Sequence record: NC_031928.1 | Direction: 5' to 3' (one strand) | DNA: 64,000 nt | Source: Escherichia phage WG01 | Shown here: positions 1 to 64,000 of the stretch, piece after piece | Position numbering within the stretch: position 1 is the stretch's first letter | Layout: every line of letters starts with the position of its first letter | The notes under the pieces: generated by a model | What the model was told of the DNA's origin: nothing | Databases searched by the model: none | Seen by the model: the letters and a program-made list of their open reading frames with translations, nothing else | Program-made: the position numbers and the translations under genes

Positions 1-66
1 AGCATATTAATTTCCTCAGGTTTGTTTTTACATTATACTCCAAGGGAGGAAATTCCTCCCTATGCT

Positions 67-765
67 TTAGAACGAGTGGCTTGAGCCTGCTTCCATAGCC
101 AATACATAAGAAGCTTGTGAACCTTCAAACTTGGCTGCGAAACGAGCGTCCTGGCCTTCACCACGGGCCCATAACAATACATGGTAATCGGCAGGCATCA
201 TTTTCATATTAGTTTTGTTGATAATGAATTTGAATTCAGGGCCATCATGATCTGCAACCACTAAGGAATACAATGGACGGGCCAGGTCCTTATCATCAAC
301 TTGTTTGTAGCCATTGATTACAATTTTACCATTGTCTACAGTAATAGCAAATGTATCAATACTCAGTCCAGAGGACACACGCATCAACTGCTGGTAATCT
401 TCGGCTTTAAGGTCAAAAATAACTTCAGCCACCGGGAACGGAATAGCTTTGCTTGGGAATGCAATTGTGCTTGGGTCGGCAATAGGCCACTTAATAGTTG
501 AACGTTGGTCTTTAATAATTAAAGTGGTTTGGTCTTCACTTACCGAAACTTCAGCACTTTCAGATACCAATGACAGAATACTTAAGAAGCCGTTCAGGTC
601 GTAGATTGCGGCTTCGATATCAAAGGTGTCATTTACAGTAGCTTCACCATAACTTGCACCCGTTACTGAACGAGTTAGAATAGTGTTACCAGGTTTAAGC
701 ATGATACCTGGGTTAATACCGGAGAAGTTTTTCAGAATGTTCAGAGTTTCTTTAGAGAATTTCAT
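67..765 (-). CDS. 45: DNA polymerase sliding clamp gp45
   Basis: 232 aa, ATG at 765; N-terminus MKFSKETLNILKNF and length match T4 gp45 as recalled; lies 3' of gp46 as in T4. Confidence 0.92.
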   Translation of the reverse strand: MKFSKETLNILKNFSGINPGIMLKPGNTILTRSVTGASYGEATVNDTFDIEAAIYDLNGFLSILSLVSESAEVSVSEDQTTLIIKDQRSTIKWPIADPSTIAFPSKAIPFPVAEVIFDLKAEDYQQLMRVSSGLSIDTFAITVDNGKIVINGYKQVDDKDLARPLYSLVVADHDGPEFKFIINKTNMKMMPADYHVLLWARGEGQDARFAAKFEGSQASYVLAMEAGSSHSF

Positions 766-793
766 AATGTTTCCTTATCAAGTCAAAAATTAA

Positions 794-1222
794 TTAAGCA
801 ATAACGATCATTTGTTTACGAATGGATTCAGGCAGAGATTCAATATACTCTGGAATCTGGGAAGCAACAATAGCACCAGCTTCAAGCAGTTGTTCGTCAA
901 AATCTACACAATAATCATCTTCGAGACGTTCAGAACCATCACGGTCGATAACCAGTTTAGCACCTGCGGCCAGTGAATCATTATAGTGGCGACGCATAAT
1001 TTCTACCCACTTATCGGATACGTCGTTATCAATGATACCGTAGAGCATGAACTTAGTTTCTTGTGGAAGAGACTGCAGACGACGTGCAGAGTCGGTATCA
1101 ATATTCAGTACCCATGATTTACGGATACGGTTTTGATTATGTGGGTTGGAATCAGTACGAATGGTTTTAACTTGGATATCTTTAACAGTAATAGCGTTAG
1201 CAAACATAATATTTTCTCTCAT
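794..1222 (-). CDS. hypothetical protein at the T4 rpbA position
   Basis: ORF track 794..1249 opens with TTG; first ATG at 1222; position between 45 and 46. Confidence 0.4.
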   Translation of the reverse strand: MRENIMFANAITVKDIQVKTIRTDSNPHNQNRIRKSWVLNIDTDSARRLQSLPQETKFMLYGIIDNDVSDKWVEIMRRHYNDSLAAGAKLVIDRDGSERLEDDYCVDFDEQLLEAGAIVASQIPEYIESLPESIRKQMIVIA

Positions 1223-1267
1223 TTGGTTGGTAGATGTATTATAAATCAATATTTTAAAGCACTTAAT

Positions 1268-1459
1268 TTAATCAAAGTATTCATAAACGAACCAGGCAGG
1301 ATTCCTGTTCGACATGATTCTATCATACTCTGACTTAAAAGCATTTCGGAGATAATCTTCAGTAACAAGATGTTCGTCTCCAGAGAAGTTATTAACTAAA
1401 ACATACCGCTTTAGTTCAGGAACGGCCAACAAATGCTGGCCTGTTATAAAATCACTCAT
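1268..1459 (-). CDS. hypothetical protein (63 aa)
   Basis: ATG start overlapping gp46 stop (ATGA); T4 45.2 position. Confidence 0.4.
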   Translation of the reverse strand: MSDFITGQHLLAVPELKRYVLVNNFSGDEHLVTEDYLRNAFKSEYDRIMSNRNPAWFVYEYFD

Positions 1460-3138
1460 TCCATCACCGTGAATCGTCCAACTTTCTTCATTTGAAGATG
1501 TTGGCCATAAGCTTGTGGGTCATGGTCTCGGTGAGAGATAATGAACACGTTCGTATCCTCAAGGCTATTCAAGATGGTTGCAATGGTCTTAACGCCTTCA
1601 GCGTCAGTAGCACTGTCAAATACCTCATCAAGAATTAACGTGCTGATATTAACACCTGATACCTTAGAAGCAATATCGCGCCATGTAAAAAGTAGTGCGA
1701 TATCAATACGTGCTTTCTCACCCTGTGAAAATGAAGCATAACTAAAGTCTTCACGTCCACGTGATTTAATCGTCTCATTGAACTCTTCGTCTAGTGTAAA
1801 GACGTAGTCCGCTTCCATAATCTTCAAATAAGAATTTATCTGCTTATTAAAGATAGGAATGTATTTCTTAATAATGGAACCTTTAATACCAGTATCCTTC
1901 AACATTTCTGTCAGAATTCCACGATGGTATTTTTCCATTACCAAGGACGATTTGGTAGAGACGATTTTATCAAGCTCTGCTTGAAGCGCGGCAATCTCTT
2001 CGGCATTACTTACGAACTCAGCAGCTGCTTGGTCGATTAATACTTTAACTTTTTTAGCTTTCTCTACGGCAGTAATGGCTTGTTGCTTATGAGTAGCTAT
2101 CTGAGATTTAATAGCCAGAGCTTTATTACGTTGTTCGGTTACTTGGTCCTTAATGAGCTTGAGTTCTTGGTACTGTTCGTTAATCTTATCCAAAGATTTT
2201 TGAAGCTCAAAGTTCTTATCCTTAATTTTAGTAAGGATATTTCCATGCTCTTCCAGTCCTTGCATACATGTAGGACAACTACCACCGGTTTCGTATAATT
2301 TCACGACCTTAGTAAAGGTTGCCATATCATTCTTGATTGCAAATCCTTTATTGCTCAGGTCACTCATAGAGTTGCTAGGGTCATCATCGACGATGACATT
2401 GAGTAATTCATCAGTCAGTTTTTCTATATTGCCCTTCGCAGTCCTGGCTTCTTTAACGAGCTCATCGTACATTGTTTGTAGACGTGCTGCGTTCTCACCT
2501 GATAATTTACGCTGACGTTCTTCGTTGTCATTATAAATTTTAATTTGCTGGATAATAGAATCCTGTTTAACGTCGATTACTTGGATTTGGCTATTAGTCT
2601 CACGAATCAAAGATTTGTTCAACTTGTCCATATCCGCTAATACAGAAACCTCTAAGAGGTCTTCCACAAGCTTTCGGCGCGCAGGGGTCGACAAACCCAT
2701 GAAAGGGGTATACCCTGCTGTACCAAGTACGACAATCTGTTTGAAACTGGTATATGACATTCCGATAAGCTGTTCAAATTCTGCTTGGAAGTCTTTACTG
2801 CTGGCAGATTCATCAAGACGTTCACCGCCACAAGAGATTTCAAAAATATTGGGTTTTTGCCCGCGCTTGATATAGTATTCTTTGCCATCATATTCCATCC
2901 ACAGTTCGACCAAAAGGTCTTTCTTATTACTTGAGTTAATCAACTGCCCTTTCTTAACATCACGAAAAGGCTTACCGAACAGAGCAAATGTAACGGCTTC
3001 AAGGAACGTAGATTTACCAGCGCCGTTTTTACCGGTGACTAAGGTCTTTTGGACCTTATCAAGTTGGATTGTAATAGGTTGCTGGCCTACCGACATAATA
3101 TTTTTATACGTTACTTTCTTTAACTTAAACGTTTTCAT
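1456..3138 (-). CDS. 46: recombination endonuclease subunit gp46 (SbcC/Rad50-like ATPase)
   Basis: 560 aa, same length as T4 gp46; Walker A GKNGAGKST; long coiled-coil middle; C-terminal signature region. Confidence 0.93.
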   Translation of the reverse strand: MKTFKLKKVTYKNIMSVGQQPITIQLDKVQKTLVTGKNGAGKSTFLEAVTFALFGKPFRDVKKGQLINSSNKKDLLVELWMEYDGKEYYIKRGQKPNIFEISCGGERLDESASSKDFQAEFEQLIGMSYTSFKQIVVLGTAGYTPFMGLSTPARRKLVEDLLEVSVLADMDKLNKSLIRETNSQIQVIDVKQDSIIQQIKIYNDNEERQRKLSGENAARLQTMYDELVKEARTAKGNIEKLTDELLNVIVDDDPSNSMSDLSNKGFAIKNDMATFTKVVKLYETGGSCPTCMQGLEEHGNILTKIKDKNFELQKSLDKINEQYQELKLIKDQVTEQRNKALAIKSQIATHKQQAITAVEKAKKVKVLIDQAAAEFVSNAEEIAALQAELDKIVSTKSSLVMEKYHRGILTEMLKDTGIKGSIIKKYIPIFNKQINSYLKIMEADYVFTLDEEFNETIKSRGREDFSYASFSQGEKARIDIALLFTWRDIASKVSGVNISTLILDEVFDSATDAEGVKTIATILNSLEDTNVFIISHRDHDPQAYGQHLQMKKVGRFTVME

Positions 3139-3359
3139 GTATTGTTCTCACGAATTGTTTGTTCAGCATATTCTAGCATTTCTTCGGAAGAAGCAAACAC
3201 GTCGTCAAGTTCCATGGCCCATGAAACACCTTCAGAATATTCAGAAGTGACATACATAGTTCCGGTATACCAAGAACCATCCACGTCCCATTCTACATTA
3301 CCGAACCAGCCATCGCCAATATGAAAATCATGTTTATACATTTTCATCATTATAAGCAT
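3135..3359 (-). CDS. hypothetical protein (74 aa)
   Basis: ATG start; T4 46.1 position. Confidence 0.4.
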   Translation of the reverse strand: MLIMMKMYKHDFHIGDGWFGNVEWDVDGSWYTGTMYVTSEYSEGVSWAMELDDVFASSEEMLEYAEQTIRENNT

Positions 3360-3597
3360 CCTTGATGCATGATTCAGCCATATGAATTAATGTTTCTGGA
3401 GTATCATCTACCATTACATTAAAGCTAAATTCCACAGCCCAATCAGTAGCAACATAAACTTTAATAAGCTCGTTGGTATCGCGAGTGCTCACGGCTTCAA
3501 ACCAGAACTTAATGATATTCGTTTGGTTATCGTCATCAATAACGATGCAGTCGTGTTCTAGTTCAAGGCCTGATTTTTTGAATTCATCTAAAGTCAT
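3334..3597 (-). CDS. hypothetical protein (87 aa)
   Basis: ATG start overlapping gp47 stop; T4 46.2 position. Confidence 0.4.
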   Translation of the reverse strand: MTLDEFKKSGLELEHDCIVIDDDNQTNIIKFWFEAVSTRDTNELIKVYVATDWAVEFSFNVMVDDTPETLIHMAESCIKDAYNDENV

Positions 3598-4616
3598 CGT
3601 GTAACCTCATTATAAAGTTGTGCGGCCATAGTCTTAAGGGCTTTAACATCGTCTTCAGTGTGGCCATCAGGAAGGGCATCGATATAATCATACATCATAT
3701 CCAAGAGGGACTTAACTTCATCTTCCTCTTCAGAATCATCGATATCAACACTGTTATCTACCTTAGACACAATACGTAAAGAGTGAACAACCTTTTCAAG
3801 TTCAGATTCGAACTTGGTAAGCCCGTCATCAATTTTATCGACTATAACACGAACCGCAATATTTGTAAAATCTTTGTAATCGATAGTCGCATTCGGATAA
3901 TGAATCTTACGATGCCAACAAGTTTCATTGATGATGAAATCCATTTTATGGGTTTCTGTATCGAAAATCCAGAAGCCACGAGGGTCGTTCTCATCACCTG
4001 CAGTCAGGGTCCATGGCGTACCAATATACTTGACGTTTGCTGCATCAGAAATGGTGTGGAAGTGACCAGACCATACTTGCTTATACTTCTTAAGGAAATC
4101 AGGTTCTAAACCATGTGATTTCATTCCTTTATAGAAATAGAAACCATTTAATTCCCAGTGGCCAATACAGAAATCGGCAGTAGTATTTTTGATATGGTCC
4201 ATGATATCGGTCGTGTTTTCTTCACACATCCATGGAATCAAATCAATTTCTGTACCATCAAAATTAACCGTAGTAGGTTTCTCAATAACCTTGATATGGT
4301 CGTATTTACCCAGAACTTCAGAAGCAGCGTTCGGAGTCAATGTGTTTTTGTAGTGCATATCATGGTTACCAACGACCGTATACATGGTAATGCCGTTGGC
4401 TTTAAGCAAATCGGAGATTTCGCGAGCGAATTCCATACACTTATGGGTAATTGCTTTACGAACGTCAAAGATATCACCGTATTGAATCCATACAGTAATG
4501 CCATTTGCTTTAGAATAATTAATAGCGTCTTGGATACCTTGACGTTGGATATTTTGTACCCACACATCATCGGCCTTCACTCCAAGGTGCCAGTCACCTG
4601 TGTTTAATATTTTCAT
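3594..4616 (-). CDS. 47: recombination endonuclease subunit gp47 (SbcD/Mre11-like)
   Basis: ORF track start is TTG; ATG at 4616 gives 340 aa starting MKILNTGDWHLG; calcineurin-type phosphoesterase motifs DWHLG, GDIFD, GNHD. Confidence 0.92.
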   Translation of the reverse strand: MKILNTGDWHLGVKADDVWVQNIQRQGIQDAINYSKANGITVWIQYGDIFDVRKAITHKCMEFAREISDLLKANGITMYTVVGNHDMHYKNTLTPNAASEVLGKYDHIKVIEKPTTVNFDGTEIDLIPWMCEENTTDIMDHIKNTTADFCIGHWELNGFYFYKGMKSHGLEPDFLKKYKQVWSGHFHTISDAANVKYIGTPWTLTAGDENDPRGFWIFDTETHKMDFIINETCWHRKIHYPNATIDYKDFTNIAVRVIVDKIDDGLTKFESELEKVVHSLRIVSKVDNSVDIDDSEEEDEVKSLLDMMYDYIDALPDGHTEDDVKALKTMAAQLYNEVTR

Positions 4617-4798
4617 AAGCCAAGCGCCGTTATTGCAATGCAAAATAAAATTATTGAAATGAACCCGTCAGGAGTGGAAAAGAATCCTATCCAACAAGCT
4701 CGTGTGAATGTGTAGAATGCCATGAATAACACGACATATCCTAAAAGTAGTTCCATATGTTCTCCTCAGTTGGTTCATTTTATCATCCAAATATAAAG

Positions 4799-4819
4799 CA
4801 AAAAAGGAGCCTAAGCTCC
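4799..4819 (-). terminator. rho-independent terminator
   Basis: minus-strand hairpin GGAGC-TTAG-GCTCC followed by T6. Confidence 0.6.
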
Positions 4820-4984
4820 TTTACCAACTAATACACCGTACAGAGGTTCGTGATTAGACCTGAACTTGATAGGCTTATAGGTAATAGTACCTTCATTTTC
4901 TGCTTTAATACGAGCGGCTTCAAATTGAAGTATCATCTCATTTTTGTCAGATTTAATCTTATCAAAATCCATCGAATTCGTCAT
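4811..4984 (-). CDS. hypothetical small protein (57 aa)
   Basis: ATG with AGAGG 6 nt upstream; stop codon inside the terminator hairpin; not in ORF track (under 60 aa). Confidence 0.25.
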   Translation of the reverse strand: MTNSMDFDKIKSDKNEMILQFEAARIKAENEGTITYKPIKFRSNHEPLYGVLVGKGA

Positions 4985-5042
4985 TCATACAACCTCTTAA
5001 ACTTTTTCGTATTCGTCTTTCATTAGCCGCCTGTCCACGTTA

Positions 5043-5243
5043 TCATCGTTGCCACCATTTCTTAAGTTGATGAGAATCTACCCAAACCTTGGCTACGGGC
5101 TCAATCCGAAAAATTCCATCGGAATACTGGCCGACCATTTTATATTCGGTTTCGGACTGCTTAATACAGATATTACCGTATGAGCGAAGTCTAAAGGCGG
5201 CTCCAATAAGAAGCCGTTTAAAGGGTTTATTTACTAGGGCCAT
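5043..5243 (-). CDS. hypothetical protein (66 aa)
   Basis: ATG start; compact early-gene array. Confidence 0.35.
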   Translation of the reverse strand: MALVNKPFKRLLIGAAFRLRSYGNICIKQSETEYKMVGQYSDGIFRIEPVAKVWVDSHQLKKWWQR

Positions 5244-5538
5244 TGACGATTTCCCAAATTTGTTTGCGGGTAGATTCCCACATCAATTGAACAAGTTCAT
5301 CAGTAACAGGTTGACGGTAAATACCACGTAATTTAATTAAAGCGTACTTATATGCTTCAAAGTTGTTTTCAAGTACAGCGCCTTGGGCATGGAGATTTAA
5401 ACGACGGATTTCACGAGCATTCTTCTTAAGAATCTTAGCCGCTTGAGAATTAGCTTCTTTAATATTGTGCTCTTCTAAACGTTGCTGGGCTTCTTCAATT
5501 TGCTCATCAGTCAATTGAGAAATGTCATGGCTTTGCAT
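5227..5538 (-). CDS. hypothetical protein (103 aa)
   Basis: ATG with AAAGGA RBS. Confidence 0.4.
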   Translation of the reverse strand: MQSHDISQLTDEQIEEAQQRLEEHNIKEANSQAAKILKKNAREIRRLNLHAQGAVLENNFEAYKYALIKLRGIYRQPVTDELVQLMWESTRKQIWEIVNGPSK

Positions 5539-5539
5539 A

Positions 5540-5731
5540 TTAATCCTTTGGAGTCAATTCAATAGTGAAGTAGAAATTAGCGTTCTCAACATGATAACGG
5601 TAATCTACGTTATTGTCAGGAGAAGTGAATTCAATATTCCTGACGTTAAGTGGGTCAATATCAATAGGAAGACCTTTAACATCCCGTAATATCAATTTAA
5701 TAAAATAAGGGAGTGCTTCGAAGTCTTCCAT
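5540..5731 (-). CDS. hypothetical protein
   Basis: ORF track start is GTG inside gp55; first ATG after the gp55 stop is at 5731. Confidence 0.3.
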   Translation of the reverse strand: MEDFEALPYFIKLILRDVKGLPIDIDPLNVRNIEFTSPDNNVDYRYHVENANFYFTIELTPKD

Positions 5732-5753
5732 TCCATCTAAAAGTGGAGTGATA

Positions 5754-6311
5754 TTAATCTGATGTTCCATATAAAAAATCCAGTTCACCAACTTTAGGTT
5801 GGGCACTCTTATCAGACCCTGGTGCTTTAGTTAAAGAGGTTTCATACTGAGTCATTTTGTCGTAGATATCTTGGATAAAGGTTTCATCTGCAATACCTAC
5901 CATGTCGTCATCATTACTGTCATAGACATTATGGACGAAGTAGCTATATTTCTTTGCCATTTCTTTACGTTCTTTTTTGATACGCTGAACGAAGGCATTA
6001 AAACAAGCCATAGTGATATATGCATGTGGGTTGTCGTATTTTGTTTCGTCGAAGTTGTGAAGACCTTTAATCGAAGCTTCGATTCCATCAGCAATCATTT
6101 CTTGCTTCCAAGATTGGGTATATCCTGAGAAGTTGAAACGTTTACTTAGTCCTTCAGCAATGAGCATAATAGCCAAGCCGATAACGTCGTTCTGGCGAAC
6201 TATTTTATTAGGATCGGTATTTTCTCTGAGTTCTGTTTTCCATTGGGTGATAGCTTTCAGAAGCTCCTTATTATTTACATAGTTATTTTTAGTCAGTTTA
6301 ATTTCGGTCAT
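5754..6311 (-). CDS. 55: late-transcription sigma factor gp55
   Basis: 185 aa, ATG confirmed; near-identical to T4 gp55 as recalled ([55 protein letters not shown]). Confidence 0.95.
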
Positions 6312-6377
6312 TGTTACCTCAGATAACTCAAATCATAGGTCTATTATATCATAGTATTTGAAGACCCTTTTAAAGCA

Positions 6378-6641
6378 TCAACGGAGTAAGCAATAAGCCT
6401 GAAATACGGTTTCAAGGATTTGTGTGAACTCGGAATAAGAAATTGTATCAGTACATCCATGTTCAGACATATATCCACAAAATTCTTTAAAAAGACCTGG
6501 ATATTCGCGATGGTTGTATTTGGAAATATGAGACTTCCATACTAAAGAAGTCTCACCACAAACAAACTCAACATCCATACGGTTATCTATTAAGAAAAAT
6601 CCGAGACCTTCGTAGGCGAGGGTGGTGGATATGGGTTTCAT
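6378..6641 (-). CDS. hypothetical protein (87 aa)
   Basis: ATG start; several Cys/His. Confidence 0.4.
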   Translation of the reverse strand: MKPISTTLAYEGLGFFLIDNRMDVEFVCGETSLVWKSHISKYNHREYPGLFKEFCGYMSEHGCTDTISYSEFTQILETVFQAYCLLR

Positions 6642-6904
6642 TGTAGGAATCGAGCTCCTTCTAGTGCGTCATCAAGATTATCAAACTCGTCGACATAATC
6701 AACACCGCCAACTTCGTCCTTCGCATAAAGCCAGTACTGTTTAAATTCGTATTCGATGATGAAGTGGTCACCCTCAATCTGGAGAGCCCCATCACCATTA
6801 AATTGAACTGCATAACCTGTAAAGCGGACATCATTCAAGAGTTCTTCTTTCATAGCAATCATTTCCAAGTTTTTATCGTAATTAGAGAGTTTTATTTTAA
6901 TCAT
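6638..6904 (-). CDS. hypothetical protein (88 aa)
   Basis: ATG start, ATGA overlap with neighbour. Confidence 0.4.
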   Translation of the reverse strand: MIKIKLSNYDKNLEMIAMKEELLNDVRFTGYAVQFNGDGALQIEGDHFIIEYEFKQYWLYAKDEVGGVDYVDEFDNLDDALEGARFLQ

Positions 6905-7230
6905 TTCGCTGCCTTAACAATTTTCAGGTCAACGAATTTTTTCTTACGTTGGTTTTTCATACGACGGATGGTTTTATCCGTGATTTCACCAGGGGCCCAA
7001 GCTTTAGATTCTACACCAAAGGCAGCGACATCGAATTCATCGAGGATATATTGAACCAGGATTTCACGAATACCGTTCTTACCAATTTTCTGGTCTTTAG
7101 AGTGCATGATAGGTAACAGTTCAGCAACCCATTGGTCAAGAACCTGAGGAGTTACAAAACCTGTTTTCATCAGTTCGTTTACTTTATCGAAAGCGAAAGA
7201 GTTCAGTACGTTTTTAATAGCTTGTGACAT
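6901..7230 (-). CDS. hypothetical protein (109 aa)
   Basis: ORF track start is TTG; ATG at 7230 has GAGGA RBS and an early promoter just upstream. Confidence 0.4.
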   Translation of the reverse strand: MSQAIKNVLNSFAFDKVNELMKTGFVTPQVLDQWVAELLPIMHSKDQKIGKNGIREILVQYILDEFDVAAFGVESKAWAPGEITDKTIRRMKNQRKKKFVDLKIVKAAK

Positions 7231-7264
7231 AATAATTTCCTCAGTTTTAAAGTTATAATCCGTA

Positions 7265-7300
7265 GGACCATTATACTCTGGTCCCAAGAGTTTGTAAACT
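7265..7300 (-). promoter_or_regulatory. T4-type early promoter cassette
   Basis: minus strand GTTTACA, 17 nt, TATAAT; dyad GGACCAGAG/TATAATGGTCC. Confidence 0.6.
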
Positions 7301-7499
7301 ATTTTTGACTCATTGCACCTTTCCAGCCTTCGTACATAGATGCAGCTGAAATTAATAAAGCGCCTGAACAACTTGAATATTTGTGGTTCCAAAACCAGTT
7401 CAGAAAAACTTCGTCATCAATACCTTGGGCTATCATATTTTCAAAGAACTGACGACGAGCTTCAGCAATTCGCTGTGATAATTTAGATTCAGGATTCAT
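7299..7499 (-). CDS. hypothetical protein (66 aa)
   Basis: ATG start. Confidence 0.35.
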   Translation of the reverse strand: MNPESKLSQRIAEARRQFFENMIAQGIDDEVFLNWFWNHKYSSCSGALLISAASMYEGWKGAMSQK

Positions 7500-7638
7500 T
7501 TAAATTTTCCAGTTTCCGTGTTTATCAATGAATTTAATCCAGTCATTTACTGACCACGTGGTTGTATCGCCCTTTGGACTAACATTTAAAGTGTATAGTC
7601 CTTGCTTAAAAAGCATTCGTTTGATATTCATATTTTCC

Positions 7639-7932
7639 TCAGCTATAACGATAACATTCGTTTGATTTACGTTTTGCAACTCGATGAGAAGTATTGTAAT
7701 CAGGTTCATCGTCATTGTAAACATCTTTTTTCAGCTTTCTCACTTCTTTACGAAGCTGGCGGTTCATTTCGTTCTTAACTTCAGAATCAACACCGCGCAT
7801 ACGTTTCCACTTGTCGGAACGGAAGATATTTTCTTCAACCAGTTCCTGACTTACGCCGTCCGGTGCTTTACGACGTCCGGAATAATAAAAATCTTTTACA
7901 GACAATTCTTTACGACGAATAGTTTTACCCAT
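7639..7932 (-). CDS. hypothetical basic protein (97 aa)
   Basis: ATG with GAGGT RBS; Lys/Arg-rich. Confidence 0.4.
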   Translation of the reverse strand: MGKTIRRKELSVKDFYYSGRRKAPDGVSQELVEENIFRSDKWKRMRGVDSEVKNEMNRQLRKEVRKLKKDVYNDDEPDYNTSHRVAKRKSNECYRYS

Positions 7933-7934
7933 AG

Positions 7935-8189
7935 TTACCTCAGCAGTTTGTATCCAATAAGATTTTTAATGTATTGGACATCTTTGACATCCAAATCTAA
8001 CTTAATATCTTTCAGACGGTCGCACAGGGTCAAAAAGGTTACATGTTTCCAATTCTTCACTGGGCAACAATAAGTCTTAGGACCATTTGCAATTTCAATA
8101 TTCTTATCAGTGACGGTGAGAAAAATCAGGCGCTCATCATCCAGATTAAGGGTAATGATATTTTTCATTGAATGTAATTTCAGACTCAT
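7935..8189 (-). CDS. hypothetical protein (84 aa)
   Basis: ATG start. Confidence 0.4.
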   Translation of the reverse strand: MSLKLHSMKNIITLNLDDERLIFLTVTDKNIEIANGPKTYCCPVKNWKHVTFLTLCDRLKDIKLDLDVKDVQYIKNLIGYKLLR

Positions 8190-8368
8190 GATTTAATTTC
8201 CTTAGCTACTGAACAAAATAAAGAACGGTCGCACACCATCAATGGAGCATCAGGGTGAGTCAAAGGTTGATACCATACATCGAGATTTGTTACCTTTGTT
8301 ACTTGAACAGGGTAGCCATTTACTGAATAATACTGGTCGGCTTTAATTTCTTTATCTTGGATAGTCAT
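8186..8368 (-). CDS. hypothetical protein (60 aa)
   Basis: ATG with GAGGAG RBS. Confidence 0.4.
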   Translation of the reverse strand: MTIQDKEIKADQYYSVNGYPVQVTKVTNLDVWYQPLTHPDAPLMVCDRSLFCSVAKEIKS

Positions 8369-8387
8369 AATGTTCTCCTCATGTGTT

Positions 8388-8428
8388 GATAGGATAGACT
8401 ATAACACGTGAGGAGAGGAAGTAAATAC
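8388..8428 (-). promoter_or_regulatory. early promoter cassette (degenerate copy)
   Basis: ATTTAC -35-like and TATAGT -10-like, same layout as the other cassettes. Confidence 0.4.
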
Positions 8429-8745
8429 TAATCTTCAATTAAATCTTGGTCATAACCAAGTTCAATCAAAAGCGATTTGAAGGCAGGAATATTTTCTATT
8501 TTCTTATTATCGACAAATATGACAGGATAGCGTATCGCTAAGCTCTTGAAGCCTGCACGTTTGGCCAATGATACTATAAGAGGCTTGTCGTATACTGCGC
8601 CTGACGGCGTCTGGTTAATCACAGGATAGAAAGTATGTGGGATAGAAAGGGAATTTAGGAGCGATAGAACAGCAATGCACCCTGGACAGCGCATGACTGT
8701 CTCAGGGATACCGTAAATCTCAATTTTAGTTAACTTTTGGTCCAC
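8428..8745 (-). CDS. glutaredoxin/thioredoxin-fold protein (NrdH-like?)
   Basis: 105 aa; GTG start with AAGGAG RBS; CPGC after a beta-strand-like KIEIYG; C-terminal YPVIFVDNKKIENIP resembles the glutaredoxin P-x-I-F motif. Confidence 0.5.
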   Translation of the reverse strand: MDQKLTKIEIYGIPETVMRCPGCIAVLSLLNSLSIPHTFYPVINQTPSGAVYDKPLIVSLAKRAGFKSLAIRYPVIFVDNKKIENIPAFKSLLIELGYDQDLIED

Positions 8746-9022
8746 AGGAAATAACTCCTTGGTAGTCCCAAGTTTTTAGAACTTCGTCTTCATTAGTTCC
8801 GTATGGGACGTAAATCTGGATAAGGAACCCGGTATCATCAAAAGAGAAATAGACAGTAGGTTTAATACCATGAATCTCTGACAGAGCATAGATGTCCTTG
8901 AGGTCGTCTTCCTTACCTTTAAAGAATTCAGGGTTCAGGTCACAGTCATGGAAGTACCAATCATCACCAAACTTGTCCCAAGCGGTCCAATTCAAAGCTA
9001 CATATTCTTCAAAACGTTTCAT
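8726..9022 (-). CDS. hypothetical acidic protein (98 aa)
   Basis: ATG with AAGGTGA RBS. Confidence 0.4.
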   Translation of the reverse strand: MKRFEEYVALNWTAWDKFGDDWYFHDCDLNPEFFKGKEDDLKDIYALSEIHGIKPTVYFSFDDTGFLIQIYVPYGTNEDEVLKTWDYQGVISCGPKVN

Positions 9023-9234
9023 TCTTTCACCTTCATCATTTTTGCAATAACACTATGAACAGCCTGGATTCGTTTGTCGAACTCGGACCCTTCAAGACCT
9101 TTTTCAGTACTCAGAGCACCAATAATCATGAACAGCAATCCAAACGGAATAGCCAGGATTAAAAGGCATACGATAAACAGAACCAATGTTATATTAGCCA
9201 GGATATCAGAAACAGCATTACGAAATTTATTCAT
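9019..9234 (-). CDS. small membrane protein
   Basis: ORF track start is GTG; ATG at 9234; one long hydrophobic helix. Confidence 0.35.
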   Translation of the reverse strand: MNKFRNAVSDILANITLVLFIVCLLILAIPFGLLFMIIGALSTEKGLEGSEFDKRIQAVHSVIAKMMKVKE

Positions 9235-9355
9235 TAAAGAACCCACATGTTAGTTACAACAAATAACCATTGAGCAGGATACTCAACACCCATAATACGC
9301 ACCGCATCATTCAGAGATTCGGCTAAAGCATAAAATGTGTAGCCATAAAAATTAA

Positions 9356-9829
9356 TCATTTAAGCGATTTCCTCAGTTGTTTTTTAAATGAATCGACCAT
9401 TTGTTTCTTAGTGTCAGATTCATTATAAGTCATTCCATGTGAAAGCATTTCAGCAATCATTTCTTCCTTACCTAACCTGCTGAACTCTTTGGTTTTATCA
9501 GGAACGAAATTAGGATGGATATTGTTTTCAGTATAATCAGCTTTCAGATAGACCAGCAAATTCTCTAACCATTCGAGGTAGTCAACGTTTTGACCTTTAA
9601 GACCAGAACGGTTGAACTTATGCTTCATTTGTCCTTCTGCAGCATTACACAGATTACATAGTAAACCACGAACCTTACCGGCTTTTGGCCCGTTCAATTC
9701 ATGGTCGTGGTCAAGGTGGTTACTTTGAACATCAGGGTTTAATTCACGTTTACAAATCAAACACTTACCACATTGTGCATCATAAAGTTTTTGTTTTTCT
9801 TCTTTGTATAATTTGCCGGTCAACAACAT
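9356..9829 (-). CDS. 49: recombination endonuclease VII (Holliday junction resolvase) gp49
   Basis: 157 aa, same length and near-identical to T4 endo VII as recalled (MLLTGKLYKEEKQK...CNLCNAAEGQMKHKFNRSGLKGQ). Confidence 0.95.
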   Translation of the reverse strand: MLLTGKLYKEEKQKLYDAQCGKCLICKRELNPDVQSNHLDHDHELNGPKAGKVRGLLCNLCNAAEGQMKHKFNRSGLKGQNVDYLEWLENLLVYLKADYTENNIHPNFVPDKTKEFSRLGKEEMIAEMLSHGMTYNESDTKKQMVDSFKKQLRKSLK

Positions 9830-9864
9830 AATAAACCCTTACCATTATTAGATAAGGGTATTTA

Positions 9865-10062
9865 TTATTTTTCAAATGTACTATAAAACGAGCGATGCAA
9901 CCGTTTAAATTGACGAATCATCTTTTTAGTAGGACGGGTGTATAACCCTACACAAGTGGCCATAAACTGATCAGTAGGACTTCCTTTAATAAGAAGTTTC
10001 CAGACTTTACCGCCATTTAACTTTTCAGTATAAATCAGTTCAGTTTTCATAGTAAAACCCAT
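9865..10062 (-). CDS. hypothetical protein
   Basis: ORF track start is TTG; ATG candidates at 10062 and 10050 with weak RBS. Confidence 0.3.
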   Translation of the reverse strand: MGFTMKTELIYTEKLNGGKVWKLLIKGSPTDQFMATCVGLYTRPTKKMIRQFKRLHRSFYSTFEK

Positions 10063-10094
10063 ATTCCATATCAATTAAATCATTGTTTGAAGGT

Positions 10095-10127
10095 TCATTA
10101 TACTCTATTTCGGAATCGTTGTAAACG
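10095..10127 (-). promoter_or_regulatory. T4-type early promoter
   Basis: minus strand GTTTACA, 17 nt, TATAAT. Confidence 0.6.
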
Positions 10128-10181
10128 GGTTCCTCTGGCTCGGTAGGTTCTATCGTATCCCACCGAGCGACATACCATGGC

Positions 10182-10490
10182 TTAACGGTCACACCACCAA
10201 CTACTTACTTCAAAATCAGGTTCACCGTGTTCCCAGTACCAAGGACCGACTGGATGCCAATCACCGTGTTCATCTTCTTCAAATTCTTCAGATTCAAGGC
10301 CAACGTATTGCCATTGGACTTCGTAAGCGGTGCCGCCGATTACAACAGTGTTCTCGCCATATGGATGGGCTACAGCAAAGTCTATACCTTCTGCTTTAGC
10401 CAACCAAACCATATATTCGTATAGTTTATATTCCAGGTCATCTTCGGTACCATCACCTAGAAAAATGGTTTGTTCGTTTAATTCAATCAT
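10182..10490 (-). CDS. hypothetical acidic protein (102 aa)
   Basis: ORF track start is TTG; ATG at 10490 overlaps the upstream small ORF stop (ATGA). Confidence 0.35.
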   Translation of the reverse strand: MIELNEQTIFLGDGTEDDLEYKLYEYMVWLAKAEGIDFAVAHPYGENTVVIGGTAYEVQWQYVGLESEEFEEDEHGDWHPVGPWYWEHGEPDFEVSSWWCDR

Positions 10491-10648
10491 TTGAAGTTCC
10501 AGAATGAAGCACCAACCAGAAATAAAGGCCAACAAATCATAGACGTCAACCACCAACAAAAGTCACCTGAATCATCTAATTTAGCTAGGGTCTTAGCATA
10601 ACCAATACCGATGATAAGATACAAAACAACCAACATTAATTCAATCAT
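10487..10648 (-). CDS. small hydrophobic protein (53 aa)
   Basis: ATG overlapping nrdC stop (ATGA); MIELMLVVLYLIIGIGYAK; not in ORF track. Confidence 0.3.
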   Translation of the reverse strand: MIELMLVVLYLIIGIGYAKTLAKLDDSGDFCWWLTSMICWPLFLVGASFWNFK

Positions 10649-10908
10649 TTGAAATACGCTCGCAGTTGGTCAAAGCCACCAATATGACTTCCATCAGGGG
10701 CAAATACTTGCGGCATGGTCAAACCGATTTGAGATTCGCGACCAAGCGCAGCCAGGAGTTGAGCAATCTTCTCATCATCAAATACGCCTTTTTCCGGCAT
10801 CACGTTAATGAATTCGTAAGGTTGTTTCTTAACATCAAGCAGACGTTTGGCATTATCACAGAAAACACAACGGTGAATATTTGAATCATAACCATAAACT
10901 TTAAACAT
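10645..10908 (-). CDS. nrdC: glutaredoxin-like thioredoxin NrdC
   Basis: 87 aa, CVFC active site; near-identical to T4 NrdC as recalled. Confidence 0.9.
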   Translation of the reverse strand: MFKVYGYDSNIHRCVFCDNAKRLLDVKKQPYEFINVMPEKGVFDDEKIAQLLAALGRESQIGLTMPQVFAPDGSHIGGFDQLRAYFK

Positions 10909-10909
10909 T

Positions 10910-11146
10910 TTAAATTCCTAATATTTGTTTGAATGCTTCAGAACGGTCAAGTTCTGTTCCATATTTTTCCATGTGCTCATATTTTAAATTATACACATCA
11001 GATAGTATATTATTATACGAGCGAGTTAAAGCAGATTTCAATACTGAATAACTGTCCGGAAATTTACCATGCTCTTTATAATAAGCTAAAGTAAGTTCGC
11101 GGACTGCCTTATCGGCAGCCTCTACATATTCTTTACGCTTTGCCAT
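10910..11146 (-). CDS. hypothetical protein (78 aa)
   Basis: ATG at 11146 downstream of the overlapping Zn-ribbon ORF. Confidence 0.35.
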
Positions 11147-11444
11147 TTTCTTCTCGCTCAAATTTATGTTTACAATGGCGGCATTTGTAACGAAGATTAC
11201 TAGTCTGCCAATGGACCAATTGAACCTGTTCTGTGCCGCACTTAGGACAGTTAGGAACATTCTTAGAAGCTTGTTCTCGTCGTGCGACCATAGCCATTAC
11301 AGCATCCCAATTAACGGCATCACCATAATCATCACAACCATGAATTTTACCAACCAATTCAACTTCAACATCCGCGGCTTTAATAAATTTCAATAAGCCG
11401 GTATTAGATGCTGAAGCAATATCTTCAGCTAAACGTTGTTTCAT
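11133..11444 (-). CDS. zinc-ribbon protein (103 aa)
   Basis: ATG with GGAG RBS; C-terminal CPKCG...CRHCKHKF. Confidence 0.45.
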
Positions 11445-12451
11445 TTCAGCAGCTCCAGAGCCTGTTCAAGACGGTCTAAACGATTGGTAGACTCTTCCCA
11501 AAGTTTCTTGGCAGCGGTATATTGTCCAGCCAGTTTTTTGTTGATAGCAAGGGCATCTTTATACGCTTTTTCTAAGGCAACGACTTCTGGTAACTTGGAT
11601 TTAGTAATTGGTGTAGGGGCCATGATAGGGCCGTTCAAGTCGTTAATCAAATCTTCTAATGTAGCAGGCTCTTTATCAGTGTTCACAATTTCCTCACATT
11701 TTTCTTGGTAAATTTCAGCGTCAGTTTTTGGAACGGTACATTTGATTTCACGGACTGTTACTAAGACTTCATATCCTTTCCAGCCTAAGTGGTGTTTAAC
11801 TTCTTGGGTCTCATATTTCTCTACGGTATCCATCAGAGCTAAAGCCTGTTCGATAGTATTCAAGGTATCGTAAGCAATATCTTGATACTTTACAACTTCC
11901 GCATCATCTTTAGGTTTCCTATTAGGCGACCAAATAACAGAAATAATAGCTTTTCCTTTATAACTATTTGTTTTAATCATGCAATTAGCCATCGGGTGAA
12001 TAGTACGACAATCACCGGAAACTATAGTTTTAGAGGCCGCTTTGAGAATTAATGCAGAGTTAGCCTTGAATTCGCTAACCCAACGTTGCGGAAATAAACT
12101 ATTAGGGTCCATACCTTTAATTTTGATATAACCTTTTATGGTATCACCAAACCATTTGTAGCTAACAACACGGTTGGAACCTGGATATTTCTCTTTACCG
12201 AACTCAGAAAGGATGTCCTTATTGACCAGGCGCGAAAGCAGTCGAGAACCTTTAAATGTTTTAATGATATCATGAATGCACAAACGGCCTGCAATCTTTT
12301 CGATTTCAGCTTTGAAACAGCGCGATAATGCATCATCAATTTGGTCGACCCATTTATTGATATTAGAAACTATTACCTCGTATGGGGTTAACGGAGGGGT
12401 GTTGGTAGTGATATACGTAGTAAAGGCATTGATGTATTCAGTACGAGTCAT
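11441..12451 (-). CDS. conserved hypothetical protein (336 aa)
   Basis: ATG at 12451 with GAGGAG RBS; the 13 upstream codons of the ORF-track version lie in the promoter. Confidence 0.5.
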   Translation of the reverse strand: MTRTEYINAFTTYITTNTPPLTPYEVIVSNINKWVDQIDDALSRCFKAEIEKIAGRLCIHDIIKTFKGSRLLSRLVNKDILSEFGKEKYPGSNRVVSYKWFGDTIKGYIKIKGMDPNSLFPQRWVSEFKANSALILKAASKTIVSGDCRTIHPMANCMIKTNSYKGKAIISVIWSPNRKPKDDAEVVKYQDIAYDTLNTIEQALALMDTVEKYETQEVKHHLGWKGYEVLVTVREIKCTVPKTDAEIYQEKCEEIVNTDKEPATLEDLINDLNGPIMAPTPITKSKLPEVVALEKAYKDALAINKKLAGQYTAAKKLWEESTNRLDRLEQALELLK

Positions 12452-12477
12452 GATATTCTCCTCAGTAGATTTAAAAA

Positions 12478-12509
12478 GATTATACTCCATCCGTCCTTGG
12501 ATGTAAACA
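12478..12509 (-). promoter_or_regulatory. T4-type early promoter
   Basis: minus strand GTTTACA, 17 nt, TATAAT. Confidence 0.65.
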
Positions 12510-13403
12510 TTATTTTAGAGCTAATACTGCCGCGCTAAGCTTGTCACGCTGGATTTCCATGTTCTTGATGCGAATCAATACGTCTTGAATACTCTTTTTC
12601 TCATCTTCGATCTGGCCGTTTAAACGGTGGATTGATTCCTGGAGGTGGTCCTCATGATACTTCTCGATAGGTTTCATCGTAGGGTTAGTAACCACCAAAG
12701 AATTCTCGGGTTTAATTTTCCAATGATACGGTTCGGAATTGAATGGGCTTGGTACAGCAGTGGTTTTGAATTTGTCATAGGCCGCATACTGGCCTACACT
12801 GTCACATGATACTGCAGAGATACGACGTTCCATTTGTGGGTCCTTTTGTTGGGATTGATAAGGGGCATAAGACAAAAGATATTCACGAGTTAGTTTAACA
12901 TTAAAATACACTGCATCAGGCCGTCCGGAACAATCAGCATATTCATCGGTTGTAACTTTATATGATTCTACTGCCTTAATACGAGTCATTGCTTCCCTGA
13001 ATAAGGTTTCGAATGCTTCACGAAGAGCCTTATTGCCTTTTGAGGTGGGACGGAAACGAACTTGAATACCGTCAGGCAGAATATTAATGACTAGGTTACG
13101 AGCCGTAAAATTAATATTCTTGATATTGACAGGAACCGTAGAAATACGTCCTGCGGTAGCCAAGAGGTCTTTGATATTAGCTCGCAGTGTTGCACCAAAT
13201 AAATGAGCAGGGCAACGGCAATAATCGTTCAAAGAACTAATATAAGTCCCTTTACGACCTACACCATAAGTATAATTACCATTACAAATATGGCCAAAGT
13301 CTGCCAGCCGATCGATAGCGATACGACGAGTCGTGTCATGGTCATAGATGGAATATTCTTTACGTGTTTTAATGTTCATATCAGAGTCCAAATAATTTTT
13401 CAT
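12510..13403 (-). CDS. hypothetical protein (297 aa)
   Basis: long ORF; start ambiguous (13403 or 13379). Confidence 0.5.
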   Translation of the reverse strand: MKNYLDSDMNIKTRKEYSIYDHDTTRRIAIDRLADFGHICNGNYTYGVGRKGTYISSLNDYCRCPAHLFGATLRANIKDLLATAGRISTVPVNIKNINFTARNLVINILPDGIQVRFRPTSKGNKALREAFETLFREAMTRIKAVESYKVTTDEYADCSGRPDAVYFNVKLTREYLLSYAPYQSQQKDPQMERRISAVSCDSVGQYAAYDKFKTTAVPSPFNSEPYHWKIKPENSLVVTNPTMKPIEKYHEDHLQESIHRLNGQIEDEKKSIQDVLIRIKNMEIQRDKLSAAVLALK

Positions 13404-13596
13404 AGAGTTTAGCGATAGGCCACAGAATTAGCATACATAACCAGGCAAAGCAAAATACTGGCCATACAAATGTAATGAATACCGCATCATAGCTTGATTC
13501 AATTTTAACCGGGTTCCACGCGCCTGTTTTATGCGCAATCAAAGCAGTAATAAATCCTATCACAAGATAAGCAAGAATAAAACCAATAATTTCCAT
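13381..13596 (-). CDS. small membrane protein (71 aa, two TM helices)
   Basis: ATG with AAGGA RBS; two hydrophobic segments. Confidence 0.45.
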   Translation of the reverse strand: MEIIGFILAYLVIGFITALIAHKTGAWNPVKIESSYDAVFITFVWPVFCFAWLCMLILWPIAKLYEKLFGL

Positions 13597-13598
13597 AA

Positions 13599-14441
13599 TT
13601 AATCCTTAAGAAGATTTAGGATATCGATATATTTTTGACGTTCAGCCTTGGCTTTAGCATTCAGACCAGAGAGTCGGAAAATCTCATCATCTTGTTGTTG
13701 AATTGTAACATTCAAGCAAGTAAGCAAATTGCTAAAATACTCAATCTGGGCTTGATGCTTCTCATTGCTGCGCACTGGCACAGGTTCCGGTTTAGGAGCT
13801 TGTTCTGAATGCTCTTCAGCCAGGTCTTTAATTTTATAAAGTTTAATACGCTGACCCACCCCAGTTTCGGCATCACCAAAACTAAGAACACCGTGCTGTT
13901 CTAATTCGGACAAGGCTAATCGGAGATGGAACTTCCAGTTGTCATATTGACAACCACTAAAAGTTGAAATGGTATACTCATTTTCATTTCTGGGGTGGTT
14001 AACAATACTAAAGATAATCCAATCACCTGAACCATTAGTCTTAAAGGTCATTTGTTTATCTTGACCTTTTGCAAGGCGAGCACCTAGTGCTAGTAGACGT
14101 CGTTGGTTGGCATGAAGGTCTTGAACCACTTCGTCAAATGACATCGCCGGGATTAAACGACCATAGAGGTCGTAGCCTTTGTTATAATTTTTAAGAATAA
14201 TTTTGGCATTAGCACGAGACAACATACCTGTTTTACGAAGAGTTTTCATGACCCGGTCTTCTAAGGTAAACGACCTGGTCTTGTCAAAGATTTTAGTGAA
14301 GTCATCTTTAACAGTACAAACGTTGAACTTGTCCCACATCATATATAGAACCTTTTCAACCACTTCTTTAGAACTCGGAATACGACCAAATTTAACAACT
14401 TTTTTAACTTCAGAACGAATTTGATTAATTGCCTGTGACAT
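13599..14441 (-). CDS. hypothetical protein (280 aa)
   Basis: ATG with GAGGA RBS. Confidence 0.5.
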   Translation of the reverse strand: MSQAINQIRSEVKKVVKFGRIPSSKEVVEKVLYMMWDKFNVCTVKDDFTKIFDKTRSFTLEDRVMKTLRKTGMLSRANAKIILKNYNKGYDLYGRLIPAMSFDEVVQDLHANQRRLLALGARLAKGQDKQMTFKTNGSGDWIIFSIVNHPRNENEYTISTFSGCQYDNWKFHLRLALSELEQHGVLSFGDAETGVGQRIKLYKIKDLAEEHSEQAPKPEPVPVRSNEKHQAQIEYFSNLLTCLNVTIQQQDDEIFRLSGLNAKAKAERQKYIDILNLLKD

Positions 14442-14465
14442 AATAATTTCCTCAGTAAGTAATTA

Positions 14466-14500
14466 AGAACCTAGAACCATTATACCATCCTTGGTATAAA
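14466..14500 (-). promoter_or_regulatory. candidate MotA-dependent middle promoter
   Basis: minus strand GCTTTA (MotA-box-like), 12 nt, TATAAT; no GTTTAC -35. Confidence 0.35.
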
Positions 14501-14504
14501 GCGT

Positions 14505-15029
14505 TTATGCGAGAACCGTCTTTAAACGCTCTTCAAATTTCTGAAGCAGAGCTTGGCGTTCAGCTCGTTGTGATTTGTACTGCTCGATACGACCTGAAGT
14601 GAGGGCGTACTGTTCGTTTACTGATTCCCGCATGAATTCAGGAATCTCTTTACAAGCTTTGATTTCGTCAAACTTATCAATAACAGCTTGTTGTTCAGCA
14701 ATCAGATTATCGAAATAAGCGATATCAGATTTAACGTTTGCCAGGTCAGATTCGGTAGGCATTAAACGTTTGTTACGTTCAGCTTGATAAGCTTGATTGG
14801 TTTCACGACTCCAGTGAAGAGTACGTTTTTTGTTAGTGTTTTTATAGAGCTCTACAATACCAACTGAATCGATGACAACAATCCAGTTCCAACGGCTTTT
14901 GTAAATCTCTCCTCCAGATACAGTAATCTCATTACCACAAGCAACGTCGTTAAAGAACTTGCTTTGTTTTTCGGATTTGAAATTACCATTGTTATAATTG
15001 ATGAGTGAAAAAATATCTTTAGCGTTCAT
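14505..15029 (-). CDS. hypothetical protein (174 aa)
   Basis: ORF with coiled-coil C-terminus. Confidence 0.5.
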   Translation of the reverse strand: MNAKDIFSLINYNNGNFKSEKQSKFFNDVACGNEITVSGGEIYKSRWNWIVVIDSVGIVELYKNTNKKRTLHWSRETNQAYQAERNKRLMPTESDLANVKSDIAYFDNLIAEQQAVIDKFDEIKACKEIPEFMRESVNEQYALTSGRIEQYKSQRAERQALLQKFEERLKTVLA

Positions 15030-15043
15030 GTTAACCTCCAGTA

Positions 15044-15081
15044 GTTGATAGGTCTATAGTATCATTTCTACTGGAGATGTA
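15044..15081 (-). promoter_or_regulatory. early promoter cassette
   Basis: GTTTAC -35 and TACTATAGACC -10 region with dyad CAGTAG/CTACTG. Confidence 0.55.
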
Positions 15082-15086
15082 AACAA

Positions 15087-15428
15087 CTAATAGAAACTTT
15101 TTTCACCGGCTTGACCACTAAACCAAGCGGATTGGGTGTTCTCTTTCCGTTGGTGTTCAATACGAATGCGATATTCATTCCTGATGGCGCAGAGTTCATC
15201 TCGGAAGTCGCCTGCCAACTTTACCTGCTTATGGTCTAGATTTATTAAGGCCTGGGTCTTCGCGGCCAAGAGCAGTCTCTTGTAGTCTCCTTCTTCACAA
15301 TCGGTTTTATAAACTCTATTAGTATATCCATCGATAAGTTCTTTATCATAGTCCTCGACGGACTGTTTCATAGCTTTGGAAAAAGTCTGACCTGCGTTAT
15401 AAAGATTGTAAATAAATTGTTCAAACAT
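15087..15428 (-). CDS. hypothetical protein (113 aa)
   Basis: ATG ORF. Confidence 0.45.
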   Translation of the reverse strand: MFEQFIYNLYNAGQTFSKAMKQSVEDYDKELIDGYTNRVYKTDCEEGDYKRLLLAAKTQALINLDHKQVKLAGDFRDELCAIRNEYRIRIEHQRKENTQSAWFSGQAGEKSFY

Positions 15429-15437
15429 AATTCACCC

Positions 15438-16418
15438 TTATTTCAGAAGTGTAACTTCAGCGATTTCGCTCCAGTCATTTTTATCGGTGGCAATGAAGTC
15501 CGCCAGATAAAGAGCTGTACGTAATGATACGTTACGAAGACGAGATACATTAGCCTTCATCCATGCTAAAGCTTGGTAAGTCTCGGCATCAGTCAGACCA
15601 CGGTTTTGCATCATATCAGTGGACAGGATAACGTCTTCAACACGAACCATAATCTCTTCGTTAGAGTGAACTCCGAGGTCTAAGTAAACTGAACGAGATA
15701 CTAAAGCCTGGAGGTGTGGAGCAAGTTTAGTTCCACGCTCTAATTCACGGTCAATATCAACGTTGGTGATGAACACGATGGTGCCTTCATACTCAAATTC
15801 TTTATCGATATTTTTATCATCAAGATAAGAACTTGAAGTGCTCCAGCACACCTTACGTTTTTCACCAGTATCCAATGCTGCTTTTAACAGGTTCAGGATA
15901 TCCATATCAGAGAATACATCAACATCATCAATAAGAAGAACACTATTAGGGCCGCGGTTATTCCAAAGCTGCTCGTAAAGACCGATTCCACTAATCTTTC
16001 CGTTGATTGATTTATATTCGATAGTTTCATTTTCGTGGGCATTCTGTAATGCTTTATCCAAAGAATATGTTTTACCAATACCTGCGGCACCAGAGATTAT
16101 AAGGGAACGAATTTTACCATCGATGATTCCGTTAGTCATCATGTTCATTACTTTAAAACGTTTGTTGATACGGTGTTTCATTTCTTCAGCGGATTCAGTA
16201 ACCATTGCAGGAGCTGGTGCGCCTTCGGTTTCGATATCACATTTGAATACCCATACACCACGTTCAACACCATCAATCTGTACGAATACCTTGCCATCAC
16301 CGAGGTGAGCTTCGGATTCATGAATTTTGTTAGGGAACCAGGTTTTACCTGAACTCATGAACGTACCAGAGATTTCATTACCGCGATAGATACCTTTGTT
16401 GATTTTGATAGTTAACAT
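15438..16418 (-). CDS. P-loop NTPase (326 aa)
   Basis: ATG at 16418 with GGAGA RBS; Walker A GAAGIGKTYS and Walker B VLLIDDVD; upstream ORF-track codons lie in the promoter. Confidence 0.55.
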   Translation of the reverse strand: MLTIKINKGIYRGNEISGTFMSSGKTWFPNKIHESEAHLGDGKVFVQIDGVERGVWVFKCDIETEGAPAPAMVTESAEEMKHRINKRFKVMNMMTNGIIDGKIRSLIISGAAGIGKTYSLDKALQNAHENETIEYKSINGKISGIGLYEQLWNNRGPNSVLLIDDVDVFSDMDILNLLKAALDTGEKRKVCWSTSSSYLDDKNIDKEFEYEGTIVFITNVDIDRELERGTKLAPHLQALVSRSVYLDLGVHSNEEIMVRVEDVILSTDMMQNRGLTDAETYQALAWMKANVSRLRNVSLRTALYLADFIATDKNDWSEIAEVTLLK

Positions 16419-16444
16419 TATATTCTCCATTTCACTCAGTAGAT

Positions 16445-16485
16445 TTGATAGGTCTATAATAACATGTTTAAAGCAGATGTACACA
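16445..16485 (-). promoter_or_regulatory. promoter cassette variant (GTGTACA -35, TGCTTTA box)
   Basis: same dyad core GATAGGTCTATAATAACATG; -35 reads GTGTACA and a MotA-box-like TGCTTTA overlaps it. Confidence 0.45.
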
Positions 16486-16486
16486 C

Positions 16487-16717
16487 TTATTTTGCAATAA
16501 TTTCACAGAAGCCATCTTTATAGCGGGCCCATGTTTCACCATTTACTGTATAAAGAGCAGCTTTACGGCCATTAGGCATAACAACTTGTTTACCTTTGTT
16601 TTTAGTTACTGCTTCAATAATTTCGTATTCTTCAGCACGATCAGCTTTAAAGGTATCTTCCAGAGCGATCAAGTTAGTAGTGTAAGAACCGTATTTGTAA
16701 TTTTTGATAGCGTACAT
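16487..16717 (-). CDS. hypothetical protein (76 aa)
   Basis: ATG ORF between two identical promoter cassettes. Confidence 0.4.
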   Translation of the reverse strand: MYAIKNYKYGSYTTNLIALEDTFKADRAEEYEIIEAVTKNKGKQVVMPNGRKAALYTVNGETWARYKDGFCEIIAK

Positions 16718-16757
16718 TTTTATATCTCCGTTTGGTTTAAGTTTTCAGCTCTTTAGC

Positions 16758-16796
16758 TGATAGGTCTATAATAACATGTTTAAAGCAGATGTACAC
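16758..16796 (-). promoter_or_regulatory. promoter cassette variant (duplicate of 16445..16485)
   Basis: near-identical ~40-bp copy. Confidence 0.45.
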
Positions 16797-16816
16797 TACT
16801 TTTTTGCACTAAACCC

Positions 16817-16838
16817 AAAAAAGGCCCGAAGGCCTTTT
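16817..16838 (-). terminator. rho-independent terminator (bidirectional shape)
   Basis: GGCC-CGAA-GGCC hairpin flanked by A6 and T4. Confidence 0.55.
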
Positions 16839-16839
16839 A

Positions 16840-17850
16840 TCATTTATAATACGAGTTATGGTTTTCTAGGTAAACCTGCTCAACGAACTTGTCCCAGAAC
16901 TTCATGTCTACCTTCTCAGGCATACCGTTCTTGGCCGCCCAGATGGCATTGGTTTCGACTTCATCAACGATAGCTTCAAGTTCGGCCTGTACATCTTTAA
17001 AAGCATGAAGCCCTTGTTTGATTTCAAGGATAAACGGTGCTGTACGTAAAGGATATTGGAGGTCACCTGTTTGATAGATTTCCTTCAACTGGTATCCAGC
17101 ACGATAAGCGTGGCTCAGAGCTTTCCAGTCAATACCTTCGTTAGCTTCAGCTTTACGAGCACGTTCACCATATTCCGCATCAAGCTTATTCAGGGATTGC
17201 TTGAGCTCTGTAATTGATAACGTTGTTTGGTACTTACGTCCGAGAACAGTATAGAACGTTTGCGGACCTGTTTTCTCATGGTTATGGAATACCCATTCAC
17301 AGAACTCATTTTCAGGGAGTCTGTGTTTGATATCTTCTACCTTAGTACGACGAAGTCTATCAGGGATTCCTTCTTGATAATCGACCCACTGTTCAGGAAT
17401 CTGGTTAACAATAGCCAGTACACCACGCAGTGCAGCTAGTCGAGAACCCTTAACACCATATTTAGAAGCTTGCTTACGGACGTACCCTAAATAGGCTTTC
17501 ATGTTAGTCGTATAGAACCGAGAACGATTGTCTTGGATAAATTTCCATACACCAGGTAAATCAGATTTAACCACCAGTTCAGGTGGAGTGTGGAGCATAT
17601 CCAGAGCAACGGTTTCGCCTTCAGCAGCCAGTTTAAAGAAATATTTCAGACTGTAAAGCTCGTGGTCAACATCATCTTTAGTGTTTTTGGAAGCAGTGTT
17701 ATTCGTATTCAGGTTGGTATGGTTCATAGCCGTACCTAACAGAATATCACGCGGATGTGGAACAAAGATTTCTTTAAAATCAACATCAGATTCTGGAGTA
17801 CTTGTTCCATAAAGGTGGCTACCGAAGTAGCCTTTCATAACTGTTCTCAT
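16840..17850 (-). CDS. hypothetical protein with minimal nucleotidyltransferase-like motif
   Basis: 336 aa; N-terminal GYFGSHLYGTSTPESDVDF fits the pol-beta superfamily pattern hG[GS]x(9-13)Dh[DE]h; remainder predicted helical. Confidence 0.45.
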   Translation of the reverse strand: MRTVMKGYFGSHLYGTSTPESDVDFKEIFVPHPRDILLGTAMNHTNLNTNNTASKNTKDDVDHELYSLKYFFKLAAEGETVALDMLHTPPELVVKSDLPGVWKFIQDNRSRFYTTNMKAYLGYVRKQASKYGVKGSRLAALRGVLAIVNQIPEQWVDYQEGIPDRLRRTKVEDIKHRLPENEFCEWVFHNHEKTGPQTFYTVLGRKYQTTLSITELKQSLNKLDAEYGERARKAEANEGIDWKALSHAYRAGYQLKEIYQTGDLQYPLRTAPFILEIKQGLHAFKDVQAELEAIVDEVETNAIWAAKNGMPEKVDMKFWDKFVEQVYLENHNSYYK

Positions 17851-18299
17851 TCTTTGTCCTCGAAGTGGATTACCGGACAGACCTTAGATTTACGAGCTTT
17901 AATGTATTGAATAACGATGTTTTCTTTAGTTTCTCGGCCTTCACGCTCAGCTTGAATACGTTGCCATTCCTTTTCTTCTCTACGGGCATCATACCATGCG
18001 TGTAAATTCATCGCACCGAATGCCAAACCAATGGATAGCGCAATAATAAGAGCTATTGCAACCAATCCTAAAACAAACCCTAGACTCAACAGAACAGGGG
18101 TACTTAATACAAAGAAATGCTCTAATACACCAACACCTGCAACAGTTAATCCAAAAAGCGTACTACCTGCAACAACAGCACAAGCAAAACAAGCCCAAAC
18201 CATTTTCCAGAAGTAAGCACACAAAGAGTGTGGTCGAGAATGACGGTCATAAAAACGGTCATGAAGTTTAGCGTGCCAAGAGTTTGCATTGATAATCAT
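17847..18299 (-). CDS. membrane protein (150 aa)
   Basis: ATG with AAGGA RBS; three or four hydrophobic helices. Confidence 0.45.
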   Translation of the reverse strand: MIINANSWHAKLHDRFYDRHSRPHSLCAYFWKMVWACFACAVVAGSTLFGLTVAGVGVLEHFFVLSTPVLLSLGFVLGLVAIALIIALSIGLAFGAMNLHAWYDARREEKEWQRIQAEREGRETKENIVIQYIKARKSKVCPVIHFEDKE

Positions 18300-18309
18300 A
18301 ATATTTTCC

Positions 18310-18870
18310 TTAAGAGTTCATAGTTGGGATAACAGAGTTCAGATAAGAGACTAAAACTTTTAGTTCGTCTTTAGTAAATACCACTTCACTTTCACCATCG
18401 TGTCTTTGGGTCAAGGATAACAAATCACGGCCCTGATGTTGATACACGGTTAATTCAGTATCATAATTCAGTTCTTCTTCATCACCTTCAAAGGTTTCAC
18501 TAGAACGAATCACGGCATCTTGGCCAGGGACTTTCCATTCAACTTCCGGCTTGCATTCTTCCTGGAACAGTTTGAAAATACAATCAAAGAATTTATCAGA
18601 ATCGCTGATGCTCAGACATTCAATACCATTTTCCAGATTAAACCCGGTTTCATTTTTATAGATATAGGCAAACATATCATCATTGATATCGATAGGAGCA
18701 CTAGCCCGACCGTTAAGATAATCGTGTCTATCTAAAACCATTAAATCATAAAGCGGTTTAATATCAGCGATAGTCAGTACGATTTTATCGTCTTCTTGTG
18801 AAAGCTCAATTGCGTTATTAACTACTTCAGCGGACAGTTCGCCAAACAATTCAGTTGTTTCAATAATCAT
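18310..18870 (-). CDS. hypothetical highly acidic protein (186 aa)
   Basis: ATG with GAGGA RBS; strong D/E excess. Confidence 0.45.
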   Translation of the reverse strand: MIIETTELFGELSAEVVNNAIELSQEDDKIVLTIADIKPLYDLMVLDRHDYLNGRASAPIDINDDMFAYIYKNETGFNLENGIECLSISDSDKFFDCIFKLFQEECKPEVEWKVPGQDAVIRSSETFEGDEEELNYDTELTVYQHQGRDLLSLTQRHDGESEVVFTKDELKVLVSYLNSVIPTMNS

Positions 18871-18880
18871 TTTCTATTCC

Positions 18881-19078
18881 TCAACGGTTATGTTTTAAAA
18901 TACTATAAAGCTCTTCGACTTGGTCTGCATTCAGACAAATCATATCATTTTCTTGTTGGAGCGTGATTCCACCTTTTTCTTCCCAATCTTTAACAAAGAC
19001 GTCATCGTCAGATTCTTCAACATCTGCTAAAAGGGCAATCACACCATCTTCAGAACAACCATTTGGATCGTATAACAT
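18881..19078 (-). CDS. hypothetical acidic protein (65 aa)
   Basis: ATG ORF. Confidence 0.35.
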   Translation of the reverse strand: MLYDPNGCSEDGVIALLADVEESDDDVFVKDWEEKGGITLQQENDMICLNADQVEELYSILKHNR

Positions 19079-19199
19079 TTACAATTTCCTCACTAACCAT
19101 GAAAAGAATAAACCGATTAAAATAGGGCCTATAATCATTGTTGACCAAGCCCAGGGTTCTAAGTAATAAATCATCTTCATGCTCCTATGCCGACAGCCA

Positions 19200-19382
19200 T
19201 TAGGCTTTCAACCCATTCAGATACTCAACCAATGCCGCTTTAGAGTTATCCAAATCTCGTTTACACTGCTCTATTGCGGAATATGAATAGCCTTCGCAAT
19301 GTTCTACTGCACTATCATAAGAATCACGTTCAATAGCAGTAGCTAGTTTAAGGATTTGTTCAATCTGTTCAGTAGTTAACAT
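19200..19382 (-). CDS. hypothetical protein (60 aa)
   Basis: ATG ORF. Confidence 0.35.
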   Translation of the reverse strand: MLTTEQIEQILKLATAIERDSYDSAVEHCEGYSYSAIEQCKRDLDNSKAALVEYLNGLKA

Positions 19383-19386
19383 AATA

Positions 19387-19623
19387 TCACCAGTATTTGT
19401 TGATAGTAGAAATTAATTCTTGGGCTTGGGTAGTCTTCAGTTTACATCCACAACCCTTTAATGTGTCTTTAAGGAGCCACGGTTCCTTGAGCTCGTCCTT
19501 TTCTAGACGAATTCTGTATCCTCGATAATCAGCGAAGATACTTCGGTCGTCGAATATCTTAATCTCAAGGATACGACCGTTGATTTCATATTCTAATGAA
19601 ACCGTAGTACTTGTAAGTTTCAT
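19387..19623 (-). CDS. hypothetical protein (78 aa)
   Basis: ATG ORF directly downstream of a promoter cassette. Confidence 0.4.
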   Translation of the reverse strand: MKLTSTTVSLEYEINGRILEIKIFDDRSIFADYRGYRIRLEKDELKEPWLLKDTLKGCGCKLKTTQAQELISTINKYW

Positions 19624-19640
19624 ACTGTTCTCCTCATTAG

Positions 19641-19680
19641 TTGATAGGTCTATAGTATCATGTTCCTAGAGGATGTAAAC
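19641..19680 (-). promoter_or_regulatory. early promoter cassette
   Basis: GTTTACA -35, TACTATAGACC -10 region, same cassette. Confidence 0.55.
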
Positions 19681-19687
19681 ACCTAAA

Positions 19688-19714
19688 CGAAAAAAGGTCC
19701 CACCGAAGTGAGAC
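19688..19714 (-). terminator. rho-independent terminator
   Basis: 8-bp stem with CGAA-type loop followed by T6 on the minus strand. Confidence 0.55.
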
Positions 19715-19720
19715 CTTTGA

Positions 19721-20104
19721 TTATTCTAACGTCAGCAAATACTTAGTCTGGTAAAAGACGCCAGTGATATCGTCCAAAGTCGACTGGATGGCCTTAGGAA
19801 GGGTGTCATAGATTTTATCAGATGCTTTAAGAAGCTCGTCAAGGAAATCTACAGGGTCCTTAGGCAAGTCTGAAGCAGACGGTAATGATGCTTTATATTC
19901 TTTGCCACTGAATCCAAGATATTGCTCACTAAATTGGTCCAGCGGTCCTTGAACTTCTACATAATAGAAGTCATACGCTTTGTGTCTTGCATAGCTTTTG
20001 GTTTCTAAATGGGCTGACTTAAAATAGGCTAAAGAAACCAGTAGCCAACCAATATAAGAATCCACTTCAGACCCTCGACTGGGTACGAAATCATTGAACT
20101 TCAT
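19721..20104 (-). CDS. hypothetical protein (127 aa)
   Basis: ATG ORF; T4 rI.-1 position. Confidence 0.4.
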   Translation of the reverse strand: MKFNDFVPSRGSEVDSYIGWLLVSLAYFKSAHLETKSYARHKAYDFYYVEVQGPLDQFSEQYLGFSGKEYKASLPSASDLPKDPVDFLDELLKASDKIYDTLPKAIQSTLDDITGVFYQTKYLLTLE

Positions 20105-20384
20105 CTTCCACCTTCATTAGTTTTACATAACGCTCTCCGATGGCCCGACCTTCAATTGAGCACGCTTCTATAGTCCGACAACTTGAAATCTTCCAGGAAG
20201 CCGTAACATAGGCCCAATAGTCTTCGGAGGCCTTTACGCTGGGTCTACTCATTTGCGCATAAACAGGCATCGCACTACTAGCAAATGCATCCATCAATTT
20301 ATCATTGGCACCATTTGCTAGTGAAACTGTAGGGCTTAAACATCCCGCCATAAGGATACAAGCCGCTGTACGGAAAATATCCAT
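20091..20384 (-). CDS. secreted protein, candidate RI-like antiholin
   Basis: 97 aa (T4 RI length); N-terminal signal-like segment; position adjacent to tk as rI is in T4; sequence similarity only loosely recalled. Confidence 0.4.
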   Translation of the reverse strand: MDIFRTAACILMAGCLSPTVSLANGANDKLMDAFASSAMPVYAQMSRPSVKASEDYWAYVTASWKISSCRTIEACSIEGRAIGERYVKLMKVEDEVQ

Positions 20385-20473
20385 ACAAAAGTCCTTTGTT
20401 GTTTTATACTATTTGCCTTTCGGCCTTAACCGATAGCGATTACCAAAAGCTAAAGCTCTACGGTTAGTATTAT

Positions 20474-20481
20474 TATTTATA
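20474..20481 (-). promoter_or_regulatory. candidate late promoter TATAAATA
   Basis: exact TATAAATA on the minus strand ~90 nt upstream of the ATG at 20384. Confidence 0.3.
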
Positions 20482-20755
20482 GCTTTTTAAGCTTACGACA
20501 ATAAGAATAGAACACGTCGTTAAAATTATATTCAACCCAATTCCTCTGTATAGGCGAGGTAATGGAAAGCATATAATGCGCTTTAATTAAATCCATCCCG
20601 TTTTTATTAGGACACTCTTTATTATTAGCATTATACGTCGCTGCTACAACCTCTATCTCTCTTTTGTAAGCCACATCATCCATGATAGGCGAAAGAACAA
20701 TATAAGAAATAGCCACAGCGAACGCTAGAATTAAAATCTTTGAATTTAGGTCCAT
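20477..20755 (-). CDS. membrane-anchored/secreted protein (92 aa)
   Basis: N-terminal hydrophobic segment ILILAFAVAISYIVL. Confidence 0.4.
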   Translation of the reverse strand: MDLNSKILILAFAVAISYIVLSPIMDDVAYKREIEVVAATYNANNKECPNKNGMDLIKAHYMLSITSPIQRNWVEYNFNDVFYSYCRKLKKL

Positions 20756-20762
20756 AATACCC

Positions 20763-21335
20763 TCAACTCGTTATTTCTATCCAGTGCTTCCTGCACAATG
20801 ACACGTAAGAATCGTTGCCACCTATAGAAACTTGGGCGCCGTCCTTAATTGCGATACCATCCTGGACCCTAGCAGTCATAGTAGCTTTACGGCCACAATG
20901 GCACACACCTTTGTACTCAACGAGTTTATCTGCCGTAGCGAGTAATTCAGCAGAGCCAGGAAACAGTTTACCCTGAAAATCAGTTCTTAGCCCATAGCAC
21001 ATAACTGGAACATTATAATTGTCTACTATCTTTGCCAGTTGTTTTATCTGTGCAGGTTCTAAGAACTGTGCTTCATCCACAAATACACAGTGGATATCTT
21101 TTTGAGATTCAGCCCAACGATAGAACTCGTATAGGTCCATATCCGGAGTCACGGCATTAGCCTCTTGACTAATCCCTATACGAGACGAAATGCTATGGCT
21201 TGATTCTCTATTGTCTATCGCAGGCTTTAAAAGGAGTACGCCCATACCGCGTTCTTTGTAGTTATGAGCCGCTGTTAGCAATGAAGCGGTCTTCCCAGAA
21301 TTCATCGCCGCATAGTGAAAATAAAGTTGAGCCAT
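20763..21335 (-). CDS. tk: thymidine kinase
   Basis: 190 aa; P-loop AAMNSGKT; C-terminal CHCG...C zinc site; close match to T4 Tk as recalled. Confidence 0.93.
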   Translation of the reverse strand: MAQLYFHYAAMNSGKTASLLTAAHNYKERGMGVLLLKPAIDNRESSHSISSRIGISQEANAVTPDMDLYEFYRWAESQKDIHCVFVDEAQFLEPAQIKQLAKIVDNYNVPVMCYGLRTDFQGKLFPGSAELLATADKLVEYKGVCHCGRKATMTARVQDGIAIKDGAQVSIGGNDSYVSLCRKHWIEITS

Positions 21336-21344
21336 ATTACCTTC

Positions 21345-21551
21345 TTAAAGACTATTTACATAAGCAATTAATTCATTTTCTTTCTCATCAAATCGATTAG
21401 CAAATTCTTCCAGATGGTCGGCATCTATAGGGCCGTATTCATCATAAAAGGCGTTTGCTTCTGTATGCTCGTCCAAAAGCTCATGGATAAGCTCAAACAA
21501 TTTATCTTTCTGTTCTTTACTCAGACTCATAACCATTGCACCTTTAAGCAA
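21345..21551 (-). CDS. hypothetical acidic protein (68 aa)
   Basis: ATG ORF. Confidence 0.35.
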   Translation of the reverse strand: MLKGAMVMSLSKEQKDKLFELIHELLDEHTEANAFYDEYGPIDADHLEEFANRFDEKENELIAYVNSL

Positions 21552-21739
21552 TATTCTTCTACATGCTGTTTACGTTTATTTTTATCTATAAAAGTATATT
21601 CAACATATTCACCAATATACCATTTATCGGTGTTGTGTTGACTTTTTATAGGGCATTTAGTTACTCGTGTTTCGGTCCAGCGTCGAATAATTTCCGCTTT
21701 GTTTTTAGGGTCAAACGGATGCGGGTAATGGGCTTTCAT
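21527..21739 (-). CDS. hypothetical protein (70 aa)
   Basis: ATG ORF. Confidence 0.35.
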   Translation of the reverse strand: MKAHYPHPFDPKNKAEIIRRWTETRVTKCPIKSQHNTDKWYIGEYVEYTFIDKNKRKQHVEEYCLKVQWL

Positions 21740-22178
21740 AATCTACCACCACTAAATTAATATCAGGAGTAAACAAATTAATCAATTGGTAAACCTTGTC
21801 CCAATCACCACCAGCAATACCACAACCAATGCGAGGAATATAAATTCTTGGTTTAAACAAAAGACCTTTTGCGGTACGGTTTAATTCTATCATACAGTTT
21901 ACTAAAGCACCATAATCAAGATTAGGGCCTGGTTCGTATTGGGTATATAAATTATAGCAAATTTGGCCATTATTACCTGTAGCTTGAGTAAACGTGCCAA
22001 GTTTTGCCAAATTGCCTAAATAAGTAGTTTTATCGATAGCGAGAATAGGCGGATAAGCCTTAGCCAATTGCCCAGCTACACCTGAACCCATTGTGTGGAA
22101 ACAGTTGCACCCGTGTGCAACATTATTACCTTGAAGAAACAGGGCGACGATATCGCCCTTAATATAATCAATAATCAT
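21711..22178 (-). CDS. macro-domain protein (ADP-ribose binding/processing fold)
   Basis: 155 aa; Gly-rich loops NVAHGCNCFHTMGSGVAGQL and IGCGIAGGDW resemble macro-domain ligand-binding motifs. Confidence 0.55.
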   Translation of the reverse strand: MIIDYIKGDIVALFLQGNNVAHGCNCFHTMGSGVAGQLAKAYPPILAIDKTTYLGNLAKLGTFTQATGNNGQICYNLYTQYEPGPNLDYGALVNCMIELNRTAKGLLFKPRIYIPRIGCGIAGGDWDKVYQLINLFTPDINLVVVDYESPLPASV

Positions 22179-22531
22179 TTAGAGTTTAATCCTCGATTGT
22201 ATGAGTCAACGAGTCTGTCTACCATAGACGCGCACATTTCTTTGTACTTTTTATCAGATGGAATACATTCAGTAACGTTTAGACGTTGCTCGTATCTTTT
22301 AGAAAGAGTTTTCTCTTTCATTCGGCGATGCTCTACGTCATTCTGGCCATCTTTAAAAGCAGCTGTGATTTTTGAACTGAATTCGATAATGCATTCAGTA
22401 TTGCTCGGATGACAATAATCTTTTGCTGTACGGGTAGCATACTCGACAATTGAATTATTACTATCATCAACTTGTGACGCTAATACTCCCGGAGCAATCA
22501 ACATAAGCGCTATAGTCATCTGCTTAATCAT
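22175..22531 (-). CDS. secreted Cys-containing protein (118 aa)
   Basis: signal peptide MIKQMTIALMLIAPGVLASQ; four Cys. Confidence 0.4.
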   Translation of the reverse strand: MIKQMTIALMLIAPGVLASQVDDSNNSIVEYATRTAKDYCHPSNTECIIEFSSKITAAFKDGQNDVEHRRMKEKTLSKRYEQRLNVTECIPSDKKYKEMCASMVDRLVDSYNRGLNSK

Positions 22532-23071
22532 TTAATACACCGCCTCAAACATCTTTTTAGATTTTAGGTAATTGGCCTTTTCTAGAACTTCAGAAGCATA
22601 TTTACTGCCTGCTTTGGCGTTCCAGCCCGCATTATAAGAAGCAATCGCTTTTCTCAGGTCACCTTTGTGAACATCAATCCAATAAGACAGTTCAATGTAG
22701 GCCCAAGAGGCACTGTTCTGTCGTTTTTGGACCATACGAATTATTTCTTTGTCTGACATCTTCCAACCTACCTGTTGAACACGACTTCTTAACGTAGGCA
22801 AGTAATTTTGGAACATGCCATAAGCATGGTGCTTATCTTTATTTAAACCCTGATTAATTCCGGCAGATGATTCCTGCCATAGTAATCCGGCCATGATATA
22901 TCCTAATCCTTTTTGATTAGGGTTTTCTTTGAACTTTCCCGACTTTTGGTATTGTTCACCGAAAGCATATGCATAATGCAAATTGTCGAGTTGCTCACTG
23001 TTGAAAGTAGGCTCTACGCTATAGGCAGACATACTAACTGTCAATAGTAAAGTGGCTAATACTTTTTTCAT
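22532..23071 (-). CDS. periplasmic lytic transglycosylase-like protein (SLT domain)
   Basis: 179 aa; signal peptide MKKVLATLLLTVSMSAYS; SLT-like motifs WQESS, AYGMFQ, SYNAGWN. Confidence 0.5.
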   Translation of the reverse strand: MKKVLATLLLTVSMSAYSVEPTFNSEQLDNLHYAYAFGEQYQKSGKFKENPNQKGLGYIMAGLLWQESSAGINQGLNKDKHHAYGMFQNYLPTLRSRVQQVGWKMSDKEIIRMVQKRQNSASWAYIELSYWIDVHKGDLRKAIASYNAGWNAKAGSKYASEVLEKANYLKSKKMFEAVY

Positions 23072-23083
23072 GAGACCTCATTA

Positions 23084-23542
23084 TTAAAGATAGATTACTT
23101 TCGTGCTGGTTTTACCTTCTAAACGTTTAGAGTTAACAAATGCCATACGACATTTAAGGGAATATCCTTTATCAGGATGTTTACGGTCTACAGTCATACC
23201 TAGCCATAAGGTTTTATCGGTAATTTCGAGACGCAATGGGCGATACACTTTACCAGGAATGATTTCGGCTTCTACATCAGGCAGAGGTTCCTGGATTAAA
23301 AATTCATGAATTTCTTTAACATGGTTATGGAGTTGCTTGAATAAAGCAAAAACGTATTTTTCGTCGATTTCACGTTGGATAGCACGGTCCAACAAGTGAT
23401 TAGAGTACTTAATAAAGAAGGCTGGGACTCCGCTCTTAATGGCGGCTTTTTTGATGGACGCATTCAGTTCACGGAATTCGGTTTCGAACTGACGACGTAA
23501 TTTATTGCGGCGGATGAATACTTCTGAATTAATTTCTGACAT
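23084..23542 (-). CDS. regB: RegB site-specific endoribonuclease
   Basis: ATG at 23542 gives 153 aa (T4 RegB length) starting MSEINSEVFIRRNKLRR, closely matching T4 RegB as recalled; the longer ORF-track version runs into the promoter. Confidence 0.85.
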   Translation of the reverse strand: MSEINSEVFIRRNKLRRQFETEFRELNASIKKAAIKSGVPAFFIKYSNHLLDRAIQREIDEKYVFALFKQLHNHVKEIHEFLIQEPLPDVEAEIIPGKVYRPLRLEITDKTLWLGMTVDRKHPDKGYSLKCRMAFVNSKRLEGKTSTKVIYL

Positions 23543-23559
23543 TTTGTAATCTCCTGTAG

Positions 23560-23600
23560 TTGATAGGTTTATAGTATCATACCTACAGGAGATGTAAACT
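23560..23600 (-). promoter_or_regulatory. early promoter cassette
   Basis: GTTTACA -35, TACTATAAACC -10 region, dyad CCTGTAG/CTACAGG. Confidence 0.6.
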
Positions 23601-23603
23601 GCT

Positions 23604-23882
23604 TTAGTACTTTTCTTCCGGTTGGAAAACGGAACGACACGCCCACATACTAGCTTCTTTAAGACGGTCAATTGCATTACGAATCTGGGTAATGCGTTCA
23701 TGAGCCTGGTCTAGTTCTTGTTCAGAAACCTCTTCGGTATCTAAGTTCATATAATAGGTAACATGTTCTTCTTCTAGAGCTTTAAACATCAGCCCTAACC
23801 GAATTTCGGCATCTTTAATAGCATTCACTTTACCGATTTTATCGTCGGTATGTGGTTTGTAACCCTTGATATCTTCAATCAT
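23604..23882 (-). CDS. hypothetical protein (92 aa)
   Basis: ATG ORF; T4 vs.3/vs.4 position. Confidence 0.4.
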   Translation of the reverse strand: MIEDIKGYKPHTDDKIGKVNAIKDAEIRLGLMFKALEEEHVTYYMNLDTEEVSEQELDQAHERITQIRNAIDRLKEASMWACRSVFQPEEKY

Positions 23883-24097
23883 TTCACTTCCTCGCCAGTT
23901 GCGATATCATATTCTACCAAACGAAGGCCTTCAGTCCAACCTTGCACGGAGATATAGGTAGTCGGGTAAATCATTTCTTTACCGTTCCACCGACCGCCAT
24001 CCCAGACTTCCAGAAAGTCTTGTTCACCTGGTCCATTAAGCCATTCAACAAATCTTTTCAGAGCTTCTTCAGAACCTTCAATTGTCAATTTAGACAT
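23879..24097 (-). CDS. hypothetical protein (72 aa)
   Basis: ATG ORF. Confidence 0.4.
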   Translation of the reverse strand: MSKLTIEGSEEALKRFVEWLNGPGEQDFLEVWDGGRWNGKEMIYPTTYISVQGWTEGLRLVEYDIATGEEVK

Positions 24098-24434
24098 ATT
24101 TTTTCCAATCAGAAATCATATGAATCTCTTGGTCATAAGTCAAGAGACTACGAGCAATAATACCCTTACAAGGCCCTGAGATGAACTCGAGAGTGAAGTA
24201 AGGAACCTGTTTCATTAATCGGATACTAGGAGCATGACATCTAAAACGAGAGCCCTTAAAGGGCCCTGTCATGAATACATATTCCAATGGGTAGAAATAA
24301 GCATATTCGAAATTTGCAGTAAGGTCCTCTCTTCGAACCTTACGTGAGAAATAACAGAACTCAAAAAGTTCTTCATCAGTCATCATTGCATTCCTATCAC
24401 AAAGAACAGAGGCAAAGGCTTGTCGCCTTGGCAC
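24090..24434 (-). CDS. hypothetical protein (114 aa or shorter)
   Basis: ORF; start uncertain. Confidence 0.35.
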   Translation of the reverse strand: MPRRQAFASVLCDRNAMMTDEELFEFCYFSRKVRREDLTANFEYAYFYPLEYVFMTGPFKGSRFRCHAPSIRLMKQVPYFTLEFISGPCKGIIARSLLTYDQEIHMISDWKKYV

Positions 24435-24910
24435 ATAAATTTATTAATCATTACCTGGTAAGCTTCATAGAACTTATCCATCGCTGGAAGGCGCATTGGC
24501 TCTTCGATAATAATCAATAATCGAGTAACAGATAGTCCACGATACTTATGGAAATTGTCTTCATCAAGGAAACTGCGCACAGTATCATAGACAACAAAAC
24601 CAGGACCTTCGACTTGGAGATGTGGGTGTGCCTTAGAAACCTGTTTTATTACATTACAAATTTCTCGCGAGCGATGCGAAGAACTCGACATAACAATCAC
24701 ATCATTACCCTTGGAAACCCAATCAGCGGCGAACTGAGCAAGGGCACTTGTTTTACCTGTTTGGCGTCCGCCATCAAGTCGAAGAGTACCAAACTCTTGC
24801 ATTCTTGAAGCAGGTTCATACCAGGTATATTGGTCTGAGTCTAAACGTTCAATGGCGCGTTCAGCGAAGGCGTGCATTAAGGTTAGATAAATGGGAGTTA
24901 AAAATTTCAT
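24383..24910 (-). CDS. small P-loop protein (175 aa)
   Basis: ATG at 24910 with AAGGA RBS; GRQTGKTS Walker-A-like loop. Confidence 0.4.
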   Translation of the reverse strand: MKFLTPIYLTLMHAFAERAIERLDSDQYTWYEPASRMQEFGTLRLDGGRQTGKTSALAQFAADWVSKGNDVIVMSSSSHRSREICNVIKQVSKAHPHLQVEGPGFVVYDTVRSFLDEDNFHKYRGLSVTRLLIIIEEPMRLPAMDKFYEAYQVMINKFMCQGDKPLPLFFVIGMQ

Positions 24911-25059
24911 AGTATTTCCTTTGAGGGCCGTTCCTTGGCACATTAATTCGTCCCTTTCTGCATTTACCCATTACCGCACTTGGGCTCGACCTTATTACAG
25001 GTTGGCGGGAGTCCCTCACAGAATTGTGAGGTCCAGGTTGCTCCCATTTAAAATGCTAA

Positions 25060-25317
25060 TTAACGTTCTTCGTGTTTAAAACCTTTCTTAGTAAACAGCT
25101 TAACAACATCTGCTACTTTACGAAGTTGATCTGCATCAGCAACCAGTTGCTTAACCACTTTCTCGTCAGTTTCTTTAGAGCTAAAAGCGTGCTCAAGTTC
25201 GTCATCATTAGGGTCGGCCATAGAAACTTCAGTGCCGGAAGGTTTAACGTTTACAATCATATTCCAACGTTTAGAAACTAAAGTGGATTCTGTAATAAAT
25301 TCTTGGTAAGTTTTCAT
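25060..25317 (-). CDS. internal-protein-like packaged protein (CTS-tagged, 85 aa)
   Basis: N-terminus MKTYQEFITE, the T4 capsid-targeting sequence ending in the prohead-protease motif I/L-x-E. Confidence 0.6.
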   Translation of the reverse strand: MKTYQEFITESTLVSKRWNMIVNVKPSGTEVSMADPNDDELEHAFSSKETDEKVVKQLVADADQLRKVADVVKLFTKKGFKHEER

Positions 25318-25325
25318 ATTAAGCC

Positions 25326-25685
25326 TTAAAGATGGTCTAGTGCCGGGTTATGAGGTTTTTCTGCTTTAGTAGTGTTTTTATGCCAATCTGATTTAGAAAC
25401 ACGGATGGCATCCGCGCCATAAGAACTCTTAAGGAGACCTTTTTTATTGTACACACTTATTGAAGTAAGAGAATCACCATTCCATGTAGCATGAATGAAG
25501 TTAGATTTAGATTTAAGTTCTTTAGCCAAGCTCTGGTTAGTGGCCATGGAAGCAAAGTCTTTACCTGTAACTTTAAAAACTTCAGATGGGTTCAGCCCTT
25601 CTTTGGCCTTAGCCAATTGTTCAGGAGACATAGCTTCGTTAATGCGCTGAGTAGATTCAGTAATAAATTGTTGGTAAGTTTTCAT
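25326..25685 (-). CDS. internal-protein-like packaged protein (CTS-tagged, 119 aa)
   Basis: N-terminus MKTYQQFITE. Confidence 0.6.
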   Translation of the reverse strand: MKTYQQFITESTQRINEAMSPEQLAKAKEGLNPSEVFKVTGKDFASMATNQSLAKELKSKSNFIHATWNGDSLTSISVYNKKGLLKSSYGADAIRVSKSDWHKNTTKAEKPHNPALDHL

Positions 25686-25727
25686 ATTATTCCTTAAGTT
25701 GATAGAAGTATTCTATCACGGATTTAA

Positions 25728-26144
25728 TTAAGCGTAAATAGCCTTGCCGTAATGTTTGTACCAGGTAGAGCGTTGTGCAATTTTTTCGTCCAAACGGGCC
25801 TGAGATATAGCAATAGAAGCTTCGTGTGGAGTATAGTCACCACGGAATTCCTGAGGAATGTCACTAATGTCCTGGACAGTAGTATCCTTGATATTAAAAC
25901 CACGTTTTAAACATTCGGCTATAAGCTCAATTTGTCGCTTACGTAAAAATTCAAGCTTATCGTAAAAGAATGTAACATGGCCTGTGCCAAGGATAAAAGT
26001 AGGACTGATTTTGAAATCACGGACACGTTTACCATTAGCAACATGCTTACGAACTGCACCGAAAACACGTGGTAATTCACGATATTCAGCCATTAAGTGT
26101 TGGTCAGCCAATTCAGATACTAAGGTAAGGTTGATACGAGTCAT
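25728..26144 (-). CDS. denV: endonuclease V (pyrimidine-dimer DNA glycosylase) DenV
   Basis: 138 aa; near-identical to T4 DenV as recalled ([34 protein letters not shown]...). Confidence 0.95.
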
Positions 26145-26159
26145 TTTTAATCTCCTGTA

Positions 26160-26200
26160 GTTGATAGGTCTATAGTATCATGACTACAGGAGATGTAAAC
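26160..26200 (-). promoter_or_regulatory. early promoter cassette
   Basis: GTTTACA -35, TACTATAGACC -10 region, dyad CCTGTAG/CTACAGG. Confidence 0.6.
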
Positions 26201-26224
26201 AACTTTTATCAAGTATAGGCTTTA

Positions 26225-26821
26225 TTAATTACCACGGGCAGCATTAGCAACGGCGTAAGCGTACTGAATATTAGCGTCTTTAAACGTACCTTTAGAGGTA
26301 TCTATTTCTGCCTTAAAGCCGCCTTTAGCCATAACATCGGCAAATTCTTTACGGAAAGTCATTGCATCAAGACCTTTCCATGCGGATTTATGCTTGGCAA
26401 ATTCAAGACCGGCGAAGTTGACCGCCTTAGCCAATTTATTATCAATAGTCCATTTACCTGCTTTAGGTACAAATACAGGACCTTTCTGTTTAGAGAACAG
26501 TTTTAAATTCCAGCGACGAAGGTCGCCGTCAGCTTTAACAAAAGCTGCGTCCAAGTTACTAGCAACAACATCTTGGATATGGGCAAATTTAAGTCCATCA
26601 GCTTCAATATTTAGGTCGTTACGCCAGCGAAGTCCTTCCCAGGCGAAAGCTTTAAAATCAGAAGCTTTTGTAGCCAAGTACCGTTCAATAGGAGCTGTTT
26701 TAGCGTCAAAACCGTTTCCTGGGTTGTCAACGCCGTTTCCTTTGTAAGTCCACTCATCTTTATTAATGCCTTGGACCTTTCCTACAGAAGCTTCGGCGAT
26801 AAATTCTTTATACGTTTTCAT
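26225..26821 (-). CDS. ipIII: internal protein III-like (CTS-tagged, 198 aa)
   Basis: N-terminus MKTYKEFIAE; length and position next to e match T4 IPIII. Confidence 0.7.
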   Translation of the reverse strand: MKTYKEFIAEASVGKVQGINKDEWTYKGNGVDNPGNGFDAKTAPIERYLATKASDFKAFAWEGLRWRNDLNIEADGLKFAHIQDVVASNLDAAFVKADGDLRRWNLKLFSKQKGPVFVPKAGKWTIDNKLAKAVNFAGLEFAKHKSAWKGLDAMTFRKEFADVMAKGGFKAEIDTSKGTFKDANIQYAYAVANAARGN

Positions 26822-26867
26822 ACGGGTTCCTTAAAGGAAAATATTTTAATTGGTCTGTTCAAGTAAC

Positions 26868-26903
26868 TGTAGATATACTATCACAATTCTAGGAGATGTA
26901 AAC
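26868..26903 (-). promoter_or_regulatory. early promoter cassette (short copy)
   Basis: GTTTACATCTCCTAG followed by TAGTAT. Confidence 0.45.
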
Positions 26904-27302
26904 TTATTTATAGGTCTTCATCCAATTCTTGAACAAAGCCGCGACGTCTTTCTCTTTAACGTTCAGTTTAATGTCCAACATTTTACCACCCGCTGCTCTG
27001 GTTTGGCGAATCTTAGCAGTACCGGTTTCGCCATTCCACTCAACATAATACTGTCCAGTGTTCATTGCAATACCATCACCGTAGTCTTCATTTTTAGAAG
27101 TGGTGAATGCTAGCTTCATAGTCTTAGATACACGAGCCTGCATGCCTGTCTGAAGGGCATTACGAACGCGAATAACCTGAGGAGTGGCCTGGGTCAAGTT
27201 CTCATTCAGTTCTTCAGTGAACTCTTCAGATTCAAACATCGCCAAAAGTTCTTTAGATGCAGGAATTACATTCTCTGCGATAAATTCATTATAAGTTTTC
27301 AT
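26904..27302 (-). CDS. internal-protein-like packaged protein (CTS-tagged, 132 aa)
   Basis: N-terminus [10 protein letters not shown]; T4 ipII position. Confidence 0.6.
26905..26912 (-). promoter_or_regulatory. candidate late promoter TATAAATA
   Basis: exact TATAAATA on the minus strand upstream of ipIII, overlapping the upstream stop codon. Confidence 0.4.
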
Positions 27303-27783
27303 ATGCTTTCCAAGTACCTGTTTTAAATGTTGAAATCACGCGCTTAGCACGATTAGGAGTTTGTTTATACCAACGGGATTGAGCCAGGTTAACTGCCGCA
27401 TCGTTCCAACGTTTCTGTTGGAGCATACGTAAAGAGTTAGTGAACCCTGCTACGCCTGCTTCACCCATTTGGAAGACCATGTTAATTAAAGCACAACGAC
27501 GAACTTCGTCCAGTACATCATAAACAGGTTTCAATTTAGGATTACGCAGAATAGCTCTACGAGCATTTTCAACCGATCGGTTAAAGAGTTGTTCAGCTTC
27601 AGCCATAGTAATACGACCATTACAAACTCGACCCATAAGCTTATCAAGTTCAGCACGAGCAACATCTTTAGAAGGGTTCTTAGTAATCAATTGGCCAATG
27701 CCAATAGTCCAATAACCTTCAGTGTCTTTATAAAGATTTAAATCAAGACCTTCGTCTTGACGTAACATATCAAAAATATCCAT
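27289..27783 (-). CDS. e: lysozyme (endolysin) e
   Basis: 164 aa, same length as T4 lysozyme; catalytic Glu11/Asp20/Thr26 context [21 protein letters not shown] conserved. Confidence 0.95.
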
Positions 27784-27787
27784 AATA

Positions 27788-27813
27788 CCTCCTGAGTATA
27801 GGAGGTATTTATA
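27788..27813 (-). promoter_or_regulatory. late promoter TATAAATA with RBS-sequestering hairpin for e
   Basis: minus strand TATAAATA-CCTCC-tatactca-GGAGG-tatt-ATG; the 5' arm CCTCC can pair with the RBS GGAGG. Confidence 0.6.
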
Positions 27814-28263
27814 TCAAAAGAGTGAATCCAAAACCTTAAACATCGACGGGCCCATGACATATTCCCATTGTGGCCGTTTAATCAAGGCAAAAGCATCGAA
27901 TTCAGGAATAGTACGACCATCAGGGAACGTATGGTAAGCCGTACATTTGCAATCCTTGAACTGCTCGTGTTCCACAGGAACTGTATATAAGAACAGATGT
28001 AGATTCTTATTGCTTGAATATTTGAACTCACCTAGGTCTTTCAGGAACGCAGGATCGTATGCTGTGAATCCAATCTCTTCTTCGGTTTCGCGCATTGCCG
28101 CTTGAATGGGCTCTTCGCCTGGTTCGACATGACCCTTAGGAATGTCCCATTTATGACGCATATTCTCTGGATTACGAGAGCCTGTTACACGGCCCATGAC
28201 CAGTTCTTTATCAACGGTCATGAATAAAATACCGGCAGATAGTTCTTTCACTTTCTTACTCAT
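27814..28263 (-). CDS. nudE: Nudix hydrolase NudE
   Basis: ATG at 28263 gives 150 aa; Nudix box GHVEPGEEPIQAAMRETEEEIG; follows e as in T4. Confidence 0.85.
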   Translation of the reverse strand: MSKKVKELSAGILFMTVDKELVMGRVTGSRNPENMRHKWDIPKGHVEPGEEPIQAAMRETEEEIGFTAYDPAFLKDLGEFKYSSNKNLHLFLYTVPVEHEQFKDCKCTAYHTFPDGRTIPEFDAFALIKRPQWEYVMGPSMFKVLDSLF

Positions 28264-28492
28264 CGTCTCGTTCCCATGATTGTTTAAAAATATCTTGCAT
28301 AATAATTTGAAGTCTATTTTCTGATGATGGACTTTCACTATCAGACACTTGAAGCATATAGTCACCAATAGGACAGAACATATCCATATCGCTTTCTAAG
28401 TCTTCTTTAATTTTCTCTTCTGATGTTCCGGTATCATAGGAATACAGATAAGAATCACATGACTCAGATTTAATATAAATTGCAATGCTCAT
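28256..28492 (-). CDS. hypothetical acidic protein (78 aa)
   Basis: ATG with AAGGAA RBS lying in the conserved junction motif. Confidence 0.35.
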   Translation of the reverse strand: MSIAIYIKSESCDSYLYSYDTGTSEEKIKEDLESDMDMFCPIGDYMLQVSDSESPSSENRLQIIMQDIFKQSWERDDE

Positions 28493-29076
28493 TTACGGCA
28501 TTCCTTAATAAAAGAGTTTAATGTATTTTTCTTAGTGATATCGTCATATACCTTTTTAACTTTAGAAATACGAAAAGGTACTTCGATAACAGAGGTCCAT
28601 AAAAATGATGCGATAAGACCTAAGATAGCAGCAGACATCGCTGAAGCGAATACACAAATAGGCAGGTCATTATCTGTTGTCAGGAAAAACCCTAGGAGTG
28701 GGAAAAATAATATACCCATCCAAACATAGAATCTAGAACTCACCAATTTGTCGTATTCATCACTCCAGGCACGGAAGCCGTATTTTTTGCTATAACAAAT
28801 CAATGGGTCTGGAGTCTGTTCTTTATATGGTTCCGCTTGCCAGCCGTTTACAATATAGCCCATTTTATATTCCTCAATTAAAAGCTGTTTCATTTCGGCA
28901 GTACAACCTGACCAATCTATTGTACTGGCTGAAATTCCTTCATCACAGTCATCGATATTTCGCCAGGACTTTTTAATAATCATATTCTCACCACTTGGGA
29001 TAATAATTCCAGCATTTTCCGACCGACGGATGAAGTTTGTATCAATACCCATACAACCAGGTTCATAAAGGGCCAT
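28489..29076 (-). CDS. membrane protein with conserved C-terminal FIKEC tail (195 aa)
   Basis: ATG start; two C-terminal TM helices; tail ...NSFIKECRK. Confidence 0.45.
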   Translation of the reverse strand: MALYEPGCMGIDTNFIRRSENAGIIIPSGENMIIKKSWRNIDDCDEGISASTIDWSGCTAEMKQLLIEEYKMGYIVNGWQAEPYKEQTPDPLICYSKKYGFRAWSDEYDKLVSSRFYVWMGILFFPLLGFFLTTDNDLPICVFASAMSAAILGLIASFLWTSVIEVPFRISKVKKVYDDITKKNTLNSFIKECRK

Positions 29077-29762
29077 TACCAGCCCTCCATAGGGAATTCC
29101 AGATATACTTGAGCATTAACGCGGATTTCATTTGTAATCTTTTTAACACGGTCTGTATTACGAGACACACGACCAAACCAGCGCCAACCGTTACTTACTG
29201 CACGAGAACCTGTATGCCATGTCTGCCAATCAAACTGGAGCAACGTGCGGTCAGGAGCATCCCACTTAGTTAATTCATTAGACTCAATTTTTTCCAGAAC
29301 TTCTTTATGCCACTGGCGATAGATAAGTTCGCCTTCAGGAATCTGACTGAACTGGGCAGTTCCGGTTGCAAAATGAGTAGGACACACATCAGCGTTAACA
29401 AGACCAAGAATATGTTCAGAATGGTATCGAGGATTATCATAATCAGGTTGCCCTGCGGTAATAAAGTGTTGACCCACCGGAATATCCGGGCGTGGTACAT
29501 CATCATGGTGGAAGCCTGGAATTGCAGGGTACCAGCCGGGCATTAACATGTGTACACGGGAATCAAATACGCATTCAACGGCTTTCCACTCATCAGGGAG
29601 ATTAGTAATAAAGCTACGAGTAATAGGACCACCATTTTGTGCAGCAAAATTCAAATCACAGTTAAAGAACATAGGCTCGTTTTTAATATCATCATTAGAA
29701 ATATGACCTGCAAAACCACCTACTGCACGAGCTTTAGAATTAAAAGTTTTCGGACCGTTCAT
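29076..29762 (-). CDS. hypothetical protein (228 aa), His/Asp-rich
   Basis: ATG with GAGGA RBS; HHDD...H cluster. Confidence 0.5.
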   Translation of the reverse strand: MNGPKTFNSKARAVGGFAGHISNDDIKNEPMFFNCDLNFAAQNGGPITRSFITNLPDEWKAVECVFDSRVHMLMPGWYPAIPGFHHDDVPRPDIPVGQHFITAGQPDYDNPRYHSEHILGLVNADVCPTHFATGTAQFSQIPEGELIYRQWHKEVLEKIESNELTKWDAPDRTLLQFDWQTWHTGSRAVSNGWRWFGRVSRNTDRVKKITNEIRVNAQVYLEFPMEGW

Positions 29763-29776
29763 AATATTTTCCTCAC

Positions 29777-29989
29777 TTACTTTTTGTTGAAAAAGTACAT
29801 TTTACCTTTAGGAGATAAGGATACACGAAGTGCGTTACCAATACCAACTGAACATTTAACCAGGTCAGCAGATTTCAATTCACCAAATGCTTGACGAAGG
29901 TCACCATCACGAGTGTTAACCATCAGGCATTTAGCACCAGCTGCACGAACTTCGTTTAACATGTTGATTGCTTGGTTAGAAAGTTTCAT
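29777..29989 (-). CDS. hypothetical protein (70 aa)
   Basis: ATG at 29989 with GGAGA RBS; upstream ORF-track codons lie in the promoter. Confidence 0.4.
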   Translation of the reverse strand: MKLSNQAINMLNEVRAAGAKCLMVNTRDGDLRQAFGELKSADLVKCSVGIGNALRVSLSPKGKMYFFNKK

Positions 29990-30015
29990 TTTATTCTCCA
30001 TTTCACTCTGTTGTT

Positions 30016-30056
30016 TTGATAGGTCTATAGTATCACACCTATAGACCTTGTACACT
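30016..30056 (-). promoter_or_regulatory. promoter cassette variant (GTGTACA -35)
   Basis: dyad GGTCTATAG/CTATAGACC around TACTATAGACC. Confidence 0.5.
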
Positions 30057-30067
30057 GTTTTGTGCAA

Positions 30068-31027
30068 TTATTTTTCGAAAGGACGAATTAAATGTTGGTT
30101 ACGCTTAAACCGTTCAATGTAGTCGTTTTCACCTAAAGTCTTGTACATATTAACCACAGCTTGGTAGTTTTCCCATGCATAAGTGCGGAACCAACCTGAA
30201 GTGATTGAGGTGCACACTTTCTCAAGGGCCATATAGAAACTTAATGATGGTGAAATATTGAAGTCATTAGGAACCTGTGAACGTTCTAGTGCCAGGACAC
30301 AAGTTTCTTCATACACACCAGCCAGTTTAATAGCTTCAGGCAAAGCCTCGAACTTCTCACGAGAGGTCATGACTTCAGAACCTTCCTTCATATAAAAGGT
30401 ATATGCAGGGCGCCCTGCCAATGCCACTGCTTCATGGATAGAGTCGTGGTCTAGGGTATAAATGGTATCATTAAAGAACGATGATTTGTTTACATCCAAT
30501 TTAGGGTGGGAATAGCTCAACGTTTCTTTTTGACGTTGCAACATAATTTCCTGGAGTTCTTCGTTAAGGGTGATACCTTTATTACGAAGGTATTTGATGT
30601 GGGACATGGTTTTCAAGAAGAACGGATTATTCTTCAAGAAACGATGGGAGGTTTTGATAGCCAGACAGATATCAGGGGTTGCCCAATAGAAACCTGTAAG
30701 ACGGTCCTTTTTAATATGATTTTCAGCATATTTCAGAAGACGATAACTTGAGGTGAAATCTTCATCTTGGAGCTCACCGGTGATTTCTCGTACGTTAGTC
30801 AGAGCACGAACGATATATGCTTCAAAATAGGTTTCTTTACCGTTGTACATGCATTTAAAAGCCTGGACATCAGGATTATCCACAGGAACATGGGCACCAA
30901 ACATCCGAGCTTTAAAGTGATTCCATGAGCCTTGGTCGGCAATGAAATCCCAATCAGAATTTTCGATATGCTTACTTTCAATCAGACCAGCGTGGTGCAG
31001 TGCACGAGAACCAATAACTAACATCAT
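30068..31027 (-). CDS. hypothetical protein (319 aa)
   Basis: ATG at 31027 with GAGGA RBS; N-terminal VIGSRALHH...SDWDF is only weakly nucleotidyltransferase-like. Confidence 0.45.
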   Translation of the reverse strand: MMLVIGSRALHHAGLIESKHIENSDWDFIADQGSWNHFKARMFGAHVPVDNPDVQAFKCMYNGKETYFEAYIVRALTNVREITGELQDEDFTSSYRLLKYAENHIKKDRLTGFYWATPDICLAIKTSHRFLKNNPFFLKTMSHIKYLRNKGITLNEELQEIMLQRQKETLSYSHPKLDVNKSSFFNDTIYTLDHDSIHEAVALAGRPAYTFYMKEGSEVMTSREKFEALPEAIKLAGVYEETCVLALERSQVPNDFNISPSLSFYMALEKVCTSITSGWFRTYAWENYQAVVNMYKTLGENDYIERFKRNQHLIRPFEK

Positions 31028-31046
31028 AATATTTTCCTCAGTAAAC

Positions 31047-31286
31047 TTAAATTTCAGCGACGTAATCGTTATGCAATTCCCACATATCATCAGAATTATT
31101 CTTAATGATAGGAATTATCTCATTAGAGATTTCTTCAGCATAAGGGTCATTGATACAGTGGGCATCTTCAAAACGAACACCGTAATCAGACTTCTTATAA
31201 GAGAAGCCATAAATCTTTTTAAACTTGGCGCGAGTAATGCGTACCGGTTCATTAGACTTATCGGACATCGGAGCGTAATACCACAT
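31047..31286 (-). CDS. hypothetical protein (79 aa)
   Basis: ATG ORF downstream of a promoter cassette. Confidence 0.4.
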   Translation of the reverse strand: MWYYAPMSDKSNEPVRITRAKFKKIYGFSYKKSDYGVRFEDAHCINDPYAEEISNEIIPIIKNNSDDMWELHNDYVAEI

Positions 31287-31305
31287 ATGTTCTCCTCATG
31301 TTTGT

Positions 31306-31350
31306 GTAGGGTAATAGTAACATGATTTTCTAGAGTTGTACATCACTTCT
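31306..31350 (-). promoter_or_regulatory. promoter cassette variant
   Basis: TGTACA -35-like and TACTAT -10-like with dyad GGGTAATAG. Confidence 0.4.
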
Positions 31351-31680
31351 GCAATATTCTAAAAATAATTTATCATTGTCTACTGTATCCCAACGACGCC
31401 AAGACGGGTTCCAGACCAAAGCGTTGTCACCACAATCATTGAGCTTAAAATGGTCGTAGTACATAGCTATGTGTCTAGTCTCGTCACCAGAGAACCCCAG
31501 TATAGGCTCACCGCGGGTGTGATACATATGATGGTGCATTGAGAGGTCGCATTTGTAAAACATCTCACGTTTACCACGAACGAACAAGAAGGCCTGTCCA
31601 TTCATATAGAATTCTTTATTTGTTTTCAAAAGATATTTGAATACTGAATCTTTATGCATAAGTCCTCCTACCACATCCAT
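31330..31680 (-). CDS. hypothetical protein (116 aa)
   Basis: ATG ORF; His/Cys-rich. Confidence 0.4.
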   Translation of the reverse strand: MDVVGGLMHKDSVFKYLLKTNKEFYMNGQAFLFVRGKREMFYKCDLSMHHHMYHTRGEPILGFSGDETRHIAMYYDHFKLNDCGDNALVWNPSWRRWDTVDNDKLFLEYCRSDVQL

Positions 31681-31689
31681 GTGGTTAAA

Positions 31690-31917
31690 TTATTTTCCTA
31701 ACGAAATACGAGTAGGTTTTTTACCGAAATAGTCTTCATAAGAACCATCTAAACGACCTGCTTTAGACCGACAATATGAATCGTACTTTTTGTAATAAGT
31801 CATCTCAGTATTATAACGCGGGTGTCTATCAGCCATAATAATACTTAACGGCCAACCTTTGGCATAATCGCGAAGACCATTTATTTTACGAATGTATCTT
31901 TTCTTTAATTTTAGCAT
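31690..31917 (-). CDS. hypothetical basic protein (75 aa)
   Basis: ATG overlapping upstream stop. Confidence 0.4.
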   Translation of the reverse strand: MLKLKKRYIRKINGLRDYAKGWPLSIIMADRHPRYNTEMTYYKKYDSYCRSKAGRLDGSYEDYFGKKPTRISLGK

Positions 31918-32135
31918 GAGCTCGGATACCAGATTTTACCATCGGCCTGAGCAACGAAGGTGCGACCAGCTTCTTCGCCATAACACGAGCTATTCAGCCA
32001 ATCTTCGAGACGAACTTCACCGTCATAATCGTCGAGCTCAACACCAAAACTTTGAGCAGAAGCCATATCTTTTACTTTCTTATACAGTGCAGCCAGTTCA
32101 AGTGCAGCTTTTTCTAATTCATTAATATCAGACAT
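31911..32135 (-). CDS. small acidic protein, paralog family member (C-terminal W..SSC)
   Basis: 74 aa; ATG with AAGGTGA RBS; ends WYPSSC. Confidence 0.45.
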   Translation of the reverse strand: MSDINELEKAALELAALYKKVKDMASAQSFGVELDDYDGEVRLEDWLNSSCYGEEAGRTFVAQADGKIWYPSSC

Positions 32136-32146
32136 TTTTTATCACC

Positions 32147-32359
32147 TTAGCAAGACATAGAGGATGTAAACCAGAAACCTTCACCTTCCGGAATACCGTA
32201 GTCATCACGGACCCATTCGTAATCATCATATTCCGGGTTCTTTGGAGAAATGTATTCTCCACGACCAGAAACACGGAACTCTTCACCCGTTTCGTCAGCC
32301 ACAGACTGGCCTTTACGTACTAATTCACGGATTTGGTTTTCAATTTCATCAATAGTCAT
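32147..32359 (-). CDS. small acidic protein, paralog family member
   Basis: 70 aa; ATG with AAGGA RBS; ends FWFTSSMSC. Confidence 0.45.
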   Translation of the reverse strand: MTIDEIENQIRELVRKGQSVADETGEEFRVSGRGEYISPKNPEYDDYEWVRDDYGIPEGEGFWFTSSMSC

Positions 32360-32368
32360 TTTATTTCC

Positions 32369-32650
32369 TTAACATTCAGAAGAAGAGGACACCCAACCAC
32401 CATTTTCTAGGCTGGTAGTGTAATCATGTTGGTTTACAATAGCGTACTGAGCTTCACCGTATTCTTCCCAGTGGGCAAGGTCGGCTTTCAAGGCGCCAGG
32501 AGAATAATAGTCACCGCCCATACCGCGAGCAGGGTATATATTAAAATGAGTCTCATATTTGTTTGCAATTTCCTCGGCACGACGAATAGCTTTATGGATA
32601 TCATTTACTGCTTCAGCCAATTCTTTATTTTTATGGTAATCATTCATCAT
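32369..32650 (-). CDS. small acidic protein, paralog family member
   Basis: 93 aa; ends GGWVSSSSEC. Confidence 0.45.
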   Translation of the reverse strand: MMNDYHKNKELAEAVNDIHKAIRRAEEIANKYETHFNIYPARGMGGDYYSPGALKADLAHWEEYGEAQYAIVNQHDYTTSLENGGWVSSSSEC

Positions 32651-32659
32651 AAAATTTCC

Positions 32660-32950
32660 TTAGCACATTGCCGAAGAGGAGATCCAAGCACCAACTGTAA
32701 CGACGCCATTTTCAACTTCACCACCGTTGTTTTCAATTTCATCTTTAAACCATTGGGAGCATTCATAACCGACAGGATAATATGTACGGCCTGAACCATA
32801 ATCACCAGTACCGAATTGGATACCATACTTATCGGCAATAGCTTCACATTCATGTTCGATGGTATTCACTTTATTCAGAAGAGCATAGATAGCCTTTTCT
32901 GCAGATTTCTCGTCATTGTGTTCCGGGATTTCAATTTCAATTTTATTCAT
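32660..32950 (-). CDS. small acidic protein, paralog family member
   Basis: 96 aa; ends GAWISSSAMC; shares IA.KY..F...YY core with 32369..32650. Confidence 0.45.
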   Translation of the reverse strand: MNKIEIEIPEHNDEKSAEKAIYALLNKVNTIEHECEAIADKYGIQFGTGDYGSGRTYYPVGYECSQWFKDEIENNGGEVENGVVTVGAWISSSAMC

Positions 32951-33300
32951 GATTTACATTCCTTAATAAAGGTTTCAAGGTCATTACGTTTAGTTTGTTT
33001 TACATACTCATTATAATTAGCCATAGCTAAAGCATATCTCTTTTTACGTGGCTTGTTTATTTTATTAGTTTGGGCAATATCAAAGACCCATGGGATAAAA
33101 AATCCTATTAAAGCCGGAACCCAAATCCACGCGAGGCTCATATCTTCAAACGGATGGCGAGGCATACCATTAATAATCCCACCGACAAGAAATCCAATTA
33201 TCCCTGCAGTCATACTAGTAGCAATGCCGAGGAATAATGAAATAGAGATATCGTAATCTGCTAATGCGTAACCAGGGTCGGTTTTACTAGGCTTATGCAT
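32947..33300 (-). CDS. membrane protein with conserved C-terminal FIKEC tail
   Basis: ATG at 33300; two TM helices; tail ...LETFIKECKS. Confidence 0.4.
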   Translation of the reverse strand: MHKPSKTDPGYALADYDISISLFLGIATSMTAGIIGFLVGGIINGMPRHPFEDMSLAWIWVPALIGFFIPWVFDIAQTNKINKPRKKRYALAMANYNEYVKQTKRNDLETFIKECKS

Positions 33301-33829
33301 TTTGAACCTCTTTAGCGTATTCGCGACATTCAGCAATAAAACGATCAAGCTTACGGTGTTGTTTACGACTTTCTAATGTGTACTCATTAGCCAAAATAAT
33401 AAGCTCATCTTTATCGTAATTTTTAATATCAGAGTAAGATGGGCGACGGTCAACCATTCCAAATACATCACCATTTTCTAAAGCTACATAGCATACTAAA
33501 TGGTAATCATCGTCTGCCATATTAAGAAGCACACAATCAGCGCTCTCGTTTAAAGAATATACTGAATAACGTAGTCCAGCGAATTCCACTCGTTGAATAG
33601 CCAGATTTACGTCAATAATTTCCAAAGCATCTTCAAAAGAAAGGTCTTCAGCTAAAGCAAAAATAAAAGGTAATTTGGTAGTATCGCCACGGCTAGATGT
33701 TCTGCTTAAGAAATCGTTTGAATAGCCTAGGTCTTGGCGAATTCTATAAAGAACTGAATTGGTTTCATGGGAAAGACCACTATTTTTAAACCAATCAATA
33801 TTTGATATCAGGTCGTCATATAAACTCAT
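33293..33829 (-). CDS. hypothetical protein (178 aa)
   Basis: ATG with GGAGGAGAGGAG RBS; C-terminal DRFIAECRE resembles the FIKEC tail. Confidence 0.45.
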   Translation of the reverse strand: MSLYDDLISNIDWFKNSGLSHETNSVLYRIRQDLGYSNDFLSRTSSRGDTTKLPFIFALAEDLSFEDALEIIDVNLAIQRVEFAGLRYSVYSLNESADCVLLNMADDDYHLVCYVALENGDVFGMVDRRPSYSDIKNYDKDELIILANEYTLESRKQHRKLDRFIAECREYAKEVQNA

Positions 33830-33877
33830 AATATTCTCCTCTCCTCCAAATAGGGAGACCGAAGTCTCCCGGTAACA

Positions 33878-34471
33878 TTACTTAAGTGAATTAATGTAGT
33901 CTTCGATATCAGCAGAAGTCGTATCCATTCCAACTTGCGGGCCTTTAAACGTTTCTACGCGCATCAGGGTGTCTTCGATATCAATCTTGGTCAGTGCAGC
34001 AATTTCAACAACATCGTCGGCAGTAGCAATACCAAGGGCAGCCATATTACGAGTTTCACGGATGTACTCGAGCTTAACAGCCAGTTCCTGACGAGAGTCA
34101 TCAAGTTCCTTAACCTTCAGTTTAATTTCATTACGCATTTCGATATAATCATCGGCTTTCTTACGAAGCTGGGTAGCTGTACGACGATAAAGGAGGCCAA
34201 GTTTAGCATGTACCTGGACATCAGCGCCTTCGGCAATCAGTTTACGAATTTCACGTTCTTTAGAAGCAGCGAGCTGGTCTTTTTCATTAGCCAATGCACG
34301 AATACGTTTTTCTTCATTCACAGACTTAACATGAGCAGTCTGGAGTTCAGTGATTTTATCAATCAGAGTAGAAGCAGCTTTGGTGTATTGGTCTTCGATT
34401 GACAGGTTCTGAGCCATTGCGGTGCCCAGTTTAGAACGAATGAATTCAACGATTTTCTTTAAAGTGTTCAT
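33878..34471 (-). CDS. coiled-coil protein (197 aa)
   Basis: ATG at 34471 with GAAGGA RBS; upstream ORF-track codons lie in the promoter. Confidence 0.45.
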
Positions 34472-34500
34472 AGTATTTCCTTCAGTTGGTTGATATTTTG

Positions 34501-34545
34501 TAATCCATGAGGACATTATACCCTGTCCTCTGAGGTTTGTAAACA
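34501..34545 (-). promoter_or_regulatory. T4-type early promoter with stem-loop
   Basis: minus strand GTTTACA, 17 nt, TATAAT; dyad GAGGACA/TGTCCTC. Confidence 0.6.
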
Positions 34546-34547
34546 TT

Positions 34548-34946
34548 TTATTTCATTTTTGCGAGGCAGATTTCATTGGCTTCCCATTGAGCTTGCTTAA
34601 TAATAGCTTTGGATACAGGAGCCCTTTGGCCATAAGTTTTTGACGTTGAGAGAACAATACATTTGTTTGCTTCATTATGCCAGCCCCATGATTTTTCGCC
34701 ATGAGTACCTTTAACTACAGCTGACACCTCAACAGAGCAACCACCATCAGAAATCTTGGTTTCGACAACCCATTCATTTCTCTCAGCAGCTTCAATTTCT
34801 AATCTAGTTTTTTCTTCATACATCGCGGCCCAATCAGTTTTTGCCAAGTTGAAAGTAAGAGCTTTCTCTAATTCTTTGGCATATTTTTGTTGTTCAGGTG
34901 TTAATGAATTATACAACTCTTGCATTTCTTTATCTTCGATATTCAT
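34548..34946 (-). CDS. hypothetical protein (132 aa)
   Basis: ATG with GAGGAG RBS. Confidence 0.45.
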
Positions 34947-35004
34947 TATGTTCTCCTCAAATTATGGGCTCATAATATCTTAATCATGAGCCCATGTAAA
35001 CGTT

Positions 35005-35268
35005 TTATTTCATATTATTGAAATAATTTTCTGCATCAAAATCATTACCATGGTAAACTTTGGTAGACGATTTGGCGTAACCTTCAGCTGAGAACATATT
35101 AATCACAACTTTAATTGTATACCACTGTCCATCTTCATTACCCATTACTGCATAGGTTTCATACACCGGGTGTTCAGGACCGATAACCTTAATATCGTTA
35201 ACTGTGGCACCAAATTCTTCCGGAACACATTTCATAAAGAAATTAAACACTTCACCATAATTATCCAT
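35005..35268 (-). CDS. hypothetical protein (87 aa)
   Basis: ORF track start is GTG in the promoter; ATG at 35268 with AAGGAG RBS. Confidence 0.4.
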   Translation of the reverse strand: MDNYGEVFNFFMKCVPEEFGATVNDIKVIGPEHPVYETYAVMGNEDGQWYTIKVVINMFSAEGYAKSSTKVYHGNDFDAENYFNNMK

Positions 35269-35291
35269 TTTACTCTCCTTCACTCTGTTGT

Positions 35292-35332
35292 TTTGATAGG
35301 TCTATAGTATCATGTTCTACGAAAGAGTAAAC
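35292..35332 (-). promoter_or_regulatory. early promoter cassette
   Basis: GTTTAC -35, TACTATAGACC -10 region. Confidence 0.55.
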
Positions 35333-35355
35333 ATCTTTTTTAAACCTTTTAGAAA

Positions 35356-35384
35356 CAAAAAAGGCCCAACCTTTCGGAAGGGCC
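35356..35384 (-). terminator. rho-independent terminator
   Basis: GGCCC-TTCCGAAAGG-TTGGGC hairpin followed by T7 on the minus strand. Confidence 0.55.
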
Positions 35385-35389
35385 TAGAA

Positions 35390-35944
35390 TCAGTTCTTGT
35401 AGAACCGGAATGGGTTTATGTGGAAGGCTAACATAGCCTTAGGGATTTTACGAGACAAAAGACTCTTAAGTTTCCAACCACAGTATACACGAAGGTAAAA
35501 GGTAATCCCACCTACTTTAAGATACGGAACTGAAGCAAAGACTCCCCATGCTTCGTCATTCCACATCCATAACCATCCATGATGAGCTTTATCAGGAGAA
35601 CCGGATTCAACGTCAGGATTACCACGATAATGGAATTCTGAGCTACAATCGCGTCCAAGTTTATGGTAAGCAAAGTTATAAGCTTTATTTCGCCATAGCC
35701 AAGCTACCCTCTGGAGATAAACACCGCCCGGCATTTTCCTGATTTTAGCCCAACGTTTAATATGACCTTTGTCACCGTCAATTGGATTATCGTATGTCAT
35801 CATCCAATCAAAGCCATAAGGCAATTTACCGGTCTTTTTATTATGGAAAGGAACTACAAAAGGCGCAAGGATAACGGCCAGAACCATAGAGATGAAATCC
35901 AGTGGAACCAACAGAACCCAACTCAAATATTTTAAAAGTTTCAT
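35390..35944 (-). CDS. membrane protein (184 aa)
   Basis: ORF track start is TTG; ATG at 35944; N-terminal TM helices; Trp-rich. Confidence 0.45.
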   Translation of the reverse strand: MKLLKYLSWVLLVPLDFISMVLAVILAPFVVPFHNKKTGKLPYGFDWMMTYDNPIDGDKGHIKRWAKIRKMPGGVYLQRVAWLWRNKAYNFAYHKLGRDCSSEFHYRGNPDVESGSPDKAHHGWLWMWNDEAWGVFASVPYLKVGGITFYLRVYCGWKLKSLLSRKIPKAMLAFHINPFRFYKN

Positions 35945-35988
35945 ATATTTCTCTAAGTTAACCAAAAAAGCCCCAGACGGGGCTTTCG

Positions 35989-36453
35989 TTATTTGATTTG
36001 TTTAGCAGACCAGATACGGTCTTTGATGATTTTCTGAATATCTTCAACATACTCTAAGTCGTGAGCATGTGGATTATCTTTGAAGCTATGTGCTCGTGCC
36101 AGTTTCTGGCCTTCTGTTTTGATTACTAAAAGCTCTTTAAGAATTGCTTCATACTTAGAAATAATTCCTTTGGCGATATTTTTTTCTTGAGCGGCTTTAG
36201 GGTCCGCTTTTGACGCAGGTGCTTTACCTGTAGCTTTCTGGAACAATTCACCTGATGCAGCTAGGCTTTTAAAAACTCGGCTAACAGTATTGGCATTAGT
36301 AAAACCTTCGGCTTTAAAATCTTTAATAAAACGGAAACGTTCTTCATCAGAGGCGTCTTTGTAAGAATATTTACCTGCTTGAATTGCTGCAATCGCAGCG
36401 GCTTTTACATCTGAACTAGATTGTTCAGTCAAAAATTCATTGTAAGTTTTCAT
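35989..36453 (-). CDS. internal-protein-like packaged protein (CTS-tagged, 154 aa)
   Basis: N-terminus [10 protein letters not shown]; late promoter ~27 nt upstream. Confidence 0.6.
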   Translation of the reverse strand: MKTYNEFLTEQSSSDVKAAAIAAIQAGKYSYKDASDEERFRFIKDFKAEGFTNANTVSRVFKSLAASGELFQKATGKAPASKADPKAAQEKNIAKGIISKYEAILKELLVIKTEGQKLARAHSFKDNPHAHDLEYVEDIQKIIKDRIWSAKQIK

Positions 36454-36479
36454 ATTATTTCCTAAGTTAGTTTACTACA

Positions 36480-36487
36480 TATTTATA
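36480..36487 (-). promoter_or_regulatory. late promoter TATAAATA
   Basis: exact TATAAATA on the minus strand ~27 nt upstream of the ATG at 36453. Confidence 0.55.
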
Positions 36488-36488
36488 C

Positions 36489-36518
36489 AAAAAAAGCCCA
36501 ACCTTTCGGAAGGGCCTT
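36489..36518 (-). terminator. rho-independent terminator ending the tRNA/stable-RNA transcript
   Basis: same hairpin as 35356..35384 (GNRA loop) followed by T7. Confidence 0.55.
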
Positions 36519-36559
36519 TAACCTAGGGTAACCTTGTCGGGGTTCCACCTGCTAGGCAA

Positions 36560-36898
36560 GTGTTTGTACGAAACGCCGGGATTCGAACCCGGTTATTAAG
36601 TAGTTGACGCCACTCAATATTTTTAAAAGGCCATATCTCGACCATATCCGAACGTTCCGTCAAAAACGCTACTCGGCTTACGGCAAAGATATTTCCTCGA
36701 ATCGATAATTCGGTGCGCCGTTTCTGCTGTGATGTAAGGGGACGTTAACAGATCGTAAAGATTTGTTAATGCCAGTCCTTACTCAGGGAACATCAGTCCG
36801 ACGACTTACCGGTAGCGACCCGGTTTCTTGTTTGTTGCGCCGGTGAATGCTGGTAATCAGTCTTCATACGACGGCTTGACTATATAATAGTCTTCATT
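36560..36898 (-). ncRNA. candidate stable RNA(s) downstream of the tRNAs
   Basis: ~340 bp with no ORF of 60 aa or more; minus-strand T-arm-like hairpin CCGGG-TTCGAAT-CCCGG at ~36575-36595; no full cloverleaf found by eye. Confidence 0.25.
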
Positions 36899-36973
36899 TG
36901 GTATCCCGCCCTGGGATCGAACCAGGACCGCAAACTTAGAAGGATCGTATGCTATCCATTACACCAGCGGGAC
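36899..36973 (-). tRNA. tRNA-Arg (anticodon TCT)
   Basis: minus strand cloverleaf with anticodon loop CTTCTAA, T-loop GGTTCGATCC and encoded CCA. Confidence 0.8.
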
Positions 36974-36978
36974 GTAGT

Positions 36979-37055
36979 TGGTGACCCAGACCAGATTTGA
37001 ACTGGTAACCTTTCCCTTATGAGGGGACTGCTGCTAACCATTGAGCTACAGGGCC
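36979..37055 (-). tRNA. tRNA with CAT anticodon (Met or lysidine-type Ile)
   Basis: minus strand GGCCCTGTAGCTCAATGGTTAGCAGCAGTCCCCTCATAAGGGAAAGG...GTTCAAATC...CCA. Confidence 0.7.
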
Positions 37056-37060
37056 TTAAA

Positions 37061-37327
37061 TCAAACTACAAATCCAGCAGGAGCATTATCATCTTTAGCC
37101 ATGTGCTGAATTGTATGATAAGTCATTTCTTCAGGAGCAACCAGATAAGCCGCAGCGTTAACTAGTGGAATTATTTTTGGTTTAGCGAATGTGCTATCGG
37201 CAATTGCCATAAAGGGCTCGCCGTCGGTCTCAACTTCACCAAATTGACATTCATACGAAATAGAACAACGTTTGGTAGTGGTTGTCTTGGTTGCCGGGTC
37301 ATAAAAAGCTAATTTTAATACTAACAT
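37061..37327 (-). CDS. hypothetical protein (88 aa)
   Basis: ORF track start is GTG; ATG at 37327 with GAGGTG RBS. Confidence 0.4.
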   Translation of the reverse strand: MLVLKLAFYDPATKTTTTKRCSISYECQFGEVETDGEPFMAIADSTFAKPKIIPLVNAAAYLVAPEEMTYHTIQHMAKDDNAPAGFVV

Positions 37328-37506
37328 AAACACCTCAAATAAAATTAAGTAAAGTAAGTTTGATTAATAGACCTTGTCTATTATGAAAGGTTCTTTGAGG
37401 GAAGAACCTTTGGTAATAGAGGGTTACTTAATAATGTTAGAGTAATAATAACACATTACTCTTAAAGCATATTACTATTTTTAGGAATAGTCTGGTCAAA
37501 TTTGAT

Positions 37507-37797
37507 TCATTGTGGCCACATATTAATGTAATCAAGTTTAATAGAAGCAATCTTCAAAGGATTTTTAAAGATGTCGTATTCGACCAACCCGTTTTCAGTT
37601 GCGGTGTAGAAAGTAAAGTTAACAGAATTATAACGGCGACCATTAACTTTTAGTTTAACGTCGCTTGAACTACGACCAATATTAACCTGTTGGACATCAA
37701 GCACAGCACCTTTGCCAAAGTTGCGAATCAGTAGCTCTGCTGCAACCTGGTCTGAATTATATCCATTCTCTGGATTAGTAACCTTAACGTATAACAT
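37507..37797 (-). CDS. hypothetical protein (96 aa)
   Basis: ATG ORF. Confidence 0.4.
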   Translation of the reverse strand: MLYVKVTNPENGYNSDQVAAELLIRNFGKGAVLDVQQVNIGRSSSDVKLKVNGRRYNSVNFTFYTATENGLVEYDIFKNPLKIASIKLDYINMWPQ

Positions 37798-38199
37798 TTA
37801 ACCCTCGTCTACAATAGTATGGGTATTGGCATTAACAATCTGCCACCAGTCAAAACGATCTGAGCCGTAAAGAGGATTATTCTCGTTTTCTTTAACAATT
37901 TCACGTAGTTCGTCTTCAGAAAATGCTTTAGCGATTAAATCGGTATAGCCACCACGTGGATAATAGTTATCACCAGCGAACAAAAGGAAATTTACCTTTC
38001 CAGAAGGAACATATGCTTCCTTAGGATACTTGTTTCCTGCATGGTCTACCACTTCAATATAACGGTAAGGAATATCAGTACTTTCAACCCATTGCCAAGC
38101 CGCAGCAGGGGATTCAAAAGCATCAACACCTAAACGGTTATCTTCATCTTTAGACGGATTATTTTCATAATCCGCATATACATAATATTCAACGTTCAT
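37798..38199 (-). CDS. hypothetical acidic protein (133 aa)
   Basis: ATG ORF. Confidence 0.4.
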   Translation of the reverse strand: MNVEYYVYADYENNPSKDEDNRLGVDAFESPAAAWQWVESTDIPYRYIEVVDHAGNKYPKEAYVPSGKVNFLLFAGDNYYPRGGYTDLIAKAFSEDELREIVKENENNPLYGSDRFDWWQIVNANTHTIVDEG

Positions 38200-38384
38200 T
38201 ATTCACCTTTAGAGATTTTATCCATAACGATAGCGATTAAGCCGATTAGAAATGCTACTACCAATGAGATAGAATTTTCTGTTGTTGTCAGTAGTCCACA
38301 AATGAATCCTACAAACATCGAAAAGCTAAAAGCCATTGAAGCAATTACTACAGCAACATTACGAATCAGTTCAGCGCGTTTCAT
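38199..38384 (-). CDS. small membrane protein (61 aa)
   Basis: two hydrophobic helices. Confidence 0.4.
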   Translation of the reverse strand: MKRAELIRNVAVVIASMAFSFSMFVGFICGLLTTTENSISLVVAFLIGLIAIVMDKISKGE

Positions 38385-38401
38385 TTTATTCTCCTCAGTA
38401 G

Positions 38402-38442
38402 TTGATAGGGTAATAGTATCACTACCCTATCTAAAAGTAAAC
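38402..38442 (-). promoter_or_regulatory. early promoter cassette
   Basis: GTTTAC -35 and dyad AGGGTAATAGTATCACTACCCT. Confidence 0.5.
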
Positions 38443-38453
38443 GGTTTTATAAA

Positions 38454-38762
38454 CTATTTTATTCCGCGTGATGCAATCGTATTCTGCCGTTTAACGCCAG
38501 TTTGTTTAAAGTTATGATTGTCGAGTTGATCGGTACGAGCAACTCCGAATGATGATTTAATCTTAGCTTTAGATCCTTTAGTTATAGAAATAAACATCTC
38601 GGGAGCCCCTTTCTTAAAGTCCGAAGCAATTACTTCAACACCGTTCTTAGCAAGTGACCTCAGAATTGCTTCCACATACTCATCATCAAGACCTGCTTGA
38701 GTATGAATAACGAATGTCTTTGGTGCAGCCGCTTCATTGATAAATTCTTGGTATGATTTCAT
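38454..38762 (-). CDS. internal-protein-like packaged protein (CTS-tagged, 102 aa)
   Basis: N-terminus MKSYQEFINE. Confidence 0.6.
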   Translation of the reverse strand: MKSYQEFINEAAAPKTFVIHTQAGLDDEYVEAILRSLAKNGVEVIASDFKKGAPEMFISITKGSKAKIKSSFGVARTDQLDNHNFKQTGVKRQNTIASRGIK

Positions 38763-38784
38763 TTTATTTTCCTAATTAATTTTG

Positions 38785-38822
38785 ATGAGATAATAGTACC
38801 ACAACCCTATTTAAAAGTAAAC
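38785..38822 (-). promoter_or_regulatory. early promoter cassette
   Basis: GTTTAC -35 and TACTAT -10-like. Confidence 0.45.
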
Positions 38823-39095
38823 TCATTTTAAATAAATTGCATATTTTTTATAACCCGCTGTCTCATGACGAAGACCCTTATCATTAGCAAAACGCTCAAT
38901 GTTGTTAATTTGATTCTGGTCAAGTTCAGAGATGTCAAACACGAAAAAGTTACGTTTGTTGCCTAAAGTTACGTGATTAGTCAAATCGATGTTATAGAGA
39001 TGATTTATATTATCAATCATGGTCTTAACAGATTTGTTAATTTTTACTTCTTCATTAAGAATAGATTCAGCGATAAATTCTTGGTATGATTTCAT
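38823..39095 (-). CDS. internal-protein-like packaged protein (CTS-tagged, 90 aa)
   Basis: N-terminus MKSYQEFIAE. Confidence 0.6.
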   Translation of the reverse strand: MKSYQEFIAESILNEEVKINKSVKTMIDNINHLYNIDLTNHVTLGNKRNFFVFDISELDQNQINNIERFANDKGLRHETAGYKKYAIYLK

Positions 39096-39096
39096 T

Positions 39097-39318
39097 TTAT
39101 TCTACGCCTGCGGCTTTCAAAAGTTTTTTAAGATTGGCTATGCCGCCAGCAGAAAACGTGACCTTGCCACCTTTTTCATTGATAGAGCCAGTCAATTTAG
39201 CAAGCTTATCACTAGGGACTTTTTTAAAATCAGCCAGTATGCCATCAAAGGTTTTTGTAACAACCGGCAGTTGGTCATGTTTTTTGGCTTCTGTAATAAA
39301 TTCTTGATAAGCTTTCAT
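39097..39318 (-). CDS. internal-protein-like packaged protein (CTS-tagged, 73 aa)
   Basis: N-terminus MKAYQEFITE. Confidence 0.6.
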   Translation of the reverse strand: MKAYQEFITEAKKHDQLPVVTKTFDGILADFKKVPSDKLAKLTGSINEKGGKVTFSAGGIANLKKLLKAAGVE

Positions 39319-39345
39319 TTTTGATTTCCGTTTGGTTAGTTTGTT

Positions 39346-39385
39346 TTGATAGGTCTATAGTATCATGCCTATAGACCTTGTAAAC
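39346..39385 (-). promoter_or_regulatory. early promoter cassette
   Basis: GTTTACA -35; dyad GGTCTATAG/CTATAGACC. Confidence 0.55.
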
Positions 39386-39396
39386 AACTTTTTAAA

Positions 39397-40295
<899 letters not shown>

Positions 40296-40303
<8 letters not shown>

Positions 40304-41057
40304 TTTTATTTCCTAATAATTTATCAATAGTGGTGTATAGTTCAGAAAGAGTGCCGTTATTTTCAACAACAACGTCACCAGGTAAAATTGGTAGACCCGC
40401 TTCAGTGATGTGCGAGTCTTGTACTTGACCGGTTTCAGCGCGAACTACATGAATAATCGTAGCACCCATCGCTCTGAGCGAATCAATTTCGTGTGTTTGA
40501 CGAACATCAGGTACGACATAGTATTTCGCATCAGAGTATATTTTATCAAAATAGTCTAAAGCGAACAACTTAACCCAATACATCTTATCAAATTGGTTAA
40601 CAATAATATCAGTCCCAAGGGTCTGCATGAGACGACGTACTGACCAATTGTTATTTTTATTTATTACTTCAAACAGTTGGTCTTTTGTTTCTTCAGACAG
40701 ATACTGGACTGGGGTAAGACCATAATGATATGCGGTACGAACATCCATTCCTGGAATAGGAAGGATATTATTCAGTTTGACAATAGCATTTTCAAAGATA
40801 TCAATCACATCATATGGTTTTAAAGGAATGATTTCTTCACGGTCGTAACCGATACCTTCAAAACAGTTAAAATCTAGTTTAGGCATGTAACTACGGTCGA
40901 ATACAGGGTCATCAGAGATGTATTCATAGGCTTCAGCCAGATACTTTTTAATAGGACCTGCGAGCTGAAATTTTACCGAATCCATATTTTCGATTACATA
41001 GTTAGCAACGGTATCCTTACCGCTACGTTTGATTCCTACAATTGATATTAGTTTCAT
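40296..41057 (-). CDS. 1: deoxynucleoside monophosphate kinase gp1
   Basis: 253 aa; N-terminal P-loop GIKRSGKDT; matches T4 gp1 as recalled. Confidence 0.9.
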
Positions 41058-41647
41058 TATTTTCTCATAGATGGATGCATAGACATACGAGCCACTCGTT
41101 GTTCGGCATACGAATCAATTTGTGGACGACCTGTAACTATTGTACCATCTATTTCTACAGCAAACGATTTGAAGTTGAATGTTGCTGTGGCGATAATCGC
41201 CGGGTCAGAATCCTCTTTATAAGAGTACTGGATTTCCGAGAGGTCGGATGGCCAACCACCGTAGTAATGAATGCTCATTACGATTTTCTGTTTGTTGTTA
41301 TCAAGGATGTGGAGGGTGATAGCTTCCGGTTGACCTTTAGGATGCCAGGCTTCTGAATCATGGGTTACATAGTTGTTTAATGACAACATCCACTTATAAA
41401 CGTCAAGCCACGATTTCAATTCACGGTCCACAAGAAAGTTCACAATCAACGGGTCGAATTCTACAGTAGAACCTGGCAGCTTAGCACGATGTATGCCCTG
41501 GGTCGATCCTGGGACGTCTGAGACCGGAATATGGATACCCGGTAGTGTTACATCTTGTACGTTCAATTTGAATGCCTGTGTCATTCCTGCGTCACTAACC
41601 TCTAAGATAAAGTTAGTAGTGTTAGTTTGGTTAAATAAACCGTTCAT
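41057..41647 (-). CDS. 3: tail completion/sheath stabilizer gp3
   Basis: 196 aa; position between genes 1 and 2 as in T4. Confidence 0.7.
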   Translation of the reverse strand: MNGLFNQTNTTNFILEVSDAGMTQAFKLNVQDVTLPGIHIPVSDVPGSTQGIHRAKLPGSTVEFDPLIVNFLVDRELKSWLDVYKWMLSLNNYVTHDSEAWHPKGQPEAITLHILDNNKQKIVMSIHYYGGWPSDLSEIQYSYKEDSDPAIIATATFNFKSFAVEIDGTIVTGRPQIDSYAEQRVARMSMHPSMRK

Positions 41648-41729
41648 AGGGTTCCTATATTGCTTAAGTCCCAGACAGTGTATAATGGTCCTAGGTCTGT
41701 TCCATTCAATAACTGGCTGGGATAATAGA

Positions 41730-42557
41730 TTATGAATTCTTCCATACTTTCTGAGCTGAATAACGCTTGCCTTTAGACATGAACTGTTGGAGCGGCATCA
41801 TTACGACATTAGCCCAATCAGACGGTTTTATCTCTACTAAAGGTCCCTTAATATTTCCAGGGATATAAGCCTTAATCATCACGTCGGCGCCAGCGAATCC
41901 TTTTACCTTACTCCAATCGATTTTTAATTTAGTCGAGTTCGTAATGGTAGGCGTACTCGCGTATTGCTTCAGCAATTCTTCCAGAAATTGCTGACGTGCT
42001 TTAGGTGGAATATAGTGTAAGTTCAGTCCGTACATTAAATTATGCTTACCTAACCCAAGATAAATTATTAAAGGATATTTGTCCCAGTATGGTAGGGTAT
42101 CCTTATGTTTGGCATCATAGATATAAGCATAAAGCTTACCAGGAGACGGTTTAGATACCTGGTGCCCACGAATTCCTTTCTTTAATGTTTCTGTAAACCA
42201 TTTAGCCGATTTATTGTTTACAGCGGCGCCCTCGTTAGCAATCTTATCACGAATACTCTTTCTAAAACTATTCACCAAAATTAATTGACGTTCTGCTTTG
42301 GTTAATTTATTGCCAGGTTTCTTCTGAAGTTTTTCAACCTGTACAGCAGTTTTAATTCGACTCGAGTATCGAGACATCGCAGATGTAAAGCTAGAATACT
42401 TGATGCCTTTATCTTCAGCGAATTTCTTAGCCGAAACACCTTTAGCCTTAGCGTTGGCATATTCAACGCCTAAAGTTATCCATTGTTGTTCTGAACGAGT
42501 AGGCTTGGAACCTTTTGTAGTTTCAGTAGCCTCGTTGATGTAAGAAAATATACTCAT
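41730..42557 (-). CDS. 2: DNA end protector gp2
   Basis: ~275 aa; ATG at 42557 overlaps gp4 stop; position as in T4. Confidence 0.8.
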
Positions 42558-43003
42558 CCTTTCCATCCTAATTTTTTCAGTGAGTTTTCGGTAATCAATC
42601 TGAAATTAATTCCCATTTTATCTGCTGTAGCTTTAGCAGCTTTCCATTTATCTTTATTTACACTCCATGTATAATGTTCGTTGATATATCTCTTTTTAGC
42701 AGCTGTAGTCATTTTAGCAGGCGCCGCTGGAGGATGGGTCTCTTTAAAAGGTTTGACTTCGAAAAAGAATTGTTGACCATTGTCGAACTTCACCCAGAAG
42801 TCCATAAAATACCGACGTTTCTTTCCATCAGCGTTACTAAAATATGGAATCACAACCTCTTCCGAGTTCCACTGGACGACATTAGGATGGTTGTCAAGCC
42901 AACGCATAAGCCATGCTTCCCAAGAGGAACGATATTGGATTTTCTTCCAATCACCTTTATATTTTTGTAAGTTTGTAGGTTTAAATTTCCCTGAGTAGGC
43001 CAT
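42554..43003 (-). CDS. 4: head completion protein gp4
   Basis: 149 aa (T4 gp4 is 150); AGGAGG RBS; divergent from gene 53. Confidence 0.85.
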
Positions 43004-43048
43004 AGTGCCTCCTTATAAATATTAATATTATTTATACTCGGAGGCACT
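43003..43048. promoter_or_regulatory. divergent late-promoter region for genes 4 and 53
   Basis: TATAAATA on the plus strand (43014..43021) and on the minus strand (43029..43036), bracketed by a perfect 9-bp inverted repeat AGTGCCTCC/GGAGGCACT that contains both RBSs. Confidence 0.65.
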
Positions 43049-43651
43049 ATGCTCTTCTCATTTTTCGATCCTATAAATTACGAATCAAAAACAGTCAAGC
43101 CAGATTCCGGCTCATTAACTGATGCCGATGTACTGAGCGTACCGATGACTGATATATTTAGAAACTATAAAGAATATTTTGATAAAGTGGCTAAAAATTA
43201 TACACTTAAAACATATTATATCAGTGGGGCCCCTCGTCCAGAAGAATTAGCCCATCAACTTTATGGTAACGTGCAATTATATTGGGTTTTATTGATGTGT
43301 AATAACGTATATGACCCTTATTACGGCTGGATTACAGGCCAAGAATCTGCGTATCAAGCAGCTATTCAACGTTATGCTACTGCAGGCGGAAACCAAGTCC
43401 TTTATCATGTCAATGAAAAGGGTGAGAAATTCTGGAATCTAGTAAATACTCCGGAAAATCCTTATACTTGGTACGATAAAGGTGATACAGAAAAACGTTA
43501 TCCTCAATATGAAGGTCCTTTGGCTGCAGTAGATATTTACGAGGACGCCATTCGTAAAAATGAATATAAGCGCGAAATAAAGATTATAGACCCTAATGAC
43601 ATCGAGTCCTTTGTTTCCGCTTTAATTAGAGAAATGGAGAAAGCCCTCTAA
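43049..43651 (+). CDS. 53: baseplate wedge protein gp53
   Basis: 200 aa; MLFSFFDPINYESKT matches T4 gp53 as recalled. Confidence 0.9.
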   Translation: MLFSFFDPINYESKTVKPDSGSLTDADVLSVPMTDIFRNYKEYFDKVAKNYTLKTYYISGAPRPEELAHQLYGNVQLYWVLLMCNNVYDPYYGWITGQESAYQAAIQRYATAGGNQVLYHVNEKGEKFWNLVNTPENPYTWYDKGDTEKRYPQYEGPLAAVDIYEDAIRKNEYKREIKIIDPNDIESFVSALIREMEKAL

Positions 43652-45438
43652 TGATTAACATGTCTGATAATGTAAGTTGGTTCGTCGGTGTAGTTGAAGA
43701 CCGAATGGACCCACTCCAACAAGGCCGAGTACGCGTGCGCGTATGGGGTATGCATCCCTATGAAAAGGTGCAAGGTCCTGTAAAAGGCCTTCGTACAGAA
43801 GATTTACCATGGATGTCGGTATTAATGCCTACATCTTCTGCCTCTGTTTCAGGTATCCAAACCGCTATGACTGGTATGGTCCCCGGTACACAAGTTTATG
43901 GTCACTTTCTTGATAAGTGGAAATTAAACGGACTTGTCCTTGGTACATACGGTTCCGCTTCAAGACAGAAGGCTAATCCTAATGAAGGGTTTAGTGACCC
44001 TACAGGCCAATATCCGCTTTATTTAGGTAACGATGCTGCTGCTTTAAACCGAGGTGGTGAAGTTGGATACGATGCCACTTCTAACGTAATACAAGATGCA
44101 AACACTGATGTAGGTATTAATCCTGACGGGTTGGATTTAAGTCAAGTCAAACCAGACGATAATCCTAATTTCACAATAGAAAACATGCTTCATCGTGATG
44201 AAGGGCTTAGACTGAAGGTATATTGGGATACCGAAGGTTATCCTACTATAGGTATAGGCCACCTTATCACACCACAACCTATTAGAGATATGAATCGAAT
44301 AAACAAAATATTATCTAATCAGGTAGGACGAGAAGTTAAAGGTAACCCTGGTGCAATATCAATGGATGAGGCTTCTAAATTATTCCAAGAAGACCTTAAA
44401 AAAGTCCAAAACGATATAGGTCGGCATAGTGTTGTAGGTCCTGTTTACAATAAAGAAAACCGTTCAAGACAAATGGCTCTTGAAAACATGGCTTTCCAAA
44501 TGGGATTAGGTGGATTGGCTAAATTCCGTGGAATGCTTAGTGCAATGCTAATAGGCGATTATAAAAAGGCATTTGAGGAAGCTCGTAATTCAGTATGGTT
44601 TAACCAAACTAAAGGTCGCGCATCAAGGGTGTCAATGATTATCCTCACAGGTAACATGGAATCATATGGTATTATGGCCCCTAAAGAAAGGTCATTTAAT
44701 GGCCGTTCGTATAGAATGATTCAAACCTTTGTGGCCCCTACAAATTCAGACCCTGCCGACCCGTGGACTCCAGAAGACACAAGGATTCTTTTTAAAGAAC
44801 CTGATTCTAGTTATAAAGGCGAATATCCATATGTCCAAACCATGCAAACTGAAGGCGGGCATATCCAAGAATTCGATAATACCCCAGGGCAAGAACGATA
44901 CCGTTTAATCCATCCTACCGGTAGTTATGAAGAAGTTGCTCCTGATGGACGTAAAACTTCTAAGACGGTAGCCGATGGTTATTATATGACCCAAGGCGAT
45001 TCAAATACTTATGTTGGTGGTAATAATAAAGTCAACGTTGGTGGCGATGAAACCTATTATAATATGGCAAACGTGCGCCGTCAAACTGATGGGTCTGAAA
45101 GCATTCATATTCGAGGGAATGAAACCAAAACTGTAGAAGGTAATGGAACTCTGCTTGTTAAAGGAAATGTTAAAATAGTTATTATGGGTACTGCTGATAT
45201 AACTGTTGAACAAGAAGCATATATTACGGTTGAAAAAGATACAACAGTTAATGTCAACCAGAATGCAGATATAAGCGTTAAACAAAAGGCCACAATCAAT
45301 GCTCAAAATATGGATGTAAATGTCGAACAAGATTTAAATTTTGCAGCGACGAACATTAATTTAAACGCATCAAATACTGTGCATATGGATGGCGGTTCAT
45401 TAGCTAAAGTATCTGGTGGCAACGTACAGGTCGGTTAA
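43651..45438 (+). CDS. 5: baseplate hub/central spike protein with lysozyme domain gp5
   Basis: 595 aa; N-terminal WFVGVVEDRMDP; lysozyme domain DEGLRLKVYWDTEGYPTIGIGHL; C-terminal beta-helix repeats. Confidence 0.93.
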   Translation: MINMSDNVSWFVGVVEDRMDPLQQGRVRVRVWGMHPYEKVQGPVKGLRTEDLPWMSVLMPTSSASVSGIQTAMTGMVPGTQVYGHFLDKWKLNGLVLGTYGSASRQKANPNEGFSDPTGQYPLYLGNDAAALNRGGEVGYDATSNVIQDANTDVGINPDGLDLSQVKPDDNPNFTIENMLHRDEGLRLKVYWDTEGYPTIGIGHLITPQPIRDMNRINKILSNQVGREVKGNPGAISMDEASKLFQEDLKKVQNDIGRHSVVGPVYNKENRSRQMALENMAFQMGLGGLAKFRGMLSAMLIGDYKKAFEEARNSVWFNQTKGRASRVSMIILTGNMESYGIMAPKERSFNGRSYRMIQTFVAPTNSDPADPWTPEDTRILFKEPDSSYKGEYPYVQTMQTEGGHIQEFDNTPGQERYRLIHPTGSYEEVAPDGRKTSKTVADGYYMTQGDSNTYVGGNNKVNVGGDETYYNMANVRRQTDGSESIHIRGNETKTVEGNGTLLVKGNVKIVIMGTADITVEQEAYITVEKDTTVNVNQNADISVKQKATINAQNMDVNVEQDLNFAATNINLNASNTVHMDGGSLAKVSGGNVQVG

Positions 45439-45439
45439 T

Positions 45440-47503
45440 ATGAATTACTACGATAAAGTTGATGAAGTGGTAGGGACTGTAACAAGTCCCTGTGATGACG
45501 CAGTAGGACCCGGTGAATATCGCCGGGTTAAATGGGAATTATATAACCCAACAGGTGCTTTTATTCAACCTGGGAATGGCGTTGAATGGGATACCGAGAT
45601 TATTCCACTAGCTACACATTTATACACACAAAATCCATTTGGTAATAAGTCCGAAACTTTTCCTGCACCTCCCCCACCGGAAGATGGAACAAGTCAAGGT
45701 ATCTGGTGTGCTAAACTCGGAATATTCTTTATTACGCAATTGGATTTAGAAAATTATGTAGAATCGATTGGTGCAACTCTTTTGCCCGGTAATGATTGGT
45801 ACGGCGCTGATTTATCAAAATCTGTATTGTATAAAACATCTATTGAATATGATATGTATCGCATCGAAAACTGTGGCGGTGTATGGACATCACAAGGCCC
45901 CAGAATGGACCCCAGGACGATGATTGCAGTTACGGCTGATTATCATATGTATGTCAACTTTAACGGCCTTGGTGACTCCCGCAGGGCTTATTTGAAGTAC
46001 TATGAGACAAAACCTTGTACTTATGTTGGACTGGTATTAAATCTAGATGTTGATATGAGTATCCCAGGAACTCCGATTCCGGGACCGGTATCCATCGGGT
46101 CTTTACCGCCAGAAATAACCGGGCGAGCCAGGGCAATAAGCTGTGTTCCTTTTACAGCGGAATTCCCTTACAACGGATTGACCAATGCGATTATGGCTTC
46201 ATGGAATACATCTAGGAATTCATTCAAATTATATTGGGATATGCTCCCTGGATGGCCATCATCTGGTGGAACCGATTGGGAAAAATTCTTCGATTCTGGT
46301 TATAGTAAGCTATCGGTCGCAATGGAAGAGCTAGGCAACTCGGCTGTTGCTATGTGTCAATATGTTCAGCAAATGGCTTTTCTTGCATTTAAAGATGCCA
46401 TATCACAGGTCTTGAATATTGTTGGCGGTGGGTGGGACTTACTTAAAAGCTTTTTACCCTCGATTACTATTATGGGCATGACTATTGACCTAGAAGACCT
46501 CTGCACTTCAGGTGATGGTGTACAGAAATTAAAAGAAGCATGGAAAAACTTTAATTTAGAAGAAACCATCCAATCGATTTATTCTGCCATTGGGTCTGCA
46601 TACGATTATTCGGTTGAACGCGTCAAGATGTATTCGCGTGACCTTATTGATGCAATTACAGACTTGTATGACTGGGCCTGGTCTCAATTGCTTATGGCTG
46701 GTGTTGCATTATCAAAACTGTGTGTAGACCTCGCTCAAATATGGAGTATGCCTCCTATAGTTCCGAACCCAGTTTGGAGCGTTATTACTGCGGTCAAGGA
46801 AATGATGAAGCAAGTTAAACCACTGGACATGATAATGAGCGGTAACTTTCCAGGATTCACAGCATCAGATGTTTATCAAATGGTTATGGAAAAGGTAGAC
46901 CAGAAAATAGACGAAGCTTATGCAATGATTGAGGCTCTTAAAACCCAGGCACTCAATCTGTGGAATGAGATTAAGCTCAAAAAGCAAGAAGTACAAAAAC
47001 AAGCTATTGAATTTAAACAATATCTTTCAGGAATGTACGAAAAAGTTACAGACGAGCTAACTGCTCAGAAGGAAGCCGCATTAGCACAAGCTGAAGCTGC
47101 ACTCGAACTTTTAAAGAATAAATATAATCAGATTAAGAACTCTATTACCGAAAGTCAAACCTCCGTTTCTGATGTATTAGATATGGCTTTAGAAGAATTC
47201 AAAAAACTTCCTATTGTGGCTCAAATGGAAGAACTTCTCGGTATGCTCGGAGCTACTGTAGATGATATCATGGTTATATACGAGAACTCAGTAACTAAAG
47301 CAAAATCTTTATATCACGAATTTACTGATGGTTCCAGGTCAATGAAAGACTTGTGCAAATCAATGTATAACCAAATATCAACATTATCCTTAAGTAAGGT
47401 GGTACAATGGATTAATAAGATGCTGGGAATATTCGGTTTAACGATTGCATTTCCATCCCTTTCCATTTGCATACCTTGTTTAGAATCTCCTACTAGGAAT
47501 TAA
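45440..47503 (+). CDS. large hypothetical protein (687 aa) between genes 5 and 6
   Basis: ATG at 45440 directly after the gp5 stop; mixed N-terminal half, long coiled-coil C-terminal half, hydrophobic C-terminus; no motif recognised. Confidence 0.6.
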   Translation: MNYYDKVDEVVGTVTSPCDDAVGPGEYRRVKWELYNPTGAFIQPGNGVEWDTEIIPLATHLYTQNPFGNKSETFPAPPPPEDGTSQGIWCAKLGIFFITQLDLENYVESIGATLLPGNDWYGADLSKSVLYKTSIEYDMYRIENCGGVWTSQGPRMDPRTMIAVTADYHMYVNFNGLGDSRRAYLKYYETKPCTYVGLVLNLDVDMSIPGTPIPGPVSIGSLPPEITGRARAISCVPFTAEFPYNGLTNAIMASWNTSRNSFKLYWDMLPGWPSSGGTDWEKFFDSGYSKLSVAMEELGNSAVAMCQYVQQMAFLAFKDAISQVLNIVGGGWDLLKSFLPSITIMGMTIDLEDLCTSGDGVQKLKEAWKNFNLEETIQSIYSAIGSAYDYSVERVKMYSRDLIDAITDLYDWAWSQLLMAGVALSKLCVDLAQIWSMPPIVPNPVWSVITAVKEMMKQVKPLDMIMSGNFPGFTASDVYQMVMEKVDQKIDEAYAMIEALKTQALNLWNEIKLKKQEVQKQAIEFKQYLSGMYEKVTDELTAQKEAALAQAEAALELLKNKYNQIKNSITESQTSVSDVLDMALEEFKKLPIVAQMEELLGMLGATVDDIMVIYENSVTKAKSLYHEFTDGSRSMKDLCKSMYNQISTLSLSKVVQWINKMLGIFGLTIAFPSLSICIPCLESPTRN

Positions 47504-47504
47504 A

Positions 47505-49463
47505 ATGGCTACTCCTACGAATTACCAATTAACAAGAACCGTTAACGCTATCCCAAAAGTATTTGTGGGAGCTACGTTTGAAGAGATTAAAAAGAATATT
47601 ATCGATTGGCTTTCTAGCCAGGACGAATTTAAGGATTACGATTTCGTTGGTTCGCGAATGAATATCCTGATTGACATGTTAGCTTACAACACCCTGTATA
47701 TGCAGCAGTTTGCTAATACCGCGGTATATGAATCTTTCATCGGTACTGCTAACTTGCGTTCCTCCGTCGTCCAGGCTGCACAGGATAACGGCTATTTGCC
47801 AAGTTCTAAATCAGCAGCCAAAACAAGTATCATGTTGACCTGTACCCAAGCCCTGAATGAAAAGAATATTCGTATCCCACGTGGTACTAAATTCTTGGCC
47901 TATGCCCGTGATACTTCAGCAGACCCGTATGCTTTTGTTACCACGGAAAACGTTATTGCCGTACGTGATGTTAATAACCAATATCTTCCTATCGTATCTT
48001 TAGCACAAGGTCGTATTATCCGTACTGAACTTAAGTATGACCCTAAAACTCCTATTCTTATTCGTGACCCGGATATTGATAGACAGGAAGTTAAACTTTA
48101 TGTCGATGGCGCAGAATGGACTAACTGGACTAATAAATCCATGGTTCATGCTGGTAGTACATCAACAATTTACTATATGCGTGAAACCGTAGATGGTAAT
48201 ACTGAATTCTTCTTTGGTGAAGGTGTTGCTGAAAAATCAGTTGCAGGTGGGGTATTAGAAGCTAATTATATTGGTGGTTTAAAACCTGTTAAAGATGCTA
48301 CCATTGTTATAGAATACCTTCGTACAGATGGTGAAGTTGCTAACGGGGCAGTGGACTTTAGTTATGCGGATTCTTTGGCATATATTACGGTTGAAAAAAT
48401 TACAGAAAACTACGATGAAAACCCGGATTATGTAGGTGCTGACGGTGGTGGTGACCCTGAAGATATTGAACGTATTCGTGAACTTGCTGTAGTTAAACGT
48501 GAAGCCCAGATGCGTGCTGTAACCGGTACAGATTATGATACATTCGTTTCGGAGCGATTTGGTTCTATTGTACAAGCAGTACAAACCTTTACAGACCCAA
48601 ATAAACCAGGTTATGCCTTTGTTACCATTAAACCTAAATCAGGATTGTATTTGACTGCGGTTCAACGCGAAGATATCCAAAATTATCTTTCAGAATTTAA
48701 CTTGGCACCTATTACCCCTTCGGTTATTTCTCCTGACTACTTGTTCTTGAAGCATAAAATTAAGGTTTCATATGCACTGAACAAATTACAGGAATCCGAA
48801 CAATGGTTAACGGCTCAAATCCTTTCCCAAATAGACCGTTATTATATTAACGAAGTTGAAATATTCAACCACGGATTTGCCAAGTCTAAAATGCTGACTT
48901 ATATTGATAATGCAGACCACAGTATCCTTGGCTCTTCGGCTACGGTAACAATGGTTCGCGAGGTATTAAACTTCTTCAAAACACCTGAAGCAGGTATTAA
49001 ATACTATAATCAATACACCAACCGTTCTGTAACTTCTAGTGAATTTGAGTTCGTCCCAACAAACGTATCTGATGTTGTTAAATCTTACAACGTACGTATT
49101 GTTGCCACAGATAAAGACGAACGAGGCGATGGTAAAATGGTTATAGGTCCTTTCCGACCTGGCGATGTAATTGAAAACCAATACATCCAACCTTACACCG
49201 GAGATGACTTCGATAAAATGGCAGCGCCTGCAGACCAATCGGTCTACTATGTTATTGGCGAAATTGATTATTACTCGGACTTTATTTTCTGGGATATCGC
49301 CGCAATAGGCCTTACTTCCGACCGTTTTGAAGTCCAGTCTATTGAACTTTATGCAGGGCCAGACCAAGACAACATCTTTACCAAAGACGGTTCTTTAATC
49401 GTATTTGAAGATGACCTTCGTCCTCAGTACACAACTATAGAGTTGGAACCAATTACAATATAA
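47505..49463 (+). CDS. 6: baseplate wedge protein gp6
   Basis: 652 aa; NYQLTRTVNAIPKVFVGATFEEIK and later blocks match T4 gp6 as recalled. Confidence 0.93.
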   Translation: MATPTNYQLTRTVNAIPKVFVGATFEEIKKNIIDWLSSQDEFKDYDFVGSRMNILIDMLAYNTLYMQQFANTAVYESFIGTANLRSSVVQAAQDNGYLPSSKSAAKTSIMLTCTQALNEKNIRIPRGTKFLAYARDTSADPYAFVTTENVIAVRDVNNQYLPIVSLAQGRIIRTELKYDPKTPILIRDPDIDRQEVKLYVDGAEWTNWTNKSMVHAGSTSTIYYMRETVDGNTEFFFGEGVAEKSVAGGVLEANYIGGLKPVKDATIVIEYLRTDGEVANGAVDFSYADSLAYITVEKITENYDENPDYVGADGGGDPEDIERIRELAVVKREAQMRAVTGTDYDTFVSERFGSIVQAVQTFTDPNKPGYAFVTIKPKSGLYLTAVQREDIQNYLSEFNLAPITPSVISPDYLFLKHKIKVSYALNKLQESEQWLTAQILSQIDRYYINEVEIFNHGFAKSKMLTYIDNADHSILGSSATVTMVREVLNFFKTPEAGIKYYNQYTNRSVTSSEFEFVPTNVSDVVKSYNVRIVATDKDERGDGKMVIGPFRPGDVIENQYIQPYTGDDFDKMAAPADQSVYYVIGEIDYYSDFIFWDIAAIGLTSDRFEVQSIELYAGPDQDNIFTKDGSLIVFEDDLRPQYTTIELEPITI

Positions 49464-49464
49464 A

Positions 49465-49486
49465 CCTCTTCGGAGGTTTAAGGAGA
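49465..49486 (+). promoter_or_regulatory. intergenic hairpin between genes 6 and 7
   Basis: AACCTC-TTCG-GAGGTT stem-loop with no T-run, immediately before the gene 7 RBS. Confidence 0.3.
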
Positions 49487-49490
49487 TTTA

Positions 49491-52400
49491 ATGTCTGTAC
49501 AAGCGCCTTATGTTACTAGTCTGAGAATTGATAAACTCTCGGCTAACCATGTGAGCATTCTTTGGGATGACGTAGGCGCCAACTTCTATTATTTCGTAGA
49601 ACTGGCCCAAACGAAGGATGCGGGTGTAGAAATTCCCGACGATAGATTATTTTGGAGAAATTTAGGTTACACCCCTAATAACGAATGGTTTGAAGAGGCA
49701 TTCATTTCTCCTAATTCATTTTATAAAATGCGAGTTGCGGTGGCCGCCCAGGGGTTTGAGCAGTCCGAATGGGTTTACACTGAAGAATTTGAAACTTTCT
49801 CTACCAACGCATATACATTTGAGCATATGCGCGAATTCACTTTGTCTAATAAATTTATTGAAGAAAAATTCACAAAAAATAATCAGAATTATGTGAACTT
49901 TAATACCGATGCCATTATGGCTTCCTTAATGACGGAAGATTTTAACTTTACGCCAGCGTATTCGCATTTGTCATCTATATCAAATTATGTTTTAAAAGCC
50001 GACCGTTTCCATGAAATCCAAGGAAGCATCCAAGCGGTTTGTAAAGACCCTAAACGTTCTATTTTAATGGAACTTGGTGGTGTACTTTACCTTTTAGAAA
50101 GATTCCAAAGTACTGCTAAGGTTTCTAATGATAAAGGGCAGAACTGGCATTATATCCGTTTGTTTAATGACCGAGTAGGTAACCCTGTTTCGCGTACAGC
50201 ACATTACCAAACTGAAACTACTACGTATGTTCTAGGTTATGACCAAATATTTTACGGACGTAAATCAAGTGATATTCGTTGGTCTGCTGATGATGTCCGT
50301 TTTAGCTCCCAAGATATAACATTTGCTAAAATAGGTAGTGATATCGACCTTCCATTTGAAATCGAGATATTTGGGTCATATGCAAAACTTCCTTTGCCTA
50401 TTTCCACTATTGCTGAAGCTATATGCGCTTCTGATGATTTCATTTATGTTGCAGGTAGAGACAGAGTTTATAAAGCAAAAACATCTGAGGCCCCTATAGA
50501 CACCGACCCTAGTTCTCCGACTTATGGAGAGAAGATATTTGAAAGCGGATATTCGACTATCACAGGGAACCCTAAAGCAGTTTGTTATAAATTAGATTCT
50601 ATCCAAGGCCATACATTTGCTTTAATTACAGGTGAAGTTAAAGAAGAAAAAATGGACCCTACGGTCGAATCCAATGTGGTTGATTCTGAATCCAAAGGTG
50701 TTTATTGGTTAGACACTTCAACTGATACATGGACCCGTGTATTTGGAAACACTGAAGAAGAACGTCGTCGTATAGAGCATGGATATACCAGCATGTCTAC
50801 TGATGGAGAGGAATTATTTTTCAGTTCAAGCAACTTTAGATATGAAGTAGAGGTTGATTCTGAGCTTCCTTTGGAATACCCTGAAATTGTCACCTCCGCC
50901 GTTAAATATGTTAAAGATGAACAATGGATTCACGATAAACATTATTTGATGATGAGTTTTAGGTCTAACTCTAAATCCGATTTCAAAGAATTTAAACCTG
51001 GGCGTATGGCTTATTATGCCGAACCATTCTTTAGTTGGTCTCGACGCGATGGAACCCGTTCATGGATTACCACTGGTGACCATGCGATGGTTGTTTATAA
51101 CGATGCTTTATACCAGAAAATTATCGACCTGAACAGTGGTTCTTCACCTGAACGTATTGTTCATGAGATTTGGAATAAAGGTTTTTGTAAAGTCACATCT
51201 CCTAATATAGAGTTCAACGGCTTTAAGAAATATTCTTCTGGAATGATGATTCACAAATCTACAGGTGAATTGGTTGGATATTTTGAATTCGACTATCGTG
51301 TACGCGATGAAGTCCGTGTTATTTGGAAGCCTAAAGAAATTATGTTTACGGCTGAATTGCAAAACCAAGAACATGAAATCCCGTGGAAACCTAAAGAGGA
51401 AGTTGGTGAGCAAGACCCGGACCTCCAGCCTTTACTGGTTAAAATGATTCCAGATAGTTATTTGCTTCAAGATAGCAACTTTGAAAAATTCTGTGAATAC
51501 TATCTCCAATTTATTAGTGATGGCTCAGGTACACACTATAATAATTTGTTGAATCTTATTCGTAACCAATACCCACGTGAAGAAGATTCATGGGAATATT
51601 TGTGGTCGGAAATCTATAAGCGTAATATCTATTTGTCGAAAGAAAAACGCGACGAAGTAGTTCGTTTTTTCCAGGCGCGCCAAACCGATTTTTGGTCTAC
51701 AAAAGGTACCGAAGCTTCATATAAATTCCTGTTTAAATTGCTTTACAATGAAGATGTAGAAATTGATATCGAGTCCAAGAACTCTATCGAATATGATATC
51801 ATCGTAGAATCTGATAATATCAGTGAAGATATCGTAGGCCAAACGATTTATACTCCTACAGGTCGTAGTAATGTTACTTATATAGAACGAAATTACAAAG
51901 ATGGTAAACTGCAATGGCGTTTAACCATTCATAATCTTTTAGGTCGTTTTATAGTCGGACAGGAAATTAAATCTGAACGTACTTCGTTCAAGGGTATGAT
52001 TGTTCAGGGCGTACGTGGTAAAGAGCTTTTGAGTAACAATATCGACTATATCAACCGTAACCGTTCTTATTATGTGATGACCATTAAGTCTAATCTCCCT
52101 ACTTCTCGTTATCGCAACGATGTTTTGAGATTTGTTCATCCAGTAGGTTTCGGCTTTGTAGGTATAACTTTGCTTTCTATGTTCGTTAACGTAGGTTTAA
52201 CGCTAAAACATACAGAAACTATTATTAATATCCTTAAGAACTACAAATGGGACTCAGGTTTGCCATCTGAATGGTATGATAGAGTTGCTGTAATAGGTTT
52301 TGATGGTAATATAGAACGAGACCCTAGAACAGGACTTCCGGTTTATAACGTTGGACCTAAAGCAGGAGAACCGTTTGATATCCCTGCAGATTATGATGCG

Positions 52401-52586
52401 GAAAATGATTTCTCTGTATTCCAAGGTCAATTACCACACGAACGTATTAAAAAGCATAGTCCATTGTTTGACCAAAGTGCTGTGACCTTTGCCAATTGGC
52501 GTGCACTGGTTGATAAGCGTCTTAAAGACGATATTGGAAATCCTAGAGACCCTAAAGTTCCAACTCAGGTAAAAATTAATGATTAA
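49491..52586 (+). CDS. 7: baseplate wedge protein gp7
   Basis: 1031 aa (T4 gp7 is 1032); position between 6 and 8. Confidence 0.9.
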   Translation: MSVQAPYVTSLRIDKLSANHVSILWDDVGANFYYFVELAQTKDAGVEIPDDRLFWRNLGYTPNNEWFEEAFISPNSFYKMRVAVAAQGFEQSEWVYTEEFETFSTNAYTFEHMREFTLSNKFIEEKFTKNNQNYVNFNTDAIMASLMTEDFNFTPAYSHLSSISNYVLKADRFHEIQGSIQAVCKDPKRSILMELGGVLYLLERFQSTAKVSNDKGQNWHYIRLFNDRVGNPVSRTAHYQTETTTYVLGYDQIFYGRKSSDIRWSADDVRFSSQDITFAKIGSDIDLPFEIEIFGSYAKLPLPISTIAEAICASDDFIYVAGRDRVYKAKTSEAPIDTDPSSPTYGEKIFESGYSTITGNPKAVCYKLDSIQGHTFALITGEVKEEKMDPTVESNVVDSESKGVYWLDTSTDTWTRVFGNTEEERRRIEHGYTSMSTDGEELFFSSSNFRYEVEVDSELPLEYPEIVTSAVKYVKDEQWIHDKHYLMMSFRSNSKSDFKEFKPGRMAYYAEPFFSWSRRDGTRSWITTGDHAMVVYNDALYQKIIDLNSGSSPERIVHEIWNKGFCKVTSPNIEFNGFKKYSSGMMIHKSTGELVGYFEFDYRVRDEVRVIWKPKEIMFTAELQNQEHEIPWKPKEEVGEQDPDLQPLLVKMIPDSYLLQDSNFEKFCEYYLQFISDGSGTHYNNLLNLIRNQYPREEDSWEYLWSEIYKRNIYLSKEKRDEVVRFFQARQTDFWSTKGTEASYKFLFKLLYNEDVEIDIESKNSIEYDIIVESDNISEDIVGQTIYTPTGRSNVTYIERNYKDGKLQWRLTIHNLLGRFIVGQEIKSERTSFKGMIVQGVRGKELLSNNIDYINRNRSYYVMTIKSNLPTSRYRNDVLRFVHPVGFGFVGITLLSMFVNVGLTLKHTETIINILKNYKWDSGLPSEWYDRVAVIGFDGNIERDPRTGLPVYNVGPKAGEPFDIPADYDAENDFSVFQGQLPHERIKKHSPLFDQSAVTFANWRALVDKRLKDDIGNPRDPKVPTQVKIND

Positions 52587-53583
52587 TTCTACAGTAGTTT
52601 ATCGTTCTATTGTTACTTCAAAATTTAGAACGGAAAAAATGTACAACTTTTACAGAACAATAGGTGATGGTGAAGACCAGAACACCATGTATGTATCTTT
52701 CGGAAGGGCCCGACCATGGGCCGATAACGAAAACGACCCAGGTTTTGCCCCGCCATATCCTGTAGATGATTCTGAAGGCGTAGAAGACGTCTGGACAAAC
52801 ATGATGGGATGCGTTAAGGTTTATAAGAGCATGTTGGATTGTGTTGTCCCGCGCAAAGACTGGGGCGATACCTCTTATCCTAATCCGTTTACTTTCCAGA
52901 TTGGTGAAATTGTAGTGGCGAACAGCCAGCCGCAAAACCGTACTGATGTCGGTGCCGGGTGGATGGTTTATCGTTGTGTAGATATCCCAGAATCAGGTAC
53001 ATGTTCTATTTTGTCCCTTGATAATAAAACTGAGTGTATTAAACTTGGTGGTAAATGGACCTCAAATGTACAGTCGGTTAAAGCTCCAGCAGGTCAAGGT
53101 GATACGGAAGGTATGGTTGATACGGGTGATGGGTATCTCTGGGAATATTTGTATGAGATTCCACCTGATGTAAGTATTAACCGTTGCACTAATGAATATA
53201 TTGTAGTACCATGGCCAGAAGAAATTGCCGAAGACCCTGAACGTTGGGGATACGAGAATAATCTTACTTGGCAGCAAGACGATTATGGATTGATTTATCG
53301 TATTAAAGGCAATACCATTCGTTTTAAAGCATTCTTAGATTCAGTTTACTTCCCTGAATTTAGTCTTCCTGGTAACAAAGGATTTAGACAGCTTTCGATA
53401 ATTTCTAATCCATTAGAAGCTAAAGCTCACCCATCCGATCCGATCATTAAAGCCGAAAAAGAGTACTATGATGTTATAGACCTCTCCCGCCATTCAGGTG
53501 AAATGATTTATATGGAAAACCGTCCTCCGGTTATTCGTTCCATGGACCAAACAGAAGAAATTAACATTATCTTCGAATTCTAA
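52579..53583 (+). CDS. 8: baseplate wedge protein gp8
   Basis: 334 aa, same as T4 gp8; start overlaps gp7 end. Confidence 0.9.
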   Translation: MINSTVVYRSIVTSKFRTEKMYNFYRTIGDGEDQNTMYVSFGRARPWADNENDPGFAPPYPVDDSEGVEDVWTNMMGCVKVYKSMLDCVVPRKDWGDTSYPNPFTFQIGEIVVANSQPQNRTDVGAGWMVYRCVDIPESGTCSILSLDNKTECIKLGGKWTSNVQSVKAPAGQGDTEGMVDTGDGYLWEYLYEIPPDVSINRCTNEYIVVPWPEEIAEDPERWGYENNLTWQQDDYGLIYRIKGNTIRFKAFLDSVYFPEFSLPGNKGFRQLSIISNPLEAKAHPSDPIIKAEKEYYDVIDLSRHSGEMIYMENRPPVIRSMDQTEEINIIFEF

Positions 53584-53586
53584 TAA

Positions 53587-53610
53587 GGGCCGCAAGGCCC
53601 TTTCGGGTTT
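53587..53610 (+). terminator. candidate terminator after gene 8
   Basis: GGGCC-GCAA-GGCCC hairpin followed by TTTCGGGTTT. Confidence 0.4.
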
Positions 53611-53644
53611 AATAAATACAGTATATCAATAATGAGGCATACCT

Positions 53645-54505
53645 ATGATTAAGCAAACTGGTAAAGAACTAATTGACGTCGGTGAAATTGGTAATGCCAG
53701 CACCGGCGACATTCTTTATGATGGCGGTGTTAAACTGAACACTGACTTAAACAACATATATAATACTTTCGGCGACCAACGCAAAACTGCTTTAACTGGT
53801 GAATTAACCGGTCAGAAATTACACGCTACAGGTTATTATCAAAAATTTGGTGATATGGACCAAGCAAGCTCAGTAGATTTAGGCTCTTTGGTGGATATCG
53901 ATGCTTCTACCGGTTCTATCGTATTAACCACTGTAAAAGGTGCAGTCGGTGAAGGAATCGAGATTATCAACTCTAACGGGAGTATTTCTTCCACTAATTA
54001 TCTTGAAATCCGTATATTGGATACTTTTGCAAGCCATTCAACTTCGACTTTGCGTATCGTAACACCCTATACACGGGTTCTTTTATGGTGTGTATCGGAT
54101 ACAAACGGCGTTGCAGTATGGGATTATTCAATTGAAAGTATGTTTGGTGATAAACGAGTTCCATTAAATAAGACATATAATATATCTTCTGTCGCTCGTG
54201 ATATTCCGGTGGTTTATTCCGGCCAGTATTCATTGGTCAAACTTTTAGTTACGGCAGTGAATGCCAACGAAACCATTTACAAAGCTTCAGAATATCTTGT
54301 GTTTATCGACAACCAAGCTAAAAAGATTTATTCCACCGAATACGCTGTTATTAAACGTGGGCAAACTTCAGATGATGACGAAATTTATTCCCTAGATTTT
54401 AAATTCGATACATCAAACTATATTATCGCGACCGCTTCTTCTGTCAATCCTATGAGGCTTGCAATTAAGGTCGTAGAAACCCAAACTATTGGAGTTCCAG
54501 TATAA
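53645..54505 (+). CDS. 9: baseplate protein gp9 (long tail fiber socket)
   Basis: 286 aa (T4 gp9 is 288); order 8-9-10. Confidence 0.88.
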   Translation: MIKQTGKELIDVGEIGNASTGDILYDGGVKLNTDLNNIYNTFGDQRKTALTGELTGQKLHATGYYQKFGDMDQASSVDLGSLVDIDASTGSIVLTTVKGAVGEGIEIINSNGSISSTNYLEIRILDTFASHSTSTLRIVTPYTRVLLWCVSDTNGVAVWDYSIESMFGDKRVPLNKTYNISSVARDIPVVYSGQYSLVKLLVTAVNANETIYKASEYLVFIDNQAKKIYSTEYAVIKRGQTSDDDEIYSLDFKFDTSNYIIATASSVNPMRLAIKVVETQTIGVPV

Positions 54506-56316
54506 TGAAACAAGACTTAAAAGTAGGTTCCGCTGTTGATGACGGGTCCGGTGATTACCTGCGTGCAGGTGGTCTTAAAATTAATAACAACTTCAATGAG
54601 CTTTATTACCAATTAGGTGATGGCAACAACCCTCATGCAGCAGGCGCTTGGAAACAGCATTCTACTGCAGATGGTGCTTTGTTGAACGCTGTAATGGGTC
54701 ATAGCTATACCCTTAATACTCAAGGTGGGCGTATTAACGTTCAGCTTCCTAAAGGCTCTCCTGAAGAATATAACTTTGTTATCCGTGTACGTGATGTGTA
54801 TTCCTCATGGCAAGCTAACCCTGTAACCCTAATCCCTGCCACGGGTGATACCATTAAGGGTTCAGCTACTCAAGTAGAAATTGCTCGCAACTTCTCGGAC
54901 CTTGAATTAGTTTATTGTGCCCCAGGACGATGGGAATACGTTGAAAATAAGCAAGTAAACCGTATTCCAAATAACGACCTCGCTACTGTAGCAACTAAGC
55001 AGTTTATTGCCACTGAAGGTCAAACAGACTTTCTAGACATTTTCCCAGGGCTTTCTTATAACGTAGCAAGTTTAAGCGTTTCGCAACGTGGTAACAATTT
55101 GTTCTACGGTATTGATGATATTTTTGATGCGGCTACTGCAGAATTCGGTTCTCCGGGTGCTCAACCAGGTGAATTGGTTGCCTTGAATGGTAAAGACATC
55201 CGTTTAAAATATCCTTGTGAAGCAGGTGATACTGTTATTATCAAATCATATAATGACGGGCTTGCTCAATGGCGCAGTTCTTATAACCGCCGTGATATAA
55301 CAATCCAAAGTTCAGAATTGACTAAAAACGTTTCTGTTCCTGGTTCTTCTTTCGTGGCTGATTTGAATACTTCGCATGTTATATCGGCCGCAGATTTGAA
55401 TATTTCTGTTAATAGTCCTATCAACCCAAATGCTTGCCAAGTTATGCTGAATAGCACATTACTTCATCAAGCTGGTACGGCAGGACTTCCTTCGTTTTAT
55501 TGTGAAGGTGCTGATGGTCGTACTGCTACCGAGTGTTTTAATGCTGGTGGTCAATGGACCCAATCTAAATCAGATTATATTTTTAATTTGACTCCTGAAG
55601 ACAAGATTGAATCTATTGAATTTGGACGTAACTTTGAACACGGCGATATTCTTACAGTAATTTGGTACAATAATGATATCGGTACCACCATGGAAATTGA
55701 TGAGATTTTGGATTATACCAACAACATCTATATTTCTAAAGGGCCTTCTATCGATATAACAGGTCAAGTTCGTATCACTGATGTAGACAATCCTTTTGCA
55801 CCTAACGTTGAACCGGTCGCCGCGTCCAATATTACAATAGATACAGCAGCAACGTTTTTTGATTTGGTTTATCCAATAGGAACCATCTATGAGAATACGG
55901 TGAACCCTAATAACCCTAAAACTTATATGGGCTTTGGTTCATGGAAGCGTTTATCTGATGTGTTCTTGGTAGGTTGGTCTCCTGACGCTAGTTCTTTGTT
56001 TAATGCAAATAACAACGATCTGGATTCTGCTGGTATTCCACAGTCAACTGCTGGCGGTACTGGTGGCGCTCATGTGGCTAATTTGAAATATGAGAATATC
56101 CCTGAACTTAATACCGATGATAAAGTCCTTATTGCTGATAACGATGGCCCTATTTTTGTAGGTGGATGTTTAGTTGACCCTGATTCACAAGGACCGGCTT
56201 ATACAAAATATCGTGAAGATAAAGCCAGTATTAATAAGGCTCAAGGAACCACTCCTATCCCGGTTAATACTCTACCACCATACTTAACTGTTCATCGCTG
56301 GATGAGGATTGCATAA
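54505..56316 (+). CDS. 10: baseplate wedge protein gp10
   Basis: 603 aa (T4 gp10 is 602). Confidence 0.88.
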   Translation: MKQDLKVGSAVDDGSGDYLRAGGLKINNNFNELYYQLGDGNNPHAAGAWKQHSTADGALLNAVMGHSYTLNTQGGRINVQLPKGSPEEYNFVIRVRDVYSSWQANPVTLIPATGDTIKGSATQVEIARNFSDLELVYCAPGRWEYVENKQVNRIPNNDLATVATKQFIATEGQTDFLDIFPGLSYNVASLSVSQRGNNLFYGIDDIFDAATAEFGSPGAQPGELVALNGKDIRLKYPCEAGDTVIIKSYNDGLAQWRSSYNRRDITIQSSELTKNVSVPGSSFVADLNTSHVISAADLNISVNSPINPNACQVMLNSTLLHQAGTAGLPSFYCEGADGRTATECFNAGGQWTQSKSDYIFNLTPEDKIESIEFGRNFEHGDILTVIWYNNDIGTTMEIDEILDYTNNIYISKGPSIDITGQVRITDVDNPFAPNVEPVAASNITIDTAATFFDLVYPIGTIYENTVNPNNPKTYMGFGSWKRLSDVFLVGWSPDASSLFNANNNDLDSAGIPQSTAGGTGGAHVANLKYENIPELNTDDKVLIADNDGPIFVGGCLVDPDSQGPAYTKYREDKASINKAQGTTPIPVNTLPPYLTVHRWMRIA

Positions 56317-56981
56317 TGACTTTAACTGAAATGAAAAGCGGGTTAAAATCCCGCTTAGCCGATTATTTGGAATTATCTTACACTAGTGACAAGCCTACTG
56401 CTGTCGCTGACCAACGTCCTATTGGTGGTCCTTCTGCAAACCAAACCCAGAAGGGTGTTTATTTTCCTACGGTCCAAAGTGCAATAGATGATATTGCATT
56501 TAGAACAGAGCTTCCTGTGAACTCTGTTATTATTACCACAGAAAACAGAGCACCTGGATTTATCCAGCAATCTGATAAAATTACATTTACCGGTTCTATT
56601 TCTTCAGGCGGTGAACTTGGCGACCCGGTTATTATTAAAGTGTTCGGACTTCCTGTAGAGGTCTTAGTTGGCGATTCATCTGTATTGGTTGCATCTAAAG
56701 TAAATGATGTGTTTTTAGACGCTATTGCTAATAGCTATATTTTGGCCGAAACTGCTATTGATGCCTTAGACCAATCTACCTTGAATATTAAATACAATGA
56801 CTATCAGAATCATATTTTTTCACCATATAAACAATCGGGTTGTACAATTTCCCATACTATAGTCCAACAGCCAAGGGCTGGATACGGTAAGTGGGAATAC
56901 TTAGGTAACTCTACCCAATCGTTAGCAGGTGGTACAGTTAACGGCACGATTCCTTTATATTACTATAAGAGATTATATTAA
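56316..56981 (+). CDS. 11: baseplate protein gp11 (short tail fiber attachment)
   Basis: 221 aa (T4 gp11 is 219). Confidence 0.88.
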   Translation: MTLTEMKSGLKSRLADYLELSYTSDKPTAVADQRPIGGPSANQTQKGVYFPTVQSAIDDIAFRTELPVNSVIITTENRAPGFIQQSDKITFTGSISSGGELGDPVIIKVFGLPVEVLVGDSSVLVASKVNDVFLDAIANSYILAETAIDALDQSTLNIKYNDYQNHIFSPYKQSGCTISHTIVQQPRAGYGKWEYLGNSTQSLAGGTVNGTIPLYYYKRLY

Positions 56982-58507
56982 TGTCAACAAACACACTAAA
57001 ACACATTAGTGATAAATCGGAATTCAAATCATTCGACCCTACTGGGTCGAATTTCCCGCCTGATATTACTAATGTTCAAGAAGCATTGGCAACTATTTCA
57101 TTAATCGGCGTCACAGGTAATGTTCCTTCAGCTACAGAAACGTCCCAAGGCATTATTCGTCTTGCCACAACACAAGAAGTAATGGATGGTCTGGATGCTT
57201 ATAGTGCAGTGACACCGGCAACTTTAAAAGCCCGTTTAGATATTCCTACTCAGGCAACAGAAACTTATGTAGGTATCACCCGTTATGCTACTAACGCTGA
57301 AGCTATAGCAGGCACAGAGCCCCAGGCTGCAATCGTAGCAACTTCTTTGAAAGCGGTAATGGATTATACATTTGAGAACCGTTTATCAACAGAGAACGCC
57401 ACAGGCGTTATCAAGATTTCAACTACACCTGCCGCATTAGCTGGTACCGATGATACCACAGCAATGACCCCACTTAAAGTATCTCAGGCAATTGGTGCAG
57501 CGACGGCCGCGTTACCGGTTTATTCTACAGCAACGACTACAAATGAAGGTTTAGTTCGTTTAGCGACCAATGCAGAGGTTGGTAATGGAAGTCTTTCGGT
57601 AGGTATCGCTATTTCTCCGGCAGGATTAGCCACATTAACTTCCACCGAAGAACGAAGCGGTATTATTAAACTCGCAGGTTGGGATATGGTATCTAATGGT
57701 ACCGACCATACCGCCGCAGTTACACCGGCTTCTTTGTTAGCTCGTACAGGTAATACTGGACGTATTGGGTTGGTTCGTTTATCTACTACTGTAGGCCAAG
57801 GCGATGGTAATACGGCGCTGGCTTATAATGCTAACGTTATTTCTACTTCAGGCGGCGAAATATGGGGTACTTTAAACGTTAATGGAGCATTACGTCGTAA
57901 TGGTGTTGATGTTGTTACCCATGACCAATTATCAGATAGCGTTCCGGTGGGTACTATTTGCATGTGGGGTGGCAATGAAGGTAATATACCTGGTAAATGG
58001 CGTGCTTGTGTAGGTGGGACTTACACTGGTGGTGCATATTTAAATGCTGTTGGTGGGCGTTGGGGATGGTGGGGTGCTATTCCAGATTTCCGTGGATTAT
58101 ATCCTCGTGGCGCTAACATGGTCGGTGGATATTCTGAAGGCGAAGTTAACCCGCATATTGCCGGTAACCGAGGAGAAGACGGTAAAGGTAAAGCCCGTTT
58201 AGGTAATGGTGTTGGTTCTTTCCCGCAATCTTCCGTTCAAGCCCAAGCATTACGTTATCATAAACATGCTGGTGGTTTTGGTGAACATGATAACTATGGC
58301 GCTTTTGGTAACACCGCTAACTCCGGATATGTTGGTACTCGTAAAGGCCTTGACTGGGATAACCGTAGTTATTATACCAACGAAGGTTTTGAGACCACCG
58401 ATCCTTGGAACCGTGATGGACATACCACATTGAATAGTGAAGGTCTTATTGCCAACGAAACACGTCCATGGACAATGTCCGTTCTTTTTATTATTAAAGT
58501 AGAATAA
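56981..58507 (+). CDS. 12: short tail fiber protein gp12
   Basis: 508 aa; repeated motif G(I/V)xRLATxxE (GIIRLATTQE, GITRYATNAE, GLVRLATNAE, GLVRLSTTVG). Confidence 0.9.
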   Translation: MSTNTLKHISDKSEFKSFDPTGSNFPPDITNVQEALATISLIGVTGNVPSATETSQGIIRLATTQEVMDGLDAYSAVTPATLKARLDIPTQATETYVGITRYATNAEAIAGTEPQAAIVATSLKAVMDYTFENRLSTENATGVIKISTTPAALAGTDDTTAMTPLKVSQAIGAATAALPVYSTATTTNEGLVRLATNAEVGNGSLSVGIAISPAGLATLTSTEERSGIIKLAGWDMVSNGTDHTAAVTPASLLARTGNTGRIGLVRLSTTVGQGDGNTALAYNANVISTSGGEIWGTLNVNGALRRNGVDVVTHDQLSDSVPVGTICMWGGNEGNIPGKWRACVGGTYTGGAYLNAVGGRWGWWGAIPDFRGLYPRGANMVGGYSEGEVNPHIAGNRGEDGKGKARLGNGVGSFPQSSVQAQALRYHKHAGGFGEHDNYGAFGNTANSGYVGTRKGLDWDNRSYYTNEGFETTDPWNRDGHTTLNSEGLIANETRPWTMSVLFIIKVE

Positions 58508-58516
58508 GGGTAAAAA

Positions 58517-60106
58517 ATGATTAACAAATTGGAACTTAGTGAGTTACCATTTGTTGACGGCGTACCTGATGCTCCTCAAAAGCGTATCCAATGGATACGC
58601 GAGGGTGATTGTATGTCTGCAGCAAAAACAAAATACGGCAATGAAGGTAATTTGAACGCTGCTGCTTTAGGAGTTCAGAAAAACGTTGAAGCTCTTGATG
58701 CGAATGATTTGAAAACCGCAGATAAAGTTAACGAACTGGTAGAAAACGTTAATAATATCAATGATGCCTTAGAAATGGCTACGGATATTTCCGTCATCCA
58801 ACAAATTGAGAAAAACCGTGTTGATATCGTAGAGCTTAAGAGAGTAGAAGGCGAAACCACTACTGGGCTAAACAATTTAACCATAAATTTAGACCACCTA
58901 AAAGAAGACGTTGGTTACCATGACCCTTTACAAGATGGCCCATATTTAACTGTACGTGAAAATATTGTTCTTCTTAAAACCGAAATAGGTCATTATGAAA
59001 ACCAGGATATAAATGGTAATCCGTTGCCTCCTGGTGAAACCAGCGAAGCCACCGGTATGAAACGTCGCATCATTGATAATACCACTCAATTGGTCGACCA
59101 TCGTCTTCGCATTGATACCCTTGAAAGGAATTATGAAGATTCTGACGTCGGGCAACTAGGTATTAAATTAAATGAAATTCGTGCTGAACTCGGGCCCCAT
59201 TCCGATACGGTAGGTAAACAACAGGCTTATACCCGAATTTCTGTATTAGAAACGGCTGCAATTAATTTCAATACATCTATCGACGAAATTAAGACTAATA
59301 TTGATTTCTCCGGTATGCCTATAAAGGACCGAGTAACTACTTTAGAAAGCAAAACTCTTACCCTAGAAAATTCAGTCAACGTTGATTTAAAACCTCGTGT
59401 AACATCAATTGAAACCCAAATAGGTTCTGAATCAACTCCTACTTCTATTAATGGACGTTTAAGCGGTCTTCGTACTGATGTAAATGACCTTAAAACCATA
59501 GTGGGTGTTAGTTCAAGTGATGGCTTACGTTTCCAAGTTACTGATATCAACCGCCGTTTAGGTAGTGAAGTATCTCCGGCAGCTGGGACCATTAATAAGC
59601 GTTTAAATGACGTTATTATCCAAGCAAACCAATCTACTTCATCTATCCAGGATATTCAAGTAGAAATTGGAAATAACCAATCCGGTATTAAGGGTACTTT
59701 ACTTAAACTCACCAATAAGGTTGACGGGACAAACCCTAACGGTACTACTGTAGAAGAACGTGGTCTTATTAACGCGGTTACTTCTTTAGAAACCCGGATG
59801 TTAGGTAAGTTGAATGATGCCCCTTCCGATGGTAAGCTTTATGCTCGTCGTAATGCTACGTGGACCGAAGTTCCTAACGTTTCTACTGAAATAGGGACCG
59901 TTAAAGCTGATTTAGTTGTTACCGATGGTAATGTGGCAGCTTTAACTTCTAGAGTTACTACAGCAGAAGATAAAATCACTGCATTAGAAACTGAACTTGC
60001 TAAACGTCCACCAGTGGCTCCAGTTGCTGATGGACTTCCATATGTTCTTGTTAATAATGCGTGGGTGCTATTGTCAGATTTTGTGACTTTAAACCCAGCA
60101 CCATAA
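58517..60106 (+). CDS. wac: fibritin (whiskers) Wac
   Basis: 529 aa; N-terminal LPFVDGVPDAPQ; long coiled coil; C-terminal foldon-like GLPYVLVNNAWVLLSDFV. Confidence 0.9.
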   Translation: MINKLELSELPFVDGVPDAPQKRIQWIREGDCMSAAKTKYGNEGNLNAAALGVQKNVEALDANDLKTADKVNELVENVNNINDALEMATDISVIQQIEKNRVDIVELKRVEGETTTGLNNLTINLDHLKEDVGYHDPLQDGPYLTVRENIVLLKTEIGHYENQDINGNPLPPGETSEATGMKRRIIDNTTQLVDHRLRIDTLERNYEDSDVGQLGIKLNEIRAELGPHSDTVGKQQAYTRISVLETAAINFNTSIDEIKTNIDFSGMPIKDRVTTLESKTLTLENSVNVDLKPRVTSIETQIGSESTPTSINGRLSGLRTDVNDLKTIVGVSSSDGLRFQVTDINRRLGSEVSPAAGTINKRLNDVIIQANQSTSSIQDIQVEIGNNQSGIKGTLLKLTNKVDGTNPNGTTVEERGLINAVTSLETRMLGKLNDAPSDGKLYARRNATWTEVPNVSTEIGTVKADLVVTDGNVAALTSRVTTAEDKITALETELAKRPPVAPVADGLPYVLVNNAWVLLSDFVTLNPAP

Positions 60107-60131
60107 TAAAAGGGCTTCGGCCCTTTTTTGC
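60107..60131 (+). terminator. rho-independent terminator after wac
   Basis: AAGGGC-TTCG-GCCCTT hairpin followed by T6. Confidence 0.6.
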
Positions 60132-60139
60132 TATAAATA
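60132..60139 (+). promoter_or_regulatory. late promoter TATAAATA for gene 13
   Basis: exact TATAAATA 22 nt upstream of the ATG at 60161. Confidence 0.6.
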
Positions 60140-60160
60140 CGGTTATTAGAGGAATAAACC

Positions 60161-61096
60161 ATGGCAAGTGAATCATATAACCCTAAGCAACTCAAGGACG
60201 CAATCCTGCGCCGCCTGGGTGCACCGATTACGAATATTGAAGTAACTACAGACCAAGTATACGATTGCATCCAGCGCGCCCTGGAGCTCTACGGTGAGTA
60301 TCATTATAACGGCTATAACAAAGGTTATCAGGCTTTTTATATAGGCCATGATGACGAAGAAAAATTCCGTAACGGCGTATTTGACCTTAAAGGCCGTAAT
60401 ATATTTGCAGTAACACAAATTTTAAGAACTAATGTAGGTTCTTTAACATCTATGGATGGCCAAGCGACTTATCCATGGTTTACTGATTTTGTATTAGGCC
60501 TAGCTGGTATTAACGGCGGTCTTGGAACTTCTTGTAACAGCTTTGGGCCTAATGCCTTTGGTGCTGACCTCGGGTATTTTACACAATTAATGCAATATCG
60601 TTCTATGATGCAGGACCTTTTGGTTCCATTGCCTGATTATTGGTATAACGATGCCACTGAACAGTTGAAGGTAATGGGTAACTTTGTTAAAGGCGATTTT
60701 ATTGTAATTGAAGTTTATACTCGCTCTTTTAATGGGGTCGATTCTATGGTAGGAAATACCGCAGGATATGGATATGCCTCTGGTGGGTGCGACGAAAATG
60801 AATGGAGCCCCGGAGCTATTTGGGATAACCCGGCTCGTCGTATTTCAGGTATGAGGGCAGGTGAAGACCTTGGTTTGCAAGATGGTTCATATAATAACCG
60901 TTGGGTCAAAGATTATGCGACGGCATTGGTTAAAGAAGTCAATGGTAATATTTTGGCCAAACACCAAGGCATGCAACTTGCGGGTGGAACCACTGTAGAT
61001 GGTATTCGATTGATTGAAGAAGCTCGTTTAGAAAAAGAACGCCTTCGCGAAGAATTAGATTTACTCGACCCACCAACACCTATTTTAATTGGATAA
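60161..61096 (+). CDS. 13: neck protein gp13
   Basis: 311 aa (T4 gp13 is 309); order wac-13-14. Confidence 0.88.
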
Positions 61097-61098
61097 TT

Positions 61099-61872
61099 AT
61101 GGCTACTTTCGATTCGAGTTTATTTGCCAAGCTGGAAAATAATACTGGCTATGCTAACACGAACGAAACTGAAATAATGAATCCGTTCGTCAACTTCTAC
61201 AAGCATGAGAATACCCAAACATTGGCTGATGCTTTAGTTGCTGAGTCTATTCAAATGCGTGGTATTGAGCTTTATTATATACCACGTGAATACGTTAATC
61301 CAGACCAGCTATTTGGCGAAGACCTTCAGAACAAATTTACTAAAGCCTGGAAATTTGCAGGTTATTTGGATTCCTTTGAAGGTTATTCCGGTGACAATAC
61401 TTATTTCAGTAAGTTCGGTATGATGGTTAATGATGAAGTAACAATCACAATTAACCCTAACCTTTTTAAACATCAATGCAATGGCACTGAACCTGTTTCA
61501 GGTGATTTGATTTATTTCCCAATGGACAACAGCCTATTCGAAATTAACTGGGTACAACCTTACGACCCATTCTATCAAGTAGGAGCTAACGTCCAGCGGC
61601 GCATCACCGCTACCAAGTTCATTTACAATGGTGAAGAACTTCGCCCTGAATTACAGAGAAATGAAGGTATTAATATCCCTGAGTTTAGTGAGCTTGATTT
61701 AATGCCTGTTAAGAATATCGACGGATTGGCTGATATCTCCGACATTCAATATGAAGAGGTCAATGAGATTAATGCTGAAGCGGCGGAATTCGTACATCCT
61801 TATGTTGTAATTAATGGACGAGGAGAGGATGCTCCTCCTACAGCATTTGATGATGCTTTTTTAGATGATTAA
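61099..61872 (+). CDS. 14: neck protein gp14
   Basis: 257 aa (T4 gp14 is 256). Confidence 0.88.
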
Positions 61873-61880
61873 ATAATACA

Positions 61881-61905
61881 TGGCGCATGGTGCGCCATTT
61901 TAGGA
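61881..61905 (+). terminator. candidate terminator after gene 14
   Basis: ATGGCGCA-TGG-TGCGCCAT hairpin followed by TTTT. Confidence 0.45.
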
Positions 61906-61911
61906 GGTTTG

Positions 61912-62774
61912 ATGTTTGGACATTGGTATAATAGTTCGCTACGTCGCTATATTGTTTTGATGGGTGATTTATTTTCCCATGTTCAAGTAGCACGTCAAAG
62001 AGAAGATACAGGACTTAAATTTATTAAGGTTCCTATTACGTATGCTTCTAAAGAAAGATTTATGGCAAATTTGGGTAAATGGACGGCAGTACAGAATATT
62101 CCAAATCCTAATATGACAGCTAAAGAACGGGCCGAACAAAAAGCTAAAGTGGAAACAGTTCTTCCGCGTATGAACCTCCAAATGGTTGATATGCTTTACA
62201 ACTCACAATATAAAACAGCCCTTCAAAACAGAACACAAATTCAATTTGAGAATGGCGACCCACGTAAGCGTGTCAGCCAATATTCTCCTACTCCGGTTAA
62301 AATGATTTTCGAACTGGGTATTTACACTAGAACCCAAGATGATATGTTCCAAATTGTAGAACAGATTATGCCTTATTTCCAACCTCACTTCAATACAACT
62401 ATCACTGAACTCTATACAAACGAAATTAAATTTGACCGTGATATCCGTATTGTGTTCCAATCTATAGCAATGGATGAACAATTAGAAGGTGATACCACTT
62501 CTAGACGTCGCTTAGAGTGGTCTATGATGTTTGAGGTTAATGGTTGGTTATATCCTCCTGTGAAGGAAATGGAAGGCGAAATTAAAACCATTTATCTTGA
62601 TTTCTTTGCCAACTCAAAGGAACTCGCTCCTGAAGGTAATTTCGAATCGGTTGATAGCGAAGTGGTTCCTAGAGGTGTAGAAGAAAAAGAATGGGATGGT
62701 AAGTCCATTCAAACATATTCACAAGATATTCCAGTGCCTGTCGAGCCAGCGCCTCCAGCACCAAGGAGAAACCC

Positions 62775-62778
<4 letters not shown>
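61912..62778 (+). CDS. 15: tail sheath stabilizer/tail terminator gp15
   Basis: ORF track start is TTG; ATG at 61912 with AGGAGG RBS; [21 protein letters not shown] matches T4 gp15 as recalled. Confidence 0.9.

Positions 62779-64000
<1,222 letters not shown>

Follow-up and report, generated by a model that had tools for sequence, protein, structure and literature searches.

Ribonucleotide reductase genes and the 55–49 interval

Phages that infect facultative anaerobes usually possess both a class I and a class III ribonucleotide reductase (RNR; Dwivedi et al., 2013, PMC3653736). In phage T4 (NC_000866) the stretch between genes 55 and 49 carries, as an earlier note on the present DNA had stated, nrdH, nrdG and nrdD along with an intron and homing endonuclease insert; the order there includes nrdH, 55.8, nrdG, mobC and nrdD, the latter with the I-TevII group I intron. 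I-TevII and the seg and mob endonucleases are known to target both nrdD and nrdG, with co-conversion of flanks (PMC2988022). A table in Petrov et al. (2010) pairs NrdG with NrdH.

In their RNR survey, Dwivedi et al. (2013) enter phages JS98, JS10, IME08 and VR7 as 'nrdB-nrdA, class I' (Additional file 1). The absence of a class III RNR in JS98-type phages is already known, being visible in all annotated Dhakavirus genomes as well as in this survey, which gives their class I-only status but does not describe the locus, its junction or the polymorphism found in Gaprivervirus. A literature search for explicit discussion of this absence, or for anaerobic growth of such phages, identified none beyond the 2013 survey.

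Phage identity and gene content of the interval

The window analyzed here is 64 kb of a genome of ~170 kb, with absence of genes in the ~106 kb outside it being judged from phages QL01, JS98, JS10 and IME08. It shares 97.7% nucleotide identity with Escherichia phage QL01 over positions 5700–9900 and 98% over 1–25000, as well as 92% with JS98 across the 55–49 interval. Judging by this high nucleotide identity, synteny and the taxonomy lines of its matches, the source phage is a Dhakavirus, a T4-like coliphage of the JS98/QL01 type.

Positions 6312–9355 are the exact gap from the start of gene 55 (6311) to the stop of gene 49 (9356) on the minus strand, on which all the genes described below also lie. 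Gene 55 (5754..6311), coding for the late sigma factor, has 79% amino acid identity to T4 gp55 over 185 residues, is likewise annotated in JS98 and QL01, and forms the right-hand boundary in gene order. Gene 49 (9356..9829), coding for endonuclease VII with 88% identity to T4 gp49 over 157 residues, forms the left-hand one. Between them are 12 genes of 41–109 amino acids, in keeping with the dozen or so ORFs of at most 109 residues described earlier, namely 55.1–55.6, 55.8, nrdH, three RB69/JS98-type ORFs and a 41-amino acid ORF. These are packed tightly with frequent start-to-stop overlaps.

Between genes 55 and 49 the window shares with T4 the genes 55.1–55.6, nrdH and 55.8, with order and strand unchanged. 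Gene 55.1 (6638..6904; DUF5495, PF17599) was recovered by tblastn with T4 55.1 (E-value 5e-20), and gene 55.2 (6901..7230; DUF7570, PF24454), at 109 amino acids the longest of the interval, aligns at positions 7230–6913 with residues 1–107 of its T4 homolog at 65% identity. A program-made call of a 163-amino acid ORF with a TTG start at gene 55.2 was rejected as an over-extension upstream of the true 109-amino acid gene. Identity to the T4 homologs is 74% for 55.3 (7299..7499; DUF5490, PF17593), 88% for the 43-amino acid product of 55.4 (7500..7631; phrog_1871, phrog_24953), 75% for 55.5 (7639..7932; DUF5499, PF17603, E-value 4e-46) and 54% for 55.6 (8186..8368; phrog_2283). Gene 55.8 (9019..9234) is predicted to encode a small membrane protein of 71 amino acids with its ATG at 9234; residues 1–59 of T4 55.8 align with 9234–9058, and the alignment with phrog_1930 begins at residue 5 of the 75-amino acid ORF with a GTG start. 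The nrdH gene (8428..8745) is discussed separately below.

Unlike the window, T4 lacks the three RB69/JS98-type ORFs. These are small genes resembling RB69 ORF072c (6378..6641; DUF7200, PF23830, E-value 1.8e-31; annotated as orf64 in JS98), ORF079c (7935..8189; DUF7290, PF23962, E-value 4e-42; JS98 orf70) and ORF082c (8726..9022; phrog_2749, E-value 2e-48; JS98 orf73). The remaining 41-amino acid ORF (9234..9359) matches phrog_3350 (E-value 1e-22) and has equivalents in QL01 (gp077) and VR7 (VR7ORF080c). Sequence comparison with SP18_gp076, with the gap region of T4 and with the equivalents in QL01 and JS98 identified it as homologous to the small ORF located after nrdG in phages that have the cassette (SP18_gp076, RB32ORF074c).

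Promoter predictions were uninformative, with 19 sigma-70-like sites against 14.7 ± 3.9 expected, apart from a single strong candidate located upstream of 55.2. The interval lacks the T4 late-promoter motif TATAAATA, which is at chance level across the window.

Absence of NrdD, NrdG and their selfish passengers

NrdD is a protein of ~600 amino acids with a glycyl-radical domain. In tblastn of the whole window with exons 1 and 2 of T4 NrdD (E ≤ 10), the best E-value was 0.27, which is noise. A profile HMM of four phage NrdDs, run with --max against six-frame stop-to-stop peptides of at least 20 amino acids, gave a best window E-value of 2.2, whereas the SP18 positive control scored 1346 bits. 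NrdG, the radical-SAM activase of ~156 amino acids, likewise gave only noise by tblastn over the whole window (best E-value 1.2) and a best window E-value of 9 with its profile HMM (--max, six-frame peptides) against 320 bits for SP18. The claim of the earlier note that neither gene lies between 55 and 49 is thus borne out by six-frame tblastn and unfiltered HMM searches, which found no frameshifted remnants in the interval and no copy elsewhere in the window. The remainder of the 98%-identical QL01 genome also gave no match to NrdD, NrdG, MobC or I-TevII (tblastn, unfiltered HMM), and NrdA and NrdB are the only RNR genes annotated in it.

The absence of an intron or homing endonuclease signature, also stated in that note, is upheld by Rfam, tblastn and family searches. 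No group I intron was found in the whole window with Rfam at the gathering threshold, two tRNAs being the only matches, and at E ≤ 1 no Rfam match was obtained over 5700–10000. MobC and I-TevII gave no tblastn match in the window, and none of the 12 interval ORFs matches the HNH or GIY-YIG families. With Pfam, the window's large early ORFs showed no RNR, glycyl-radical or radical-SAM domain. Neither the window, in any of its six frames, nor the rest of QL01 contains the class III RNR cassette, made up of nrdD, nrdG and their selfish passengers.

The junction of gene 49 and the small ORF

The genes nrdD-(mobC)-nrdG occupy the site between gene 49 and the small ORF in T4, SP18 and RB69. The window has at this site a single ATGA (9356..9359, minus strand), which provides both the stop of gene 49 (TGA) and the start of the 41-amino acid ORF (ATG). 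The junction is scarless, with zero non-coding bases separating the two genes, and reads ...CGCTTAAATGATTAATTTT, compared with ...GTTTAAAATGACAATTG at the gene 49/nrdD boundary and ...GGAAACATGATTAAATTG at the nrdG/ORF boundary of SP18. This cassette-free junction is common to 46 phage records (at least 80% of the junction query covered), while all remaining records lose homology at window position 9359. This corresponds to query position 340, the exact point at which over 1000 T4-like records cease to match the window. A search for repeats or palindromes representing a deletion or insertion scar identified only short families at chance level and none at the junction. The 4-nucleotide ATGA microhomology is too short to serve as proof of a deletion mechanism, such overlaps being common in T4-type genomes.

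Comparison with related phages

The cassette-free state is normal, and published, for the whole JS98/Dhakavirus lineage. QL01 (NC_028847), JS98 (EF469154), JS10 and IME08 have the gene order and content of the window between 55 and 49 at 92–98% nucleotide identity, including the cassette-free junction of gene 49 with the small ORF and a retained nrdH. Differences are few: QL01 has an HNH endonuclease between gp47 and a-gt.2, which the window lacks, and the small ORF of JS98 is unannotated and codes for 37 rather than 41 amino acids. T4 differs in having nrdG, mobC and the intron-containing nrdD between 55.8 and 49, and in that its small ORF downstream of nrdG, the homolog of the 41-amino acid ORF, is frameshifted. 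T4 also has gp49.2, labeled 'ribonucleotide reductase' in RefSeq and PHROGs and not present in the window. It was considered as a possible co-lost partner of NrdDG and set aside, as it has no Pfam or NCBIfam family and an E-value of ~0.3 to DsbD-alpha (PDB), which allows no conclusion.

Both states are found in the sister genus Gaprivervirus, whose backbone has a matching small-gene block. Phage VR7 (vB_EcoM_VR7) lacks the cassette and has 55.8, the 41-amino acid ORF and gene 49 arranged as in the window; its junction region is 72% identical to that of the window overall, yet 49 nucleotides across the junction are identical. Recent import of a cassette-free allele into VR7 from Dhakavirus was ruled out, as the junction region of VR7 has diverged from the window as far as the backbone has (72% identity). 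Most Gapriverviruses, including SP18, VR20, VR25, RZ, DK-13 and PSD2001, possess an intronless T4/RB69-type nrdD-nrdG inside a VR7-like backbone. SP18 has 95–98% identity to VR7 in both flanks, but the stretch that begins at the 3′ end of gene 49 and runs across nrdD and nrdG to include the small ORF has 92–97% identity to T4 and RB69, in the latter of which nrdG and nrdD also adjoin gene 49. The recombinant SP18-type junction is present in 26 records, every one of those checked being a Gaprivervirus, which rules out SP18 as a lone re-acquirer. Synonymous divergence (dS) of nrdD among T4, SP18 and RB69 is 0.28–0.35, compared with values of at least 1 or saturated for genes 49, 55, 55.5 and nrdC. 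This low dS of nrdD could derive in part from codon or selection constraints rather than from transfer alone.

Among more distant relatives, Jiaodavirus has the order 49-nrdD-nrdG-small ORF-55.8-glutaredoxin, its NrdD having 78% amino acid identity to that of T4. In RB49 (Krischvirus) the two genes, separated from each other by further ORFs, also lie downstream of gene 49 (NrdD 61% identical to T4).

NrdH

The gene noted earlier in the interval as coding for a glutaredoxin-fold protein with a CPGC motif and a GTG start proved to be nrdH, coding for a T4-type glutaredoxin-like redoxin of 105 amino acids with 60% identity to T4 NrdH (E-value 3e-37). Its GTG codon is preceded by AAGGAG and is conserved as the start in VR7, SP18, T4 and RB69; the GenBank start in the JS98 and QL01 records is an internal ATG, which the GTG start corrects. 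The CPGC active site occupies residues 20–23 of the GTG-start protein, and the upstream EIYGI aligns with beta-1 (KVYGY) of T4 glutaredoxin (1ABA/1AAZ). The protein also matches phrog_22 'thioredoxin domain' (E-value 3e-13), while its Pfam Glutaredoxin score of 15.9 bits lies under the cutoff of 22.9, which T4 NrdH exceeds at 24.0. A single-sequence AlphaFold2 model is too weak to support a fold search (mean pLDDT 48.6), its beta-alpha-beta-alpha-beta-beta-alpha order fitting the thioredoxin/glutaredoxin fold. By a CxxC placed behind beta-1, where helix 1 starts, and by sequence match, the protein is assigned to the T4-type glutaredoxin-like redoxin family.

Compared with JS98, nrdH has a dN/dS of 0.07, with 12 synonymous and 3 nonsynonymous differences and an invariant CPGC, indicating that the gene is retained under purifying selection. 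Together with the absent cassette, this argues against T4-type NrdH as a subunit or dedicated partner of NrdDG.

Origin of the cassette-free state

The reading as a whole, which we hold at roughly 85%, is that the window carries the conserved Dhakavirus 55–49 block of 12 small genes without the cassette, probably as the result of a single old deletion followed by re-acquisition in Gaprivervirus, and that anaerobic dNTP supply would depend on the host. The deletion would have removed the stretch between the two ATGA overlaps on either side of the cassette, in an ancestor shared by Dhakavirus and Gaprivervirus. A single old event is suggested because nrdD and nrdG lie downstream of gene 49 in distant relatives and because VR7 keeps 49 identical nucleotides at the junction amid diverged sequence. 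Homologous recombination within gene 49 and close to 55.8, a region known as a target of homing endonucleases, would later have brought a T4/RB69-type cassette back into most Gapriverviruses. Going by RNR classes in general, dNTPs would be made by the aerobic NrdAB, which lies outside the window in QL01, with NrdC and NrdH as redoxins, and NrdH would therefore be no dedicated part of an anaerobic enzyme. Under anaerobic conditions the phage would rely on host NrdDG and on nucleotides of degraded host DNA.

The rival that deserves most weight is that the cassette-free state is ancestral, Dhakavirus never having had nrdDG here and T4, RB69 and Gaprivervirus representing insertions of a mobile cassette. 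The cassette does move between genera, as seen from the nrdD dS values and the SP18 mosaic, its genes are homing endonuclease targets, and the small ORF borders the site in both states. Because the cassette is demonstrably mobile, its presence in Tequatrovirus, Mosigvirus and Gaprivervirus does not amount to three independent observations. Against this, the divergent copies downstream of gene 49 in Jiaodavirus, with order kept, and in RB49 fit vertical inheritance of presence, and carriage of both RNR classes is usual for phages of facultative anaerobes (PMC3653736). The direction of change, deletion as opposed to never acquired, is suggested by parsimony over few outgroups, on which ancestral absence appears unlikely. 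Relocation of nrdD and nrdG to the ~106 kb beyond the window would suit the mosaic nature of T4-like genomes and the RB49 arrangement, in which the two genes are split. It is nevertheless very improbable given the lack of any match in the rest of QL01, where NrdA and NrdB alone are annotated, and the independent HMM survey in which JS98, JS10 and IME08 are class I only.

Several ORFs of the window and of QL01 lack a known function and might be thought to include a non-homologous or other-class O2-independent reductase (e.g., class II NrdJ) in place of NrdDG. This is even less probable, as the interval ORFs are all of 109 amino acids or fewer, the large early ORFs have none of the relevant domains, and no class other than I is recorded either in the annotation of QL01 or in the HMM survey of 2013. 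That frameshifted or decayed nrdD and nrdG pseudogenes in the interval were overlooked by an ORF-based reading was conceivable, as the earlier note was made without tools and decay happens in this region, given the frameshifted small ORF downstream of T4 nrdG. It is refuted, with scarcely any probability left to it, by the noise-level tblastn (E ≤ 10) and --max HMM results and by the filling of the interval with 12 conserved genes with family matches, up to the base at the gene 49 junction. T4 easily yields mutants that have lost non-essential regions, and a laboratory deletion, or else an assembly artefact, might also be proposed. A contiguous junction in 46 independent records from various countries and hosts, with mutual divergence of up to ~10%, refutes this, its probability being practically nil.

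Implications

The discovery value of the absence is small and its use modest. Building on the reading of an old deletion followed by re-acquisition, we put forward more tentatively, at somewhat under even odds, that a mobile nrdD-nrdG cassette has long been polymorphic at the 49/55.8 site, present in some T4-like coliphages and absent from others. In this proposal one scarless deletion would have been fixed in Dhakavirus and persisted in VR7-type Gapriverviruses, while recombination stimulated by homing endonucleases would repeatedly have re-introduced a T4/RB69-type cassette into the sister lineage. The comparison of Dhakavirus and VR7 with the other Gapriverviruses would then illustrate the loss and regain of a metabolic cassette, rich in homing endonuclease targets, through recombination at the boundaries of genes.

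If the polymorphism is real, phage class III RNR would be dispensable for gut coliphages because the host enzyme suffices, and 'NrdH' would function without a tie to the anaerobic enzyme, in conflict with the NrdG-NrdH pairing of Petrov et al. (2010). With the cassette lost, the sites cleaved by I-TevII, MobC and SegH may also be gone, and Dhakaviruses may in this way be shielded from marker exclusion by co-infecting T-even phages. These phages provide a clean natural experiment on whether coliphages isolated from faeces need an anaerobic reductase of their own.

Gene content of the 55-49 interval

Escherichia phage QL01 shares 97.7% identity with the window over the 4.2 kb around the interval between genes 55 and 49, and 98% over the window's first 25 kb, while JS98, JS10, IME08, KIT01, AnYang and other members of the genus Dhakavirus (Straboviridae, Tevenvirinae) are 92-95% identical over the 4.2-kb region. 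None of the database records was identical to the window, which would make it a new isolate within a lineage that is well sampled. Positions 6312-9355 are bounded exactly by two minus-strand genes, at one end by the start of gene 55 (5754-6311; product 79% identical in amino acids to T4 gp55) and at the other by the stop of gene 49 (9356-9829; product 88% identical to endonuclease VII of T4). An earlier note had counted roughly twelve ORFs here, none longer than 109 aa, in agreement with the 12 genes, all on the minus strand, which were defined by family matches and by their homologues in T4, JS98 and QL01. These are a DUF7200 ORF resembling RB69 ORF072c (6378-6641), 55.1 (6638-6904), 55.2 (6901-7230; the longest, 109 aa), 55.3 (7299-7499), 55.4 (7500-7631), 55.5 (7639-7932), a DUF7290 ORF resembling RB69 ORF079c (7935-8189), 55.6 (8186-8368), nrdH (8428-8745), a phrog_2749 ORF resembling RB69 ORF082c (8726-9022), 55.8 (9019-9234) and a 41-aa ORF (9234-9359, phrog_3350). 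The genes are densely packed, with ATGA overlaps between several neighbours. Genes 55.3 and 55.2 are separated by 68 nt, and this gap holds a near-consensus sigma-70-type promoter (7298-7270, minus strand; TTTACA, 17-nt spacer, TATAAT; 11/12 matches). It is a candidate for driving early expression of 55.2, 55.1, the DUF7200 ORF and gene 55; the promoter total across the region is not above chance.

Absence of the class III ribonucleotide reductase

Retrieval of the T4 interval showed nrdH, 55.8, nrdG, mobC and an nrdD split by the I-TevII intron, in agreement with the earlier note. When both NrdD exons, NrdG, MobC and I-TevII were compared by tblastn with the whole 64 kb (E<=10), only short noise matches were returned. 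Profile HMMs for NrdD and NrdG, built from SP18, RB69, RB49, a Jiaodavirus and T4, were run unfiltered on all six-frame stop-to-stop peptides of at least 20 aa; the SP18 positive control scored 1346 bits for NrdD and 320 bits for NrdG, and the best matches in any frame of the window had E-values of 2.2 and 9, respectively. Frameshifted remnants of nrdD or nrdG in the window are excluded by this search. Among the large early ORFs of the window outside the interval, none had a ribonucleotide reductase (RNR) or radical-SAM domain. Rfam gave two tRNAs for the window and no group I intron, and had no match of any kind at E<=1 in 5700-10000; HNH or GIY-YIG family matches were found in none of the 12 interval ORFs. 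The claim that NrdD and NrdG are absent between genes 55 and 49 is therefore borne out by tblastn and the six-frame HMM search, and the reported lack of an intron or homing endonuclease by the Rfam, tblastn and ORF family searches.

The window corresponds approximately to QL01 positions 32-96 kb, and the remaining QL01 segments were used for the rest of the genome. These have annotated NrdA and NrdB and no class III genes, and neither tblastn nor the HMMs identified NrdD or NrdG in them, so that the HMM check at whole-genome level is negative for the window and the rest of the QL01 genome. For the 106 kb of the phage genome outside the window, we infer the absence of class III genes from QL01 and from JS98, JS10 and IME08. 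The observation and its interpretation in the earlier note are both confirmed. The absence is also a published property of the lineage, as Dwivedi et al., 2013 (PMC3653736, Additional file 1), in a survey that used HMMs, tabulate JS98, JS10, IME08 and vB_EcoM-VR7 as "nrdB-nrdA, class I", and it is the normal, already recorded state of this genus.

The junction at gene 49

In T4, SP18 and RB69, the gene 49 stop and the nrdD start share an ATGA, and the nrdG end (...AAACATGATTAA) overlaps the start of a small ORF (SP18_gp076, RB32ORF074c), which precedes 55.8. In the window, the same ATGA joins the gene 49 stop to the start of the homologous 41-aa ORF (...CTTAAATGATTAATTTT). What is missing is exactly nrdD through nrdG, with no non-coding scar and with the start/stop overlap kept. 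A 681-nt junction query gave a contiguous match in 46 records, while the homology breaks off at query position 340, corresponding to window 9359, in over 1000 further T4-like records. The T4 copy of the small ORF 3′ of nrdG (T4 segment 4330-4446, minus strand) is split by a frameshift and unannotated; it is intact in SP18 (gp076), RB32 and the Dhakaviruses (phrog_3350).

History of the nrdD-nrdG cassette

Distant relatives also possess nrdD and nrdG at gene 49. The Klebsiella phages of the genus Jiaodavirus have the order 49-nrdD-nrdG-small ORF-55.8-glutaredoxin, with an NrdD 78% identical to that of T4, and RB49 (Krischvirus) has both genes downstream of 49 with extra ORFs between (61% identity). 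RB69 (Mosigvirus) has the T4 order, but without mobC or the intron. Because of these distant relatives, presence at this site looks ancestral and the Dhakavirus state would be a deletion; that the cassette-free state is instead primitive, with the cassette as an insertion, is unlikely.

The site is polymorphic in Gaprivervirus, the sister genus of Dhakavirus. VR7 resembles the window in having 55.8, the 41-aa ORF and then gene 49, while nrdD-nrdG is present in SP18, VR20, VR25, RZ, DK-13, PSD2001 and others (26 records in all). The VR7 junction region is approximately 72% identical to the window, which is the backbone level, yet a run of 49 identical nt extends over the gene 49 end and the initial codons of the small ORF. 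On sequence grounds, this points to the junction of the Dhakaviruses and VR7 as one old event and not a recent import.

The flanks of SP18 and VR7 are 95-98% identical on both sides, but in the stretch that starts at the 3′ end of gene 49 and takes in nrdD, nrdG and the small ORF, SP18 instead resembles T4 and RB69 (92-97% identity). Among T4, SP18 and RB69, dS for nrdD is 0.28-0.35, against values from 1.0 to saturated between these genera for genes 49, 55, 55.5 and nrdC. Co-conversion driven by homing endonucleases would produce such a mosaic and low nrdD dS. The mobile I-TevII intron resides in nrdD, a gene that, like nrdG, is targeted by seg and mob endonucleases (PMC2988022). The most economical history of the deletion would have the cassette lost on the stem of Dhakavirus and Gaprivervirus, the cassette-free allele kept in all sampled Dhakaviruses and VR7, and a T-even/RB69-type cassette re-acquired in most Gapriverviruses.

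The nrdG gene of T4, which adjoins mobC, has a history different from that of the SP18 and RB69 copies, with dS 0.73 and dN 0.18 to these, far more diverged than T4 nrdD exon 2 (dS ~0.3, dN ~0.015); SP18 and RB69 nrdG are close (dS 0.21).

NrdH

The window NrdH (VDQKLTKIEIYGIPETVMRCPGC...) has 60% identity to T4 NrdH (E=3e-37) and matches PHROG 22 "thioredoxin domain" (E=3e-13). It scores 15.9 bits with Pfam Glutaredoxin, below the threshold of 22.9 which T4 NrdH exceeds, and a single-sequence structure model was too poor in quality for use. In the GenBank/RefSeq records of JS98 (JS98 segment 4169-4486) and QL01 (QL01 segment 4229-4546), nrdH begins at an internal ATG (MRCPGC..., 88 aa), which would drop the first beta strand. 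The GTG start at window 8745 gives a 105-aa protein, in agreement with the annotation of VR7, SP18 and T4. An AAGGAG lies upstream of this GTG, both GTG and ribosome-binding site (RBS) are kept in VR7, SP18, T4 and RB69, and the internal Met is absent altogether from the VR7 and SP18 proteins. The only PDB relatives, the T4 glutaredoxin structures 1ABA and 1AAZ, are weak (E ~1), with EIYGI aligned to the first beta strand, which places the start upstream of the ATG from which nrdH is annotated in JS98 and QL01. The GTG start proposed earlier for this CPGC glutaredoxin-fold gene is thus better than the deposited annotation with regard to RBS, conservation and beta-1 alignment.

Between the window and JS98, nrdH has 12 synonymous and three nonsynonymous changes (dN/dS 0.07), with CPGC invariant. 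The gene is maintained without NrdDG, which bears on the table of Petrov et al., 2010 (PMC2993671), where NrdG is paired with NrdH. RB69 nrdH (RB69 segment 8090-8362) ends early with a divergent C-terminus (...FLNDKKQRYCRV-stop), unlike the tail ...LISLGYDQDLIED conserved in NrdH of T4, Gaprivervirus and Dhakavirus.

Other loci

Gene 49.2, present in T4 and SP18, is missing from the window (10040-10559, minus strand), where 49.1 abuts 49.3; its label "ribonucleotide reductase" (RefSeq, phrog_2294) is unsupported by Pfam, NCBIfam and PDB. VR7 has a MobE-like HNH gene at this position. QL01 has an HNH endonuclease gene (36409-37026; QL01 segment 1-571) between gp47 and a-gt.2. At the same place in the window (4613-4810), as in JS98, there is just a 47-aa membrane ORF similar to 47.1, a presence/absence difference between 98%-identical phages. 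In the Dhakavirus vB_EcoM_005, a 324-aa ORF (3357-4331 of its segment) occupies the gene 49 position. The N-terminal part of this ORF is similar to I-TevII, a GIY-YIG endonuclease (27% over 122 aa, E=1e-5), and the 13 residues at its end correspond to gp49 residues 85-97; a seg-like endonuclease appears to have inserted into gene 49. In a 69-aa DUF7279 ORF (window 9865-10074, minus strand), the match to T4 Pin (161 aa), which inhibits the Lon protease of the host, is confined to the last 18 Pin residues, and no full-length T4 pin gene is present upstream of gene 49 in this lineage. Rfam places two adjacent tRNA genes at window 36902-37055 (minus strand); three tRNAs are reported for JS98-type phages (PMC2993671).

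Nucleotide supply without a class III enzyme

To the known absence, the present analysis adds the scarless ATGA junction and its sharing with VR7, mosaic evidence for re-acquisition in Gaprivervirus, purifying selection on nrdH and its corrected start. The window retains NrdC (10645-10908, 87% identity to T4) alongside NrdH, and among the genes of its relatives are those for NrdAB, dCMP deaminase, thymidylate synthase and the nucleases DenA and DenB. It is well established that class I RNR requires oxygen (summarised in PMC3653736), and for this reason these phages would presumably draw, in the anoxic gut, on NrdDG already present in the host and on nucleotides of degraded host DNA. QL01 was obtained from duck faeces and PSD2001 from chicken faeces. 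JS98 came from diarrhoeal stool in Dhaka. The success of such stool and faecal phages suggests that, for a phage, a class III enzyme of its own is accessory and optional.

Follow-up and report, generated by a model that had tools for sequence, protein, structure and literature searches.

Early promoters of bacteriophage T4 are described as UP/-35/TGn/-10 elements, and the one ahead of regB has been established as an early promoter by experiment. A related unit, the promoter-early stem-loop (PeSL), has been reported in RB49/phi1 (Arbiol 2010) and in T4/PST and KVP40/nt-1 (Comeau 2014). PeSLs join an early promoter to an overlapping or adjacent stem-loop followed by a Shine-Dalgarno sequence and start codon, and they recur in the early region, where some copies border variable small ORFs, especially internal-protein genes. 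Translational control by a late promoter within a hairpin is established for T4: at e, soc, 49 and I-TevI the hairpin conceals the Shine-Dalgarno in long transcripts, while transcripts from the promoter inside the hairpin are open. The examples of hairpin-controlled T4 genes in a 2010 review do not include denV and regB. A GGAG-type site is the target of the RegB nuclease, whose cut turns early messages off; secondary structure inhibits RegB.

We compared these systems with a repeated element in 64,000 nt of Escherichia phage WG01 (NC_031928.1; hereafter the window), a T4-like phage of the JS98 group (Dhakavirus). Judged by sequence, about twenty minus-strand copies between 7.2 and 39.4 kb are T4-type sigma-70 early promoters, of the strong and already known type that T4-like phages set ahead of early genes. 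The PST/T4 consensus TTTACW-N16/17-TAYWAT has 14 exact matches between 7270 and 39384, all on the minus strand, against 0.53 expected, a number equalled in 0 of 100 shuffles. With at most one mismatch, GTTTACA-N17-TAYWAT has nine matches, on the minus strand only (0.89 expected), and the 20-mer TTGATAGGTCTATAGTATCA has six exact copies and ten with at most three mismatches (0.00 expected). A combined criterion (-35-like hexamer, 16–18 nt spacer, TAnnnT, and the Shine-Dalgarno and ATG of an ORF of at least 35 aa) returned 22 minus-strand sites and no plus-strand site in the whole window. The 20 copies that we accepted comprise all 18 positions listed in a first-pass annotation and two more, with -35 elements starting at 35001 and 25739. 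That annotation had placed the copies just upstream of gene starts, and indeed all accepted copies fall between genes rather than being conserved coding features, with a predicted leader of 18–47 nt ahead of the ATG. Site 32171, which has a weak -10 box (TAAGGT) and overlaps the end of a coding region, was left uncounted.

The cassette consensus, aaaAA..tGTTTACat ... catGaTActATa.aCCtAtcaA, agrees with the UP/-35/TGn/-10 layout described for T4 early promoters, which supports promoter identity. Upstream AT fraction is 0.69 against a background of 0.61. The cassettes resemble T4 early promoters in hexamers, spacing, TG extension, A-rich upstream tract and TATCAA start region, as well as in orientation and position ahead of early genes. 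They occupy identical gene positions in six Dhakaviruses, and T4 has orthologous cassettes at regB, denV, ipII, ipIII, e.6, e.7, e.8, trna.4 and ipI. The T4 early-promoter layout proposed in the first-pass annotation is thus borne out, both by this orthology, which includes the regB promoter, and by agreement with the published T4/PST PeSL consensus. Unlike T4, the Dhakavirus group repeats a single core version, TGATACTATAGACCTATCAA, 8–12 times per genome; the exact 20-mer TTGATAGGTCTATAGTATCA likewise has 8–12 copies per Dhakavirus genome. Outside the group TGATACTATAGACCTATCAA occurs once or twice in a few phage genomes, and in the one T4 stretch compared it occurs at denV only, where the T4 core is identical to that of WG01.

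We consider each cassette to be, in all likelihood, an immediate-early expression unit: a T4-type early promoter read by host sigma-70 polymerase plus a short leader, with translational masking in one hairpin class and occasional recombination between copies. The A-rich upstream tract, GTTTAC -35, TG-extended -10 (TAcTAT or TATAAT) and TATCAA start region would recruit the host sigma-70 polymerase. From sequence, position, orthology, covariation and predicted folding we infer promoter activity and the start site in phage WG01, the latter taken as 7 nt past the -10 box. Roughly half of the copies have a promoter spacer complementary to sequence past the -10 box. The 3' arm of class I hairpins is the -10/discriminator region, leaving the Shine-Dalgarno untouched; that of class II hairpins is the Shine-Dalgarno itself (denV, regB, nrdC.8, 55.6 and, in a variant arrangement, nrdC.4). 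The cassettes and adjoining features are as follows.

39318..39385, minus strand: cassette before the 73-aa internal virion protein gene; class I hairpin AGGTCTATAG (39369-39378) / CTATAGACCT (39351-39360), z -6.5
38762..38822, minus strand: chimeric cassette before the 102-aa internal head protein gene; no hairpin, z +1.6
38384..38442, minus strand: cassette before trna.4; class I hairpin GATAGGGTAGTG / TATTACCCTATC, z -3.4; exact RegB site GGAGAATAAAA in the leader
35268..35332, minus strand: cassette before e.8; weak pairing only, promoter spacer with Shine-Dalgarno region
35356..35384, minus strand: intrinsic terminator adjoining cassette 35332, upstream; GGCCC..GGGCC then T6
34946..35001, minus strand: cassette before the 132-aa gene at the T4 e.7 position; class I hairpin ATGGGCTCATGAT / ATTATGAGCCCAT, z -5.5; absent from the first-pass list
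34471..34544, minus strand: cassette before e.6; 7-bp class I stem GAGGACA / TGTCCTC, loop holding the -10 box
31286..31343, minus strand: cassette before a 79-aa gene; -35 ATGTAC; weak spacer/Shine-Dalgarno pairing
29989..30055, minus strand: cassette before a 70-aa gene; -35 GTGTAC; class I hairpin AGGTCTATAG / CTATAGACCT, z -2.8; exact RegB site GGAGAATAAAA
26821..26903, minus strand: cassette before ipIII; long leader, hairpin not significant
26144..26200, minus strand: cassette before denV; class II hairpin ATCTCCTGTAG.. (26176-26194) / ..CTACAGGAGAT (26150-26166) covering the Shine-Dalgarno, z -6.2
25685..25739, minus strand: cassette before a 119-aa gene with an internal-protein-type N-terminus; -35 ATTTAC, -10 TAGAAT; absent from the first-pass list
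23542..23599, minus strand: cassette before regB; class II hairpin (5' arm 23575-23593, 3' arm 23549-23565) covering the Shine-Dalgarno, z -4.8
19623..19680, minus strand: cassette before a 78-aa gene; weak TCCTC/GAGGA pairing; intrinsic terminator 19693-19718 immediately upstream
16717..16796, minus strand: cassette before a 76-aa ORF; 5' half identical to cassette 16484; intrinsic terminator 16819-16838 upstream
16418..16484, minus strand: cassette before nrdC.10; direct repeat with cassette 16796 (66 nt, 85% identity)
15029..15084, minus strand: cassette before nrdC.8; class II hairpin CTCCAGTAG / CTACTGGAG, a compensatory variant of the denV type, z -5.3
12451..12508, minus strand: cassette before nrdC.4; U-rich segment right after the -10 pairs with the Shine-Dalgarno, in read-through RNA only
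10050..10126, minus strand: cassette before a 61-aa gene; no hairpin
8368..8426, minus strand: cassette before 55.6; -35 ATTTAC, -10 TATAGT; class II hairpin TCTCCTCACGTGT / ACACATGAGGAGA, z -5.7
7631..7722, minus strand: doubtful promoter-like site within a coding region; kept in 6 of 6 relatives
7230..7299, minus strand: cassette before 55.2; class I hairpin GGGACCA / TGGTCC, z -2.1, borderline

Promoter, overlapping stem-loop, Shine-Dalgarno and ATG follow one another as in the papers on PeSLs, to which the first-pass annotation had likened its motif. The flanking inverted repeats that it pointed out do exist, though not in every copy: folding against 200 shuffles found stable hairpins in 8 of 20 copies (z -2.8 to -6.5, 0–1 of 200 shuffles as good), with one copy borderline and 10–11 of 20 lacking a significant hairpin. 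The hairpin of cassette 34544 is not significant, yet it has a clear 7-bp stem. Stems are 7–13 bp long, with loops of 6–9 nt or more. Each spacer pairs with its own downstream sequence at -11.4 kcal/mol, against -7.9 for non-cognate pairings, a difference matched by 0 of 20,000 permutations. Arms change in compensatory fashion across copies and orthologs, as in ATGGGCTCAT/ATGAGCCCAT versus ACGGGCTCAT/ATGAGCCCGT and GAGGACA/TGTCCTC versus GAGGGCA/TGCCCTC or GGGAACA/TGTTCCC. Among the interior mismatches of 35 distinct stems, G.T occurs seven times and A.C once (p=0.07, only 8 mismatches), which hints at pairing in sense-strand RNA. Because the predicted start lies inside or just after the hairpin, RNA from a cassette's own promoter would lack the 5' arm, and therefore only read-through RNA from upstream could fold.

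With the Shine-Dalgarno as 3' arm of class II hairpins, read-through RNA would be silent for the gene, and only promoter-proximal RNA would be translated. For 35 distinct denV upstream regions of T4-like phages, folding gives the Shine-Dalgarno a probability of only 0.06 of being unpaired when the RNA reads through; this becomes 0.41 for RNA that begins at the predicted start and 0.32 for RNA with a shuffled upstream part (Wilcoxon p about 1e-10). The bases with which it pairs are located upstream of the predicted start. Covariation extends to the bases on either side of the CTCC/GGAG core, which form 3.42 contiguous pairs where permuted partners form 1.00 +/- 0.36 (0 of 20,000). The masking pattern is repeated at regB, whose cassette shares 90% identity across 63 nt with that of denV, in 5 of 6 lineages, T4 among them. 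In five WG01 cassettes the value rises from at most 0.01 in read-through RNA to 0.31–0.67 from the predicted start. Mean read-through accessibility of the Shine-Dalgarno is the same for all cassettes and for other genes (0.36 vs 0.36), so masking is limited to a subset of cassettes.

The logic of class II cassettes would be that of the T4 late promoters at e, soc and 49, an arrangement that the window itself has at gene e and gene 49: they share the geometry of a hairpin that conceals the Shine-Dalgarno in long transcripts and opens in transcripts from the promoter within it. Unlike those promoters, the internal promoter of class II is of the early sigma-70 type rather than the late TATAAATA, and translation of the gene is predicted to be confined to the first minutes instead of to the late phase. 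All effects of the cassettes on translation or RNA decay are inferences. Class I hairpins are left unexplained by masking because their Shine-Dalgarno is untouched; a role as intercistronic insulator, attenuator or 3'-end protector is possible.

Could the hairpins instead be transcription terminators or attenuators that halt upstream RNA, making the cassette a terminator plus a promoter? We think this rather unlikely. It would account for hairpins that form in read-through RNA only, the RB49 PeSL211/210 stem-loop lowered lacZ expression to the same degree as the rrnB T1 terminator did, and a genuine intrinsic terminator immediately precedes the -35 element of three cassettes. A terminator scan caught these separate upstream terminators but none of the cassette dyads, which have no T-run after them and hence are not canonical terminators; the pairing of class II stems with GGAG, moreover, is conserved across lineages, which a terminator would not need, and the decrease in the lacZ fusion could equally reflect blocked translation or RNA processing. 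Far less probable is an operator role, in which a phage protein would bind the dyad surrounding the -10 box (TGATA-N9-TATCA with its outer arms) and so silence early promoters. Early-promoter shut-off in T4 still lacks an explained mechanism, and the inner dyad, highly conserved within Dhakavirus, overlaps the -10 box and start site. But its left half, TGATA, is TGn plus the first -10 bases and its right half is the start region common to T4 promoters; half of the copies lack any dyad; and the outer arms vary among copies in a compensatory way, the signature of nucleic-acid pairing rather than of a protein site. We give equally little credence to inverted repeats acting in DNA, as cruciforms or single-strand hairpins that promote recombination or endonuclease VII cutting. 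Two cassette-bounded modules in the window would suit such action, but the stems are short, at 7–13 bp, cruciforms should show no strand preference where sense-strand G.T outnumbers A.C by 7 to 1, and breakpoints are not significantly enriched relative to junctions of comparable spacer.

The first-pass annotation had linked the cassettes to modular gene shuffling. A rival reading makes this their chief role: as PeSL-type mobile regulatory elements they would recombine copy with copy and excise or insert the genes in between, possibly through mini-circles. We consider this less likely than not, although recombination between cassettes is clear at two loci. At the first, the 102-aa internal head protein ORF (38762-38454) lies between cassettes that form a 41-nt repeat of 85% identity; it is missing from QL01, IME08 and AnYang, each with a single cassette there. 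The 76-aa ORF (16717-16487), missing from 5 of 6 relatives, is flanked by the 66-nt repeat, which includes an identical 39-nt stretch at its promoter-proximal end. What is duplicated in each case is the core together with the 5' half, the outcome expected of a crossover within the core. Cassette 38822 is a chimera of a trna.4-type 5' half like that of cassette 38442 and a leader like that of T4 ipI, with the hairpin lost, and in ESCO10 a T4-type cassette replaces that of e.8, with a breakpoint 11 nt ahead of the ATG. The mechanism has been demonstrated experimentally in RB49/phi1 (Arbiol 2010), and a constant core with reassorting spacers and leaders, together with the recurrence of TTGATAGGTCTATAGTATCA in each Dhakavirus genome, agrees with it.

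Against these cases, cassette repeats bound both ends in just 1 of about 47 simple indels; the majority show repeats of at most 9 nt, and a few have Shine-Dalgarno/ATG repeats instead. Breakpoints fall at 13 of 19 cassette junctions, a weak enrichment over all other junctions (33 of 80, p=0.04) that is not significant against those with a spacer of at least 30 nt (9 of 19, p=0.32). Comparing cassette-bounded blocks among relatives sets ORFs between near-identical cassettes against a single cassette at two loci. The proposal that cassette density marks the plastic part of the window stands at regional scale, with 16 cassettes and 28 of 63 genes variable at 15–40 kb against four cassettes and 4 of 35 below 15 kb; it fails for individual genes, since those directly behind cassettes are no more variable than others (6 of 20 vs 26 of 78, p=1.0). 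Most cassette positions are unchanged from WG01 to T4, the behaviour of stable promoters rather than of mobile DNA. Support for a gene-shuffling role is accordingly limited. WG01 cassettes also depart from PeSLs in that their tie to indels is statistically weak, their stems are not of the GC-tract/terminator type and carry no T-tail, about half of the copies are stemless, and the best-conserved stems pair with the Shine-Dalgarno, whereas the RB49/phi1 paper mentions neither translation nor ribosomes. In our preferred reading of the cassette as an expression unit, its common 40–65 nt now and then provides homology for recombination, most evidently at internal-protein loci.

The leaders point to a further layer of control, in which RegB would cut at the GGAG of the Shine-Dalgarno and so shut the early message down. 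The cassette Shine-Dalgarno is usually GGAG, often GGAGAAUAAAA, and GGAG occurs in this region in 13 of 20 cassette genes against 6 of 72 others (p=5.5e-7). As in T4 RegB/S1 sites (GGAGRAYARAA), the Shine-Dalgarno of the cassette genes overlaps a GGAG, in many cases with AAUAAAA after it; unlike them, a class II site would be double-stranded in read-through RNA, and cleavage here is predicted. Eight leaders match GGAGRAYARAA with at most one mismatch, two of them exactly, and the regB gene itself is encoded in the window. The leader AGTGAA(AT)GGAGA.TAAAATG, which the first reading had described as common to some copies, is found at 30055, 16484 and 35332.

The cassettes of the window are T4-type early promoters, an identification made strong at the level of sequence and orthology because their consensus, their architecture and their positions at the same genes in relatives and in T4 all agree. 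A 20-mer from the cassettes occurs in 6 exact copies and 10 within 3 mismatches, where none are expected. The published consensus of T4/PST promoter-early stem-loop (PeSL) promoters, TTTACW...N17...TAYWAT, taken with a 16–17 nt spacer from TTTACW, has 14 exact matches where 0.53 would be expected; every one is on the minus strand, within 7.2–39.4 kb. These counts, together with the T4 orthologues, bear out the T4 early-promoter layout claimed from sequence alone. Six other copies are off at one hexamer position (GTGTAC, ATGTAC, ATTTAC, TAGTAT, TAGAAT or TATAGT). When a Shine-Dalgarno and an ATG that opens an ORF are demanded in addition to the promoter, the minus strand has 22 sites and the plus strand 0; all 18 positions originally listed are among them, and the late-gene block at 43–64 kb holds none of the 22.

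We accepted 20 copies, each named here by its highest coordinate, on the −35 side. Sites 35001 and 25739 are additions to the original list, and site 32171, with a weak −10 and an overlap with a coding region, was left out of the count. As had been claimed, the copies lie just upstream of gene starts: all 20 are intergenic, with predicted leaders of 18–47 nt. Site 7722 (7693–7722, minus strand) is doubtful; its GTTTAC-N18-TACAAT lies within a coding region upstream of 55.4, the promoter-like match is kept in 6 of 6 relatives, and possible explanations are an internal promoter and coding constraint acting on a chance match.

Alignment of the copies gives the consensus aaaAA..tGTTTACat, spacer, then catGaTActATa.aCCtAtcaA. 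Its parts are an A-rich upstream tract (AT fraction 0.69 versus 0.61 in background), a −35 GTTTAC, a TG-extended −10 (TG one base ahead of the box in 14 of 20 aligned copies) and a conserved start region, the same "UP/-35/TGn/-10" architecture that is known from T4 early promoters. Six Dhakavirus relatives carry cassettes at the same genes, with 14–17 intergenic copies per 49-kb locus. In T4 the element also precedes regB, denV, ipII, ipIII, e.6, e.7, e.8, trna.4 and ipI; the core of the T4 denV copy, GTTTACATCTCCTGTAGGTATGATACTATAGACCTATCAACTACAGGAG, is identical to that of the window, and the T4 regB promoter has been described as a typical early promoter. What is peculiar to Dhakavirus within this family is the homogeneity of a single core version, present in 8–12 exact copies per genome. 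A generic sigma-70 scan could not separate signal from noise (71 versus 58.6 expected; 55 versus 55.6), and only the T4-specific pattern sets the cassettes apart. The element was correctly recognised and is of a known kind: it belongs to the T4 early promoter family and fits PeSL anatomy. As annotation, the 20 sites would give an early transcription map of the phage's 7–40 kb region and mark putative immediate-early genes that are probably RegB-controlled.

The genomic setting fits a T4-type phage. A 20-kb slice of the window places it among the JS98-group T4-like phages (genus Dhakavirus), the best match being QL01 (97% identity over 93% of the slice). For about 30 Dhakavirus records the match extends over at least 80% of the slice. 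Gene order, taken from annotated relatives, runs on the minus strand through rpbA, 46, 47, 55, nrdH, 49, nrdC.x, tk, vs, regB and denV, then ipIII, e, e.x, tRNAs, internal proteins, 57B/A, 1, 3, 2 and 4; late baseplate genes occupy the plus strand from 43 kb. This order places the cassettes in the classical early and middle region. The other T4 signal types, namely MotA-box middle promoters, TATAAATA late promoters and intrinsic terminators, occur in the gaps between genes that have no cassette. Middle-promoter-like sites with a MotA box (TGCTT) lie on the minus strand at ~6330–6385, 4760–4815, 1210–1275 and 14445–14510, upstream of gene 55 and others, and the gene 55 site has the post −10 sequence TAATAGACCTAT in common with the early cassettes.

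The leaders behind these promoters carry a second signal. Of 20 cassette-driven genes, 13 have GGAG 3–18 nt upstream of the ATG, versus 6 of 72 other minus-strand genes, a 20-fold enrichment (p=5.5e-7). The RegB/S1 target GGAGRAYARAA is present in eight leaders when 1 mismatch is allowed, and the T4 RegB optimum GGAGAAUAAAA is exact in two. The nuclease gene and two example leaders are:

23542–23084, minus strand: regB gene, encoding the RegB nuclease
29989–29999, minus strand: leader with an exact RegB site
38384–38394, minus strand: leader with an exact RegB site

Because the leaders hold GGAG and RegB targets and the phage encodes RegB, the cassette would place a leader open to inactivation by RegB behind a strong early promoter. 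In T4, cleavage by RegB is the known scheme for switching early messages off.

Hairpins accompany only part of the set. Eight copies fold far more stably than shuffles (z −2.8 to −6.5), one is borderline and the others are not significant. The flanking inverted repeats reported in the first pass are therefore significant at 8–9 of 20 copies, in or beside the promoter, and the proposed match to PeSLs holds for the composite of promoter, Shine-Dalgarno and start codon but extends to the stem-loop in those 8–9 copies only. Three other copies have a separate intrinsic terminator upstream, and the remainder have no stem-loop. Promoter spacers pair better with their own downstream sequence (−11.4 kcal/mol) than with that of other cassettes (−7.9; 0 of 20,000 permutations as low). 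The hairpins fall into two classes:

Class I, copies 39385, 30055, 38442, 35001, 34544 and 7299: 3' arm in the −10/discriminator region
Class II, copies 26200, 23599, 15084 and 8426, with 12508 in variant form: 3' arm in the leader, including the Shine-Dalgarno

The loop or the 3' arm contains the −10 box in either class, and the predicted start, 7 nt past that box, falls within or just past the hairpin. With the start so placed, a promoter's own RNA would be unable to fold, and only read-through RNA could do so.

Comparison of copies and lineages indicates that the arms vary while compensatory changes preserve the pairing. We gathered relatives' loci from viral contigs for the e.7-position protein (6), e.6 (14) and regB (18), and for denV we used 35 distinct sequences upstream of the gene in T4-like phages. 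At the e.7 position the stem is ATGGGCTCAT/ATGAGCCCAT in the window, ACGGGCTCAT/ATGAGCCCGT in AnYang and dhabil, and ATAGGCT.AT/ATGAGCCTAT in T4; JS98 has a U.G intermediate at that position and one unpaired C.A. The e.6 stem reads, by lineage, GAGGACA/TGTCCTC, GAGGGCA/TGCCCTC, GGGAACAT/ATGTTCCC or GTGTAGGAG/CTCCTACAC. RNAalifold, run on 18 denV upstream regions aligned by MAFFT, predicted no pairs because the arms are 1–3 nt out of register, and an anchored pair count around CTCC/GGAG was used in its place. The flanks of this invariant denV core covary, with 3.42 contiguous pairs versus 1.00 ± 0.36 in permutations (0 of 20,000), and comprise at least 6 arm families. Interior mismatches in the 35 distinct stems include 7 G.T versus 1 A.C (p=0.07), a hint that the folding species is sense-strand RNA.

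Several readings of these elements can be weighed against this record. Chance occurrence is rejected on the observed and expected counts, and a coding feature on the intergenic position of every copy. A recently mobile repeat is rejected as well, the positions being conserved as far as T4. A protein operator would keep its arms conserved, and here they covary instead. Termination, the role suggested by a PeSL reporter assay in RB49 that found terminator-like activity for the stem-loop, is not supported by the sequence of the cassette hairpins: a scan for intrinsic terminators, defined as a GC-rich stem followed directly by a T-run, found none of the cassette dyads, and no T-tail follows them. 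The same scan does report the neighbouring terminators at 16819–16838 and 19693–19718, and true terminators stand separately, upstream of three cassettes. The RB49 result leaves termination a modest probability; it could also reflect blocked translation, a point on which the PeSL paper on RB49/phi1 is silent. Upstream of denV in T4-like contigs of about 350 kb (L042–L044 and L049), the −35 TTGAC does lie within a true terminator stem, GGGTTGAC-TTCG-GTCAGCCC followed by T5, and the Shine-Dalgarno is not masked. This terminator-promoter composite is closer to the PeSLs of RB49 and nt-1 and differs from the cassettes of the window.

The best-supported reading of the class II hairpin, on modelled folds, is a gate by which RNA from upstream would be silent for the gene and RNA from its own promoter translated. 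With the 5' arm in the promoter spacer or discriminator, only read-through RNA from upstream would fold. Folding would keep both ribosomes and RegB off the GGAG Shine-Dalgarno; transcripts started at the gene's own early promoter would stay open. Since secondary structure inhibits RegB, the folded form would be protected from cleavage as well.

Predicted accessibility at denV is consistent with such a gate. In read-through RNA of the 35 regions the Shine-Dalgarno is unpaired with a probability of 0.06. The value is 0.41 for transcripts that begin at the predicted start and 0.32 after shuffling of the upstream part (p about 1e-10); the bases with which the Shine-Dalgarno pairs lie upstream of the predicted start. 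For 31 of 35 distinct relatives the fold predicted for the long transcript pairs the Shine-Dalgarno, the AUG or both. regB has the same masking pattern in 5 of 6 lineages, T4 included, and in some of them a class I stem is nested within the class II stem. If transcription begins 7 nt after the −10 box, the start site lies between the arms and the gene's own transcript is open. Within the window, 5 of 20 cassettes have a Shine-Dalgarno predicted to be paired in the long transcript (unpaired ≤0.01), and mean accessibility in read-through RNA is 0.36 for all cassettes versus 0.36 for other genes; the predicted masking is a property of a subset of cassettes, not of the whole class.

The same logic operates in an established hairpin gate, that of the T4 late promoters at e, soc, 49 and I-TevI, which class II cassettes, as read here, are predicted to match in mechanism. 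The window itself has the classical late-promoter-in-hairpin arrangement at gene e (27784–27815, minus strand), where TATAAATA is followed by ACCTCCT...AGGAGGT hiding the lysozyme Shine-Dalgarno, and at gene 49, for endonuclease VII (9835–9859, minus strand), with a similar ACCCTTA...TAAGGGT hairpin upstream. Transcript-origin gating of translation by promoter-overlapping stems is possibly a new point, as a prediction backed by covariation. The older T4 literature (Liebig and Rueger 1989) may already mention such hairpins. More broadly, we tentatively propose, at somewhat under an even chance, that T4-type early-promoter stem-loops are primarily transcript-origin gates and not terminators or recombination devices. 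If true, synthesis of RegB, DenV and others would be confined to the first minutes of infection, and the late-gene e/soc/49 mechanism would extend to early promoters across T4-like phages. The denV and regB comparison suggests that promoter-overlapping hairpins may decide which transcripts are translated, an idea that bears on the timing of early proteins in T4-like phages and on conservation of early promoters beyond the needs of RNA polymerase.

Comparison with the six relatives is also a partial test of the PeSL hypothesis, under which the cassettes had been proposed to drive modular shuffling. We aligned the window to these relatives and took indels or replacements of at least 60 bp as breakpoints. 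Breakpoints fall at 13 of 19 cassette junctions versus 33 of 80 other gene junctions (p=0.04), and versus 9 of 19 when the others are those with a spacer of at least 30 nt (p=0.32). Just one of about 47 simple indels is flanked on both sides by a cassette repeat; at most of them the repeats are ≤9 nt, and a few have Shine-Dalgarno/ATG repeats of 16–22 nt. The first pass also took cassette density at 15–40 kb as the mark of a plastic stretch. That holds regionally, the part above 15 kb having 16 of the 20 cassettes along with 28 of the 32 variable genes, but not at fine scale, where absence from relatives is no commoner for genes directly behind a cassette (6 of 20) than for others (26 of 78).

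Exchange between copies is visible at two loci:

Between cassettes 38822 and 38442, minus strand: gene for a 102-aa internal head protein, with a 41-nt cassette repeat
Between cassettes 16796 and 16484, minus strand: 76-aa ORF, with a 66-nt repeat that includes an identical 39-nt stretch

At both, the duplication covers only the 5' half and core, and in several relatives one cassette stands alone at the locus. Cassette 38822 is a chimera of a trna.4-type 5' half and an ipI-type leader, and its hairpin is lost. Recombination between copies, whether as insertions, deletions or chimeric copies, thus amounts to two loci and one chimera, rare among all indels. Because of these two PeSL-signature loci and the chimera, cassettes can serve as crossover sites, mainly at internal-protein loci, in agreement with earlier reports. 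Cassette-to-cassette exchange therefore occurs, notably at the internal-protein loci, which influence host range, but few indels are explained by it, and cassettes do not account for most plasticity seen in the window.

Internal-protein genes also share a Shine-Dalgarno, an ATG and an N-terminal MK(T/S/A)YQ(E/Q)FI capsid-targeting segment. A 48-nt direct repeat of this kind, 90% identical, lies at 25282–25329 and 25650–25697, and internal-protein-type starts occur at 39318, 38762 and 26821. The 48-nt repeat is a second homology for exchange besides the promoters. At 4617–4773 and 41722–41734 the window lacks insertions of HNH or homing-endonuclease genes, 607 and 639 nt long, that are present in QL01 (L001) and two other relatives (L003 and L005); cassettes are not involved in these indels.

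At gathering thresholds, Rfam matched only two tRNAs in the window. A non-coding stretch at 36539–36834, minus strand, has 93% identity to T4 stable RNAs C and D, for which there is no Rfam family, and adjoins tRNA-Arg (36899–36973) and tRNA-Met (36979–37055); 144 nt of it (36565–36708) are absent from some relatives. Across the whole ESCO10 locus (L006, OM386655), product names are shifted relative to the genes, for instance leaving the gene at the gene 46 position without a name and placing "terminase" labels on genes 3 and 2, a shift that looks like a mistake in the deposited annotation.

Follow-up and report, generated by a model that had tools for sequence, protein, structure and literature searches.

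Two copies of a probable early promoter cassette in Escherichia phage WG01, related to the motA promoter, at a site of apparent gene shuffling

Two identical 39-nt sequences that flank a 76-aa open reading frame (ORF76) in Escherichia phage WG01 are probably early promoter cassettes of the subclass that precedes motA, set in a slot of cassette-driven gene shuffling and carrying a putative MotA operator. In the mechanism I propose, the distal copy would be a complete unit resembling a PeSL (promoter-early stem-loop) cassette, composed of the nrdC.11 terminator hairpin, an A-rich region, the -35 sequence GTGTAC, a 17-nt spacer, a TG-extended TATTAT, a leader, and GGAG. It would drive ORF76, and the proximal copy would drive nrdC.10. 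Both would fall into a separate subclass, marked by the spacer TCTGCTTTAAACATG that the promoter of the early gene motA also has. Comparative genomics suggests that homologous recombination between cassettes deletes, inserts, or swaps small ORFs in the slot and that the 39-nt identity may derive either from gene conversion of tandem copies or from integration of a circle carrying an ORF and its promoter. The heptamer TGCTTTA, which lies 3 nt after the -35 sequence in most motA promoters, is out of register for activation and would serve as an operator. All positions refer to the window, the whole 64,000-nt stretch of WG01 DNA that was analyzed.

The part of the window around the pair (15400-18400) is 99.6% identical by megablast to Shigella phage PSD9, and the same query gives about 95% with JS98, JS10, and other genomes of Dhakavirus (Tevenvirinae). 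Judged by these matches, the window is from a JS98-like Dhakavirus genome of the T4 type. According to the list of open reading frames, the minus strand is the coding strand for the genes around the promoter pair, which sits in the interval between nrdC.11 and nrdC.10. Upstream lies nrdC.11 (16840..17850, minus strand), a nucleotidyltransferase recognized through the ORF list, PHROG 388, the Pfam family RlaP, and the annotation of JS98. Downstream lies nrdC.10 (15438..16418, minus strand), which encodes a P-loop NTPase-like protein of 326 aa. Both motA and asiA are encoded in JS98, and both fall outside the 64-kb window.

The exact repeat, TGATAGGTCTATAATAACATGTTTAAAGCAGATGTACAC, occupies positions 16446-16484 and 16758-16796, with a separation of 312 nt, and extends in degenerate form about 13 nt further on the side upstream of the -35 sequence. 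It is essentially impossible that a 39-mer should be repeated within 64 kb by chance. The first-pass annotation had described near-identical copies of about 40 bp, with GTGTACA as the -35 sequence and TGCTTTA on the minus strand, bracketing a single gene of 76 aa (16487..16717). All of this holds: the copies are exact over 39 nt, both motifs occur in both, TGCTTTA lies on the coding strand, oriented as a MotA box would be, and the bracketed ORF has GGAG 8 nt before its ATG.

Read on the minus strand, both copies have the structure GTGTAC-ATC-TGCTTTA-AACATGT-TATTAT-AGACCTATCA, and in a consensus scan both come out as sigma-70-like sites that have TG ahead of the -10 and a spacer of 17 nt between -35 and -10. 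The -35 sequence GTGTAC matches GTTTAC at five of six positions, the exception being a T-to-G change at the third base, and since TGTACA matches TTGACA at only 4/6 positions, GTGTAC is a weaker -35, a point against an early promoter. It is a variant found in nrdC.10 promoters and recurs in several genera. Directly upstream of the two -35 sequences are the A-rich GCAAAAAAGTA and GCAAAATAAGT, and GGAG and ATG follow each -10 by 39-51 nt in the correct orientation. In the spacing of -35 and -10 the copies share the geometry of the GTTTAC-17-TACTAT subset of the cassettes in the window.

The distal cassette (all elements on the minus strand) begins with a terminator-like stem-loop found by a terminator scan, AAAAGGCC-TTCG-GGCCTTTT followed by a T-run (16819..16838); a paralogous stem-loop stands ahead of the cassette at the motA locus of JS98 and KIT01. 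Next comes an A-rich, UP-like region, TTGGGTTTAGTGCAAAAAAGTA (16797..16818), and GGGTTTAGTGCAAAAAGT from it recurs before the promoter at the motA locus of the same two phages. Within the distal copy itself (16758..16796), the predicted promoter of ORF76 by the repeat and the consensus scan, the -35 sequence lies at 16796-16791, TGCTTTA at 16787-16781, and TGT-TATTAT at 16776-16768 (-10 at 16773-16768), with transcription predicted to start near 16761. The leader of ORF76 (16718..16757; Shine-Dalgarno GGAG at 16729-16726) resembles the leaders of ORF76 homologues in PEi20, 92A1, and WSPA. The proximal copy (16446..16484, minus strand), identified by the same means as the predicted promoter of nrdC.10, has its -35 sequence at 16484-16479, TGCTTTA at 16475-16469, and TGT-TATTAT at 16464-16456 (-10 at 16461-16456). 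It has no stem-loop of its own, and the stop codon of ORF76 (16489-16487) abuts the promoter, inside its A-rich upstream region. The nrdC.10 leader (16419..16445, minus strand; GGAG at 16428-16425) is identical to the leader behind the single promoter of IME08 and IME281.

This arrangement may be compared with the PeSL cassettes described in T4-type phages by Arbiol et al. 2010 (PMC2839356) and Comeau et al. 2014 (PMC4122927). The likeness lies in the unit itself (stem-loop terminator, AT-rich region, sigma-70-like early promoter, Shine-Dalgarno sequence, and start codon), in its occurrence in a hyperplastic region, with tandem copies on either side of a small ORF that some close relatives have, some lack, and some replace by another, and in recombination junctions that fall inside the cassette, as in the hybrid promoter of IME281/IME08 and in KIT01 as compared with JS98 at the motA locus. 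The distal copy has the requisite hairpin (16838-16819) and T-run and the proximal copy does not, so the latter is only half a PeSL. The WG01 copies differ from PeSLs as a subclass with a conserved spacer common to the motA promoter, and most other cassettes in the WG01 window differ from them in putting an inverted repeat across the -10, not only upstream of the promoter. I found no earlier description of PeSLs in the JS98 group in the accessible literature.

The window contains 17 cassettes of the same family, upstream of minus-strand genes. TGCTT occurs in the spacer of two of the 17, that is, only in this pair, and the spacers of most of the others are unrelated. In most of the other cassettes the spacer pairs with the Shine-Dalgarno or discriminator region downstream to form a hairpin; an inverted repeat of at least 6 nt joining spacer to leader was sought in the two copies and not found.

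Early promoters of T4 have the consensus GTTTAC at -36 to -31, TGn, TAtAAT, and an A-rich UP element (Nolan et al. 2006, PMC1524935; Hinton 2010, PMC2988021). Both WG01 copies show a GTTTAC-like -35 sequence about 17 nt from TGn-TAnnnT, an A-rich UP-like region around -40 to -44, and a position directly 5' of an ORF with its Shine-Dalgarno sequence and ATG. They differ from the T4 consensus in their -35 sequence, GTGTAC, and in a spacer that bears a conserved heptamer resembling the MotA box. From this anatomy and from homology with the motA promoter, both copies are predicted to be T4-type early (sigma-70) promoters; since they share their architecture with the promoter of motA, whose product is documented as early (PMC2988021), they would be early and not activated by MotA.

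The first-pass annotation had pointed out the resemblance of TGCTTTA to the MotA box of T4 and proposed that the promoters are middle rather than early. The resemblance stands: on the minus strand, TCTGCTTTA (16789-16781 and 16477-16469) agrees with the MotA box (a/t)(a/t)(a/t)TGCTTtA at 8/9 positions and in the right orientation. The register, however, is wrong for activation, and the proposal of middle expression is not supported. In T4 middle promoters, the MotA box takes the place of the -35 sequence. It has its centre at -30, so that GCTT occupies -30 to -27, and it lies 12±1 nt from the -10, a spacing seen in 58 such promoters (PMC2988021, PMC1524935); TGn is present in half of middle promoters (PMC2988021). 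In both WG01 copies, 7 nt separate the end of TGCTTTA from TATTAT, 5 bp too few for activation, and GCTT consequently falls at about -25 to -22. It is thus highly improbable that these promoters depend on MotA and AsiA as middle promoters do, or that they are early/middle hybrids which MotA activates through TGCTTTA, even though the match to the MotA consensus is close, TGT-TATTAT fits the TAnnnT of middle promoters with its TGn, the genus encodes both MotA and AsiA, and the -35 sequence is weakened to GTGTAC. Apart from the spacing, a search of both copies for an alternative TAnnnT 11-13 nt downstream of TGCTTTA yielded none, and the -35 sequence and A-rich region are kept alongside the box, unlike the situation in the middle promoters (sigma appropriation) that the copies otherwise recall. 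In relatives, where the heptamer may read TGCTTCA, the box remains tied to the -35 sequence (always at +3) and not to the -10, from which it is separated by 7 or 8 nt. The architecture is also that of the motA promoter, and motA has to be expressed before there is MotA. Candidate sites with the canonical spacing of 11-12 nt do occur elsewhere on the minus strand of the window, at 33034, 37469, 1261, and 4800, according to a scan.

The spacer TCTGCTTTAAACATG is a hallmark of the motA promoter in Dhakavirus and in many Tequatroviruses. When the 55-nt cassette was compared by blastn to about 400 T4-type genomes, the best matches outside the nrdC.10 locus (91-93% over 54 nt) proved to be motA promoters, those immediately preceding the gene in Tequatrovirus ACG-C40 and in the Dhakavirus phages KIT01 and JS98. 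The promoter in these phages reads GTTTAC-(A/T)TC-TGCTTTA-AACATGA-TACTAT-AGACCTATCAAATAAATG, with GGAG and ATG beyond. A survey of 33 motA loci from IMG/VR gave 26 distinct upstream sequences, 18 of which, from several T4-like lineages, place [T/C/A]GC[T/A]T[T/C]A precisely 3 nt downstream of GTTTAC. The MotA proteins of phages with the box at motA are 50-98% identical to that of T4, and the three bases before the box and those after AAC vary. The box also occurs at nrdC.10 in JS98, IME341, EcS1, PEi20, CBH8, and one other phage from IMG/VR (L059), and upstream of ORF76 homologues in EcS1, PEi20, and CC31/CkP1. The fetched loci contain 44 further distinct promoter-like sites, and seven of these have it: three are promoters of ORF76 homologues, and three adjoin motA or nrdC.10. 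Because the same element stands at the same offset in the motA promoter of many T4-type phages, its likeness to the MotA box is probably meaningful. A MotA-box heptamer at a fixed, non-activating position before motA across much of the T4 group, in a promoter type copied to other genes as well, is of more interest than the gene shuffling.

Operators that autoregulated activators use in their own promoters are classically placed in the spacer between -35 and -10, where binding represses by steric hindrance. The motA promoter looks similar in having, between these two elements, a motif recognized by the product of motA itself; it differs in that MotA is a weak, monomeric DNA binder. Since the motif of MotA is kept in the spacer of motA's own promoter, anchored to the -35 sequence at a position where bound MotA would clash with polymerase, the simplest reading of TGCTTTA in motA-type promoters is a putative low-affinity MotA operator that would exert negative feedback once MotA accumulates, a reading I hold tentatively, at rather less than even chances. 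Several early genes are over-expressed in motA mutants (PMC2988021) and the shut-off of early promoters is still incompletely understood (PMC3014915), both of which fit an operator, and the finding that MotA alone binds DNA weakly (PMC2988021) counts against one. So does the dispensability of the box at nrdC.10, where EcWhh-1 and ABTNLsp5 have CATTTCA in its place and IME08 has an unrelated spacer. The short burst of MotA synthesis is also in keeping with feedback of this kind. In the accessible literature, short of Uzan et al. 1990, I found no account of a MotA operator, of direct repression by MotA, or of autoregulation of motA.

A different reading, which also has a substantial chance of being right though I would not call it probable, is that the TGCTTTA spacer is a functionless passenger of one cassette lineage and its likeness to the MotA box a coincidence. 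The spacer would have spread between motA, nrdC.10, and ORF76, its similarity maintained by cassette recombination and gene conversion. Cassette mosaicism is indeed rampant (hybrid promoters, swapped leaders), the box has been lost at nrdC.10 in close relatives that still have the gene, some lineages have no box at motA, and what is kept at nrdC.10 is the whole frame ATC..AACATGTTATTAT, which goes beyond the box. A passenger does not readily account for retention of the box amid varying neighbouring bases across MotA proteins about 50-69% identical, nor for alternation between T and C at just the t/c position of the MotA consensus. The motif before motA is moreover MotA's own, whereas the chance of an arbitrary 7-mer is about 1 in 10^3 to 10^4 per spacer, and most other cassettes in the window have spacers unrelated to it. 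It is quite improbable that the spacer is read by some factor other than MotA (for instance another DNA-binding protein of phage or host, or a function in recombination or homing that targets these cassettes) or acts in read-through RNA. The authors of the PeSL studies considered a possible cassette-specific recombination helper (PMC2839356, PMC4122927), two palindromes, TTTAAA and AACATGT-T, occur in the spacer, T4 has mobD-type homing endonuclease genes close by, and the hairpins formed by most other spacers imply that spacers can hold information at the RNA level. No candidate factor is known, however, the spacer of the pair is not joined to its leaders by an inverted repeat of 6 nt or more, and the exact match to the MotA core together with the location at motA is better explained by MotA.

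Returning to the operator, one may ask how far its action would extend. The wider proposal, that MotA is also a repressor and that the spacer box, 5 bp out of the activating register, is an operator on the motA, nrdC.10, and ORF76 promoters alike, strikes me as somewhat doubtful. Under it, MotA, alone or with AsiA-modified polymerase, would shut its own early promoter and a few others, which could account for a short burst of MotA and for part of the shut-off of early promoters. An operator at the heptamer, if real, would add a feedback loop to a classic model system, and it would be a concrete, testable contributor to early-promoter shut-off, which reviews describe as incompletely understood (PMC3014915). 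As the cassette would also be a substrate for recombination, genes that land behind the box would automatically join the feedback. The asiA promoter of JS98, GTGTAC-18-TATAAT, has no box, so a joint motA/asiA regulon based on it is unsupported. Against an operator it may be observed that the box is absent at motA in several lineages (e.g., L025/26/28, L034, and L046 of the survey) and that cassette spread by recombination, rather than selection, could partly explain the conservation of the spacer.

ORF76 belongs to PHROG 33156, a conserved protein of unknown function. It has no Pfam match, a large word-index protein search returned only ORF76 itself, and an AlphaFold model from the single sequence has low confidence (pLDDT 49.7). 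At 100% amino-acid identity it is present in seven distinct phages (nine records), only part of the genus. Homologues at 39-54% identity occupy the same slot between nrdC.11 and nrdC.10 in EcS1, PEi20, CC31, CkP1, 92A1, and WSPA, and the family has the conserved core VTxxKGxxVxMPNGxKAxLFxVGxEVWAxYxDG. In terms of genera, same-slot homologues are found in Kagamiyamavirus, Kanagawavirus, Karamvirus, and Serratia phages, with box-type promoters in the first three.

The content of the slot varies among relatives. IME08 lacks both ORF76 and one copy of the promoter, and megablast coverage of about 91% in two pieces suggests that KIT01, MX01, and Bp7 share a deletion of the same type. IME341 has an unrelated ORF of 84 aa in place of ORF76, and EcS1, CC31, and 92A1 have variable sets of ORFs. 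In IME281 and IME08 the lone promoter is an exact hybrid. On the left, up to and including GTAGAGCATG, it agrees with the upstream promoter of IME341 (-35 sequence and spacer), and on the right, from TTATTAT to the end of the leader, with that of nrdC.10. Recombination between the flanking cassettes, as the PeSL model has it, should produce just such a junction. A second identical pair of box-type promoters (41 nt) brackets orf253 upstream of motA in JS98, and at the same locus KIT01 has one promoter and no orf253. Taken together, these comparisons indicate that the pair marks an indel hot spot, a hyperplastic slot of promoter-cassette recombination. Sequenced relatives supply every state (the ORF present, absent, or replaced, and hybrid junctions), and the pair is a textbook-quality new example of PeSL shuffling.

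As to the origin of the identity, the first-pass annotation had suggested a recent duplication or insertion of a cassette. A hot spot of cassette recombination agrees with the comparisons, but recency is not established, because ORF76 homologues hold the same slot in other genera. The two promoters flanking the slot in EcS1 share variants specific to that phage (TGCTTCA and an AGCTRCATCG leader), and those in PEi20 differ from one another and are not homogenized. Beyond CCTATCA, the WG01 leader of ORF76 is like those of PEi20, 92A1, and WSPA and that of nrdC.10 is like those of IME08 and IME281. The variants shared in EcS1, the differences in PEi20, and the orthologous leaders together point to a conversion tract, in which 40-55 nt would be homogenized. 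The 39-nt identity is thus more likely to reflect gene conversion between tandem copies, or integration of a circle containing an ORF and a promoter into a like promoter. I consider it unlikely that ORF76 and its promoter were inserted very recently into a single promoter like that of IME08. In favor of such an event, all seven distinct phages with ORF76 (nine records) have the identical protein and many Dhakaviruses lack it, the copies are 100% identical across 39 nt, and integration of a PeSL mini-circle would yield just such a flanking repeat (PMC2839356, PMC4122927). A single crossover into an IME08-type promoter should nonetheless have left a hybrid with the spacer CCCTCGTAGAG, and none is seen; the IME08/IME281 promoter derives, as a hybrid left by deletion, from a two-promoter state like that of IME341; EcS1 and PEi20 hold ORF76 homologues in the slot with box-type promoters on both sides; and the two WG01 leaders have the separate affinities just noted. 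Considered by itself, the identity of the copies accords equally well with gene conversion, cassette integration, and a fresh duplication.

An antisense or late-promoter reading of the repeat was considered and rejected. The plus strand has TATAAT in the -10 and one weak site (16431-16460), but TATAAATA is absent, and the reading is further weakened by the lack of a matching plus-strand -35 sequence at the second copy.

T4 itself has a different spacer in its motA promoter, AACCAAAGCATACTGTGG, in which there is only an inverted AAAGCA, a circumstance that also speaks against an operator. In ACG-C40, the counterpart of the T4 motA promoter drives an ORF of 75 aa upstream of a box-type motA promoter, an arrangement that makes T4 look like the product of a cassette deletion. 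T4 appears, then, to have lost its box-type motA promoter in this way, and the loss may be the reason that the element is absent from T4 lore.

Finally, the copies at 30016 and 31306 do share TGTACA, as had been claimed, with -35 sequences that start at 30055 (GTGTACA) and 31343 (ATGTACA). These two cassettes have unrelated spacers without TGCTTTA. The supposed linkage of TGTACA with TGCTTTA accordingly dissolves, and the two features are independent, since motA promoters pair the box with the canonical GTTTAC.

The nrdC.10-proximal promoter, which in WG01 is one of the two identical copies that bracket ORF76, differs in ABTNLsp5 (locus L098) and EcWhh-1 (L099), close relatives that retain ORF76. 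In both, the MotA-box-like heptamer TGCTTTA is replaced by CATTTCA. The cassette is otherwise identical, and the clustering of its four substitutions in a seven-base stretch suggests either that a short tract was converted or that selection has acted against the box at nrdC.10.

A second identical promoter pair (41 nt), likewise carrying a TGCTTTA-like heptamer between -35 and -10, is found in JS98 (L012, locus positions 8294-7905, minus strand), where it flanks orf253 (71 aa), directly upstream of motA. A single promoter copy is present in KIT01 (L014, 1480-1580), which lacks orf253, and the pattern of this indel equals that at the ORF76 promoter pair of WG01. In Tequatroviruses of the ACG-C40 type, a 75-aa ORF sits upstream of a TGCTTTA-type motA promoter (L013, 1140-1580, in ACG-C40). 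The motA promoter of T4 itself (L016, 3190-3110, minus strand) is identical to the promoter of that 75-aa ORF; its spacer, AACCAAAGCATACTGTGG, contains an inverted AAAGCA. T4 appears to be the product of a cassette deletion. Outside the spacer, its motA and nrdC.10 promoters are near-identical as well.

Perfect inverted repeats of 6-12 nt, linking the -35/-10 spacer to downstream sequence, occur in 10 of the 17 early-promoter cassettes of the window (minus strand, -35 starts at 7299, 8426, 15084, 23599, 26200, 30055, 34544, 35001, 38442 and 39385). In shuffled sequence, p was at most 0.02 for nine of the ten and 0.07 for the cassette at 7299. The spacer pairs either with the Shine-Dalgarno region (e.g., ATCTCCTGTAG...CTACAGGAGAT) or with the -10/discriminator region (e.g., AGGTCTATAG...CTATAGACCT), and the -10 hexamer therefore lies in the hairpin loop. 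Spacer-to-downstream inverted repeats are also present in CC31 and Serratia phage 92A1. Formation of the hairpin would be restricted to read-through RNA from upstream promoters, which resembles the control of T4 e, soc and gene 49. The published promoter-early stem-loop (PeSL) differs in that it lies upstream of the promoter.

Several cassettes directly precede genes whose 5' ends are spanned by a repeat family of eight or nine copies (25282-25329, 25650-25697, 26786-26833, 27274-27311, 36418-36465, 38727-38774, 39060-39107, 39283-39330 and 39571-39618). These minus-strand genes always start ATGAAA(A/T)C(T/A)TACCAAGAATTTAT..., so that their products begin with sequences like MKTYQEFI..., and they appear to be paralogues that form a family of small early genes.

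In the ORF76-flanking cassettes the variant -10, TATTAT, has an A after it, and its complement on the other strand is therefore a perfect TATAAT. Combined with TTCACT 18 nt upstream, it is called by the scan as an antisense promoter-like site (10 of 12) at 16431-16460 (plus strand); the distal repeat copy lacks a matching -35. Just upstream of asiA in JS98, within the end of orf247, is a sigma-70-like site, GTGTAC-18-TATAAT (L012, 5600-5515, minus strand), whose -35 is again of the TGTACA type and whose spacer lacks a MotA-like box. Candidate canonical MotA-type middle promoters in the window, with TGCTT[T/A]A, 11-13 nt and then TATAAT, TATTAT or TAAAAT, have boxes starting at 33034, 37469, 1261 and 4800 (minus strand) and at 41661 (plus strand), some of them with TGn.
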